64,000 nucleotides of DNA. Source: Octopus sinensis. Taxonomy: Eukaryota. Positions 1-64,000 of this stretch are shown here, in pieces. The first letter of the stretch is position 1, and each line of letters begins with the position of its first letter. The notes under the pieces were generated by a model that saw only the letters and a list, made by a program, of their open reading frames with translations, made no database searches and had not been told where the DNA came from. The translations under genes were made by a program, and so were the position numbers. The stretch lies in the NCBI RefSeq assembly GCF_006345805.1, contig NC_043000.1, positions 26,040,001 to 26,104,000 on the forward strand. The letters run 5' to 3'.

Positions 1-123
1 GGCACCAGGTTAGTGCTCAGACAGTCTGAATTCTTAAAAATCCAGCTTCTCAACCAGAGTAAGGTTCTTCAAAGCTGAAGAGTTGGTGCAAAGAAAGCCT
101 GAGCAAATGATAGATAATAAAGA

Positions 124-560
124 GAGATGAACAAATGATCATAGATGTATGGAATATAGTTACAGGAGTTGTGGCATAATATTGTATGATACAATCAGAT
201 CTTTACAGTTGTTTCGATGCATCTTGTGAATAGTGGATATTATTATGCATATTATGCAGTTAGGTATAAACATTATAAGACAATATTATTCAAAAGCAAA
301 TATAATGCCAATATGCAAGAGCTATGCTATATAAATACCTTCATGCGTCAAACACAGTGCATCGTCTTCAGAAGGTGTGTGAAATACCATAAGTGCTTTT
401 GAATAACGCCTTTTAATGCTTATGGCTAATCAAATAATATGCATCATGATATCCACTATTGACAGAGTTCCTCAAAACAGCTGTAAAGATCTGATTATAT
501 CATGTAATATTATGTAGCATCTCATGTAACCATATTCTATATATCTATGATTGTTCATCT
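124..560. repeat. Old imperfect foldback/MITE-like inverted repeat (arms about 175 bp)
   Basis: 124-300 (agatgaacaaatgatcatagatgtatgg...atcagatctttacagttg...aatagtggatat...ttattcaaaagc) is the degenerate reverse complement of 390-560 (gcttttgaataa...atatccactatt...cagctgtaaagatctgat...atctatgattgttcatct). Confidence 0.7.
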
Positions 561-1411
561 TTCTTTATTACACATACATCATAAATAAATATATATATGT
601 ATATAAAATATATATCATTTTATGCACACACACATACACACGCATATGGGCGCTATTCCAAATCATGTGGTTATGTCCCTTGAAATATTGTCTATGAATA
701 TATATTCTGCTGAATAACATTTTCTGTTTCTTTTCCTCGTAAAGGAAGTGGGAGTTTGGTAAATGGTATATTTATGTGTACACACACACACGTCTAATTT
801 AGAGAGTGTTTCATAATGAGAACACCCCCACTTTACTTCAAGCAAAAATTCCTGAACAGTTTTAGATATGGGTTGAGGGTGGGGGGCAGTTGCAGAACTG
901 GAACAAGGGCAGACTACTCTGGGCAATGCATTTATTGGGGTGGCACTTTTGCTGTATAAGTTTGTGTAGGGTGTATTGGCTGAGTGGGGATGGGGAAAGG
1001 AGAGGGGGTGGTGCAAACTCAAAGGGCTGCTCAGGGTGGCACATACCCTTTTAGCTATGCTGCTGAAGTGGGTTCAATAAGTGAAAATAAAATATATCAA
1101 TGGCTCACCCTCAGACTTGCCGTACCCAAAATGGTCTCTCTTCACTCATTGTTATTGATTAAGGGGCAGGAGAACCAAAATAATAATAATAATAATAATA
1201 ATTATTATTATTATTGCCTAAGGAAATAAAATATTTTAAAGGGAATAATGAATATGTAAATAAGATAAAGTGGCATGTTTTTGAATTAGTGTTGAATAAT
1301 CTTTCATTTTAAGTTATAAAGCTAAAAGAAAACTAAGAAAAAAAATATACACCAGACCTCCTTCTCCATTCCAAATAAAGTGTAAAAATATTTCAAATGA
1401 AATCATACTTA

Positions 1412-1457
<46 letters not shown>

Positions 1458-1523
1458 TTACAGTTGCTGTCAAGTTATTCAAGCATGTTGTATTGGTCAT
1501 GTGCTCTGAACATTCTTCTTGTT

Positions 1524-1576
<53 letters not shown>

Positions 1577-1583
1577 TATAAAT

Positions 1584-1797
1584 AAAATTATAAATTAGGG
1601 TATCTACAAGATACCACCATGCTGAAAATAGCAGCCATGATCTGACTTTAAAACCACCTAAATTGTCCATAGATCAACACGGAGAGAAAACAAAGAGACA
1701 AGATGGATATATGGACAATTTAGGTGGTTTTAAAGTCAGATCATGGCTGCTATTTTCAGCATGGTGGTATCTCGTAGATATCCTAATTTATAATTTT
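1584..1797. repeat. Near-perfect inverted repeat (about 89-bp arms, about 38-bp spacer), MITE or inverted duplication
   Basis: aaaattataaattagggtatctacaagataccaccatgctgaaaatagcagccatgatctgactttaaaaccacctaaattgtccata pairs with tatggacaatttaggtggttttaaagtcagatcatggctgctattttcagcatggtggtatctcgtagatatcctaatttataatttt. Confidence 0.9.
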
Positions 1798-2543
1798 AAT
1801 AATTATTACCTTTGAAGGTTATTTTTTCCATGCTGACCACTTGATAAAATCGTTATTTTATTTTTAAATTAACGATCTTATCCTTATTTATATAAATATA
1901 TATATATATATATAGGTTTGTGTGTGTGTGGGTATATATCTATAATTATATATACACACATACATGTACCATTATACCAAATATCATAATTTCTTTTGAC
2001 ATTAAGTTACATTTTATGGCATTTTCAGTACAAGCGCTGGTAAAACTTGATTGTGTGGTTCTGAAATTAAAATAACCATAAAGGTGCAACAAATAACAGG
2101 TGCAAACAATTTGTTTCTCACGCCGAACAATGTTGAATGACGACTTATATACACCTGCACATAATATTGTTCTTTGGTAGCATCATTTTGTCAATTAAAG
2201 ACTCATGCACTGATATTTTATATATATATACACACACACATATATATCTATCTATATGTGTAAATATATATATATTATATCTCTATCTATCTTTAATGTA
2301 TATATACATTATATATATCTCTATCTATCTAAAATATATAAATATATTATATTATATATATCTCTATCTATAATACACACACACACGCATATAGAGATGG
2401 GTGTGGCTGTCTGGATAAGGAATTTGCTTTCCAACCACATGGTTTCCGATTCAGTCCTACTGTATGGTGCCTTGGGCAAGTGTCTTCTCTTTTACCCCAG
2501 ACTGACTAAACCCTTGTGATTATGTTTTGATATGTACATATAC

Positions 2544-2695
2544 GTGTCTTGGAAAACTTTTCCTTTGTTAACTCTCCATAACAAAGTAGCCAAAATTGCT
2601 CTAAACACTGTCTCAAAGTCTCTAAACACAGTCTGTTCTTGTAGTGATGAATAAAAGTTACCCCTTGGCTCAGTTTTTTGTTTGAAGATATGAAA
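2544..2695 (-). other. Candidate internal exon of an unidentified minus-strand transcript
   Basis: Strong acceptor (tctctctctcttgctctgtttatgttttacag) and a GT donor (gtatat). Two frames are open across it (FHIFKQKTEPRGNFYSSLQEQ... and FISSNKKLSQGVTFIHHYKNRLCLETLRQ...). Product not recognised. Confidence 0.35.
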
Positions 2696-2934
2696 CTGTA
2701 AAACATAAACAGAGCAAGAGAGAGAGAACTGTTTAGTGACAATTTTGTTCAATAGGCAGCTTATACAATGCTTACTCTATCTGCTGAAAATAGCAGCCAA
2801 GTTTCTCACAAATCACAAACTGCTGATTTAAATGAATGCTATAAAGAACTTCTTAGTTCTTTGAAAGTCCAGGACAGCCACATTTTGTTGGCAAATAGTT
2901 TTTACTTTAAAGTCTTTCCATTTTAGTTTTGTTT

Positions 2935-2968
2935 ATAAATATGTGTGTGTATGTGTGCGTGTGCGCGC

Positions 2969-3007
<39 letters not shown>

Positions 3008-3733
3008 GTATGTATGTATATATATGTAGTATGTATGTATATATATGTAGTATGTATGTATATATATGTAGTATGTATGTATATATATGTAGTATGTATG
3101 TATATATATATGTGTGTATGTATATGTATGTAGTGTGTATATGTATGTATATGGTATGTATGTGTATCTGTATGTAGTACGTATGAATATATATGTATAT
3201 GTATGTATGTATGAATATATATGTGTATGTATGTTTGTATATATATATGTGTATATATGTATGTATATGTATGTGTATATATATGTATGTGTATATATAT
3301 GTATGTGTATATATATGTATGTATATATGTATGTGTATATATATGTATGTATGTATATATGTATGTGTATATATATGTATGTATGTATATATGTATGTGT
3401 ATATGTATGTATGTGTATATGTATGTATATATGTATGTGTATATATATATGTATGTATGTATATATATGTGTATATATATGTATGTATGTATATATATAT
3501 GTGTATATATATGTATGTATGTATATATATATGTGTATATATATGTATGTGTGTATATATATATATGTGTATATATATGTATGTATGTATGTATATATAT
3601 ATGTGTATATATATGTATGTATGTATATATATATATGTGTATATATATGTATGTATGTATATATATATGTGTATATATATGTATGTATGTATATATATAT
3701 ATGTGTATATATATGTGTGTGTATGTATATATG

Positions 3734-3770
<37 letters not shown>
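2935..3770. repeat. Compound (TA)n/(TATG)n/(TG)n microsatellite
   Basis: About 830 bp of interleaved TA, GTAT and GT units; it accounts for the long YI/HT/VC ORFs in the track. Confidence 0.95.
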
Positions 3771-3772
<2 letters not shown>

Positions 3773-3870
3773 CTTTTCAGTTCTACATACATACAATATG
3801 GAGCTACAGATTAGGAGGAGGAGGTAGAGCAACTTCAGAAATGGTTGTGAGATCCAATCCTTGACCACGG

Positions 3871-3903
<33 letters not shown>

Positions 3904-3939
3904 TATATATGAATATATAAGGTGCATGGGTATGTATAG

Positions 3940-3976
<37 letters not shown>

Positions 3977-5714
3977 GTACGTGTGTGCATCTATCTTTAT
4001 GATAAATGAACACCAGAAAAATGCCCAGAAGGTGGAGTTTTGTTGATAATTTCAATGGACTTTGTGGTCTCTTATATTTGCTATGAATACCCCTGCAGCT
4101 GGAAAGTTACCGTCCAAGGTGCAGGTCAGAGCAAGATCCCCCTCCCCCACCATTTAAGACTAGCTGTTGCAAATGCATGCAAACCTTCACTTGCTGTGCC
4201 AGCAAGGTTTCCCAAGGGAAAATACAGTATGTATATTGTCTCCGAGGTTGCTGGAACAGATTCCGTATCTGATGCTCTACCAGTTCTGCCAATATATTGC
4301 CTTGGAATGGTATTTTGTTTATCATCCCTGAAAAAATAAAATGGAAAAGTGGAGTTGACTTTAGTGGGATTTGAACTTGGGGATTCAAGATAGATACTAC
4401 AAGGCATTCCTGTCCTATGTTCTACTGACTCTTGAACAAATTTACCACTTTTTGCCACCTTATAGTTTGAAGTACACACCTATACACAGTTCTTGATGTT
4501 TAACTCTTCTTTGTTATAGGTAGTCTGTTGATAGTCAAAGAATGGTTATGAGACGGTTTGGCACAGCTGTTTTGGTGCTGCCATTTTAAAACTGCTGATT
4601 CAACGCTGACTTATTTGTCATCAGATACAGCTAATATTTTCCCTATTCTTTCCCTTACCCCTCCTCCTCTCTCTGAATAAGTGTGTAAGTATGTTTCTCT
4701 TTATGTGTCTGAAGAGAAGAAAAATATTTACATCAGTTGTGTTCAATTAATAAATTGCAATGTCCCCCCTCTCTCTCCTACTCTCTCCCTATCTGTATGT
4801 GTATATTTCTGTGTGCGTGTGCATATGTGTATGAGTTTGCTACCAACACTCAAAACGTACTGTCATCAAAACAGACTGAATATCCAGTTAGCCATGCCAA
4901 ATTGTCAGCGCCCAACAGCTGTGCCCAAATATCTCAATCCCTCAAGCAATGACTTGTGAGTTGTAGCCCTCATCATTGTTATATCTACTTTCCTTGTTGG
5001 CATGGATTGGAGAGGGCATCACAATCTGAACTGATTCTTATTCAGAGTTCTGGCCCTCCTAGATGAGTCAGGATCCACACATCACTCGTATGTTTCATTT
5101 TTCTCACAGATTCTGTAGTTAGATGCCCTTTCTTATTGCCAACCACTTCACTATACTAACAGTAGTATCAGACATAAAACAACCACCTCTGCATTCTGTT
5201 CCCAATTGCTGTGGCTTAGGTGCAAGTGTCACCCTCCAGTTTCCTCATGTTACGTTTAGCTTCATCTCTGCACCAAAATTTACTCAGACTTCTTGCATCA
5301 CCAGACAAACTAAGAACAGGGTAATTATCTTAAGAAACCTTCTATTTGATAGTTATGTCCACGCTGGTGTAAGTTCCATTGCATCACTAAATACTGCTTT
5401 GCAGGTATGGTTGTGAGGTGTGGTTAAGAAGTTCATAGGCACTGGTTTCACTTCTCAACCCCATATATGTGTGTGGGGGTTAGTTTTTTTATTCTCTCTC
5501 ATTTTCAAATGTATTTATTGCTTGTTAACTGTGTTGGTGTTGGCTGCTTTCAGTCTACTATGAAAGCATGGCTGGGATTCTTGACATGACTTGACATATT
5601 GTGAGATTTTTGTCAAGAAAAGACCCATTCAAACAGTTTTGTTTGTTTCTGGTTCGCCACTTCACTTGTTTCCAAGTATAGAAATAATCTCTCAAGGAAT
5701 CAAACAGAAACAGC

Positions 5715-6125
5715 TCAGGCACAAGTGTGGCTGTGTGGTAAGAAGCTTGCTTCCCAACCACATGGTTCCAGGTTCAGTCCCACTATGTGGCACCTTGGGC
5801 AAGTGTCTTCTACTATAGCCTTGAGCTGACCAAAGCCTTGTGAGTGGATTTGGTAGATGGAAACTGAAAGAAACCTGTCGTGTATATGGAAAGCGGATGT
5901 TAAACGATGATGATGATGATGATGATATATATATATATTGTGTCTGTTTGTCCCCTTGCCATCACTTGACAACCAATGTTGGTATGTTTATGTCCCTGAA
6001 ACTTAGCAGTTCAGCAAAAGAGACTGATAGAATAAGTACTAGACTTGAAAAGAATAAATCCTGGGGTCAATTTCTTTGACTAAAGGTGGTGCTCCAGCAT
6101 GGCTGCAGTCAAATGACTAAAACAA
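5715..6125 (+). mobile_element. tRNA-derived CORE-type SINE (family B), near full length
   Basis: tRNA-like head gtggctgtgtggtaagaag...ggttcagtccc, CORE-like accttgggcaagt, and tail ctccagcatggctgcagtcaaatgact. Further copies at about 2395, 14900-15740(-), 17500-17900(-), 24430-24850(-), 31590(-), 40670-41000(-), 50480-50850 and 57720(-). Confidence 0.85.
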
Positions 6126-6400
6126 AAGAATAAAAGGAAAAGGATATGGTTGGCATTAGGAAGAGCATCTGGCATAGAAAACTTTGCCCCAACATATTCT
6201 CATCTGACCTCAGCCAGTATGGAAAAGTAGTTGTTGCAATGATACTGATATGCTAATATCAAACAATGATAATGAGTTCTCCAAACATGGGGATGTTGGT
6301 ATGAGCACCAATGTTCCCCATGTGGTATACTTCAACAATTGTAAAGAATCTCTTACATAAAACCATTGGTAGCTTTGTTAACCCACAAATATAGTCTCTG

Positions 6401-6432
<32 letters not shown>

Positions 6433-6722
6433 AGATCCAAGGATTGAGGCATAGGAAGAAAGTTAGCCTCAAGCAATCTGTAGTAAATATTAAAAACAAC
6501 TTTCAGGGACAATATTGGTTTATTGAGACGGAAGGTTGTGGATATTTTTTGTATCAAAGTACTATAAACTGAAAAAAGTTGATTTTATATTTCACAGTAG
6601 ACGACCAGGGTTGCTGGGTGTGCAAATAAGAATACAAGAGTTAAGGAATGGAGTAGATAAGATATGGGCTATATATATATATATATATATATATATTCCC
6701 CTCTATTTAACCATCTCACATC

Positions 6723-6770
6723 GTCTCTGATGAAGGGATGTCCCTAATATACCAGAAACAGCTGTAAGAC
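6723..6770 (+). ncRNA. Minimal type-I hammerhead ribozyme-like motif in a repeat
   Basis: gtct-CTGATGA-a-gg...cc-a-GAAA-cagctg-TA-agac: core boxes, palindromic stem III (ACAGCTGT), stem I gtct/agac. A degenerate copy lies at about 15178-15225 (-). Confidence 0.55.
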
Positions 6771-6835
6771 TGACTTTCTCTTTATAAAAGTCCTGAAAAT
6801 TCCACACAGCCTTGGCTTTGTTGGCTCCTTTTTTA

Positions 6836-6878
<43 letters not shown>

Positions 6879-7220
6879 GCACTTTTTTGATGGCCGGATA
6901 ACTGAAAAGATGGCGGCGTGGGTTTCCACCCCCAACATACGAAACTCGGAGTTTTATCATGGCTACCGAATAATTGTCACATAATATATTTACAGATATA
7001 TATGTATATGAATATATATATATATATATATATTCATTCTTAGAAGCGACAAAGTTTCAAGAAACATAATCGGGCCCACTTTGAATGAAGAACTCCAAGG
7101 TAGAGCTTGGAGTGTCAAAAGTTTAATTTAAAACCAAGTGTCCAACAAAATATAATTTGTTTAGCCTAAAAGTCTTGTCATACACACAGTCATACAGTTA
7201 TGTTCCAATACACATGCATG

Positions 7221-7288
<68 letters not shown>

Positions 7289-7918
7289 ATGCATGCACAC
7301 AATTGCTTTTGAATAAATGTGTCTACACATACACATACGCACTCAAACATGCATACATATACAAACATATACAATTGCTTTAGAACGTGGGTGTATGTAT
7401 ATACACTGATACACACACGTTCAATAGTATTGTTAAATGAAACATTATCATCACACAGTGAGTGAGTCCTTTGCTTGTTAAGTGAAGCCATATATATATA
7501 TATATATATGTTAAGATCCATATACATTTTCATAAAAGCAATGAATCTCTGTGTCACCAACAGATGGACTTAAACAAGGGAAGTAATCAGGTTAGCCAGT
7601 TACTTACAAATACCAACATTTATGTTATGTTATGAAATGAAAAATAGTTTGTGTGCAGACAGGAGAGGTTCAAATAGACTTGTCATTAAAAAAAAATTTT
7701 TTTTTAAATTTTTCAAGGAAAGGTCCTGCCCCAAATGTCAGAACTAGCCTTTCCTAACCACAAATGAACTTTGTCTTAATTACACGTTATATTCATCATT
7801 TATTTTCTGGTACAAACATCATTAATTTTGTCAGACTCTGTGTTTTTTTGTTTTTGTTTTTAATTTGTTTTGTGTTACTGATGTCACATATAAACCCCTA
7901 GACCAGGAATAATAATAA

Positions 7919-8033
7919 TAGGGTCAAAATTAAAAGAGTGCCAATGTCATCTAGTGAACGATATTTCGACATCTTGTGTGTCTTCAACAGGTCACTAGAT
8001 GACAATGGCACTCTTCTTTTAATTTTGACTCTA
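7919..8033 (-). repeat. Hairpin element (about 38-bp arms) with a hammerhead-like core in its loop
   Basis: Arms tagggtcaaaattaaaagagtgccaatgtcatctagtga / tcactagatgacaatggcactcttcttttaattttgactcta. The loop on the - strand reads gtgac-CTGTTGA-a-GACA-cacaaga-TGTC-GAAA-ta-TC-gttcac. Confidence 0.65.
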
Positions 8034-8059
8034 TATCTTCTGGAGGAGTTACCTCAATC

Positions 8060-10750
8060 CTTTATATAACAATAATAATAATAATAATGTTAAGGGGATG
8101 AGCTGGTGCAATCGTCAGTGTTTCAGACAAAATGCTTAGTTGCATTCCTTCTGCCTCTTTATGTTTGTAGTTCAATTGCCACTGAGATTGAATTTGCCTT
8201 CCATGCTTTTGGGGTTGATGAAAGAAGTACCAGTTGAATACTGGGGTGGGGGAGCAATGTAATTGACTTGACCCCACTCCAAAAATTTCAGACCTTCTGC
8301 CTATAGTAGAAAGTATTGTTATTATTATATGTAAAGGCGGCAAGCTGGCAGAAACAGTAGCATGCCGGGCAAAATGAAATGCTTTGCGGTATTTTGTCTG
8401 TCTTTCTGAATTCAAATTCCACCGAGGTCAACTTTGCCTTTCATCCTTTTGGGGTCAATGAATTAAGTACCAGTTGAGTACTGGGGTCGATGTAATCGAC
8501 TATCCCTCTTCTCCAAATTTTAGGACTTGTGCTTACAGTAGAAAGGATTATTATTAAGTCGGTGACAATCTGGCAGAATCGTTAGCACAACAGGCAGAAT
8601 GCTTAGCGGTATTTCATTCTGAGTTCAAATTCTGCCAAGGTCGTCTTTTTAGGGTTGATATACTAAGTACCAGTTGCACACTGGGGTTCATCTAATTGAC
8701 TGGCCCCCTCCCCCAAAATTTAGGGCCTTGTGCCTAGAGTAGAAAAAATTATTATTATTAAAGCAGCAAGCTGGCAGAAACGTTAGCACGCCGGGTGAAA
8801 TGCTTAGTGGTATTTCGTCTGTCTTTACGTTCTGAGTTCAAATTCCGCTGAGGTTGACTTTACCTTTCATCCTTCCGGGGTTGATAAAATAAGTGCCCTT
8901 GTGGCTAAAATTTGAAATCATTATTATTATTATTATTATTATTATTTCAGTCTATTGATTCCTAGGTATCCTATGTGATGGTTTTACTTTGTTTTGTTTT
9001 ACATCAAGAAAACGGAATTCAGATATTTGTGTCATCACTGTTAATTGTGCAACGATAGGGCAATGCAGACGAGTGAGGCAGTTGAAAGTTGAATCGGTGG
9101 AGCAATGGGCAAATGCATTGAAGTTACTCCTCTTTAACATTGATTTCAAGCCCTGCCATAGCAACTTAGCCCTATGTTTGAAGAACAGGAGGGTGGCGAG
9201 GGGGCTTTGTATCTATCTTTTTCCCAATCCTCAGAAGGTTTTTTTTTTATTTCCTTTCTTTTTTTTGTTTGTGCCCAGAAATTATTTATATAGCAGAAAT
9301 GGTAAAGCATCAGACAAAATGCCTTGCAGTATTTCTTCCAGCTCTTACATCCTGGGTTCAAACCCTGCCAAGGTCAGCTTTGCTTTTATCCCTTCATGGT
9401 CAAATAAAATAAAAATAACCAATTTAGTAATGGGGAACAATTTAATTGACTAACTCTTCCTTGTCCCTAAAATTTCTGGTTTTGTGCCTATATTAGAAAG
9501 ATTTCTTATTCTATCTAAGAATAAGGTGACTCGTGTTCTGAGTTCAGATTCTGCTGAGGTCAACTTTGCCTTTCATCCTTCTGGGGTCAGTAAAAATAAG
9601 TACCTGTTGGACACTGGGGTCGATGTAATTGACTGACCCTTCCTCTTACAATTGCTGGCCTTGTGCCAAAATTTTAAATAATTATTTTACCTATGGGTTA
9701 ATTATCTGTAATATTAATTAATCAAGCAATTATCAATTCAATTTGGGAAGCTTAGAACAGGAAACAACCTCCAAGACCTAGTCCATCTTTCCACACATTG
9801 AGACATTGGAAGGGTAATTGTCCTTTCTGTCTTTTGAAGACGGTGTTTTTATTATTTTTGTTGTATATTATATATTTGTTATTTTTGTTATTGAAAAAAT
9901 ATCACCAATTTGTGAATTCATAGAAACAAAGTGACTGTTTATTTTTTATTTTATTTTCATTTCTGAAAAGACAATGAATGAATGTAGTAAAGTAAAAGAC
10001 AAGCGCAACTTTATGGTAATTCTTGTTGTTGTTATTTTTATAGTTGTTGTTGTTGTTGTTGTTATTAAAGGTGGCAAGCTGGCAGAATTGTTAGCATGCC
10101 GGGCAAAATGCTTAGCGGTATTTCGTCTGTTTTTACGTTCTGAGTTCAAATTCTGCCAAGGTCGACTTTGCCTTTCATCCTTTCGGGTTGATTAAATAAG
10201 TACCAGTTACACACTAGGGTCAATGTAATCGACTTAATCCCTTTGTCTGTCCTTGTTTGTCCCATCTATATTTAGCATTTTGTGGCCAATAAAGAAATAA
10301 GAAACGTTAGCACTCGGGGCGAAATGCTTATTGCTTTTTTGTTCTGAGTTCAAATTCCGCCAAGGTCGACTTTGCCTTTCATACATTTGGTGTCGATTAA
10401 ATAAGTACCAGTTACGCACTGAGGTCGATGTAATTGACTTAATCCCTTTGTCTGTCCTTGTTTGTCCCCTCTATGTTTAGCCCCTTGTGGGCAATAAAGA
10501 AATAAGAATTGTTAACACGCTGGATGAAATGCTTAGCAGTATTTTGCCCTTCACTACGTTCTGAGCTGAAATTGCGCTGAGGTTGACTTTACCTTTCATC
10601 CTTTTCGGGGTTGATAAATTAAGTACCAGTTGAGTACCGGGGCCAATGTAATGGATTATCCCTTCTCCAAAATTTGTAGTTGTTGTTATTAAAGGTAGTG
10701 AGCTGGCAGAATTGTTAGCATGCTGGATGAAATGCTAAGTGGTATTTCAA
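8060..10750 (+). mobile_element. Cluster of tRNA-derived SINE (family A) copies
   Basis: Repeated ggcagctggcagaa..gttagc (A box)...gagttcaaattcc (B box)...gaggtcgactttgcctttcatcc...aagtaccag...ctggggtcgatgtaatcgact units at about 8090, 8335, 8560, 8760, 9300, 9530, 10070, 10300, 10510 and 10700. Confidence 0.85.
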
Positions 10751-10756
10751 CCGTTG

Positions 10757-11153
10757 CTCGGGTTTGTTTTGACCCTTTAGAATTGGAATTTTTGAAAAGT
10801 AAAAATTCTGCATTATGTAGCTTGTTATTCTCTTAATTTTGCATTATGTAGCTTGGTATTCTCTTTGAGTGAACATTTTTCTGGTTGAAATTCACCGAAA
10901 AATAGCGACACTGCAGGCAAAAAATCGTAAAAAATAGGGATTTTCATAGAAAAAAAAGCACCTTTTTGATGTAAATAATTTTTGGTGTTAACATAGTTCG
11001 ATTTGAATGTTTTCTTCTATGGAAGGAAGAACAAGCCTTCTTCTATCATACTCTCAATTTTGGTGAACTTGCGCCGCAGGGTCTCGGAGGAGATAGAGTT
11101 AGTTGAAGGCTACAAAACCTGCCATACACAGGCAACTTCAGCTTTATATATAT
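10757..11153 (-). mobile_element. Non-autonomous Helitron-like element, 3'-damaged copy
   Basis: Reverse complement of the 37756-38150 element; 5' end reads atctatatatataaagctgaagttg on the - strand. Confidence 0.75.
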
Positions 11154-11262
11154 AGATTACAGATATATTGATGTATTCAGTTATTATATCCCAATTTGTT
11201 TTTAAGTTCAAATTTAGATTAAGTTTATGTTGAGTTTTGGTTACATATTTAGATATACTTAC

Positions 11263-11278
11263 CTTTGAATCACCCTAT
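11263..11278 (-). other. Candidate 16-nt micro-exon
   Basis: - strand reads gttttatgtaattttag|ATAGGGTGATTCAAAG|gtaagt, a consensus acceptor and donor. Only one frame is open (xAT AGG GTG ATT CAA AG). Confidence 0.3.
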
Positions 11279-12699
11279 CTAAAATTACATAAAACATTAC
11301 AAAGAGGGATACATTGTTGTATTTAGTTACTATATTCCAGTTTGTTTTGAGTTCAAATCATTCTGGTGTTAAAATAATTATCGGTGAAATAGCAAGTCAG
11401 TAAAATCAATTACAATTTCTCTCATAATGTGTGGCACTGTGCCAAGGTTAGGAAATATCATTAATATTTTTGTTTCATACTACAATAAACAAATATATAT
11501 GTGTATTAGTGAGAGTAGTTAAATTCTGTATAATGGTATTGATTTCCTTTGACTGTGTGCACTATTTAGGAAGAGTCAGTTATAGAATTGACTTCACTCA
11601 TTTGTAAGAATTTCATCAACTCTGGGAACCGTGTGTGTGAAGGTTTGCAATCAGAATGCCAAGGTACTGAATAATTAATATAAAGTGTCCAAACTTGAGG
11701 TGTAATTCCTGTATATCATTTGGATGCCAGGTAATTCTAGTTTGGTGATTTTAAAGTGACGAAATCAATTCTTCTTCTGATGATGATTGCTTACATTGGT
11801 GTAAAAGTGGATATTTACAAGGGAGAGCTTATATCCCTGTATATTAATGGTACTTGTTTCATCTACCCTGTGAAGGTGTATGGCCCATTGGTTAGAATGT
11901 TGCACTTAGGATCCAGCAATCGTGGGTTTGATTCTTTGGCCGAGCAGTGCACTGTGTTGTTGGGTAAAAAAAAAATTATTTTGCATTGCCCCAGTCCACT
12001 CAGCTGTAAATGGGTACACCCTGTGATGGTCAAGCCTTCTGAACAGGTCAGGGAATGACATTGACCTGTTTGCCTAGACACTGGGGAGGCCTCATTTGAA
12101 AGCTAAAATGATGCAAAGTGCATCATGGCTAGCGGGGTATAACATCATCCAATAATCTGGTCAATTAAGTGAGTGAATCTGCCCTGGTAGGACTTGAACT
12201 CAATTTAAAAGCATGTACTTAAAGTATCACTAATCATGTAACCTGGCACTCCGCTGCCATTGATAGGCCATTACTCTTATGATGATGATGGTGGTGATGA
12301 TGATGATTTCTCTCCATGATTCAATAATAGTCATTATTTTCGATTCTAAATTCAGCAATGATTTAATCCTGTATACACAACTGAAGTAATTTAATAATGG
12401 CTCACTTACATATACTGTTTATTTATTCAGCTGGGCAGCTATTTGCAACATCAGTGAATGTTTTATTAATTGTTTCTTATATTGGACACAGAAAATTCTC
12501 ATCTCAACATGTGACCAGATGTGAGTATGTGTCACTAAAAAGGCTCAAAACAGCCGAAATTTATTTGGTAATCTCACTGGTTGCTGTTGGAGTGAATTTT
12601 TGTCTTCCTCCAATATTTACCAGGTTGAGTCAAAAGATTTTTATACTTCAAGCATTAATTGTTAAACAAATTACATTCATAAAGCATTTATTCATCAAA

Positions 12700-13250
12700 A
12701 TATATGCCACCACATTCTGTTGTCAGTCGCCATCATTGTGTCAGAATCCCAGGTCCATGCTAATACCAGATGGCTGGTTTAGAGACAATAAAACCCCTTG
12801 CTCCCTTTTCAACCTCATTCAAGTTGTCGAACCTCTGTCTGTGCAGGAAATGAGCCATTGCTCAGAAAAGATGGTAATTCCATGGTGCAATGTCTGGACA
12901 GGGTGAGGTAGCACTTTCAGCCCTTCAAGTCCCTGAAGTTTGTGCTTGGTCCCATTGTCAGGGTGTGCTGGGGCATTGTCATGCTGTAGCAGTGTATGCC
13001 TTTGATTGAATAATGCCAAGTAATGGATTTTCAAAGCATCAAAGGTTAGCTCTTACAGTATGATCATTTGGGACAAACTCAAAGTGCAACACTCCACTTT
13101 GAAATTCCAGTAAACACACAATATGGCATTTTATTCAAACCACCCTTCCTTGTTTGACAAAAGGTTCTTTGGGTTGATTGTAATGAATCAGTGATTTCTC
13201 TTATTAGGATTATGAAAACAGATTAATTTTTCATCCAGTTGTAAAAGTCA
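12700..13250 (-). mobile_element. Degenerate mariner transposase remnant
   Basis: Translation LLQHDNAPAHP...LKVLPHP matches the mariner catalytic-domain motif HDNAPAH...VLPHPPYSPDL; interrupted. Confidence 0.75.
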
Positions 13251-14129
13251 TGCCAAAACTGCCCTTGCCTGTGTAGGTGCCACATAAAAACACTCAGTCC
13301 ACTCTGTGGGGTGGTCAGTGTTAGGAATGGCATCCAGCCATAAAAACCATGCCAAAACACACACTGAAGCTTGGTGCTGTCTTCTGCCTAGACAGCTCCT
13401 GTCAAACCGTCCAATCCATGCCAGCATGAAAAGTGGATGTTAAATGATGATGATTATGATATATACAATCACACTCAGGTGTATTTATAATTTCACAATG
13501 TCTTTATTCTTTTGTGATTATTTGTATTATCATTTTGCATTAGATGTCTTCTTAAATTCATTCGTATTTCCCATGAGTAAAATATCTGTGATAAACCGAA
13601 GTATTATTCCGAGATGGAAATTAAATTTTTCTTGATTTAGAATATTAATGAATTCCTTAATCGCTGTACATCTCATTACGGAGATAAATAAAGAAAATAG
13701 GTCAGACATCTCTTGAAATATGGAAATCTACATGAAAATGGAGCAGGTTTTGTACTCTAAAATATTCATTGTATTGCTAATTCACTCAGCTGTGAAATAT
13801 GGGAGGTAATCATTTTTAGTTAGGTTAACTCTACCAGTTAGAATACTTGGCTTTAGAATATTAGGACCCATGGCAATGTCCATTGGTTAGTTTTGAACTA
13901 ATAAACCTTAGGTTAGTAATCCGTCAATTTAATTCTTTTCATACTAATTCACAGAACATTCTTGTTTAACCCTTTTGTTACTGTATTTCTTTTGAGATGC
14001 TCTGTTTCTTTCAATTAATTTTAAATATAACAAAGAATTTAGTAAAATAACTTAGTTATCATTAAGCTAGTATTAGGAACATAAATTGTGACTAAGGTTT
14101 GGTGGAAGATTTTAATTCAGAACTTATGG

Positions 14130-14570
14130 AAACAAGACATTTGTACTACAGAGCCAGATGTGGTTTCAGCTGGGTTCAAGAGTAATACAACACTTCGCAA
14201 ATATCTCCTTCGAATAAAACCACCAATAGAAGAGAATATGACTAAGAACTGCATGTACTCCATCCCATGCAGCTGTGGTAGGTTATACAAAGGCGAAACA
14301 TGCCACCCCCTCAAAATAAGGGTAGAGGAACATCACGAAGCTGTGACACAGGGAGATATTGATAGATAGGGTATAGCTGATCATGTATGGAAAAATGGAG
14401 ACCACCTCCCCTTGTGGGATGAAGTTAAAATAATAGACAGAGAACACCACTGGAAAATATGAAAACTAAAAGAAGCAGCACATATGCTAGGACACAATAA
14501 CCTCCTAAGCAGACCAAGTGCAGATATGAGCAGCATATGGGAACCAGTATTAAGGAAGGATAGGAGAATA
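14130..14570 (+). mobile_element. Penelope-like element, GIY-YIG endonuclease remnant
   Basis: FKSNTTLRKYL...NCMYSIPCSCGRLYKGETCHPLKIRVEEH...IADHVWKNGDH..WDEVKIIDREHHWK..KLKEA is a typical Penelope GIY-YIG C-terminus, with in-frame stops. Confidence 0.9.
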
Positions 14571-14611
14571 TTAGATTTATAAGCCCTAAAATTCACTCCA
14601 TAATTGCCCAC

Positions 14612-14890
14612 GGGCATATGGCGTAATGGTTAAGAGCACGAGCTACTAACACCAAGATTCTGAGTTCAATTCTGGGCAGTGACCTGAATAATAATAATAA
14701 TAGTAATAGTAACAGCAACAACAAAATCAACATCGAAAACTACCTTAGGAATGAGAACCAATGTTCAAAATTTCCCCAAGGCACCTAATGAAGGCTGGAG
14801 GGTATATCAGCCGAAACGTATTAACAACAAGCAAGATGGGGACAAATGTAAATAATGTAAATAATTCCTCATCTCTTAAATACAGAACTG
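14612..14890 (+). mobile_element. Composite repeat: tRNA-like head + (AAT)n + hammerhead-like motif
   Basis: gggcatatggcgtaatggttaagagc (A box)...gagttcaattc (B box), then AAT repeats, then gcac-CTAATGA-a-GGCTG-gagggtatat-CAGCC-GAAA-cgt at 14781-14819. Confidence 0.7.
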
Positions 14891-15528
14891 TACAATTCTC
14901 TTACTTGTTTCAGTCATTTGACTGCAGCCATGCTGGAGCATCACCTTCAGTCAAACAAATTGACCCCAGGACTTATTCTTTGTAAGCCTAGTACTTTTTC
15001 TATCGGTCTCTCTTGCTGAACCACTAAGTGATGGGGGATGTAAACACACCAACATCAGTTTTCAAACGATGGTGGGGGTGACAGACACAAATAAACATAT
15101 ATATATATATATAATTATTTTTCTTAATGAGATAAAATACCAAGGCTGTGTAGATTTTAGAACATTTAAGATAGAAGATCTTACAGCTGTTTCCAGGATA
15201 TTTTTTATATCTCTCCATCAGAAGCAGTGTGAGAAAATGGTTAAGGAATAGTTAATTTAGATAAGATATAAAATAGAGAATGAAGTGGAGGAAATAGAAG
15301 AAAATAGATGTGAGATATGTAGGGATATTGTATTTGTAGATCAATTTTTTTTAGGCAGAATGGTATATATATAAGATTCCAATACCTTATGAGTAAAATC
15401 CGACCAACGTTGAACCCTATTCACATAATCACCGAACCTGGAACTTAACTATGGTCTATCCATAGCACTTATTCAGCATTACCTGACACCTTTAGGTCTC
15501 AATGACACCATTACCTCTCATAACCTCC

Positions 15529-15586
<58 letters not shown>

Positions 15587-16239
15587 AGCTTCTTCCAGTT
15601 TCCATCTACCAAATCCCCTCACAAGACTTTGGTTGGCCCGAGGCTATAGTAGAAGACACTTGCCCAAGGTGCTACACAGTGGGACTGAACCTGGAACCAT
15701 GTGGTTGGGAAGCAAGCTTCTTACCATACAACCATGCTTGTGCTTTGTTTTTAAGTTAATCCTGCATTATCTCATAGCTTTGAGATTTTGATGATGTGAT
15801 TACTTAGTTTTGGAATGACATTGTAGGGTAGGTGTGAGAGGCTGGATCTGATCAGTTTGAATGTAAAACAGGTAGAAAATCTTGGCATGATATGGCTGGT
15901 ATAAATGCTTAAGTGGTACTCTGTTGGCTGTGACCATGAGGGTTCCAGTAGATCCAATCAATGGAACAATCTGTTTGTGGAATTAACATGCGAATGGCTG
16001 AGCGCTCCACAGACACATGTACCCTTAGTGTAGTTCTTAGGGAGATTCTGTTTAACACAGAATGTGACAAGGCTGGCCTTTTGAAAGGCCTTTGAAATAC
16101 AGGTATCCCTCATTTTTGCCAGCTGAGTGACCCAGGGCAATGTGAAATGAAATCTCCTGCTGAATCGAACTCACAACCTCATGACCTAATGCTGAATACC
16201 CAGATCACTAAGCCACGTGCCTTTACATGCTAAAGGGTT

Positions 16240-16880
16240 AAATATTCTTTTCTGTTCTAGGCACAAGGCCTGAAATTTTTGGGGAAGGGTCCAGTTGATG
16301 AGATCAACCCCAGTACACAACTGGTTCTTAATTTATTGACCCTGAAAGGATGAACAGGCAAAGTCGACCTCAGCGGATTTTGAACTCAGAACGTAACGGC
16401 AGACGAAATACTGCTATGCATTTCGCCTGGTATGCTAACATTTCTGCCAACTTGCCGCCTTATGAACCTAAAATATTCTTTTCTACTCTAGGCACAAAGC
16501 CCAAAATTTTTGGGGCGGTGTCCAGTCAATTAGATTGGCCCTTAATTTATTGACCCTGAGAGGATGAACAGACTAAGTCAACCTCAGCAGAATTTGAACT
16601 CAGAATGTGGCGACGGGCGAAATACAGCTAAGCATTTCACCCAGTGTGCTAAAGTTTCTTATTTCTTTATTGCCCACAAGGATTTAAACATAGAGGGGAC
16701 AAACAAAGAGATTAAGTCGACTACATCGACCCCAGTGCGTAACTGGTACTTAATTTATCGACCCCGAAAGGATGAAAGGCAAAGTCGACCTCGGCAGAAT
16801 TTGAACTCAGAATGTAACGGCAGATGAAATACCGCTAAGCATTTTGCCCGGCGTGCTAACGATTTTGCCAGCTTGCCGCC
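16240..16880 (-). mobile_element. Tandem SINE family A units
   Basis: Three to four consecutive reverse-oriented units (ggatgaaaggcaaagtcgacctcggcagaatttgaactcagaa...). Confidence 0.85.
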
Positions 16881-17402
16881 TTTAAAGGGTTAAATATGTG
16901 TGTACTTTTTACAAATAGGTCAATTTCTCTGTATGGTTTATAAATCTCATGGGCTTCCCCTTGTTATGAGAGATACAGAACTGGACTATACCCCCACTGA
17001 TACACTAGACACACACATAATTATCAGATATACAAAGACAATTGCTGTGAATAATTCATGCTATCTTCTTATTCATGCTCTCTTACTTCCTCACTTTCTC
17101 TCTCTTTTCCTGTCTGTCTGTTTGTCTGATTTTTCCTTCTCTTTTTAATTACAAAGTTATGAAACACACGGCTCTTACTTCACACACATCTATTTACAAA
17201 CATAGCAATGAATGGTGATGATATGACTTACTTCAAAAGGTTTCATACAGATAAAATGCAAATGACCGGTGTTAAATTAATTTGATTTAATAATTAGCAA
17301 ATAAATGCTAACAATATATTTCCTATAAATGGTTTGTTTTATTCTGTAACTGGTAATTAACACCCCCACCTCTCCCCCTCTCTCTCTCTCTCTCTTTATC
17401 TA

Positions 17403-17433
<31 letters not shown>

Positions 17434-17978
17434 TCTCTCCATTTATGTGTTTGTTTTGTAAGATTCTTGATGTGAAACCGTGTATTGAAACAAATATTGT
17501 TATATTTCAGAATTCTTTTATTCTTTTATTCTTTTACTTGTTTTAGTTATTTGTCTGCAGCCATGCTAGAGCACTGCCTTTATTTGAGCAAGTCGACCCC
17601 AGAGCTTATTTTTGTAAGCCCAGTACTTATTCTATCAGTCTATTTTGCCGAACCGCTAAGTTATGGGGACGTAAACACATCAGCATCGGTTGCCAAGTGA
17701 TGTTGGGGGGAACAAACACAGACACACACACATACATATACGATGGGTTTCTTCCAGTTTCCGTCTACCAAATCCACTCACAAGGCTTTGGTCGGCCCGA
17801 AGCTATAGTAGAAGACAGTTACCCAAGGTGCCACACAGTGGGACTGAACCCATGACCATGTGGTTGGTAAGCAAGCTACTTACCACACAGCCACTCCTGC
17901 GGCTCATTGGTCATTTTTTTTTTCTTGCCAAATAAACACATGCACTAAATATTCATTCTTCACTCGTTCATTACTATC

Positions 17979-18228
17979 CTTATTTTATTGTATGTTCATT
18001 GTCTGGAAATCTTCCATTGCACACCTGTGACCCCTTCAGTGACCTTTTCCATCCACATGTATTCTTCTGATCTGCCTTGTCCATCCACTCGTATCCTCCT
18101 GCTTTGCCTAGTCCATTGAGAATAGACTAGGTTGAACATGAGGATACATGTGGATAGAAATGATCGCTGAAGAGGTCACGGATGTGTGATGGGAAATTCC
18201 CAGACAATGGACATAAGATAAAATAAGA
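17979..18228. repeat. Imperfect inverted repeat (about 90-bp arms)
   Basis: cttattttattgtatgttcattgtctggaaatcttccattgcacacctgtgaccccttcagtga...catccacatgtattc versus gatacatgtggatag...gctgaagaggtcacggatgtgtgatgggaaattcccagacaatggacataagataaaataag. Confidence 0.7.
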
Positions 18229-19952
18229 ACAATAATAAACAAATGAAGAAAGTCGACCTCGGTTGAATTTGAACTCAGAACGTAACGGCAGACGAAATAC
18301 CTATTTCTTTACTACCCACAAGGGGCTAAACATAGAGGAGACAAACAAGGACAGACAAATGGATTAAGTCGATTATATTGACCCCAGTGCGTAACTGGTA
18401 CTTAATTTATCGACCCTGAAAGGATGAAAGGCAAAGTCGACCTCCGCGTAATTTGAACTCAGAACGTAAAGACAGACGAAATACCGCTAAGCATTTCGCC
18501 TGGTATGCTAATGATTCTGCCAGCTCTGCCTCAACAAATTCTGTCTGACACATGCCTGCATGGAAAGTGAATGTTAAAATGATGATGGTGATATAAATGA
18601 ATAGAATTCTTTCAGAAAAGAATGTGATCTTGGTGTACTAATTAATTAGTTACTTAGCAGCATACTAATTTAATTAGTGCCATTATATTTGTTTGCTGTA
18701 AAACATGAATTGATTCTGTTGAACAAAGAGGAATATTGTTTCTTAACGTTTGATAAATTATCATATATTATAATATATTATAATATATTTAACTTGTTTT
18801 AGTGATTAGATAGTGGCCATGTTGGGGCACTGCCTTCAGGAATTTTAGCGAAATGAGTCAGCCTCAGTTCATATGGTTTTTAAAGCCTGTTACATATTCT
18901 ATCGGTCTCTTTTGCCAAACTGCTAAGTTACAACAATGTAAACACACCAACACCAGCTGTCAAGTGTTGGTGGGGACAAACACACAGACTGACATACAAA
19001 CACACAGACAGACAGACACACACACACAGACACACAAACACACACACAGACAGACACACATACACACAATCACACACACAGACACAGACGCACACACACA
19101 CACACCTACATACATACACATAGGCCATGACAAATGGCTGAGACTTTTGGTATTATGTTGTGCTTGAACAGAAAACTCGTGAAGTCAAGTGAAATTGTAG
19201 TTGTGGCACCTGTGCCGGTGGCATGTAAAAACACCCAATACACTCTTGGAGTGGTTGGTGTCAGGAAGGGCATCCAGCCATAGAAAACCTTGCCAAATCA
19301 AACTGGAGCATGGTGCAGTCTTCCAGCTTACCAGCCCTGGTCAAACCATCCAACCCATGACAGTATGGACAACGGACGTTAAATGACGACAACAATGATG
19401 ATAATGATATGGTGGGCTTCTTTCAGTTTCCATCTATCATATCCATTCACAAGAAAAAAACCGAAATGGGGTGCAGACCATGTCCATGTCTTTTACCTCC
19501 GCCCTTCTCAACACCCCCTTATATAAAAATAAAAAGAATCAGTGTTGATTTATTCAATTAAAACATTTCAGGGCATTGCACCAACATGGCCACAGGCCAA
19601 TGATTGAAGCAAATAAGAGAAGATAGCAGAAGGAAAATCCTGCTTCCATTGCTATGATATCAGCTGTTTAAGTTACATAAAGCAATCCTCTAACATAATA
19701 TCCTTCTTTATCTCTTTGTTATTTAAACCAAATCTTATTATAGTCTTCATTGTCTGAACGAGCTTCTTGCTTTAGGATTACGTACAAGAAATGACTCAAT
19801 GTTAATGTATCTATATTATATTTTAATCTGATTATTTCTTTGGAAATGGATATGACCTGATCTGCTTAAGATTGGATTGTATGTAGGGAAATATGTAATC
19901 TAAGTATATTTAAGAATGAATGAGAATGCTTGGGTGTGTCTGGACCACATAC

Positions 19953-20048
19953 TTCTGTTTGAGTGGCTGGAAAAGGCTGATTGTCTGCTGGAAAAGATTG
20001 ATATCAAACTCTTGTTTTGAATTCTTTGAGATATTTTCAGTGGAATTG
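19953..20048 (-). other. Candidate 96-nt symmetric exon of an unidentified minus-strand transcript
   Basis: Acceptor ttttgtctttggcaaatctgttttcctgtacag and donor gtatgt; open frame NSTENISKNSKQEFDINLFQQTISLFQPLKQ. Confidence 0.4.
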
Positions 20049-20507
20049 CTGTACAGGAAAACAGATTTGCCAAAGACAAAAAAAAAAAGAAAATAAAATC
20101 ACAAAAAAAAAAAAATAAATAAATAATACTCTTTTATCTTTCTCCTGTTTTTCTTCATCTTTGAAATAAATATGCAAATTTATGTGCACACATGCACTCT
20201 CACACACACACACGCATTCTTCCCATACAAATATTCTTTTCTACCCTTGGCACAAGGTCCAAAACTTTTTGGGGGAAGGGGCCAATCATTAAATCGACTC
20301 CATTATGCAAACTGGTACTTAATATATTGACGGAATTTGAACCCAGAACGTAAAGACACATGAAATACTGCTAAGCATTTCGCCCGGTGTGCTAACGTTT
20401 CTTATTTCTTTACTGCTCACAAGGGGCTACACACTGAGGGGACAAACAAGGACAGACAAATGGATTAAGTCGATTATATCAAGCCCTGTGCATAACTGGT
20501 AATTATT

Positions 20508-22256
20508 GGATCTTTTCTAAAAGAAGGACAGATTTTTCTAGTTAAGTAAACAATTTGAAACTTCGTATACTGGTAGAATGTGTCAAAAGAAAACATAATT
20601 GTAAACTAAATTGAAAACGGAATTGTAATTTCTAAGAACGTAGTTTAATAATTCGAATTTTAACCAATGGTATTCTTTGTTTTGACCTCATATCATTTAC
20701 TGCCTGTCAATATATTGTTACTGTGACGTAAACAGCTATTTTGTGACGTACTTAACGTAAACATGTAAACAGCTAAAACGTAAACATCCGCTTATCGTAA
20801 ACAGCTAAATTCGCTTGGCATCGTACACAGCTTTTTCAGTTCCCTAGAACTATATTTGAAACAAAATAAAAATAAAAAGATTCATACGCATAAATATCCA
20901 TCCTTAGACATCAGAAAGATTAGAAATGCAACAAAAATTTAAAATACCGGATCTTTACCTTTTGACCTACAGATTTAAAAAATAATTTTTTCTAACTAAA
21001 CACTTTCAAACTTCGTGGAGTATATATAAAATTTGTGTAGATCCTAAATAGCTACACACACATGTATACAAACATATGCATATATATATATACACCTATA
21101 CACACATATTCTAATGCATATGCATATATGTGTATATATTTATAATGTGTGTGTATTATAGATGCATACATTATATATATATAAAAGATGTTTACATACA
21201 ATATATATATATGTTATATACATCTACATATATATGTATGAATATATAAGTACCACAGAATTTGAATCAAACTGTTTTGATCCATACACACACACACACA
21301 CACATACATACATACATACATACATACATACATACATACATACATACATACATACACACATACTAAAATTACATCGTTGGAGCAGTAATTTATTTATGTA
21401 TTTTTTGTTATACAATTTATTTTTAAGCTGAATCCCTATCCTGCCATTAACCCCTTTCTTATAAAATAGTTGAAGAATCTGGGGTGTAGGAATTGGGTCA
21501 GTATTGGAACTTTTAACTTCTTGCTCTCTATCTTATGATCTCCGAAATTTAAGAATCTTGTGTTAACTGGGCTCTTATTATTTACTCTGACTCTGCCACC
21601 ACCTCAATGCAAAGACTATCAATATCAGAATCATCTTCACAACCACCACTACAACCATTACTACAACCTCCAATGCCACCACCACAACCATCTTCTGCAA
21701 CCACAACCCCAAGACCAATACCAGCATCATATTCAAAATCACCAATTTCACCACCACTACACTCTGCAATATCTTCAACACTACCATCCATGAGACATCC
21801 TAACATAATCAATGCCACTACTACTATCATTATCATCATCATCTACTGCCGCCACCACCACCACACCACCACCACCACCACCACCACCACCTCTACAAAA
21901 ACACCAACACTATAATTGCTGCCATCATACACATCCACTGTCACCACTACACCACCACTGCCATGATAACCACATCTACCACAGCTGTTTGCTTACTTCT
22001 TACCCACGCTCTTTAAAATTTTCACAAAATAGCTGTCTACGTTACAGTAACACTATGCAGATAATGATTTCAGATCAAAACAGACAATACGATTGGTTAA
22101 AATTCGCAGATTTAAACTACGTTTAAGCTTATAAAATACATTTTTCTAAAAAAAACTAGTTGAAATTAATGTTTTCTTTGACACATTCTACCAGTATACG
22201 AAGTTTCAAATTATTTAGTTAACTAGAAAAATCTGTCCTTCTTTTAGAAAAGATCC
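20508..22256. mobile_element. Non-autonomous DNA transposon with about 240-bp terminal inverted repeats
   Basis: Starts GGATCTTTTCTAAAAGAAGGACAGATTTTTCTAG and ends CTAGAAAAATCTGTCCTTCTTTTAGAAAAGATCC. ATT on both flanks is a possible 3-bp TSD. No transposase inside. Confidence 0.8.
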
Positions 22257-23202
22257 ATTTTAAGAGTTTTAAGTTTTAAGAGTTAGTTTTAAGAGTTAGA
22301 AAGCAAACTCCGTAGTACTTTGATGAAATATGCAACTAGTACACTTGGTAAAGTGTTCGGTGTTAGGAAGGTCGTCCATCTGTAGAGACCTTTGAGGTGT
22401 TTGAGGAAGACGTGGTCCTCTGATCCATCCGGAAGAGCTGTAACTTCAATAAGAACGAACTCGAATCCTGTTAAACCATTCAATTTATGCCAACCAGGAA
22501 AGCCGATGTAAAATGATGATGACGATGATGGTGGTGGTTGTGGTGGCAGTGATGGTGATGGTGGTGATACTGTTGAAAAATTGTATGGAAGCTTGTCAGA
22601 CAGACCGTTCCAGTTTTTTAAATCGCAAACTCGATCAGTCTCCCTGTTTAACGCCACCACCTGACTCCTGGCTGTGACGGAATCTATCCTGTTGCTGGCA
22701 TTTCCTCCCTGGTTACTGACTTGCGTATAACTTCCTATCTTACAACTTTCTGTCTCGGATACTGTTCCTTCTTTCTCTCACTAAAGCCGTTAGAAAATAT
22801 AAGTATTAGTTTCGTGTTTATTAAAACGAATGTAATTTACAAATTTATGCAAGGGAAATAAATAAATTTATTGGTTAAGTAGTTGTCTCCCTTGGTAAGG
22901 GAAACTCCATTAAAAGAAGAGGTCGCTGAGATACTTATCGTTGGTAATAAATAACACATGGGACAACAGAAAACCTCTACACAGTCACTTGACTTGCTAG
23001 AAATAACAATCAATTGCCCTTCAAATCATACAATGCTGTCTTAAGGAGGAAAAAAAGAAGAAATTGATAACGTATCGTTGGTTACAGCTGAAGTCACCTT
23101 TGACCACAGGTCCAGTCGAACCGGGCTGCGAAACTTTTTTTTCCCACGAGAGTTCCGGACCCTAGTAATGAATTAATTTGTATACAGTCAATCAGAGCTC
23201 AC

Positions 23203-23297
23203 CTTGACCTTGTTGTCAAGTTAACAAACACACTCTACCAAGTAAACGCAAGACGAAGAACGGTGTTGTAAGTCGACCGATCGCCGCCAATTTGTGC
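23203..23297 (-). other. Candidate non-coding (5'UTR-like) exon
   Basis: - strand reads aatcag|GCACAAATTGGCGGCGATCGG...GGTCAAG|gtgagc; no ATG; a CCAAT box and octamer lie nearby at about 23596-23617. Confidence 0.3.
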
Positions 23298-23672
23298 CTG
23301 ATTTTAGAAGTTATTAGGTAGATTTGTATCTATACATATTATCGGATTTTTGTTAGGGCCCCATATGGTAAAGATGTGGATGGGGAAAATGTGGTGATGT
23401 GCTAGCAACCCTCTCCCCTTACTGTTTTACAAAGTAAACAACAACACAAATAACTACGCAGAGGCAGCCATGATTGAAACAGGAATAAGAACAACACGCA
23501 TTATTAAAGGAGAAAAGAAGCATTGTCATTCCTTACCCAACCTTATCTTATCGCCCATCACTTGTCATGGGCTCATAAGTTAGTTTGATAGATGAGCACT
23601 GATTGGCTGTATGCAAATGAGTTCATACCTGGGGTCAGGAACTTTTCAGTACCTCCCTGAGGTGTGTGTGTG

Positions 23673-23721
<49 letters not shown>

Positions 23722-24649
23722 CTTCCTCTCTCTCGCTGCTCACTCGTGACCACTGTCCATTTTCTTTTCCTCATGTTATAATCTTTCTTTTCCTGCACGA
23801 TGTTCTAAGGACTGGACGTCTTCAATCTCTCCCTTCTATCTCTTCTCTTTTCAAAGAAAGTATTTCTCTCACCGTTCACTATTTTCCTCTCGTTCTGGTC
23901 TAACGATCCTCCATGTTTGTTTTCGTTCTGTTTCCTTGTGTGTCTCCACTCTCCTGTTTTGTTCCCAAGTTTGACCCTCCATAAATCCTAAATTCTATTT
24001 TGAAATTTATGGGAGCAACTGTCGTTGAATGCTTGAAATAAGGAGTAGATAGAGAGCTGACAACTAATGAAGGGTCGTTCTTTGTGTTACTTGTCCTGTT
24101 TTCCATATATTTCTGTCGTTATTTGCGTATTTAACTCGTTTGTTTTCGTACTTCACGTTGCTTACAGAGTTGGTGAAGTCCTGTACCTATATATGCATAT
24201 ATATATATATATATATACGTGTCGTTATTCTACCAAATATATACACGTGTCGTTATTCTACCAAATATATACGTTTTCTTTATCATTTTGCACATTACTT
24301 AATTATCGTTATATGCTTTATCTTATATTTAATCTTTCTTTAATATGTAATTTCTCTAAATGCTATAATTTAATTTTCAATTATTGAATTGATAAAAGGT
24401 GTTTTTTTCTAATATATACTCTTTACTCTTTTACTCTTTTACTTGTTTCAGTCATTTGACTGCGGCCATGCTGGAGCACCGCCTTTAATCAAGCAACTCG
24501 ACCCGGGACTTATTTTTTTGTAAGCCCAGTACTTATTCTATCGGTCTCTTTTGCCGAACCGCTAAGTTGCGGGGACCTAAACACACCAGCATCGGTTGTC
24601 AAGCAATGCTAGGGGGAGAAACACAGACACACAAACACACACACACACA

Positions 24650-24689
<40 letters not shown>

Positions 24690-24877
24690 TACGACGGGCT
24701 TCTTTCAGTTTCCGTCTACCAAATCCACTCACAAGGCTTTGGTCGGCCCGAGGCTATAGTAGAAGACACTTGCCCAAGGTGCCACGCAGTGGGACTGAAC
24801 CCGGAACCATGTGGTTGCTAAACAAGCTACTTACCACAGCCACTCCTGCGCCTATATATATATATATATATATAAAA

Positions 24878-24925
<48 letters not shown>

Positions 24926-24934
24926 CACACACGT

Positions 24935-25115
24935 AAAAAGCACCCACTACACTCGCGGAGTGGTTGGCGTTAGGAAGGGCATCCAGCCGTAGAAACTCTG
25001 CCAGATCAGACTGGAGCCTGGAGCAGCCCCTGGCTTCCCAGACCCCGGTCGAACCGTCCAACCCGTGCTAGCGCGGAAAACGGACGTTAAACGATGATGA
25101 TGATGATGATGATGA
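24935..25115 (+). mobile_element. Short interspersed repeat with (GAT)n tail
   Basis: aaaaagcacccactacactc...ggttggcgttaggaagggcatccagcc...ggacgttaaacgatgatgatg; related copies at about 13280 and 19215. Confidence 0.7.
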
Positions 25116-25785
25116 TGACACACACATACAGTAAGATATAACGATAGATTAATATTATGATATATTAAATACATTATAATATAGGTGGCTAAAGCAATTA
25201 AAAAAAAACAACAAAAAGGTAGAATACTTAATTAAGGGTGCAAAATAGCACCTTCAATTGCTAGAAACAAGAGCTAAAAAAGTGTAACTCGGATAGCCAC
25301 ACAGAATCACCAACGTCACGAGATGTTCAAAGAAACTGCGAGTGGCAAGCCACAACATCTTTCTTTTAGCGAATTTTATCTCGCTGAATGAAGTAATTTA
25401 TAACAGAAAGAAAGAATGAAAGAGCAAACAATTGATATCAATTTAGAAGATGGAATTTATAATTTAAATATAATTGTAGAGTTTTTGGAGTAGAGTATAT
25501 CATATTCTTTTATCTATGTGATGTATTTTACTCGAATTGTAACAACTCTATTACTAATGCTTAAGTTATAAATTCCACGCTCTTGGTTGATACCACATGT
25601 TAAATCTGTTTGTTGCTTACACACCCGTCTTCGTCTTTTGTTTTTTTTTTTGTAAAATTTCACTACACACGCGCGCGCACACACACAAACAGAGGTAGAT
25701 AGATAGATAGATAAAACTTACTTGGAAATAGATGTGTGGCGTTCGATCATATAATAATATAATATATATAATATAATATAATATA

Positions 25786-25825
<40 letters not shown>

Positions 25826-25962
25826 TATATACATACATAAATGTACATACTTACATATATATGTATATGTACATATATATATCTATTTCATGTTCCGGTT
25901 TTTCATGTTGTTTACATTTTTTGACGTTCTGTACCCATATATGCATGTGTATATACACGTAT

Positions 25963-26011
<49 letters not shown>

Positions 26012-26838
26012 TGTATATTATATATATATATATAATATATATATATATAATATAATATATATAATATATATATACATACATACATAAGTTCAGCAAAAAT
26101 TTAGATTCAAATGAATATGGTACTTAAGTTAGATGCACCAGAATTTTGTATGGTGTTATCCATATAAATCCATGGGGTGCATATAATCAAAATAAGCAAC
26201 AAGAATAACTTCGGTAATTTGGTACGATCGTTTCGCACTACATCGTTTTATTAATAAAACTGTTGTAATACTTACAACATTTAATAAAAGTTATTCTTGT
26301 TGCTTATTTTGATTATATACATACATATTTATGTATATACACAAGATCTCATGGAAATCTTGAAAATATTCCATAGAAAGTATTTCCGTGAAACTGGTTA
26401 TCAAATATAGATTATAAATGTGTCTGTATGATATTATCGTGTTTAAAGAGTGAGCTTTTACATGTTTTATTATGTTACAGATATGGATTCCTGCATCATA
26501 TGTCAAGGGAAGTAACTTTGTAATATTGAGGTGATATATATTCTACGTAGTTAACTCCCTTGAGCAAAAATTACGAAAACAAAAAGAAAACTGAATTACT
26601 CTTTTAGCGATTTCGAATATCCAAAAGTGGCCATAGTGAGGAACAACTTTCAAACAGCTTAACTTAATTTAATCGACCCTCGTATTTAGTCTAACATTTA
26701 TTCTATTGCCCTCTCCAAGAAAAACACTCAAGTTGCATCCTTTTAAGGCGCTATCTTCTACTGACGGGGCTACAAAACCTACGACAATTACAGTCTTAAA
26801 TCGTGTGTACACAGACAGACACACACACGAACACACAT

Positions 26839-26904
<66 letters not shown>

Positions 26905-26950
26905 TTATTTATATTTATACATTCATACATATATGTATATACATATACAC

Positions 26951-26981
<31 letters not shown>

Positions 26982-27094
26982 TGTATGTATGTATGTATGT
27001 ATGTATGTTTGTAAGTATGTATGTATGCATGCATGCATGTATGTATGTATGTATGTATGTATCTATGCATGCATGTATGCATGTATGTATGTAT

Positions 27095-28166
27095 GTGTAG
27101 ATTTGTATGTTTTGCTCTATGTATGTATTCTCATGCATATAGCTGCACATCTAGACATGCTCATATATATTTAAATGGTAAACTTCTGGAAAGTTTTACA
27201 GAATTTTACAGTTCCAGTGATGGATTGGATCTGTAGCCTTTAAATCAGCTTTCTCTTTTCTGGTTTTGAGAAGCCTAATTTCCCCAGATTGATATTTAGG
27301 CAGGGTGTTACATAGCCCAGGGCCCCAATAATTACAGACATCAACCTGAACTTGTAATCTGGATAGAGTAACTGTAGATTTCTCAATAGTTCAGCGTAGG
27401 TGTTTTCTTTTTTACTGATCATCAGCTTTATGTTAACACCCGCTGCACAGCTAAATTCCACAACTGTGAGCAATTTCTCTTCTCTATCCCAAATCATTAT
27501 ATAAGGTCTGCTGTGTTTACATTCTATTGGGGTTTTCACTTAGAAATTCCACCAGTATTCCTTTTTATTATGAGTGGCTATGGCTTTTACCATATTGTGG
27601 GTTTTTATTTCTTTGTTCTCAGAATTATCATCACGACGGATTTCATTATAGAGTGTCCTAGCTACAACGTCATGTCTCATCGGCAGATAATACCGTGATG
27701 ACATTTTCGGACAATTGTTTATGATGTGGGTGATATCTTCAGTTTGAACTCCACAAAGTCTGCATCGGTTGTCCCATTTTACTGCTTTTCTTGCATCTCT
27801 ATCCCTTTTGTGCTTCAGGTACTTGGTTGATATTTCCTGCTCCTGGATTGCAAACGCATACCCTTCAAAGTGGGAGGTAATAATCCGGCTATTCGTCCAT
27901 GATAAACTGCTTTGATGATCGATGTTACTATCATCTCGGAGCTTTCTACTAACATACCTATACATAGTCTTCTGCTCATATAGGCTCTTTCTTTCATCTG
28001 ATGAAAAGTTGCAGTAGAATCGTGCGATTTCTTTGGGTATGCATTCCAGGTTATCAGACGAAGAATGCTGCTCAAGGAGCTTCCTTCCAAGTCTTATGAT
28101 GTTATCAGCCTCATGTATGCAAGCTTGGTCAAGGGATGCACTTCGACACTTGGTTTAAAAGATGTT
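27095..28166 (-). mobile_element. About 1.07-kb R4/Dong-like non-LTR fragment (zinc knuckle + restriction-like endonuclease) in a (TACA)n tract
   Basis: CRLCGVQTEDITHIINNC...RHD...RPYIMIWDREEKLLTVVEFSC...VIIGALG; frameshifted; both flanks are (TATG)n. Confidence 0.9.
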
Positions 28167-28439
28167 ATGTATGTATGTATGTATGTTGTATGTATGTATG
28201 TATGTATGTATGTATGTGTGTGTGTGTGCTCGTGCGTGCGTGCGTGTATGTATGTATGTATGTATGTATGTACGTATGTATGTTCTCTTTTAGTTTTTAA
28301 TTATTTGAAGTTTTTTGTTGCAAAAGAGTTGGTTTCTAACAAGGATACAAAGTTTTTTTGTTAGAATATACAGTGTGTTCAGGCTAAATTTGACGATGTT
28401 TTTGTCTTCTTGTTTCTTTCATGAGCAGCTTCATGCATG

Positions 28440-28620
28440 ATAACACATTTCTAGTATTTAAATGCGGCGACAATCCATGCGTGACACGTCACTTCATATA
28501 TCCCAGTCAAGTATATCAACACACACACAAAAAAATAATAAAAACGGGAAGAATATTTACAAATGCAAGTATGAACAGTAAAAACAGCAATCTAATCTAT
28601 TGCATCAAATGCCCGAATTA
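28440..28620 (+). mobile_element. Second Penelope-like GIY-YIG remnant
   Basis: KCGDNPCVT...SMNSKNSNLIYCIKCP resembles the CxxxxCxxC...SxNLIYCIxC segment of Penelope endonucleases. Confidence 0.6.
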
Positions 28621-28733
28621 TGAAGACCTTGACAGCATTTGAACTGAGAATGTAAAGACAGACGAAAGCATTTGCCCGGTGTGCTAGCGATTCTCCCAGC
28701 TCGTTGCCTTGAATAATAATAATAATAATAATA

Positions 28734-28767
<34 letters not shown>

Positions 28768-29435
28768 TTGTAATAAAATGCACCATCCAAAGGCAGACGT
28801 GGTTCGTCTTTACCTTCCCGGAGCTCAGGGAGGTCGAGGTTTGATCCAGCTTGAACTTACATACAAAACCACCACAATCGGACTGGCCAAATACCTTGAA
28901 GTAACCAACGATTAGATGTCAAAAAACATGAAAGACCGAAAAACATCACTCTATTCTGAAAGAGAGCAAAAAATTTGCTACTGGTCTCTTAGATACTTAC
29001 CAGATTGATCAGGTTGAAGGAAATGCACCAACTGCTGCTGTAAAGAAAATAAAATTAATTGCAAAGACAAAAGCGCATGAAAAATTAGCAAGCAGATGGG
29101 AACAGAAACCTCTGCATGGCAAGTATGTGGCCCGTAGCAAACAAGCTGATGTCGTCCAGAAACACACGCATCAATGAAAATGATACCAGGTTTACCATCC
29201 CTACAGGGAGTGCAAAAAATTGTGTTAACTGGAACAGCCCATCTGCTGAGAAGAACATTATCGTTGTGAAAACAACATCCATTCATGAATTTATTTATTA
29301 ATTAATTTTTTAAATACGTATTTTACCTGTGAATTTGCGTGTGTAATCTGGGAATGCATACAATAAGCTTCTCTGTCATAGATGTACGGAAAACACTCGG
29401 CATGAAACGGAAGAAAATTTGAAGAAAGAAGGGAA

Positions 29436-29440
<5 letters not shown>
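28768..29440 (+). mobile_element. Internally deleted Dong/R4 fragment between (AAT)n tracts
   Basis: CNKMHHPKADVVRLYLPGAQGGRGLIQLELTYKTTTIGLAKYLE..., WEQKPLHGKYV and MIPGLPSLQGVQKIVLTGTAHLLR closely match the 52-54 kb element; the 3' end is similar (aaacactcggca..gaaa.ggaag.aaatttgaa). Confidence 0.85.
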
Positions 29441-29487
<47 letters not shown>

Positions 29488-29491
<4 letters not shown>

Positions 29492-29818
29492 TAGTAGGTG
29501 CTCTGGGAATGATAGCAAAAGGGGATGATTGCTACCTAACTCAGATACCAGAAAACCCAAAAATGGCAGAAATTCAAAAGATAGTGCTCATGGGAACTGC
29601 TCATATCCTACGCAAAATACTTTCTATGTAATCTCAAGTTTTAAAACAAACAATTTTCGTATGGTTTTTTAGACATTCACTAGTACAACACTAAGTACAA
29701 AACCAAATATATGGCACCCTAGGCATAACACCAACATGAACTTCCAACTTGTCTCTTGAGGTCTCTGGGTGAGACTTGGAGCCAGCTTGTGCAAATGTAA
29801 AGCAAAATTCAAACATAA

Positions 29819-29820
<2 letters not shown>
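29488..29820 (+). mobile_element. 3' end of a second (AAT)n-targeting Dong/R4 family
   Basis: IVGALGMIAKG...IPENPKMAEIQKIVLMGTAHILRKILSM* followed by a different 3'UTR, then (AAT)n. Confidence 0.85.
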
Positions 29821-29869
<49 letters not shown>

Positions 29870-30900
29870 CCTTTATGCAATCGGCACAAGGCTTGAAATT
29901 TGGAGGGAGGGGACTAGTCGATTACATCTAGCCCAGTGTTTCACTGGTATGTAAATTATTGACCCCAAAAGGATGAAAGGCAAAGTCGAATTTGAATTCA
30001 GAACATAAAGACGGACGAAATACCTATTTCTTTACTACCCACAAGGGGCTAAACACAGAGGGGACGAACAAGGACAGACAAACGGATTAAGTCGATTATA
30101 TCGACCCCAGTGCGTAACTGGTACTTAATTTATCGACCCCGAAAGGATGAAAGGCAAAGTCGACCTCGGCGGAATTTGAACTCAGAACGTAACGGCAGAC
30201 GAAATACCTATTTCTTTACTACCCACAAGGGGCTAAACACAGAGAGGACAAATAAGGACAGACAAACGGATTATGTCGATTATATTTCGACCCCAGTGCG
30301 TAACTGGTACTTAATTTATCGACCCCGAAAGGATGAAAGGCAAAGTTGACCTCGGCGGAATTTGAACTCAGAACATAACGGCAGACGAAATACGGCTACG
30401 CATTTCACCCGGCGTGCTAACATTTCTGCCAGCTCGCAGCCTTAATTAAGCAACAACACTAACAATAATGTAAATAATGTTAATAATGTAAACAATGAAC
30501 ACTAACAATAATAACCACAATTCCTTCTGCTATAGGCACAAGGCATGAACACTTGGGGAAGGCGTTCTCTCGACTACATTGACCCTGGAGTCCGAGTGAT
30601 ATTTATTCTATTGAACCCCAAAAAACAAAAAGGCAAAGTCGACTTCACCAATATTTGAACTCCGAACGTAAAGACGGTTGAAATACCTATTTCTTTACTG
30701 CCCACAAGGGGCTAAACACAGAGGGGACAAACAAGGACAGACAAACGGATTAAGTCGATTATATCGACCCCAGTGCGTAACTGGTACTTATTTAATCGAC
30801 CCCGAAAGGATGAAAGGCAAAGTCGATCTAGGCGGAATTTGAACTCAGAACGTAGCGGCTACGCATTTCGCCCGGCGTGCTAACGTTTCTGCCAGCTAAG
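29870..30900 (-). mobile_element. Head-to-tail multimers of SINE family A
   Basis: Units of about 180 bp joined at gacgaaatac|ctatttctttactacccacaagg (about 30020, 30205, 30685). Confidence 0.85.
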
Positions 30901-31321
30901 CGTTTTGTCCGGCGTACTAACAATTCTGTCATGCTAATGTAATCTATTATGTGATCATGGATTGCTTTACTCCACGATGAACGAATCCAGGGCAAGTTTT
31001 TCTCATTCATTTTCTAGACTTTTGATTTTCTTTACCCTATTCTTGATGCAATCATTAAGATCCCTAAGCAACTTCTGTTACCCATACAGAAATTGCTTAG
31101 GGATCTTATTATCTTCCATTCTGACCACATGACATCTGCATCGTAGTTAGTGGTGAGGTACTAGAGACTAGTATACTGACAGCGTTCGAAAACCTCAATA
31201 TCTTTTGCTTACATTTCATTCGTTCTTTCGTTCTCTCTGTCCGTGCGTCCGTCCGTTCATCCGTACGCACGTACGTAAGTACGTACGTGCGTACGAATGT
31301 GCGTACGTACGTACGTATATA

Positions 31322-31387
<66 letters not shown>

Positions 31388-32091
31388 GCACGCACACACA
31401 CACACACACACAACTGGCTTCTTTCATTAATTCTATTGAACCTCAAAAAACAAAAAGGCAAAGTCGACTTCACCAATATTTGGACTCCGAACGTAAAGAC
31501 GGCTGAAATACCGCTAAGCGTTTTGTCCGGCGTACTAACAATTCTGCCATGCTAATGTAATCTATTATGTGATCATGGATTCAAATACATTCACAAGGCT
31601 TTGGTTGGTCCGAGGCTATAGTAGAAGTCACTTGCCCAAGGTGCCACGCAGTGGGACTGAACCCGGAACCATGTGGTTGGGAAGCAAACTTCTTACCTCA
31701 CAGCCATGGCTGCGCCTATGTATATGTATGTGTGTGTGCGTGTGTGTGTGTGTGTGAGTGTGTGTGTGAGTGTGTGTGTGTGCACAGGCGCATGGACTAA
31801 TGGCTAGGGGTGTTGCACTCACGAATGTGAAATCATAGTTTCGATTCTCAGACCGGGTGACGCATCGTGTTCTTGAGCAAAACACTTAATTTGGCGGTGC
31901 TCAAGGCCACTCTGCTGTGAGTGGGTCACACTGTGATGGAATAGCCTTCCGATCAGGGGCAATGTTGGTCTGCTTGCCCATCTAGCGGGATGGTGTTATT
32001 CGAAAGCCGAAAAACAATTCAATGGAGAATGTCACCAGTGATGTGTAACAATATCCGGTAGTCTGGTCGATACCGTGACACACACACGCAT

Positions 32092-32122
<31 letters not shown>

Positions 32123-32555
32123 TACATACATACATACATACATACATACATACATACATACGTACGTACGTAAATACGTACGTACGTACATACATACATA
32201 CATACATACATACATACATACATACATACATACATACATACATACATACATACGTACGTACATACATACTTACATACGTACGTACGTATATACATACATA
32301 CATACGTACGTACGTACATACATACATACGTACGTACGTATATACATACATACATACATACATACATACATACATACATACATTCATACATACATACATA
32401 CATACATACATACATACATACATACATACATACATACATACATACATACATACGTATATACATACATACATACGTACGTACGTATATACATACATACGTC
32501 CGTACATACATACATACATACGTACGTACGTATATACATACATACATACATACAT

Positions 32556-33600
32556 AACATCTTTTAACCACCAAGTGTCGAAGTGCATCCCTTGACCAAG
32601 TTTGCATGCATGAAGCTGATAACATTATAAGACTCGGAAGGCAGCTCCTTGAGCAACATTCCTTATCTGATAACCTCGAATACATGCCCAAAGAAGTCGC
32701 ACGACTCTACCGCAGCGTATCATCAGATGAAAGGATGAGCTTATATGTGCAGAAGACTATGCATGGATATGTTAGTAGAAAGCTCCGAGATGAAAGTAAC
32801 ATTGATAATCAAAGCGGTCTATGATGGACCAACAACTGGATTACTATCCACTTCGAAGGGTATGCGTTTGCAATCCAGGAACAGGAAATATCAACCAAGT
32901 AACTGATGCACAAAAGGGATAGAGATGCAGGAAAAGCCGTGAAACGTGACAACCAATGCAGACATTATGGAGTTAAAACCGAAGATATCACTCCACATCA
33001 TCATAAGCAGTTGTCCGAAAATGTCATCACGGTATTATCTACCGATGAGACAAGATGTTGTAGCTAGGACACTCTATAATGAAATCCGTCGGAAGGATAA
33101 TCCTGAGGACAAAGAAATAAAAGCCCACAGTATAGTAGAAGCCATAGCCACTCATAATAAAAAGGAATACTGGTGGAATGTACCAGTGAAAACCTCAATA
33201 AAATGTAGACACAACAGACCTGATATAATGATTTGGGATAGAGAAGAGAAACTGTGCACAGTTGTGGAAATTAGTTGTCCAGCGGATGTTAAAATAAAAC
33301 TGAAGATTAGTTAAAAGCGAACACCTACGCTGAACTATTGAGAAATCTGAAGTTACTCTACCGAGATTATAAGTTCAGGCTTATACCTGTAATTATTGGG
33401 GCCCTGAGATATGTAACACACTGCATAAATACCAATCTTGAGAAATTAGGCTTCTCAAAATCAGAAAGGAGAAAGCTAATTCGAAATCTACAGATCCAAT
33501 CAATCAGTGGAACTGTAAAAATCTGTAAAACGTTCCAGAAGTTTATCATTTAAATATGTATGAGCATGTTTAGATGTGTGACTATATGCATAAAAACACA
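32556..33600 (+). mobile_element. About 1.05-kb R4/Dong-like endonuclease fragment in a (TACA)n tract
   Basis: HIISSCPKMSSRYYLPMRQDVV...RHNRPDIMIWDREEKLCTVVEISCP...VIIGAL...KICKTFQKFII*; same 5' end as the 27-28 kb copy. Confidence 0.9.
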
Positions 33601-33636
33601 TACATACATACATACATACATACATACATACATACA

Positions 33637-33775
33637 AGCAAAAATACCCTGTTGTTGATGTTGAAATTCTAAAGAAGGCGCCTTGGATCTAGGTTAGAAA
33701 CCGGCTCTTTCTCTTTTGGCAGCCTGCTCTTGAAATAAAACTGAACAATGACATACATATATACATACACAAGCA

Positions 33776-33828
<53 letters not shown>

Positions 33829-34161
33829 ACGCGCGCGTACACACACACACAGACACATACACACATACTGACACAGAGATATAGACACACAGATACACAG
33901 ACACACACAGACAGGCACACTCACATACACACGCACACACACACACACACAACACACACACACAGACACACACATACATACATACATACATACATACATA
34001 CATACATACATACATACATACATACAAGCAAAAATACCCTGTTGTTGATGTTGAAATTCTAAAGAAGGCGCCTTGGATCTAGGTTAGAAACCGGCTCTTT
34101 CTCTTTTGGCAGCCTGCTCTTGAAATAAAACTGAACAATGACATACATATATACATACACA

Positions 34162-34210
<49 letters not shown>

Positions 34211-34316
34211 ACGCGCGCGTACACACACACACAGACACATACACACATACTGACACAGAGATATAGACACACAGACACAGATTCACAGACACACACAGAC
34301 AGGCACACTCACATAC

Positions 34317-34365
<49 letters not shown>

Positions 34366-34526
34366 TACACGCGCACACACACTGACACAGACACAGACAC
34401 ACACACACACACACTCAAACACACACACACACACACACCACACACAGACACACGCGCGCGTACACACACACAGACACATACACACATACTGACACAGAGA
34501 TATAGACACACAGACACAGATTCACA

Positions 34527-34596
<70 letters not shown>

Positions 34597-35027
34597 TACA
34601 CGCGCACACACACTGACACAGACACACACACACACAACACACACACCACACACACAGACACACGCGCGCGTACACACACACAGACACATACACACATACT
34701 GACACAGAGATATAGACACACAGACACAGATTCACAGACACACACAGACAGGCACACTCACATACACACGCACACGCACACACACACACACACCACACAC
34801 ACACACACAAACATGCACGCGCACACACACTGACACAGACACACACACACACACAACACACACACACACAACACACACACCACACACCACACACACACAC
34901 AGACACACGCGCGCGTACACACACACAGACACATACACACATACTGACACAGAGATATAGACACACAGACACAGATTCACAGACACACACACACACAGAC
35001 ACACACACATACACACACACACCACAC

Positions 35028-35075
<48 letters not shown>
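33637..35075. repeat. Compound CA-rich minisatellite plus a duplicated 130-bp (TACA)n-flanked element
   Basis: Anchor acagacacacgcgcgcgtacacacac...gacacagagatatagacacacag recurs five times. agcaaaaataccctg...ggatctaggttagaaaccgg is duplicated at 33637 and 34027 and has an inverted relative at about 62500. Confidence 0.85.
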
Positions 35076-35283
35076 TTGATAAACACAGTATTTAGATTTG
35101 AGCCACAATTTGTTTCACGCTATGGAAACGCAATAAATGACTGATTTATATAACACGATTGTGTATATTAAATGAGATTTAACTCTCACTGGATGTCGTA
35201 CGTTTTTTTTTGATCCTTCCAATAACGGAACAAATACAATGTATCTATATGTATGTGTGTGTGTGTGAGTTTTTGTGCGATAA

Positions 35284-35351
35284 TGCGCATGTATGTTATG
35301 GTGGCAGAACAGAAGTACTTCCGGAAAGATTTTTGCGCATTATCCGGAAGT
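35284..35351. promoter_or_regulatory. Candidate promoter motif cluster (NRF1-like and ETS/GABP-like)
   Basis: TGCGCATG 35284, ACTTCCGG 35317, TGCGCA 35334 and CCGGAAGT 35344 within 70 bp, about 1.2 kb upstream of the first candidate coding exon. Confidence 0.45.
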
Positions 35352-35603
35352 GAAAAAGTTTTAAAGAGAAGTGAAGATTTTGAAAAGGTGCGAGAAAAAA
35401 AAAAATTTATGGCATTTATTGTAAATGCCGTCAAGAAGTCATAAAATCATAATATCGCCCCTCCTTTTATGTGTATATAAATGTGTGTATATTTCCACCC
35501 ACCCAACCGTCCGTCCGTCCGTCCATCCGTCCGTCCGTCCGTCCGTCCGTCCGTCCGTCCGTCCGTCCGTCCGTCCGTCTGTCTGTCTGTCTGTCTGTCT
35601 GTC

Positions 35604-35684
<81 letters not shown>

Positions 35685-35692
35685 TCTATCTG

Positions 35693-35743
<51 letters not shown>

Positions 35744-36528
35744 GTATGCATGCATGTATGTATGTATGTATGTATGTATGTATGTATGTATGTATGTATG
35801 TACGTACGTATGTATCGCAGTGTCCTTCGGTGTCCTTTAGAAATAAATATTGATGTGGAATTAACAGGTCACCAAACAAAACAAGAATATAACGATGTAA
35901 CACAATAAATAAAACGATTATGAACAGAATTTAAACGGTACAGAATTGTCTTCCAAAATTTGAGAAAAGATAAAGAATTAACGAAAACGCTGCTACCGTC
36001 AACGGTTGGTCTTAAGGACGCGATTCATTTCAAAGAGTTACATAAAGAATAAGTCAAGTTTACGTGGAACTTATTTTGGTTTCCTAAAATTAAACCACTG
36101 TCATTAATATCTGCAAATATTTTAACAAGTTGGTTGGAATTAAGTCAACTCTGAGTTGCAGAAATATCATTAATTAAGAGCAAATTAATACAGGAGAACT
36201 TATATTTTCAAAGTGATCTTTAGACCCGATGTAATGGTGATTCCATTATTTACAGGAAAAAAAAAATCCTAAACAAATCAGAGCTTGGATGTGTCTGGTT
36301 ATTTGTTGAGTAAAAAAAAAATCAAAAATAAAAGGGCCATTGCCTGTGAACTTAGCGGTATCAATTTTATTTTATATTTTAACCCGTGGAAAATAATAAG
36401 TTTAGAATAAGCGAAAGATATAGACTGAACTGAGGAAAAATATAAAGAAAAAAATGAGAGAATTGCTGGCGATTTTGATGATTTTTGCGAAATAATGAAA
36501 GGAATCTGATGTGTTTACTACATTCATT

Positions 36529-36571
36529 ATGGAATTGCAGTGTACACGACTGAAGTCAGTTGTTATTCAAA
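36529..36571 (+). CDS. Putative first coding exon of the TAP-C-domain gene (MELQCTRLKSVVIQ+A)
   Basis: ATG at 36529, gtaagt donor at 36572; phase 1 matches the acceptor at 41093. Confidence 0.45.
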
Positions 36572-36849
36572 GTAAGTGTTTTAATTTATAGTAATAGTGT
36601 TATTTATTCAAGCACTTCATTTATTTATACCTACTGTTTGTAATCCATCCATCCATCCATCCATCCAAAATCCATCTCCTCCAGTATTCCTGGGATGATC
36701 GCATGGGTAGAGTATTCAGGATCCTATCAGAAGCAAGCGTCATTGCACTTGCGACTGGATTCCCAAGTGCGACCAATTGAGTCTGTGGATACTATCCAAC
36801 CATCTTGTTCTTGGGCTACCCTCTAGGTCTCCTGTGACATAATAATAAT

Positions 36850-37250
36850 AATATAATGAAATTATTGTATACAATGCTCAGGTGCACCACAACTTGTCAA
36901 AAGTGCGAATAAAGTATATGCAGTGATGTACAAATGTCTGGGAAGTGAACAGTATATGAGTCAGATAGATGCTTGCGTGTGTATGGAGGGAAGAAAATCA
37001 GGTGTAGTGTTGGCGAATCTCTGGAAGCATGGAAGTTTTGAAGGATGCAGTGCTCCGACAACTAACAACTGATGCCGGCAGTTTGTTCCATGCTTCAGCA
37101 ACTCTTAGCGTCAAAAAATGTTTCCGAAAGTCATGGGAGCTGTGCTGTTTTCTGACTTTGTAAACATGTCCATGGGTGTTAGACAGGTGGAGTTTGAAAA
37201 GGTGCTCAGAGTTATTGTTTGTAAGGTGGTTAATAATTTTATGGGTTTAT
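36850..37250 (-). mobile_element. CR1-clade LINE 3' end
   Basis: FLTLRVAEAWNKLPASVVSCRSTASFKTSMLPEIRQHYT* is a typical CR1 ORF2 C-terminus (FFxxRVxxxWNxLP). Confidence 0.8.
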
Positions 37251-37755
37251 AATGACACCGTTAGTTTTGCTTCCGGTGAAAGAGTTACAGGGTGAAAGAA
37301 CCCCTACCCCCTTTAGTATTAAAAATGAACTGGTTAACGACCGAGGTTAGTTAAAAGCGAAATAAGTCGTTTTTCCTAAAATGGAGAAAGAAAAGCAGAC
37401 GGTGCTTTGGGATAGCATCACTGTGTCATGGGGAAAGGAAAACGGCACAGAACTGAAGGGGAAAATGTAAATAATAAAAATTTCGGATAAAGAATTGTAT
37501 GAAATTGTAAAAACAAAACGAAAAAAAACAAAGTCAGTTTCTTGTTTCTTTCCTTCCCTATAAAGTAGTGATAAATAGCTATTCCCAAACGCCGCTGAAA
37601 TACGTTTCCTGGTACAAAGTTTCCAATGAGACCAACTCAACAAATTTTTATGTGTCTTCTTGGTGTGACTCGAATGATTTTTTTGAACGTTTCCGTTCAG
37701 ATGTAGTTTTGCTTATCGATTACGAAACAGTCATAACTACCGTTTTTAGGAGAAA

Positions 37756-38150
37756 TCTCTCTCTATATAAAGCTTAAGTTGTCTGTGTATGGCAGGTTTG
37801 GTAGCCTTCAACTAACACTATCTCCTCCGAGACCCCGCGGCGCAAGTTGACCAGAATTGAGAGTATGATAGAAGAAGGCTTGCTCTTCCTTCCGTAGAAG
37901 ATAAAATTCAAATCGGACCATGTTGACACCAAAAATTATTTACATCAAAAAGGTGCTTTTTTTTTCTATGAAAATCCCTATTTTTTACGATTTTTTGACT
38001 GGTGTGTCGCCATTTTTCGGTGTATTTCAACCAAAAAAAATGTTCACTTAAAGAGAATAACAAGCTACACAATGCAAAATTTTTACTTTTCAAAAATTCC
38101 AATTCTAAAGGGTCGAAACAAACCCGAGCAACGCCGGGCGATACTGCTAG
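37756..38150 (+). mobile_element. Non-autonomous Helitron-like element (about 395 bp)
   Basis: A|TCTCTCTCTATATAAAGC 5' end; subterminal hairpin CCCG-agcaacgc-CGGG; 3' end CTAG|T; A/T insertion with no TSD. Confidence 0.85.
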
Positions 38151-39859
38151 TTAATAATAAAATAATTTACGAAATGCTAAAGATCGAGATTCATTTTTTT
38201 TTGGTCATTTTGCCAGTCAGATTTATCCAGTTAACAACAGCAGACGATCGTCATTGCCATGTTACCATAGCAACTGTTTAAAACCATCCCCATTGGTCGT
38301 GATTTATATAACTGGCATGTAAAAGTTTTTATACATCTGTATAGAAACTTTTAATGGGCTGCAAACAATGTTTGACCCCATCGAGGTGGGATTCAGAGGG
38401 TTTGCAAGTCAGTCCCTCTGCAGCCATTACAACATAGGGGCCTATAAAGTTTATTTAAGGGAGAATTTACTGCTTTTCCAAGCAGGTCGAGTGGCCGAAT
38501 ACAAGGCACCCTTAGTTGAATAAAGTCACTTCACACATTCTTTATATTTTCGCAGAAAATACCCAGTTTCTTATATGCAGGGAGCACAGGACCTCATTAT
38601 CCAATGTGCTCTTTTCTAAGACGGCACAGTGTCTGAAGGAAATTTAGCTGCTATTTCTTGCAGTTCAGATGACTACAGATGGAAATACGTGACCTGTACG
38701 CAATTAAAGACCTACCTGTCATTAAAGAAACCAACCGTATCGATAATTATGGTTCTGTCTGTAGTTAAAGATCTCTCGGTAAAGACCAGACTGTAAATAA
38801 GGAGGTCCTCGAGTTGGCTGTGAAAAGAGCAGAGGTTGCCTCAAAGTGGCTATAGGTCAGGAAGTGTGAGCCCTGAAGGGGACAATGCTAAGTGGACTCA
38901 AGCTGGGGCTTTCTCAACCCTGGTAGGGTCACCTGAGCAAAGATGTTTTATTGCTCTAAGACCCAAAACTTCTATTGATGCCAGGAAACATCACCGATGA
39001 TGCATTCAGGTGCAGCCCACGATGATATCGAAAAACTTCAATGAAATTGGAACGTGTGTGTCAAACAGAAAGGACCCATTTTTTAAAATCATACGACTTA
39101 ATCAGGGAAGAAGAGCAACGTCATCCCTGCTTACAGCTGCCCCCAAAAGGGTACCTGTAGGAAAGGATGACGTTATCCTCAGCCTGGTGAATTAACTAGA
39201 ATACTGGCAATAGATTGGATCCTTTTAAAGGGACGCAAGGACCGGTTGATAATGTTAAACCGAGCGACTGATAAGAACAGACACAGTCTCGCCTAGTTTC
39301 AGTCTATTAAATTTCCTTCATAAAGCATTAATCAACTCAAGGTGATGGCCGAAGGTGTTTGCTCAAAGCGCCGCTCATTGGTATTGAACCCGAAACGACA
39401 TAGCTGCAAAGTGAGCTTTTGTACCGACACGATTATTGTCAGGAAAGATAATGGAATGATAAAATTGTACTAAATATAGAGTTGCGTCCCTTTTACGTGT
39501 TTAAATCCTGCTCGTTTTAACTTTACCTTTCAACAAACCGGGATCGACAAAATATGTAACAATGTAGTACTGGGATCGGTGAGTTTAAGTACCAGTGATG
39601 TACTGAGGTTGATTTAACCCACTATACCCTTCTCTGTGGTTTTGTAAAAAAAGACAAAAACACTGTTATTACTGAGGTGTCAACGAAGAATGAGGTTTTG
39701 ATTTCATTCAAATAAATTCAACCAGTTCATCCTTGGTATCATTTTAATTAACGGGAGGTGTTTAATTACAGGTAGGCGTTTAATTACAGATAAGTGTTTA
39801 ATTATAAGCGAAGTAGATAGTTATAAAATTTCAATAAGTGATAGAGTAGTTACGTATAC

Positions 39860-40332
39860 TAAACAGTAAAGCGAGTCACCACATCAAAGTGGCAGGTAAA
39901 TGTTACTACTAGTTTAACCCCAGGCAGATTCTCCACCAGCTGGTTTTCGGTGCAACGTTCAGCATCTTTTATATACAATATATGGCTAGCGGGAGATGGT
40001 TGGGTTGGTAGGGGACGAACCCCTACTACCCTCCAGCAGTTAACAGGATCGCAAGGCTGACCCAGTTTCGAGCTGTTTGGTTCGTCTTCAGCCGCGTGTA
40101 TCTGCGCACTGGAGTGATAGGTAAGATCCGCTTCTGCTTGCGATATATTGTAAGCAACCCTGTTAGCTGCTGGAGGATGTAAGGGTTCGCTCCCCACCAC
40201 CGCTAGCAATATATTGTATACAAAGGCTGCAGAGTGTTGCACCGAAAACCAGCAGGCAGAGAATCTGTCTGGGGTTCAACTAATAGTAACATTTAACCGC
40301 CACTTTGATGTGGCGACTCGCTTTACTGTTTA
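39860..40332. mobile_element. Foldback MITE (arms about 190 bp)
   Basis: taaacagtaaagcgagtcaccacatcaaagtggc...ctccagcagttaacagg pairs with cctgttagctgctggagg...gccactttgatgtggcgactcgctttactgttta. It sits in a degenerate ttaattacaggtagg satellite (39750-40640). Confidence 0.85.
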
Positions 40333-41093
40333 ATTACAGTTAGGTGCTTAAGTACAGGTAGGTGTATAATATATATGTTTTACTTCATAAAGGTGTTTAA
40401 TTAAAGGTAGGTCTTTACACGTTGGGCATTAATTACAGGTAGCCTTTTCATTAAGCTAGGTTTTTAATTACAGGTTGGTCTTTAACTACCAATAGACCTA
40501 TAATCATAGATACATGTAGGTTTTTAATTACAGGTCACTGTTTAAGGGCAGGTGGCTTTTTAACTACCAATAGGCCTATAATCATAGGTACAGGTAGTTT
40601 CTTTAATTACAGGTAGGTCTTTAATTATTAAAGGAAACAATAACTTTGGTCTACTTTGAATCGTTTTATCTTTTTCTTGTTTCAGTCAGTAGACTGCGGC
40701 CATGCTGGGGCATCGCCGCCTTGAAGAATTTTTAGTCGAACGAATTGACCCAGTAGTTATTTTCTTAGCCTGGTACTTATCTAACGGCCTCTCGTTTGCG
40801 GAATCGCTAAGTTACGGGAGTTTAAACAAACCATCTGCGGCTATCAGCCGATGGTGGTGGACACACACACACACACACACGATGGGCTTCTTTCAGTTTG
40901 CGTCGACCAAATCCATTCACAAGGCTTTGGTCGGCTCGCAGTGGGATTGAAGACTCGGAATCATGTGCTGGGGAAGCAAACTTGTTACCACACAGCCATG
41001 TTTGCGCTTAATAGTATAAAGAAATATTTCCATATCTTTTCCATTTCTGTTTGCTAGGAGAATAATCAAAACCCTTCTCTCTTTGATTTTCAG

Positions 41094-41848
41094 ATAGTCA
41101 TACCAAATCTGAAAAGCAGAAGCCGCCTAAAAGGACCAACCGCCATCAATCCAAAAGCGATTACACTGCTTCCAAACGCCGAGATTCTAGTACTCCATCA
41201 CGTGAACAAACTCATACCTGGCACCGAAGCTTTGTTCCTCGATCTTCAGACAACCAATGTTATCCAAGAAAGAAAAATTACCAGAATTTGTCAAAGAGCA
41301 AGAATAGCCGTGGGTCGAAGCATTCGGAAGAGGAGCGACGCAGTAATTATCCCAGCACCAGCCATGATTATGAGTCTTCCAAAAGTGCAGAATCTATCCA
41401 AGACAGTCCACAGAAGCGACAAGCCTCCACGAAAAAACCATCGTTTCATGAATCCCGAAGCAGGGAAAGAGAGAACTTTACTTCATATAACACTCCCTCC
41501 TGGGAGTGGAACCATACGATCGATGGTTATCCTACTTACCAGCAGAACTTTTGTGATTACGATAAAAACTTGTGGCCCAATGAATACCCGGTGCCCAATG
41601 TGGAATTTTACCTTCCGTTGAATTACGACCAGAGCCAGAACCCTCCCATGCCACCGCAATCTACACATGAAACGACCAGCTGTTATTTCCCCAACCAAGC
41701 GCTCAGTATACCGGAAGAGCCGCATTATGCGATACGTGAACCCTCCGATGAGGTGTTCAACGAGGGATTTTACAACTATGATTTTCCTTACAGCTTTTTA
41801 AACTTTCGTGACAACAAGAGCTGGATAAACCCACCAATAGAAAATAAG
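41094..41848 (+). CDS. Large coding exon of the TAP-C-domain gene (K/R/S-rich then Y/P/N/F-rich low-complexity protein)
   Basis: Acceptor cttctctctttgattttcag; 755 nt open in one frame (SHTKSEKQKPPKR...SWINPPIENK); GT donor at 41849, phase 0; non-repetitive sequence. Confidence 0.8.
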
Positions 41849-42479
41849 GTTTGTGGTTTGAATGCTTATAATGAAAATAAAGGGACGAAATGTAATGTTT
41901 TAATGCCTGTAAATCTTTTATATATGTTTACATTCTTAAATATTCATACATGTTTCGGTGGGATTGTACATATTTAAATGTGTGTTTATCTGTGTGTGTG
42001 TTTTAGTGTTTATGTGGATGTTGGTCTGGTTGTGCGGTCGAGAATTTCGTCTCATAATTGTGTGTTTCGAGTTGGCTCATACATCTTGGGCTGGTGCATT
42101 TATCTTAGTGCTGGGTCGACAGAAGTCTTGTGAGTAAATTGGAATGAGAACCGTGTAGAAGCTCCTTGGATGGACTTTATCACACTGTGTGACGCTGATT
42201 CTACTCGAGAACTACTTTATGAGTACTTTAAGGTCTGTGGAATGCTCCTCCACTTTGCACGCTAATTTAGGGAATAGGGTGTCTAGTTGATGAAAACAAT
42301 TAGTCACTCCTATGTCGATACGACACGAGAATCCCTCATGACTCTGTACTTTGTGTTTGTTACGCTGAAGAGGAAAATGTGAAGTGTTTAAACTAATTAG
42401 AAGTGCGCAGTGTTAGACAAATTAGATTCTTCTAGACTGATGGGAAAAGGAATATAGCTAGTATATATTCTAAATTGTA

Positions 42480-43300
42480 TGTTAATACTAAGAATGGGAA
42501 TGCGTAAAAGGGGCTTCCAAAGTGTTGTAATTTTGCAGAAGAATCAGAGGAATAATTTAATCCATGACCAGGAGAACGGAAATATAGTGGAGGTTTTCGC
42601 GATGAGAGGTACAAGGACCTCGTGTAGGCTGAGTCAGCGTTGGTATAAACTCAGCTTATTCTGCAGGAGCAAAAGGACGGCTCCAGTCGTGTAAAACGAG
42701 AGAAGAGATCAACGTTCCTTATATACGGTCTATAACGTATGTGAGTGTAGTGTGTACACCGTCTTAGCTGAATTGGTAGTCAGTACTCAGGATTTAGATA
42801 TATGGGTAGTAATAGTGAACCCTTAGATATATGAGTAGTCACTATTCAAGCTTTAGATGTATACATGGTTAATACAGAAGTCCGAAATATGCGGGGGGTC
42901 AATAATGTTGCCTTGGTGGGCAGAAACTGAAGTCCAAGACTTACTAGCATTCTGAATAGGATTGGTAACAACTCAAATCAAGAATATGTTCTGGTCCAGA
43001 AAGGGAGACCAATCTGTTATTAGTCATTGGCATTATGTAAAGAATATGTCGTATCATTAAAATGTTAGAGGCTTTGAAAGACTGGTTATGGTTCTGGTTA
43101 TGTATTCTTCACGAACAAATAGGAAGGGAAATTGATAGTTATTCTTAGGATGTCTTTTGCTATCTTGCGTTCTTATAACTTTTGACTGGAAACTAATTTG
43201 GTGACGAGAACAATGGAGCTTCTTGCTGGTCACTTGATGTAGTAGAAATAGCAACCAAATCTCACACTTGTAAATATTACACCCTACCACTTAAAAAAAG
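42480..43300 (-). mobile_element. Highly degenerate LINE-like (possibly L1/Tx1) remnant
   Basis: Coding-like composition with many stops. The segment TRTIT...YDI...FLDQ weakly resembles the RT motif GRxIxDN...RDI...LDQEKAFD. Confidence 0.35.
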
Positions 43301-44210
43301 ACTTCTGCATAAAGGGGAAAGGTGAATATGGTCTTGGATGGTTTGCTTTCGGCCATAGGTTTGCTAACAATAAGGACAACGAAAATAACACCCCCGCAAC
43401 TACCAACCACCACCACCACCACCACCACCACCACCACCACCACCACCACCACCACCACTACTACCACCACCACCACCAACTTGGAGATTTTGTTGTGGAA
43501 TACGTTACGGTCTAACCGGAGATGGTAAGGTCGTGTAGGCAAGACCTACGTGCGGAGAATGAGGAAGTACTGTAAAATGAAGTCCTCTTCGGAGAGGGCA
43601 CATAGTGAAAGCGAATATAGCTGTCTGTTAATCGATTGATTGACAAGAATGATAGATCCTTGGTGTCGTTCTTCAATGTTGTCAACCGAAGGAAATAATT
43701 GACAGAAAGTACTTCGTATATATGGGAGATCATAGTTTTTGTGTCGCTGGTTGAAGTGAAACAACTGGTTACAAGATAATCATCGGGTCGCTGCAGTTCT
43801 GACTGTGAGACTGACAAGGGAGTATCCGTAATTCGGTGCAGAGGATTTCACTTTGAAGAGCACCAGTTTTTGACGTTGTATTACGACGGAAGAGATACAT
43901 ACATGCCTAGATGATATAATATAATATAATATAATATAATATAATATAATATAATATAATATAATATAATATATGCCCCAGCATGGCCACAGCTCATAAG
44001 CTGAAACTAGAATCAATCAATCAATCATAACATAATACATGAATATATGTATACATGGTTTAATAGACACAGGAGTTATACGTGAGCTACTTGAAGTTTC
44101 ATGGTCGGGTAACTCAGTTATCGGACGGGCTTGTGTAGCGTACAGTGCCGTACCGGCGCGTTTTACAAGCCCGTCCGAAATCTCCACTTTCCGAACACGA
44201 AATTCTTGTA

Positions 44211-44585
44211 CAATTGCAGCATGGAAGATGTTTACAAGCCATTTAAAAGCACAAAAACCGTTAGATTCACTTTAACATTTAAATTTAATTTGCCAAAATA
44301 TTTTCGTCGCTTGGGGACCGTGACCTGTTCACTGACAAAATTCTGTGATAGCCAGAACCATAACAAATCTTTCAAAACCTCTAACATTTTAATGATACGG
44401 CATATTCTTTACATTACGCCAAAGACTAATAACAGATTGGTCTCCTTTTCTGGACCAGAACATATTTCGCCAGTGAACAGGTTGTGGTCTCAAAGCGACG
44501 AAAATATTTTGGCAAATTAAATTTAAATGTTGAAGTGAATCTGACGGTTTTTGTGTGTTTTTAAATGGCTTCCACGTTGCAATTG
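44211..44585. mobile_element. Foldback element (about 125-bp arms) whose spacer is homologous to 42984-43100
   Basis: Arms caattgc...aagccatttaaaagcacaaaaaccgttagattcac...gacctgttcactg / cagtgaacagg...gtgaatctgacggtttttgtg..ttaaatggcttccacgttgcaattg. Confidence 0.85.
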
Positions 44586-44716
44586 TTTTCGTCCCAGCAC
44601 ACGATCTCAGATCAGGTCACTTTCTATGCAAGGACATCTCCGAAATTTCTTGTAACTAACGAATAACTCCTATATTCATGAAGCTATGCATATATACGCG
44701 CGCGTGCACACACACA

Positions 44717-44759
<43 letters not shown>

Positions 44760-44773
44760 TCCATCCACACACG

Positions 44774-44804
<31 letters not shown>

Positions 44805-45304
44805 CACACACACACACACACAACCATTATAAGAGTGTATATGTCCATCTTGATCTTTTGCTATGTAGTTATGTAGCTATCGTCTGTTATTTCTCAGTTT
44901 TCTTTACAATGCTGAATATCAATGTTTTAACATTCTATCTTTCTGCTCATCGAAAAGCTTTGCCATTTCAAAAATTTTCTCTTCGTTTCTCTTTCACTCT
45001 CTGTCTTTATCACTATATCACTATCTCTTCATTTCTCTCTCTCTCAATTGCTATCTATCCTTCTTTATTTCCGTCTTTCTCTCTCTCTCTCTCTACTTCT
45101 CTCACTCCCTTGCTGTCTGTTTCTGTTTGGCAAGGTTTACAGTTTTAGAAAAAGACTTGGTTCATGTAGACCTGCAGCTGGTTATACTGTATGCGAGTCA
45201 TATTATGTAATTTTAAGGAATTTATGCGGCGAGCAAATTTTGTGGCTACGGGACTAATTTTATAGTATTTTATGCTGAAAGTTGCTTGAAATAACGTTTC
45301 TATC

Positions 45305-46465
45305 ATGAATACTGCAGTAAAAAAGGTCTTCAGTGAGGCGCACATTTTGATCTGGTTAACAAATATGATTCACTTAGTATTGTTAAATCCCAGATTATTC
45401 ATGGTCCTCATGTTGACCGCCAAAAGAAGTCACTTCGAGTGGAAGATAGCAAATTCCCAAAGGGTTTCCAAAACCATTTTGCAAAGAAGCTCAAACTGAA
45501 AAAGAGCAAGAGAAGATGGAGGATTCCAAATCTTAGTTGGACAGTATGAAATTGATGACCGACATCTAACCAAAACATTTGATGCACGGATGAAATTTGC
45601 AGCTCTGAAATTTAATAATGTTCTTTAAGTGTCTGCCAATATGTCATAAAGGGCGCTGACACCTGCCAAATTTGATTTGACAAAGCAAACCAGCAGGGAT
45701 GAAGTTGTCCGATTCCTGCAAGAACAAGGAATCAACAGCAATGATGCTTTCTGGCATTTCTCGTCACTTCTATTTATGAAGTCACACCAATATAATGTCT
45801 ACTTAGAAAATAATGTCCAACTGCTTTACTTCATTCAATCAATTGCTGCCCAGCAAGTACAACTTGGACAGGACACAACCTTTAGATTTTTCTTTTCAGT
45901 CTGTGCCAATGTGGTCTCTCCGCAAATACATAGCTGTACCATCAATTCATGGAACAATAATCAATGGGGATGAAGAAAGTACGGCTCCCTTTCTTGAAGG
46001 TCAGTCTGACATAAGATTTTATAGTAGTATCGGAAGAAAGTTAACTGCACACACCATTCGGTGTGACTGCATTTTTTTGATAAAGTGGGTGGATCAAGTA
46101 CATTTTCTGGTCTTCGACTGGCCAATTGCAAAGTTTACACCACCTGCAGAGGGATGTACCTTATAGTTGGCTTGCTAGAGAAGGATACCAATTGGGATGC
46201 CCCACAGTCAGAAGCTTTTCTATCTCAACCAGTTAAGAAGCTTAGTGTTCTTTTTACCATACTGGGAAAAAGCTTGAGAACCACCCACCCAATCCACTTC
46301 CACTTTGGCTCAAGTTTTGCGACGACCTTGTCGAAGATATCAAACATCAAGTTCAACAGGTATACCCTGACAGAAATAGGGTGCAGAAATGAAATATATA
46401 AGGAAATCCTTATTGACAAAGTCAAAGATATAAATGGCCTAAAGCTTAAAAAAATACAACAATGA
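45305..46465 (+). pseudogene. Decayed coding-like sequence of unknown origin
   Basis: One frame runs 45305-45973 with only three internal stops; adjacent open frames continue to 46465; no splice signals or microsatellites. Family not recognised. Confidence 0.35.
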
Positions 46466-47244
46466 GGTCAATGATTTAGCAACAGAATTTTTTTAAAGGA
46501 GTATCATACAATTATATTTGTAGTGCATGTCAATGATAATGAAACCATATTCACTGCGTAACTTGACAAGAGACCTCAATAGGGAGGAGTAGCGGTGGAC
46601 TGGCCAGATGACTTCCATCAGACCTTACCAGTAACCACAAAAGGAATAAAATTCAATGAAATTTACCTGTACTTGTTTTCAATCATCATCGCATTGGGTC
46701 AAAGTTAAAATCTTCAAACTGTCTACACGTTTGAGAGACAATGTTTTCGGAGATTTATCGTATAATCATTTTGTTTAAAATTCGTTACATGTTGGAAAAG
46801 GAAGATTTCTTTCCGACAGTAATGGTACCATGGATCCAGTTTTCTGTAAGTACAATAATTAAAATAGCTGATGACTTTCTGTCAGAAGTGTTTTGTAGTC
46901 TGCAAAAAAAATTTGCTAATTCACAAGTAGCCTTACCAAAATATATTCAGATCAACAACACCAACTGGTGACCACTGTAGGCATTTCAATGAAACAGGAT
47001 CAATAAACATTGTAGACCAAGAAGATATCGTTCATTATCCTTCAAAAGGGAAAATAATCATTGAAATCTTCCGGTTTACCATCGCACAGAATTCCGTTAC
47101 AAAAAGATCTCTAATAATTTGATCAGTTGCGGATATATCAATGATACGAAACAAATGGTTAAGCTTATACCATATGTTATCTACTCTTCTTAGAAAATTA
47201 TTATTTTTAAATCTTACAACGTGAGATATTCAGCAACGGTACTT

Positions 47245-47428
47245 TGTAGTAAAGATTGTTTGCCAACATAACATGACAGTCCTGGTTTAGGACGAATGTT
47301 CGAAAAACGTAAGGACACAGATCGTGTCGTATAGCCAGCTGGAGACGATGTTTCCTGGGGCTAAATTACAGCAACATTAGTCCTAAACCAGGAGTGCCAT
47401 GTTATGTTGGCAAACAATCTTTACTACA
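47245..47428. mobile_element. 184-bp MITE with about 56-bp TIRs (TGT...ACA)
   Basis: tgtagtaaagattgtttgccaacataacatgacagtcctggtttaggacgaatgtt / aacattagtcctaaaccaggagtgccatgttatgttggcaaacaatctttactaca. Confidence 0.85.
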
Positions 47429-47619
47429 TCTACACTTCTGTTCTCATTTCACTGATTGTGTTAAATCCCAAAAGGCAAACATAAGCTGTTGCTGGATTGC
47501 ATCTTGAGGGTGACATGTTCTATGTAGGAATTTAAATAGTTGGAAACCAAAGAAAATTTTGTATCCTGAGGTGTTGTTATGATAATGCTCAGGATTGGCG
47601 AACCAATGATGGATACATA

Positions 47620-47960
47620 TCTAATCTCTCTCTCTATATATAAAGCTGAAATTGTCTGTGTATGGCTGGTTTGGAAGCCTTCAACTAACACTATCTCCTC
47701 CGAGACCCCGCGGCGCAAGTCAACCAAAATTGAGAGTATGATAGAAGAAGGCTTGCCTTTCCTTCCGTAGAAGATAAAATTCAAATCGGACTATGTTAAC
47801 ACCAAAAATTATTTACATCAAAAAGGTGCTTTTTTTCTATGAAAATCCCTATTTTTTGCGATTTTTTGACTGCTGTGTCACCATTTTTCGGTGTATTTCA
47901 ACCAGAAAAATGTTCACTTAAAGAGAATAACAAGCAACATAATGCAAAATTTTTACTTGT
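47620..47960 (+). mobile_element. Third copy of the non-autonomous Helitron-like family (3' end missing)
   Basis: High similarity to 37756-38085. Confidence 0.8.
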
Positions 47961-48035
47961 CACTTCATTATTTGGATCTGTTGGTTTTAACACGACATGA
48001 AAACGATTTTATTTTTATTGGTTGATTGGTTGTTT

Positions 48036-48238
48036 GTCTCGTCACCCTGGTTACTGCTAAATTTTGATTGGCTGTTTATGTCTCGTCACCCTGGTTACTG
48101 CTAAATTTTGATTGGCTGTTTATGTCTCGTCATCCTGGTTACTGCTAAATTTTGATTGGCTGTTTGTCTCGTCACTCTGGCTACTGCTAAATTTTGATTG
48201 GCTGTTTATGTCTCGTCACTCTGGTTACTGCTAAATTT
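48036..48238. repeat. Minisatellite, unit about 42-44 bp, about five copies
   Basis: tgtctcgtcaccctggttactgctaaattttgattggctgttta repeated. Confidence 0.9.
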
Positions 48239-48569
48239 TCAAATTATTTTTTTAAAATGAGAGAATTTTAAGAATAAAATACATTATGTTCGGTATTAGT
48301 TTCGAATGAAATAAAATAAAACTGTTTTCACAATTACTTAATCGTATGTTTTTATTTAATATTCTTGAAATATCGAGGATTTAACTGTAATATCGTGAAT
48401 CAGACACCAGAATGCTATAAATGTGTAAGACAATATAATTTAATTTCCTAAATGAAAGATAAACTTTTCAAATGAAATGAAATAGTTTATTAAACCGAAT
48501 ATACTTTTATTAAGAGCAATTGTGCGGCATTTCTAGCCATTTTCAGCCTGGAACACACCGGATATTCGG

Positions 48570-48632
<63 letters not shown>

Positions 48633-48767
48633 GTATACATCTATATCATCATAACCATTCATGATGTAGTTTTTCTAGAGCTGGGTGCCCTTCCTGCCGC
48701 TAAGCCTCACTTATTCCTATAAACATACTTGCACACATACATATGCATATATATATATATATATAAT

Positions 48768-48803
<36 letters not shown>

Positions 48804-48804
48804 G

Positions 48805-48836
<32 letters not shown>

Positions 48837-48837
48837 A

Positions 48838-49940
48838 CAGGGGTTGGACAAAATAATGGAAACATCATCGCATCATAATTTTGAAATATCTATAAAACCA
48901 CCAAAAGCTTGTTTATTTTTATGTTTTTTTTTATTTATTATTAGTGTTGCTTAATATGTTTTGCTAAAATTGCTGTTTCTTTTCAGATATCATCAGAAAA
49001 AGGTAATTAAAATTCATTAAAATTACAGATCAATTTGACTTTCAAAGAAGTCAAATTGTTGGTGCTCTTATGGCAGGCACTAGGATCACAAAAGTACAGC
49101 TCCCAAAATTACTGCAGAGCTTAATGACCACCTCGAGAAACCAGTTTCTACAAAAACTGTTCGCCGGAGAGCTGCACAAAGCCGGATTTCACGGGAGCGA
49201 TGTAATCAGAAAACCACCACTTTCAAAAACAAACGTTGCAAAGCGTTTAGAGTGGGGTAAAAACCCACAGAATTGGTCCCTAGGGTAGTGAAAGAATGTT
49301 ATTTTCTTGGACGAGTCATCCTTTATCTTGTTTCTGACCACCGGCCGAATATACGTGTGGAGACAGCCATAAGAAGCATTTGACCTAGACTGCCTTCTTC
49401 CAACTCTTAAACATGGAGGAGGATCTGTGATGATCTGGAGGGCTATATCTTGGAGATTCGCCGGCCAAATAGTTTCCCTTCATGTCAGAATTAATAGTCA
49501 AAAGTTTTTAAACATCTTATCTGATCAAATTTATCCTATGGTTGCGGAACTGTTTCCGGAGGAAAATACAATTCTTCAGGATGATAATGCACGAATTCAC
49601 ACTGCTAAAGTTGTTACTGAATGGCACGAGGAACATTCTAGTAAAGTTGAACGTCATATCTGGCCACCACAGTCCCCAGATCTCAATGTTATTGAACATT
49701 TATGGTGCATTTTAGAAAAACAAGTTAGGAGCCGATATCCTCCATCATCATCACTACAGGAACTGGAGGCTGTTTTAGCTGAAGAATGGACAAAAATTCC
49801 TTTGGAAACAATTCAAACTTTGTACGAGTCCATACCTCGTAGAAATGAAGCTGTAATTACTGTCAAAGGCGGTCCTACCCCATATTAAAATACATTTGTT
49901 TGAAATTTTAAGGTGTTTCTATTATTTTGTCCAACCCCTG
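48838..49940 (+). mobile_element. Tc1-family transposon with DD36E catalytic spacing, defective transposase
   Basis: TA|CAGGGGTTGGACAAAATAATGGAAACA...TGTTTCTATTATTTTGTCCAACCCCTG|TA; motifs FLDES, LQDDNARIH, WPPQSPDLNVIEHLW, KGGPTPY*; frameshift and stop in the N-terminal half. Confidence 0.95.
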
Positions 49941-49979
<39 letters not shown>

Positions 49980-50617
49980 CACACACACACACACACACAC
50001 ACCACACACACACACACACCACACACACACACACATACACACACACACACACACATATATATATGTATATATATGAGTTTCAGTGTAGCTTACATTTACG
50101 ATTATCAATTCCTCACTCGGAAAATATTGGTCAAGGCTATGACTAAAGACATTTGCGCAAGGTGTTACGACATGGCTGCAAAACGAATTTCTTACTCACG
50201 CAGCTACGTCTATGCTTGTAGGCGCGTTGTATGGAATGAAACCCGTGGGCTGAGGAATATTTCACGATTCTAATACCAGACAGGAAAGCAGGAAAAGGGG
50301 TTTTGCAATGACGTTTCTTGTTCTCTGTTCTTCTCTTTCTTATTTTCTCTCTCTGTATTTGTGTGCTTGTGTGTTTCTGTGTATCTTTTAGAGTGCATAT
50401 GTTTGTGTCTGTGTAAGGAAAGACGAAATGATAGTAAAGCGAGTAGCCTATGTACCAGTTTTCTGTGGTTAATTAAGTAGAAAAGAATTAAAGAAGCAGG
50501 CGTGGCTGTGTGGTAAGAAGCTTGCTTCCCAGCTACATGGAACCTTCTACTATAGCCTTGGGCTGACCAAAAACCTTGTAAGTAGATTTGGTAGACGGAA
50601 ACTGAAAGAAGCCCATC

Positions 50618-50657
<40 letters not shown>

Positions 50658-51759
50658 TTGTTTGTCTGTGTTTGTCCACCTCCGTCATCGCCTGACAACT
50701 GATGTCGGTGTGTTTACGTCCCCGTAAAGTAGCGGTTCGGCAAAAGAGACTGATAGAATTAGTACTAGGCATACAAAGAGTAAGTCCTGCGGTCGATTTG
50801 TTCGATTAATGGCGCTGCTCTAGCACGGCCGCAGTCAAATGACTGAAACCAGTAAATGAACACAAGAACATAGTGAGGGCGTCGAGTAAGGCAGTGAGCT
50901 GGCAGAATCGGTAGCATGCCGGACAAAATGCATTTCATTCGTATTTACGTTCTGAGTTCGAATTCCGCCGAGGTCGATTAGCCTTTCATCCTTTCGGGTG
51001 TTGATAAAATAAGTACCAGTTGAATACTGGGGTCGATATAATCGGCTTACCCCTTTCCCCAAAATTGCTGGCATTGAGCCAAAAATTTGAAACCAATATT
51101 CTGTCAAGGATCAAGGAAACACGATTAAATTTGTCGAATCTTCTTCACGTTCAGCTCGCAAATGAGCGTTCTTGTTCTTTATACTGTGTTTCTACTTCTC
51201 ACTGGGCATAGACGCATGCGGTAAAATATACGAAGCCCAGTATACCCATCATGACTACCCGTCTGATAAGGATACACCAGGCACATGCATCACAACCATA
51301 TGTGCGCGACATGGGGATCTCATATCAAGATAAACAGCGCATGACCTTACAGGTGGGGCCCAGTTAGAATTTTCTTCAGGCCGAGAAACCCATCCCGCTC
51401 AAAAAGTCCCTGAATAAAGATTGTTTAAGGATGATGAACGAAACACCCATGTTTCCAAGGGTCAATCATCCAAACCCCAAAGATTTCCTCTTAACACATG
51501 GCTATGATGCTCCCCCACTACTTCTGCCCGTGATCAGAGATGTACATATCGTCAGCCACTAAGGGACATGCTCAACTGGTTAAGGTCAAACAACTGACAA
51601 ACAAATCTGTGGTATTGAGCAGAATATTTGCTCTAGCCCATCTTTTATACCAAGAGAAAACAATGTACATGATGACACTTCCAATCAGTTAAGATCAGAA
51701 GCCATGAGAGCCACTGCTTGGTACTGCATCAGGGCATTATTATTATTATTATTATTTTT

Positions 51760-54700
51760 ATTACTTTTTTTTTCTTCTTTCAAATTTGCTTCCATTTCTT
51801 GCCGAGTGTCTTCCCGACTCCTAGGGCAAAGAAATTCATAGTATGCATTGGTAGGCCATTAAACCAAACTCAGTAGTTCGTTCATCTTTTTAAATTTTTT
51901 TTTTAAAGTTAAATTAAAATACATGAGCAGCAACAGTTCTCACATCGACAATGCTCTTCTCAATACGTGTGATGTACCAGTTAAGACAATCTTTTGCACT
52001 TCTTGCAGGGATGGTAAGCCAGGGATCATTCTCATATAATTTTCGGTTCCCTTCTTGATCATTCCTAGTGCTCCTACGATCACTGGTATTGTAACCGCCT
52101 TGAGATGCCACATTTTCTCAATTTCAATGAGTAGGTCTTTATTTTTTCTGAGCTTGTCAAACTCTTTCGCTGAGATATTATGATCACAGGGGATGCTCAT
52201 GTCGATCAATAAGCAAACTTTATTGTTTTGGTCTTTCACAACAATATCTGGTTTATTGGCCTTGATGGTTCGGTCTGTATGTACTGGAAAGTCCCACAGA
52301 ATGGTTACATTTTCTCCTTCAGTTACAGCCTCAGGGTGGTGATTATACCACTTGTCGGCAGTTTTGATATTGTAATGCCGACTTATTAGCCAGTGTAGAT
52401 ATTGGCCAACTCTGTCATGTCTTAATTTATACTCCACTGGTGCTAAGACTTTACATCCAGAGATTAGGTGGTCCACTGTTTCAATCATGTCGTTGCAGAA
52501 TCGGCATTTTGGGTCTGCTCCATTTTTCATCACATTGGCCTGGTAGTTCCGGGTTAATAGGCTTTGATCTTGAGCAGCCAGGATGAAACCTTCGCTCTCT
52601 GCTTTTAGCCCTGAGCTCCGTAGCCACTGATGGGTTTGCTTCTGGTCAACATCAGCTTGTTTGCTGCGGGTCACATATTTGCCGTGCAGAGGTTTCTCCT
52701 CCCACCTATCAGCCAATTGCTCGTGCGCTTTCTTCATTGCCATCATTTTCACCTTCTTTGCAACAACAGTTGCCGTACTTCCCTCGGGTTGTTCAGTTTG
52801 GGTATCCTGCACGAGATCAATAGCAAATTTTTTGCTTTCCTTTATAATAGAATGAAGCTTCTTTCGTCTCTCGTGATTTTCCACGAGCTTTAGCATCCAG
52901 TCATTCGATATTTCGAGATATTTGGCCAGTCCAATTGTGGTTGTTTTGTAAGCTAGTTCAAATTGGATCAGGCCTCGACCTCCTTGGGCTCTGGGAAGGT
53001 AAAGGCGATCTACGTCTGCCTTTGGGTGGTGCATCCTATTACAACTCAGCAGCTTGCGTATTTTTCTATCTATATTCTTTACTTCACTCATATTCCAGTT
53101 CAACACATTGTAGCTATAAGTAACAACTGGAACTACTAAGGAATTTATAGCTAACACCTTGTTACGTGCATTTAGTTCAGATTTCAGGACTGCACGAACT
53201 CTCCTATAACATTCCTTCCTGATTTTCTCTTTCATGCTTGCATGCTGAATACCAGAGCCTTCATTTATCCCTAAATATTTGTATGATTGTTCTTGCTCAA
53301 GCTCTCTTATGACTGTGTCAACATCTAACACGACTGAATTTGTGGTCTTCACTTTCCCTTTCTGGAAAGTGGCCTTGGCACACTTCTCAAGTCCAAACTC
53401 CATCCCGATGTCATCGCTGAATGCTTTCACGGTGCGCAATAGGCCTTCAAGTTCATTATTGTCTTTACCATAAAGTTTTAAGTCATCCATATAAAATAGA
53501 TGGCTTATTTTTTTATTGGCAATTTTATACCCATACCCTGTTCTGTTTAATTCACTTGTAAGGGGTATTAGGGCTATGCAGAATATTAAAGGTGAAAGTG
53601 AGTCACCTTGAAAAATTCCACAGTTGATGTTTATATTTTCTGAGGCAAGTACTCCATTAGAGTGGTATAATTGGAGATTCGTATTCCACAACGACATATT
53701 GTGCTTCAGGAAGTTTGAAATCACAGGGGAAATTTTAAAGATGTCCAGCGATCTCAAGATCCATGGATGCGGTATACTGTCGAAGGCCTTTTTATAGTCA
53801 ATCCATGCCGTGCCGAGATTTCTGCGCTTGTTGTGACAGTTCTCAAGGATCATACGATTGATTAGCAGTTGATCTTTGCATCCGTAAGAGCCTCGGCGGC
53901 ACCCTTTTTGTTCAATGGGGAAAATATCGTTCTTCTCCATGAATGCATATGTTTTCTCCGCCAGGATAGATGTTAGGATTTTATGCGTGGTGGATAGACA
54001 GGTTATAGGCCGATAGTTTTTTGGAAGGTTGGTTTCGTTATTCTTTGGGAGTAGGTAAGTAATGCCACTTGCTAACCATTCAGGTGTTTTCTTTGGGTCT
54101 CTCATAATTCCATTGAGCAGCTGAACTAGCTTACCGTGTGCGCATGGGAGCGATGCGAGCCAGAAATTCGGCACCCTATCTTTACCGGGGATTTCCAATT
54201 ATGGGCCTTCGTGAGTGCCTTTCTTAGGTCTGCTATTGTGATGTCTTCCCATGCTTGTTGTAAATTTTGGTAGGATCCTTCAGTTTGTATAATCCAGTCT
54301 GCATTTATGTTGTACGTCTTCTTGTCACTCCAAATCCTTTTCCAAAAGTTTTGAACTTCTTCCATGGGAGGGGGGTCTTTAACGGTTACTTTCTCCTTCC
54401 CTATTTCTCTGTAGAATTTTTTGGCATTGGATGTGAACAGCTTATTTTGCTTGTAAAACTTGTTTCTCTTCTCAAATCTTCGTATTCTTTGGGCTTTTGC
54501 TTGGACTTTTTGTTTCAGCGTTTCTTTTATTGATATCAGTTCTTCTCTTGGTGAGGATTCAAATTTTCTCTTCATCTTTCTTCCTGTTCTGGATCTTACA
54601 TCATTTCCACATATTAGTTCATTTAATATTGATATTTCCCCTCTCATAAATTCAATCTCTTTTTCAATTTTACTTCTCCAGGTTTGATTTCTTCCCAGAT

Positions 54701-54900
54701 TTTGTTTTCTTTGTTTTTTCGGGGGCATACAGCTGGTTTCAATTGCCCTAGCAGAAGCGTAAATAATTTCATTTAACTCAGTAAAATCAGGTTTTAATTC
54801 TCGTATTATTTCATTTGTTACATAGTTGCCAATTTGGATTTGTTTTTTATTTTGGTTTGTATTTGAGAGTTTATGAAGTGGTTCTCTATCATTCATACTT

Positions 54901-54902
<2 letters not shown>
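51760..54902 (-). mobile_element. R4/Dong-clade non-LTR retrotransposon, 5'-truncated, inserted in (AAT)n
   Basis: (AAT)n on both flanks (51737-51757 and 54903-54952); RT, CCHC knuckle and restriction-like endonuclease in one ORF; short 3'UTR. Confidence 0.95.
51940..54198 (-). CDS. Reverse transcriptase + zinc knuckle + restriction-like endonuclease (R4/Dong ORF, C-terminal about 750 aa)
   Basis: NYRPITCL, WIDYKKAFDS, GIFQGDSLSP, HLFYMDDLKLY, YKYLG, CRFC...DHLISGC, RHD, KPDIVV...LIDMSIP. It joins the upstream ORF (54200-54900) through a single-base frameshift at tcccc|ggt. Confidence 0.95.
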   Translation of the reverse strand: MEIPGKDRVPNFWLASLPCAHGKLVQLLNGIMRDPKKTPEWLASGITYLLPKNNETNLPKNYRPITCLSTTHKILTSILAEKTYAFMEKNDIFPIEQKGCRRGSYGCKDQLLINRMILENCHNKRRNLGTAWIDYKKAFDSIPHPWILRSLDIFKISPVISNFLKHNMSLWNTNLQLYHSNGVLASENININCGIFQGDSLSPLIFCIALIPLTSELNRTGYGYKIANKKISHLFYMDDLKLYGKDNNELEGLLRTVKAFSDDIGMEFGLEKCAKATFQKGKVKTTNSVVLDVDTVIRELEQEQSYKYLGINEGSGIQHASMKEKIRKECYRRVRAVLKSELNARNKVLAINSLVVPVVTYSYNVLNWNMSEVKNIDRKIRKLLSCNRMHHPKADVDRLYLPRAQGGRGLIQFELAYKTTTIGLAKYLEISNDWMLKLVENHERRKKLHSIIKESKKFAIDLVQDTQTEQPEGSTATVVAKKVKMMAMKKAHEQLADRWEEKPLHGKYVTRSKQADVDQKQTHQWLRSSGLKAESEGFILAAQDQSLLTRNYQANVMKNGADPKCRFCNDMIETVDHLISGCKVLAPVEYKLRHDRVGQYLHWLISRHYNIKTADKWYNHHPEAVTEGENVTILWDFPVHTDRTIKANKPDIVVKDQNNKVCLLIDMSIPCDHNISAKEFDKLRKNKDLLIEIEKMWHLKAVTIPVIVGALGMIKKGTENYMRMIPGLPSLQEVQKIVLTGTSHVLRRALSM

Positions 54903-54952
<50 letters not shown>

Positions 54953-54957
<5 letters not shown>

Positions 54958-55027
54958 TCACTGCCTGGAATCGAACTCGGAATCTTGGGATTAGTAGCCT
55001 GTGCTCTTAACCATTGCGCCATATGGC
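54953..55027 (-). mobile_element. tRNA-derived SINE head (same family as 14612)
   Basis: gccatatggcgcaatggttaagagcacaggctactaatcccaagattccgagttcgattccaggcagtgacctg: A and B boxes, followed by (AAT)n. Confidence 0.8.
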
Positions 55028-56394
55028 TGTTGTTGATTAAACGCAGGAGTCTGCAACATTGAGGTCGCGATCCATAACTGAGACACTGAAATCTGCTGGG
55101 TGCCTTAAACCTTTTCTAACACCTTTTTTCCCAAAATTAATCTCTTTGCGGATTATAGAACGTTGATGGCTTTGTGTGATGAATTCATTCATCGTTTATC
55201 TTTTTACTTGTTCTAGTCATTAGACTGCGACCATACTGAGGTACCGCCTTGAGGAATTTTAGCCGAACGATTCGACCCAAGTACTTATGTTTTTAAAGCC
55301 TGGTACTTATTCAATCGGACAGTTTCGCCGAAACGCTAAGTTGGTGTGCAGCCTCATGCACCAAGACGTACACACATAGCGGCCATCTCCTTCCAGTTTC
55401 TGTCTGTCAAATCCATTCACAAGAATTTGTAAATATTTAGGCAGTGAAGCGGATATATTATATAAGTTAAGAAGTAAAAAAAAAGATGTTTTATGGCTGT
55501 GAAAAGATAGAAGAAAGAACATGCACGAGCTTTTCGAGGCCTCCGTGAGTGTAAGGAAGAAAGGAAAACCTTAGACCACGCCCGAGACCTTTGCTGAAGA
55601 CGAACAAAGGACCAAACAGTGGTGTTAAACCGAGCAAACATTCTGTGAATGATCGATCTGCAGAGTTACCACAGTTTTCTTCGACCGGTTTACACTCGCA
55701 AGGTTTTGGCAGTTCGGGGTTACAACTAAAATACATGTGCCACAGCAGCGTCGCAGTGAGATTAAACGAGAAACAACGGAGATGTGAAGGAAACTTCTTG
55801 ACCGCACAGCCACGCCTATGACTCTGTTGACCCCACACAGCAATCCCAACCAACAAGGCCTGCACGTTTATCGACAGTCTTAAATACACTCACTTGAATG
55901 CAGAACCATACCTGCATCTTTTTTGACCACACAGCTACGTGTGTACCAGTGCTGACCACAGCTTTGCTTGTATTTTTCTTGACCACACAGCTATGCCAAC
56001 ATCTATGTCTAAGCAGTTATAAAGGAATAACGGTAGACTGTCATTTTTGCCTCTGTTTTACCTAGGGGCACATTTTGGCGAACCTTAACCAGATTTTCAA
56101 GGCGCTTAAGTGATGGAGGTACCACACTCACTCCTGAGCGAGATATCTGTCCGTCATAGAACTAACCTCCTAGTACCGCTGGCACTCATTTACAGTTAGC
56201 TTGACTGAGAATTGAACGCATATCCTAAACATCGTCAACGTAACATCTAAGCTGTAGATCCTGCATTTTCGTGGTGGAAACTAGAATCAGAAATGTTATT
56301 GAAGTAAACACAAGACTAAAAAATAAACAAAAGCAAAAAAAAAACAACAAAAAAACAAACAAACAAAAAACAAAAAAAAAACAGGTGTACTCTT

Positions 56395-56945
56395 TTCTAC
56401 ACTTGGCACAAGGCTTGAAATTTTTAGGGAGGGGGCCAGTCGATTAAGTACGCCACTGGTACTTAATTTATCGACCACGAAAGGATGAGAGGCAAAGTCG
56501 ACCTCGGCGGAATTTGAACTCAGAACGTAGCGGCAGACGAAATACCTATTTCTTTACTACCCAGAAGAGGCTAAACACAGAGTGGACAAACAAGGATAGA
56601 CAAACGGATTAAGTCGATTGCATCGACCCCAGTGCGTAACTGGTACTTAATTTATCGACCACGAAAGGATGAGAGGCAAAGTCGACCTCGGCGGAATTTG
56701 AACTCAGAACGTAGCGGCAGACGAAATACCTATTTCTTTACTACCCAGAAGAGGTCAAACACAGAGTGGACAAACAAGGATAGACAAACGGATGAAGTCG
56801 ATTACATCGACCCCAGTGCGTAACTGGTACTTAATTTATCGACCCTGAAAGGATGAAAGGCAAAGTCGACCTCGACGGAATTTGAACTCAGAACTGACGA
56901 AATGCCGCAAAGCATTTTGTCCGGCGTGCTAACGATTCTGCTAGA
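56395..56945 (-). mobile_element. Tandem multimer of SINE family A (units about 180 bp, nearly identical)
   Basis: cactggtacttaatttatcgaccacgaaaggatgagaggcaaagtcgacc... occurs three times, sharing private variants (ccacg, gagagg, ccagaagagg). Confidence 0.9.
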
Positions 56946-57646
56946 TCACAATTGGTATCACGTACTTGTTTTATACCCTTATAAATTAAGTGTCAGTTTA
57001 AACGGACGATCGGCATGAATGGGTTAAAATATATATATACATAAGTAGTCGATCGATTTGTTCGACTAAACCTTTCAAGGTGATGCTCCAGGTTGGCCGT
57101 CGCTCAGTGAGAGAAACACGTAAAAGCTGAATACCAGGACAAAGTATATCTCACACAAAATATACATGCAGTATGCACCGCAACGCTGTCCTTATTAAAA
57201 CTTACGCACTTAAACAAAAAAAAATATATTCAAAAAGTTAGTGCAAGGTTTCACATAGAACGGAAGGTAGAAAATAATCGATACTTTTGTTGTTTCACGC
57301 TTAAATCTGTTAATACCTCTTCGAAGATATTCAGGGATTTTGCTCAATTCAAACATTAGAGAAGTTTACAGTTCGATTTAGTGAGCTTGAACTTTGAAGA
57401 TTTTAGAAATACAGATTTCAATGCGAGATAATGGAGGAAAAAATTTTTTTTCTATCGTCTGTAGATTTTGAAACCGTGCACTAACCTTTTGAAGATCTGA
57501 CTTTTAAGTGGGGAATTTTAATGGTATTCTTTTATTCTTTTATGCGTTTCAGTCCAAAGGCTGTGGCCATGGTAAGGCACCGCCAATGTTATTACCTTTT
57601 CAATGACAGCTCTTTTGTGGTTGGTGTTTTTGAAGGAGGGAGTTCG

Positions 57647-57721
<75 letters not shown>

Positions 57722-59229
57722 TTTTATTTGTTTTTGTCATTTGAATGTGGTCATGCTGGAGCACCGCCTTTAGTCAAACAAATCGTCCCCAGGACTTATT
57801 CTATCGCTCTCTTTTGCCGAACCGCTAAGTTACGGTGACGTAGGTTTATCTGGGACCTTGGACAGCAAGAGGTCAAGTTGTTTCTTGAAACCGTCTGCTC
57901 CTACTCCATGTAGATCTCTCATGTTTTGGAAAGGTATTAAATAGCCGATATTGTTCCAAATGCACACACACACACATGCGTGCACATTTCTCTCCTCTCT
58001 TTTCCATCTCCCTTTTTCTCTTAATATAAATGTATATGTAACAGGAATATTTGCAGAGTCCGAAACACCAACTCACAATTCGGAATCACTGTCTTCAGAT
58101 GTGAAAATAACAATAGACAAACAGGATTCTGTTAAGAATTGATGACATCAGCAAACAACTAATTATTCCAGTTTCTGGTAAACATTATATTAGGAATTTG
58201 TTTTTCATCAGTTGCTGGACTGACTGGCAGATAAAATCCTCAATAGAACCAACATATGTTTAACTCATTAGATTTCAGTTGTGTTAAGCCACGGATCTTT
58301 ACCTTTTGACCTACAGATTTAAAAAATAATTTTTGTAACTAAACACTTTCAAATTTCGGACACTGCTAGAAGGTCTCATACAAAACATCTTTTACTCTTA
58401 GCATTTTTGAGAAAAACTTACATTTACGAAGTAATTTCACGTTAAAGCAGTCCTATTTCGGTAATTTCAACCAATCAATGACGTGTATTTGGCTGAATAA
58501 AATTACTGCCGTTGTTTATCAACAAGAACTTCCGGCGGTGTATTTTTCGTTTGTCACTGTTATTTATTTATGCAATAAGTTGTATTGGACTACGCGTTAC
58601 CATTAGCCCTCGCGAGCGGCTTGTCCTTTTTCTGAAAGAATGAACGTGGCGGCTGGTATTTCCGACGGACATTGCTGGTCATCATTAAAAAATGAACTTT
58701 GAACTTCAATGAAAAACAAAATGATAATGGACAAGTCTGTGACAATCTTCCAGAATATTCTTTGTCTGTTTTATGCACGCTTCAAGTCAGGAATTGTGAT
58801 TCTCTTTATGATGTTCCAGGTTTTGAAAAATAAATGAAAATTAAAGAAATTGGATATCTTTGAATCGAATTACTGAGAGACGAGATTGAGAATCTTTTTC
58901 GAGATTTCACATCAAAGAAATCTCTATTTCTACTGGTTTTCAACTCTTGGTTTGTACATGAAAAAAAAATGGCGACATGCTTTTTCTTTTAGAAGATATT
59001 ATTTTTATGTGTGCATTGTATGTATTATTTTTATGCGTAGTTATATAATATAAAAAGTCAAGTAGATTATATATACATTTATTTTAATTTTACAAAGAAA
59101 CGGTTGCCTGTGACCTTGAAGTATTCGGCTGAATTGCCTTCGTTAGACAATCCGAAAAAGGCAGCTGCGTCGAAACTTCGAAGACATTACCAACTTTTCG
59201 TTGTAACAAAAATACGTATAAGAAAGCAT

Positions 59230-59333
<104 letters not shown>

Positions 59334-59367
59334 ATATATATATATATTATATATATATATATATATA

Positions 59368-59414
59368 AAGTAGTACCTCGGTTTTCGAAAAACTCAGATC
59401 GCGAATAAATCGTG

Positions 59415-59453
<39 letters not shown>

Positions 59454-59581
59454 CATGATTTATTCGTGATCAGAGGCGTTCGTAAACCGAGGTACTACTG
59501 TATTAAATGAATATGAGAACGACAGGAGATGAAGTACGATTTATTTGTGATCAGAGTTGTTCGAAAACCGAGGTACTACTG
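59368..59581. mobile_element. pogo/Tigger-like MITE with central (TA)n and duplicated right arm
   Basis: AGTAGTACCTCGGTTTTCGAA left end; two right ends CCGAGGTACTACTG|TA at 59500 and 59581. A mariner-like TIR (tattgggttggtgcataattattgcgg) follows at 59586. Confidence 0.75.
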
Positions 59582-59951
59582 TATATATTGGGTTGGTGCA
59601 TAATTATTGCGGCTTTTTTTTCAACAAATTTTATTCAACAAAAACAATAACATGTAACAAAGTAAACGCGAACGAAATGCCGCTAACCATTTTTCTCGGA
59701 ATGCTAACGGTTTTGTCAGCTCGCCTTATATATATATATCACATTCGTTTTAACGAAAATTTATGGAAACAATTTAGCATTAAACTGAAAGATTACTGAC
59801 TATTTTAAAGTGGAGTACATGTTTACTAAACTTCAACAAGCAAACGGTTGATAGTGACTTCGAAGTTTCAGCTTGCTCGAAAATATTGCCTGAATATAAA
59901 TGTTCTTGTATTTTATGTACAGAAATTACACATCCATTCATACATAACAAC

Positions 59952-60024
<73 letters not shown>

Positions 60025-60031
60025 GGACACA

Positions 60032-60063
<32 letters not shown>

Positions 60064-60100
60064 AGCCAGACGCATACAATATAACCATATCTTATTTCAG

Positions 60101-60405
60101 GTGATACCGTGTACAGGTTACTCTAACTTTCCGGTCAACAGCTTTTTCAATCCGCCAGGAGGATTTCTGCAAGACAGCACTTCAGGCATGAACTTTCACT
60201 CTGATTCTGTCCATTACATGTTTCCACAAGTCCCACAGTTCTGTGACAGCTACATTCCAGTCAGACAACACATTATACCATCGATTCCAAAAAGCACAAA
60301 GAAAGCCCCCAAAGACAATTCGAATGAATTCGACGAGGCTTTGAAACGGATTATGATGGAGCAATTCTCCTTGTTTACAAACTTCACCCCACAATTTAGC
60401 ACATG
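60101..60405 (+). CDS. Coding exon of the TAP-C-domain gene (P/F/S-rich linker and first half of TAP-C)
   Basis: Acceptor cttatttcag, phase 0; VIPCTGYSNF...EALKRIMMEQFSLFTNFTPQFST; donor gtaagt, phase 2. Confidence 0.85.
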
Positions 60406-60944
60406 GTAAGTTTATTGAGCTTTCTTTTTGTCTGTCTTCAAGAGAGCTGGAATTCTTTATTGCTGAAGAACTTTTACTAAATAATATACCAGTTCTATTA
60501 CATTCAAGATCCTGTAAATAAAACAAGGACCATTATTTTGCCTGCACTCTTTTTGCCAGTCTTCGAGAGAGTTCTTCATTGCTTTTCTGATACAGTAAAT
60601 CATTGAAGTTGGACAGCTTTTGACGAATAATTTCATGGATCGCTTAAATTAATCAATTAATCATAACACAGACCATTTTGTCTTTCTTCTTTTATTAATT
60701 ATACTTCATTCACTTTTTTACTGTAAAATCTGGAGAAATTTTGCGAAATAATTCCATTGATCTCTTAAATTTAGCAGACCCTTATTCTGCTCGAACTTTC
60801 TTTGGTGACATTCTTGGAATTGCTGTAATTTTTCATAGTTTTGCTATAGAAGCTTCCTCATCTGCCCTGTTTTCATCAAATAACCGACACTTTAACAATT
60901 TTGCCTATCTGCCTTCCCGGTACTGTCAGCTCGCCGCCTTAGAC

Positions 60945-61150
60945 GAAAAAGGGAAGGCAAAAACCATCTGGGACTTTGATTTCCAGACAGACAAGGTGTT
61001 AGAGTCAAACGTAAAGATTGTCCCTATTATCATCGGGGCATTGGGTTCAATAGAGCCCAACCTGAAGAAACATCTGGAAACTTTAGAAATGTCCTACAAT
61101 CTAGGTGTACTGCAAAAATCGGTATTGCTTGGAAATAAAGTACTTTCTGT
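60945..61150 (+). mobile_element. Internally deleted R4/Dong-like 3' fragment
   Basis: KTIWDFDFQTDKVLES|NVKIVPIIIGALG...LQKSVLLG..KVLSV*; the PD..D core is missing. Confidence 0.75.
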
Positions 61151-62191
61151 CTGAGGTCCTTATTGTCACTTGACTGACAGTACAATATCTTCAATCAACA
61201 ACATCACGACGTCTTAAATAATAGAAATATTCCTGAAGCTGAGCCAATTGGCTGGAGGCCTGGGGTTAGACTAAGAACAAGATGGTTTGAAAATATCCAT
61301 AATCTCAGTTGATCATAGTTAAGAATCCAGCCTAAAAGTCTAATGATGGTTGCTTCTGATAGGACCCTGCGGAGGAGGTGCCTGAGGACTCTACCCCTAC
61401 GACCCACCCAAGTATAATGGGTGGGAAAAATGGATGGAAGGAAGCCGGATGTAGAATGTTATAAATTGTAGGCGTTTACACAGAATCGATTGTGACAATT
61501 AGAAAAGATAGATAAAAAAAATCTACTCTTAAAAAACAACAAAAGACAAAAGTAATGAAATGAAACGCCTCAATAAGGGATAATCTCAAGGGCCAATCAA
61601 AGAGTCCATCAGCTCCGTTCTTGGGGCTTCTTGGCCGACAGATTTCTCTGGTGTGTAGTTATATTTTACGAGTTGACGCATTTTTCAAAGAGGCCATACT
61701 CTCTGCTGCCACTCATTTAAATAATTTACTTCTGGAGAGGTTGGGATCGCCTGTCCCTCCATATTCAAATAGAATTTGAAGAAGTTGAAAGTTTGGCCCG
61801 AGAGGAAAATGTCTGTCTCCTATCTCAGCCTTGCCTATCATCATACTAACTCTTTTGCCATAACGACCAGAGGAAAACTGTGTTTCTCTCGGCTAAAGGA
61901 AGGTGGTGCTGCTGTCCTCACAATGGTCTCGGCTGACAGCCATATCTGCCCTATACACAATATGACAGCTAACATTAACACACGAAGTGAATGTTGATAT
62001 GTTCTAAGTCCTAGACCTCAGTTTTGCATCGAGGAATTAGAAATTTTCATCAGAGACGCATCATTTAAAACAAAAGAGCGTAAGCAATGTGATATTTTCT
62101 TATAATTTTTACAAACCTAGGAAACTCTGGGTACCGCCGCTAGTAATGGTAATAGAAATAAAAATAGGTTGTTTGTATTGTTCTGTTTCAG

Positions 62192-62252
62192 GTGTTTGGA
62201 ATGCTGTGGTTGGGACTATGGAAAAGCAGCTGACAGTTTCATCTACAATAGT
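62192..62252 (+). CDS. 61-nt coding exon, second half of the TAP-C (UBA-like) domain
   Basis: Acceptor ttgttctgtttcag, phase 2; (W)CLECCGWDYGKAADSFIYNS; donor gtgagt, phase 0. Aligns without gaps to NXF1 [20 protein letters not shown]. Confidence 0.85.
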
Positions 62253-62362
62253 GTGAGTAGACATCTTCAGTTAGTTCATCTCCGTAAACATTTTCTCCTC
62301 GCAAGCATCATTATTTTACTTAGTGCTGTAGTGCCAGTCACACTATTAGTGTATCATACCAC

Positions 62363-62393
<31 letters not shown>

Positions 62394-62579
62394 TGTATGT
62401 ATGTATGTATGTATGTATGTATGTATGCATGCTTGTATGTATGTATGTATGTATGCATGCATGCATGCATGCATGTATGTATGTATGTATGTATGTATGT
62501 CATTATTCAATTTATTTTAAGATTCCTTGCCAATGGAGAAAGAACCGGTTTCTAACCTAGATCCAAGACTCCTTCATAT

Positions 62580-63659
62580 TGTTACGGGTTTAACTAGTGC
62601 AGTGTTTCTGACCCACATCGTGGATATGGTTCCAGTATGTCTGGTGAAAATGTGACAGTCTTTTGTCTAATGGAGGACTAATGGGTTTTGGAATGACCTG
62701 TGACCTCGTGCGGCTGAGAAGAGGGTCAGGAGAATGTGAAAGAGGAAGACAGATTAAGGGAATCTAAGAGCAGATGGAGAGGGTATTGACAGTAAGAGAG
62801 AAGGACAGGCAGAGAGTATGGTAGAGCTGTCATGAGAGAGATAGAGTATAAGACTAAGGGACAGTTAGAGAGGGTATGAGCGGTACAGAGGGAGATGAGG
62901 GAGTGGAAGAAGCACAGAGACGAAGTGAGGTCTTGGCAGTCGTTGAGCGGTCGTCGAGGAACACAGACGGATCTTGCAGTCGCTGGCCGGTCCTCGAAGA
63001 AGACAGACGGACCTTGGATTTAAGGAGCAAGCGTTGGAATTCTTAGGAGCAAGTTGGATGCGAGAAAGCTTGGCGGCACAGAAGGGAATTAGCAGTATTC
63101 AGAGGAATTAGCAGTATTGAGAGGAATGGGACACTGGCAGATTCAATTAGGAATTGAGGTATGTGTTTGTGCATTGATATGTGTCACGGTGTATTGAACA
63201 GTGAAAAGAACAGTCAAGGACTCTGTCGATGTGGTCGATAAAGGACATTGTGAAGAAGAAGAGTAAAGGACTTGTTGATTGTGATGTTTAGGAAGAGACT
63301 TTAAAGAACTGTTGTCTTGGGACGTGTACTCTTGAATTGTTACATGATGTTGTATTATGCTTTGAGTTGTACTCTTGAAATGCTGTTGTATTATGTATTG
63401 AGTAGTCACGTGCATGCTTTGATGTATCTTGATGTTGTAACAATTGTAATTGTCGTATAAACTGTTGTTTGAATATAAGCCAGTGTTGCCAGTTGTTGTC
63501 TTGCCTCTTTGGGTTGTATCTCGGGTTGTGCCTCTGTATCTCTGTGCTGTTGGGGTTGTGGCAGTATCTATCTGTATCTCCTCTCTCCGCCTCTTTGGGT
63601 TCCGTGGCGGAACTTGTGTGAGCCGTTCGGGACGGGCGACGACGGGTGATTCCGTAACA
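62580..63659. mobile_element. Solo LTR (Gypsy-like), 1080 bp
   Basis: Termini TGTTACGG...CCGTAACA; ATAT on both sides (4-bp TSD); no retroviral ORF inside. Confidence 0.8.
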
Positions 63660-63690
<31 letters not shown>

Positions 63691-63715
63691 TGTATGTATG
63701 TATGTATGTATGTAT

Positions 63716-64000
63716 GTGCAGATTTGTATGTAGATATAGTTGCATATCTAGGCATACTCATATATATTTAAATGATAAACTTCTGGAAAGTTTTACAGAT
63801 TTTTACAGTTGCAGTGATGGATTGGATCTGTAGTCTTCGAATTAGCTTTCTCCTTTCTGGTTTTGAGAAGCCTAATTTCTCCAGATTGATACTTAGACAG
63901 GGTGTTACATATTCCAGGGCCCCACTAATTACAGGTATAAACCTGAAGTTGTAATCTGGATAGAGTAACTGTAGATTTCTAAATAGTTCAACTTAGGTGT
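63716..64000 (-). mobile_element. Third copy of the (TACA)n-associated R4-like family, running off the window
   Basis: Near-identical to 27095-27400 and 33310-33600 (FRFIPVISGALEYVTP...LGFSKPERRKLIRRLQIQSITATVKICK). Confidence 0.9.

What the first reader, a model, noticed from the sequence alone, without database searches (positions are those of the whole stretch)
36529..62252. Gene for a TAP-C/UBA-domain protein that appears to lack the rest of the NXF1 export-factor architecture
Seen: four exons splice in compatible phases (1, 0, 2, 0) into about 390 aa. The C-terminal KRIMMEQFSLFTNFTPQFSTWCLECCGWDYGKAADSF aligns without gaps to the NXF1 TAP-C segment [37 protein letters not shown] (F..., CL, WDY, A, F conserved). 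Upstream is only K/R/S-rich and then aromatic/Pro-rich low-complexity sequence. Known: NXF1/Mex67 proteins are RRM-LRR-NTF2-like-TAP-C; TAP-C binds FG nucleoporins, and divergent NXF paralogues such as Drosophila Nxf2 and Nxf3 were co-opted into piRNA pathways. From memory, to be verified: vertebrate NXF1 also has a 61-nt penultimate exon split at the same codon. Inference: this may be a lineage-specific NXF-derived adaptor in which a disordered, possibly condensate-forming region replaced the RNA- and NXT1-binding modules.
Basis: partly seen in the sequence, partly recalled or inferred. Interest (0 to 1): 0.8.

Follow-up and report, generated by a model that had tools for sequence, protein, structure and literature searches.

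The report
Octopus orphan TAP-C domain gene
This is a real, strongly conserved octopus gene that keeps only the small pore-binding end domain (TAP-C) of the mRNA export factor NXF1, joined to about 335 residues of otherwise unknown sequence; it is already annotated but nobody has studied it.

Summary
The window is Octopus sinensis chromosome CM016862.1. Spliced, they give the first 388 aa of RefSeq XP_036357829.1 (LOC118762906, 401 aa). The fifth exon lies about 12.4 kb downstream of exon 4, outside the window.

- **Domain:** the C-terminus is a genuine TAP-C domain. Pfam scores 31.5 bits against a cut-off of 21.3. hhalign against NXF1 TAP-C gives 93% probability. The best structural match is human NXF1 UBA (1OAI).
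- **Origin:** the 61-nt exon and both flanking intron phases are identical in alpaca NXF1. The domain was therefore inherited from an NXF gene at the DNA level.
- **Architecture:** no RRM, LRR or NTF2-like exon was found in Octopus or in the compact 5.6-kb Argonauta orthologue.
- **Selection:** the whole protein is under purifying selection (dN/dS about 0.11-0.13). It is compositionally biased but not low-complexity.
- **Family:** a search of 1.84 billion proteins found only a roughly 1,300-aa octopod paralogue and one unidentified contig.
- **Prior knowledge:** UniProt already auto-names the O. bimaculoides orthologue "TAP-C domain-containing protein". No paper was found.

Function is inferred only. 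The most likely role is a nuclear docking adaptor that uses TAP-C to bind FG/Phe motifs or a partner helix.

The parts
36464..36528 (+). Sequence just upstream of the ATG (5'UTR or proximal promoter), conserved between Octopus and Argonauta. In-frame stops lie 11-12 codons upstream of the ATG.
   Evidence: The blastn match between the Argonauta and O. sinensis loci (72.6% over 124 nt) starts 65 nt upstream of the O. sinensis ATG (72 nt in Argonauta) and runs into exon 1. In-frame upstream stops are present in all three species.
36529..36571 (+). Coding exon 1 (43 nt, MELQCTRLKSVVIQ + 1 nt); the intron after it is phase 1.
   Evidence: The N-terminus is conserved in Argonauta.
41094..41848 (+). 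Coding exon 2 (755 nt, aa 15-266). It encodes the Ser/Arg/Lys-rich basic region (aa 1-145, net charge +16) and the first part of the aromatic/Pro/Asn-rich region.
   Evidence: It is 74.5% identical in nucleotides to Argonauta.
41849..60100 (+). Intron 2 (18.3 kb), inflated by transposons; the Argonauta equivalent is 1.6 kb. No conserved or NXF-like exon lies inside it.
60101..60405 (+). Coding exon 3 (305 nt, aa 267-368). It encodes the rest of the aromatic/Pro-rich region and TAP-C helices 1-2. It ends in a phase-2 intron inside the Trp codon just before Cys-Leu.
60326..60405 (+). First part of the TAP-C domain coding sequence (EFDEALKRIMMEQFSLFTNFTPQFSTW).
   Evidence: Pfam TAP_C matches aa 351-384. 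The predicted helix 1 begins around aa 340. This is the stretch shared with the paralogue and with L002.
60406..62191 (+). Intron 3, phase 2, at the same position as the intron before the penultimate coding exon of vertebrate NXF1.
   Evidence: alpaca NXF1. The same intron is present in gene B and in L002.
62192..62252 (+). Coding exon 4 (61 nt: G + 20 codons, CLECCGWDYGKAADSFIYNS). It encodes the end of TAP-C helix 2, the WDY loop and helix 3. It has the same length and the same phases as the NXF1 exon.
62253..64000 (+). Start of intron 4 (12.35 kb in all). The last coding exon (helix 4, IPYMAY, plus the stop) lies at window-equivalent 74606-74647, outside the window.

Best explanation
Shown: this is a real, conserved, five-exon protein-coding gene found only in cephalopods (LOC118762906). 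Its last three exons carry a TAP-C/UBA-like domain inherited, with its introns, from an NXF (NXF1/Mex67-type) gene. The preceding ~335 residues have no detectable relative outside octopods, and no RRM, LRR or NTF2-like module is present.

Inferred mechanism: the protein is a nuclear docking adaptor.
- The basic Ser/Arg/Lys-rich N-terminus (net +16, several KR/KK clusters) supplies nuclear import and possibly RNA or RNP contact.
- The C-terminal TAP-C tethers the protein to short hydrophobic peptide ligands. The default ligand is the Phe of nucleoporin-type FG or Phe motifs, bound in the pocket next to the conserved W-D-Y loop.
- An isolated TAP-C binds FG repeats only with tens-of-micromolar affinity, and NXF1 needs two FG sites to engage the pore. 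This protein therefore cannot be an export receptor on its own. It would work by transient docking, by avidity or partner binding, or by competing with NXF1.
- The conserved aromatic/Pro-rich middle region is most likely an array of specific linear binding motifs.

I am about 90% confident in the identity and origin. The confidence figure given applies to the mechanism.
For: Gene is real:
- The sequence is identical to the RefSeq model.
- The same five-exon structure occurs in O. sinensis, O. bimaculoides and Argonauta hians.
- dN/dS is 0.11-0.13. Exons are 97% identical between the two Octopus species, against 87% for introns.

TAP-C domain:
- Pfam scores 31.5 bits against a cut-off of 21.3, in both orthologues and in the paralogue.
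- hhalign gives 93.4% probability across all four helices.
- The family profile's top four PDB hits are all human NXF1.
- The AlphaFold domain model has pLDDT 80, with three helices plus a short fourth.
- The top Foldseek hit is 1OAI, with TM 0.82 (normalised to the 59-residue target; 0.64 to the query) and rmsd 1.2 A.

NXF origin: the 61-nt exon with phase-2 and phase-0 flanking introns is the same as in alpaca NXF1.

No other NXF parts.

Pocket plausibly open:
- W-D-Y, equivalent to human W594-D595-Y596, is invariant in the family.
- At the two positions whose salt bridge (E814-K829) closes the pocket in Drosophila Nxf2, the octopod proteins have C/W/S and N. This comes from mapping the alignment onto the text of Batki et al..

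Weak single-site affinity and the two-site requirement.

Basic N-terminus composition.
Against: - No expression, localisation or binding data exist, and no paper mentions the gene.
- A single FG site is known to be insufficient for pore engagement by NXF1.
- At the two positions that distinguish Panoramix-binding Nxf2 (V800, I827) from non-binding Nxf1 (Q, E/T), the octopod family has hydrophobic F and I. That favours the rival helix-clamp mode.
- The paralogue lacks helix 4 in Octopus, so whatever the family shares does not need the complete domain.
- The structural model was built from an alignment that was three-quarters NXF1 sequences. It is therefore biased towards that fold.
Confidence: 0.4

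Rival explanations
1. Helix-clamp module, as in Drosophila Nxf2-Panoramix. In this reading the TAP-C no longer serves pore binding. Its hydrophobic helix 1/3/4 face grips an amphipathic helix of a lineage-specific partner, or of the protein's own conserved middle region, to assemble a nuclear complex such as a co-transcriptional silencing or RNA-processing complex.
For: - The octopod family has F and I at the positions equivalent to Nxf2 V800 and I827. These are hydrophobic Panoramix contacts in Nxf2 and hydrophilic in Nxf1 proteins that do not bind Panoramix.
- Almost every TAP-C surface position is invariant: 47 residues are identical between Octopus and Argonauta, and omega is 0.02-0.04. 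That is more than a shallow FG pocket would need.
- Helix 1 has a family-specific conserved N-terminal extension, EF[DE]xA[LF][KR]R.
- dmNxf2 UBA is among the top structural matches.
Against: - The inference rests on two alignment positions and one precedent.
- Helix 4, part of the Panoramix-binding face, is missing from the Octopus paralogue.
- No partner is known.
- The FG-pocket loop W-D-Y remains invariant, which would not be expected if pocket function had been abandoned.
Confidence: 0.3
2. Ubiquitin-binding UBA. The domain works like a classical UBA, or like the reported ubiquitin/Hpr1 binding of yeast Mex67 UBA. It would read ubiquitylated nuclear proteins.
For: - TAP-C belongs to the UBA-like fold.
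- Lower-ranked Foldseek matches include ubiquitin-bound UBA domains such as TDP2, Ede1 and Dsk2.
- My own background knowledge is that Mex67 UBA binds ubiquitin and Hpr1.
Against: - No Pfam UBA, UBA-like or CUE family hit appears even at E up to 10; only TAP_C matches.
- All the best sequence and structure matches are NXF or Mex67 TAP-C domains.
Confidence: 0.1
3. Competitor or regulator of NXF1. The lone TAP-C, possibly together with the Phe-rich middle region acting as a pseudo-FG ligand for the NXF1 pockets, would occupy FG sites or NXF1 itself and so modulate bulk or selective mRNA export.
For: - The features are the same as for the main explanation.
- The middle region contains conserved Phe motifs (NSFFNPPGGF, YDFPYSF). 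These resemble the non-nucleoporin Phe motifs of Sac3N that bind Mex67.
Against: This is entirely speculative. Only two GF dipeptides and no FG repeats are present, and no stoichiometry or expression data exist.
Confidence: 0.1
4. The gene is an annotation artefact or a decaying partial duplicate of an NXF gene, with no function of its own.
For: No transcript evidence could be inspected with the tools available. No transcriptome-derived copies of the protein were found in the collection.
Against: - The intact ORF and identical exon structure are kept across Octopus and Argonauta at dS about 1.2, with omega 0.13.
- The Met start is conserved, with upstream in-frame stops.
- Only the five exons are conserved across the locus.
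- Independent annotations agree.
Confidence: 0.03

Closest known systems
NXF1/TAP (Mex67) C-terminal TAP-C / UBA-like domain (Pfam PF03943; PDB 1OAI, 1GO5)
   Same: - The sequence profile match is above the curated cut-off.
- The fold is the same: three helices plus a short fourth.
- The W-D-Y loop and the terminal IPxxA[FY] helix are conserved.
- The domain sits at the extreme C-terminus.
- The exon structure is identical: a 61-nt exon with phase-2 and phase-0 flanking introns and a 12-13-codon last exon.
   Different: - Identity is only about 26%.
- Helix 1 carries a conserved N-terminal extension.
- The residues at human Q577 and T604 are hydrophobic here (F, I).
- The host protein has none of the RRM, LRR or NTF2-like modules, so it cannot pair with NXT1/p15 and lacks the second FG site.
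Drosophila Nxf2 UBA domain in the SFiNX/Pandas complex with Panoramix (PDB 6OPF, 6IEW)
   Same: - It is an NXF-derived TAP-C put to a use other than bulk export.
- It has hydrophobic residues at the two Panoramix-contact positions that separate Nxf2 from Nxf1.
- It is a good structural match.
   Different: - Nxf2 keeps the full NXF architecture, with duplicated RRM-LRR, NTF2-like domain and Nxt1 binding.
- Its FG pocket is closed by an E814-K829 salt bridge. The octopod proteins have C/W/S and N at those positions.
- Nothing links the octopus gene to piRNA biology.
Octopod paralogue 'gene B' (O. sinensis LOC118767288, O. bimaculoides LOC106884196, Argonauta Ahia01_000734800; about 1,300 aa)
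   Same: - The TAP-C is 60% identical over 47 residues.
- It has the same phase-2 intron.
- It has no other Pfam domain.
- It lacks the NXF architecture and is restricted to cephalopods.
   Different: - Its upstream 1,289 residues are unrelated to gene A and are encoded by one giant exon.
- The donor after the TAP-C exon is shifted (59 nt, phase 1).
- The Octopus protein stops right after helix 3, so helix 4 is missing.

Membership tests
NXF / Mex67 nuclear RNA export factor family | N-terminal RNA-binding RRM-type domain (Pfam Tap-RNA_bind PF09162) | tested here: not met
   - There is no Pfam hit in the protein.
- There is no hit in any + frame of the Argonauta gene body.
- A vertebrate NXF1 HMM and tblastn against six-frame translations of the window and loci found nothing better than E about 0.4-0.75, apart from the short TAP-C exon itself.
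NXF / Mex67 nuclear RNA export factor family | Leucine-rich repeat domain (PF24048) | tested here: not met
Full-length profile-profile comparison aligns only the TAP-C.
NXF / Mex67 nuclear RNA export factor family | NTF2-like domain that pairs with NXT1/p15 (Mtr2) and carries the second FG pocket (PF22602/PF02136) | tested here: not met
   Only the five annotated exons are conserved between the Octopus and Argonauta loci.
NXF / Mex67 nuclear RNA export factor family | C-terminal TAP-C/UBA-like domain | tested here: met
   Pfam scores 31.5 and 29.0 bits against a cut-off of 21.3. hhalign gives 93.4% probability. The top PDB and Foldseek hits are NXF1.
NXF / Mex67 nuclear RNA export factor family | Shared gene structure across the TAP-C coding region | tested here: met
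   The 61-nt exon, the phase-2 intron in the codon before Cys-Leu, the phase-0 intron 20 codons later and the short last exon are all identical in alpaca NXF1 and the octopus gene. This was not compared with octopus NXF1, which could not be fetched.
TAP-C domain (PF03943, UBA-like clan) | Three-helix bundle with a short fourth C-terminal helix | tested here: met
   In the AlphaFold model (pLDDT 80; numbering of the 77-residue construct) DSSP marks helices at 16-35, 39-48 and 53-66 and a three-residue helical turn at 72-74. Against 1OAI the TM-score is 0.82 and the rmsd 1.2 A. Caveat: 12 of the 16 alignment rows were NXF1 sequences.
TAP-C domain (PF03943, UBA-like clan) | Conserved N-W-D loop between helices 2 and 3 (human N593-W594-D595), needed for nucleoporin binding | tested here: met
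   W, D and Y are invariant in gene A, gene B and L002. The preceding residue varies (G, D or Q). That this loop is needed for nucleoporin binding is my own background knowledge, not something tested here.
TAP-C domain (PF03943, UBA-like clan) | Binding of nucleoporin FG repeats | not testable with these tools
   This needs a binding assay. Sequence analysis shows only that the Nxf2-type salt bridge which closes the pocket is absent.
Classical ubiquitin-binding UBA/CUE domains | Match to UBA/CUE profiles | tested here: not met
   No UBA, UBA-like or CUE family is reported even at E up to 10. Such structures appear only among the weaker Foldseek hits.
   None of the 401 residues falls in a window of 12 with entropy at or below 2.2 bits. 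Omega is 0.07-0.22 and identity to Argonauta is 63-73% at dS about 1.2. The compositional bias is real: S/R/K-rich first, then 18% aromatic and 14% Pro.

The most novel reading that the evidence does not exclude
Coleoid cephalopods captured the last exons of an NXF gene and built a small family of 'orphan TAP-C' proteins: the 401-aa gene here, a ~1,300-aa paralogue, and a homologue in an unidentified more distant genome. These proteins would form a new class of pore-docking or helix-clamping adaptors. They would act independently of NXT1, for example in lineage-specific control of RNA export or retention, or in transposon silencing. That would be the first case of TAP-C working outside the NXF architecture.
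Probability: 0.2. Interest if true: 0.7.

Novelty: new variant of a known kind. Interest (0 to 1): 0.5.

Why it matters
TAP-C is known almost only as the last module of NXF export receptors. There it works together with the NTF2-like/NXT1 unit. The co-opted paralogues studied so far (Drosophila Nxf2 and Nxf3) keep that architecture.

A strongly conserved protein that retains only TAP-C would show that the domain can work as a portable docking module. This one has two paralogues that share nothing else. It would give a natural minimal system for asking what a single FG or helix site can do. It would also be a clean example of exon-level domain capture, dated by shared introns.

The practical value is limited until expression and binding partners are known.

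Tried and rejected
- **Hidden NXF exons.** I ran tblastn with four real vertebrate NXF1 proteins and an HMM built from 99 of them against six-frame translations of the window, the whole O. sinensis gene with flanks, and the O. bimaculoides and Argonauta loci. I also ran Pfam on all three + frames of the Argonauta gene body and compared the Octopus and Argonauta loci by blastn. Only the TAP-C exon and the five known exons appeared. The NXF probes were vertebrate, which weakens that part of the negative result.
- **O. vulgaris alternative N-terminus.** That model (CAI9721912) uses an exon at window 13648-13701. In O. sinensis the frame of its extended exon 2 runs into a stop just before 41094. 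Argonauta conserves the MEL/MEEE start instead. I treat the model as a prediction artefact.
- **O. bimaculoides isoform X2.** It reads through the exon 4 donor. That reading frame is not conserved in O. sinensis.
- **Full-length AlphaFold.** With a 2-sequence alignment the model had pLDDT 33. It says nothing either way about disorder.
- **Identifying the organism of contig L002.** There is no shared intron or transposon DNA with Octopus. A search with its LINE ORF returned only unnamed ENA proteins.
- **Fetching octopus NXF1.** The word-indexed search lists only the best 120 hits, and all were vertebrate.
- **Literature.** The locus names gave nothing. One search on 'TAP_C' was swamped by unrelated 'TAPC' chemistry papers.
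- **Paralogue's N-terminal 1,000 residues.** A sequence search of the paralogue against PDB matched only human NXF1 TAP-C chains, at its C-terminus, so the N-terminal 1,000 residues found nothing.
- **The (CA)n tract upstream of exon 3 as a splicing element.** It is long only in O. sinensis, short in O. bimaculoides and absent in Argonauta.

Full report
**Observation**

All have GT donors and AG acceptors. Their lengths are 43, 755, 305 and 61 nt, so the phases are 1, 0, 2, 0. The spliced 388 aa are 100% identical to the first 388 residues of a 401-aa database protein, XP_036357829.1, 'uncharacterized protein LOC118762906 [Octopus sinensis]'.

The window is part of O. sinensis chromosome CM016862.1. 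The missing last exon encodes HIVKRIPYMAYNA plus the stop. It lies 12,353 nt downstream of exon 4, at window-equivalent 74606-74647, outside the window.

**Is the gene real?**

Orthologues exist in O. bimaculoides (LOC106881497), O. vulgaris and the argonaut Argonauta hians, which is 70% identical. I mapped the coding exons in three genomes. All have the same five exons: 43 or 46, 755 or 761, 305, 61 and 39 nt. Intron sizes differ greatly:

| Species | Intron 1 | Intron 2 | Intron 3 | Intron 4 |
|---|---|---|---|---|
| O. sinensis | 4.5 kb | 18.3 kb | 1.8 kb | 12.4 kb |
| O. bimaculoides | 3.5 kb | 12.7 kb | 2.3 kb | 2.3 kb |
| Argonauta hians | 1.45 kb | 1.62 kb | 0.35 kb | 1.0 kb |

dN/dS is 0.11 against O. 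bimaculoides (dS 0.105) and 0.13 against Argonauta (dS about 1.2). By region it is 0.07-0.10 for residues 1-145, 0.16-0.22 for 146-335 and 0.02-0.04 for the TAP-C. Between the two Octopus species the exons are about 97% identical and the introns about 87%.

In-frame stop codons lie 9-12 codons upstream of the conserved ATG in all three species. No RNA data could be inspected. The junctions therefore rest on canonical splice signals, frame, conservation and agreement between independent annotations.

**The C-terminal domain**

- Pfam TAP_C (PF03943) matches at 31.5 bits in Octopus and 29.0 bits in Argonauta, against a curated cut-off of 21.3. Nothing else matches.
- Pairwise similarity to human NXF1 is weak (17.7 bits, E 0.037 against PDB).
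- A five-sequence family profile puts four human NXF1 TAP-C chains on top (E 2.9e-5).
- hhalign against 12 vertebrate NXF1 TAP-C domains gives 93.4% probability and E 2.5e-7 over 53 columns. This includes the terminal IPxxA[F/Y] helix encoded by the exon outside the window.
- An AlphaFold model of the last 77 residues has pLDDT 80, with three helices and a short fourth.
- Its best PDB match is 1OAI, the human NXF1 UBA domain bound to an FxFG peptide, with TM 0.82 and rmsd 1.2 A. Next come 1GO5, Chaetomium Mex67 UBA and Drosophila Nxf2 UBA.
- Caveat: 12 of the 16 alignment rows used for that model were NXF1 sequences.

**Origin**

I fetched a real vertebrate NXF1 gene (alpaca, L003) and mapped its last exons.

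- Its penultimate coding exon is 61 nt: one base completing a split codon, then 20 codons (CLQDN...THLK).
- The preceding intron is phase 2, in the codon immediately before the Cys of 'CL'. The following intron is phase 0. The last exon has 12 codons.
- Octopus exon 4 is also 61 nt: G plus 20 codons (CLECC...IYNS). It has the same two phases at the same aligned positions, and its last exon has 13 codons.

It is the strongest evidence that these exons were inherited from an NXF gene at the DNA level. They did not arise by convergence or from a retrocopy. I could not compare with octopus NXF1 itself, because the protein search lists only its 120 best hits and all were vertebrate.

**Absence of the rest of NXF**

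- tblastn with four vertebrate NXF1 proteins found nothing better than E about 0.75 in the window or the full O. sinensis locus, and E 0.2-0.4 in L002.
- A profile HMM built from 99 vertebrate NXF1 proteins found nothing better than E about 3 in the window or the full O. sinensis locus.
- In the O. bimaculoides and Argonauta loci only the 61-nt TAP-C exon registered.
- Pfam on all three + frames of the entire 5.6-kb Argonauta gene body found only TAP_C.
- Full-length profile-profile comparison with NXF1 aligns only residues 347-399 to NXF1 565-616.
- In a blastn comparison of the Argonauta and O. sinensis loci, the only collinear non-repeat matches are the five exons and about 65 nt upstream of the ATG. 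No conserved hidden exon exists.

**The upstream 335 residues**

- Residues 1-145 are Ser/Arg/Lys-rich (S 21%, R 11%, K 11%; net charge +16) with several KR/KK clusters.
- Residues 146-335 are 18% aromatic, 14% Pro and 10% Asn, with net charge -11.
- This is compositional bias, not low complexity. No residue falls in a SEG-like low-entropy window.
- The sequence is 63-73% identical to Argonauta although synonymous sites are saturated.
- Long invariant strings such as FYNYDFPYSFL, WINPPIENKVI and SYIPVRQHIIP look like specific motifs or a fold that could not be predicted.
- The full-length AlphaFold run with two sequences gave pLDDT 33 and is uninformative.

**Family**

An exhaustive HMMER search of 1.84 billion representative proteins with the Octopus-Argonauta profile returned only four hits at E <= 0.001:

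1. The gene itself.
2. and 3. Two representatives (Argonauta and Octopus) of a ~1,300-aa octopod paralogue, 'gene B' (LOC118767288, LOC106884196, Argonauta Ahia01_000734800).
4. An 87-aa ORF on an unnamed 387-kb ENA contig (L002).

Gene B shares only the TAP-C with gene A (60% identity over 47 residues) and has no other Pfam domain. It is built from one 3.9-kb exon, then the same phase-2 intron, then a 59-nt exon. It stops right after helix 3.

L002 has the same phase-2 intron and an exon-4 equivalent 10 kb downstream. Its TAP-C is closer to gene A than to gene B. It shares no intron or transposon DNA with Octopus, so it comes from a more distant, unidentified organism.

No canonical NXF protein reached significance in that very large search.

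UniProt already auto-names the O. bimaculoides proteins 'TAP-C domain-containing protein'. No paper mentions any of the locus names.

**Mechanism (inferred)**

Published work shows two binding faces on this domain.

- **FG pocket.** This is used by NXF1. An isolated domain binds with a Kd of tens of micromolar. Mutation of either the UBA pocket or the NTF2-like pocket abolishes pore binding.
- **Helix face.** The opposite helix 1/3/4 face is used by Drosophila Nxf2 to clamp the Panoramix helix. The pocket of Nxf2 is closed by an E814-K829 salt bridge.

I used the PDB alignment of human NXF1 with dmNxf2 and the family alignment to map four diagnostic positions:

| Role in Nxf2 | dmNxf2 | Human NXF1 | Octopod family |
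|---|---|---|---|
| Panoramix contact | V800 | Q | F |
| Panoramix contact | I827 | T | I |
| Salt bridge | E814 | D | C / W / S |
| Salt bridge | K829 | L | N |

The W-D-Y loop (human 594-596) is invariant in the family.

The pocket is therefore not closed in the Nxf2 way, and the opposite face is Nxf2-like in being hydrophobic. Both modes remain possible.

My preferred reading is a nuclear docking adaptor. TAP-C would bind FG or Phe motifs weakly, and the basic N-terminus would supply import or RNA contact. Mechanism confidence is about 0.4. The Nxf2-like helix clamp is a close rival at about 0.3. A lone TAP-C cannot by itself be an export receptor.

**Comparison, novelty and verdict**

- The protein is not a member of the NXF family in the architectural sense, because three of the four defining modules were tested and are absent.
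- Its C-terminal domain is a bona fide, NXF-derived TAP-C.
- It is a new variant of a known kind: an orphan TAP-C in a cephalopod-restricted two-paralogue family. It is annotated automatically but uncharacterised.
- Interest is moderate. The evolutionary case is clean, and the architecture is unusual for people who work on mRNA export or NXF co-option. Function is entirely open.

Noticed in passing
window 51940-54198 (-), with a further ORF at 54126-55022 (-): A non-LTR retrotransposon ORF of 752 aa with a reverse transcriptase domain (RVT_1, E 5.7e-29) and a zinc-binding RT tail sits inside intron 2, antisense to the gene. The adjacent 298-aa ORF has no Pfam match. It helps explain why intron 2 is 18 kb here and 1.6 kb in Argonauta.
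   Followed up: partly
window 49427-49888 (+): A 153-aa fragment of a Tc1/mariner-type DDE transposase (DDE_3, E 1.9e-14) lies in intron 2.
   Followed up: partly
window 27240-27965 (-) and 32946-33314 (+): Two further fragments of the same kind of LINE ORF2 tail lie upstream of the gene. One matches zf-RVT; the other shares the motif '...YYLPMR.DVVARTLYNEIRR...'.
   Followed up: partly
window 13648-13701 (+): The O. vulgaris gene model (CAI9721912, 416 aa) starts with an 18-aa exon that maps here at 100% identity, 23 kb upstream of the RefSeq start. In O. sinensis its continuation into an extended exon 2 hits a stop codon. It is probably a prediction artefact but could be an alternative 5' exon.
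   Followed up: partly
window 59957-60064: A (CA)n microsatellite of about 110 nt ends about 35 nt before the exon 3 acceptor. It is only (CA)9 in O. bimaculoides and absent in Argonauta, so it is a species-specific expansion and not a conserved element.
   Followed up: yes
window 62253-62285: O. bimaculoides isoform X2 (XP_014787388, 399 aa) reads through the exon 4 donor and ends without helix 4. In O. sinensis the same read-through frame stays open for about 100 codons into ATGT-repeat sequence, so it is not conserved.
   Followed up: partly
L004 2001-10662 (O. sinensis CM016878.1): This is paralogue 'gene B'. A single 3,867-nt exon encodes 1,289 residues of Leu/Ile/Phe/Lys/Asn/Cys-rich sequence with no recognisable domain. 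A TAP-C follows, split by the same phase-2 intron, and the protein lacks helix 4. What the large N-terminal part is remains unknown.
   Followed up: partly
It is preceded by aromatic/Pro-rich sequence (FQLFPFQDPYAFPINKP). The genome carries thousands of copies of one LINE family.
   Followed up: partly
proteins P0068, P0070, P0075 (bat and hedgehog NXF1 isoforms): Some predicted mammalian NXF1 isoforms skip the exon before the 61-nt exon and join ...SG directly to CLQDN. That removes TAP-C helices 1-2.
   Followed up: no
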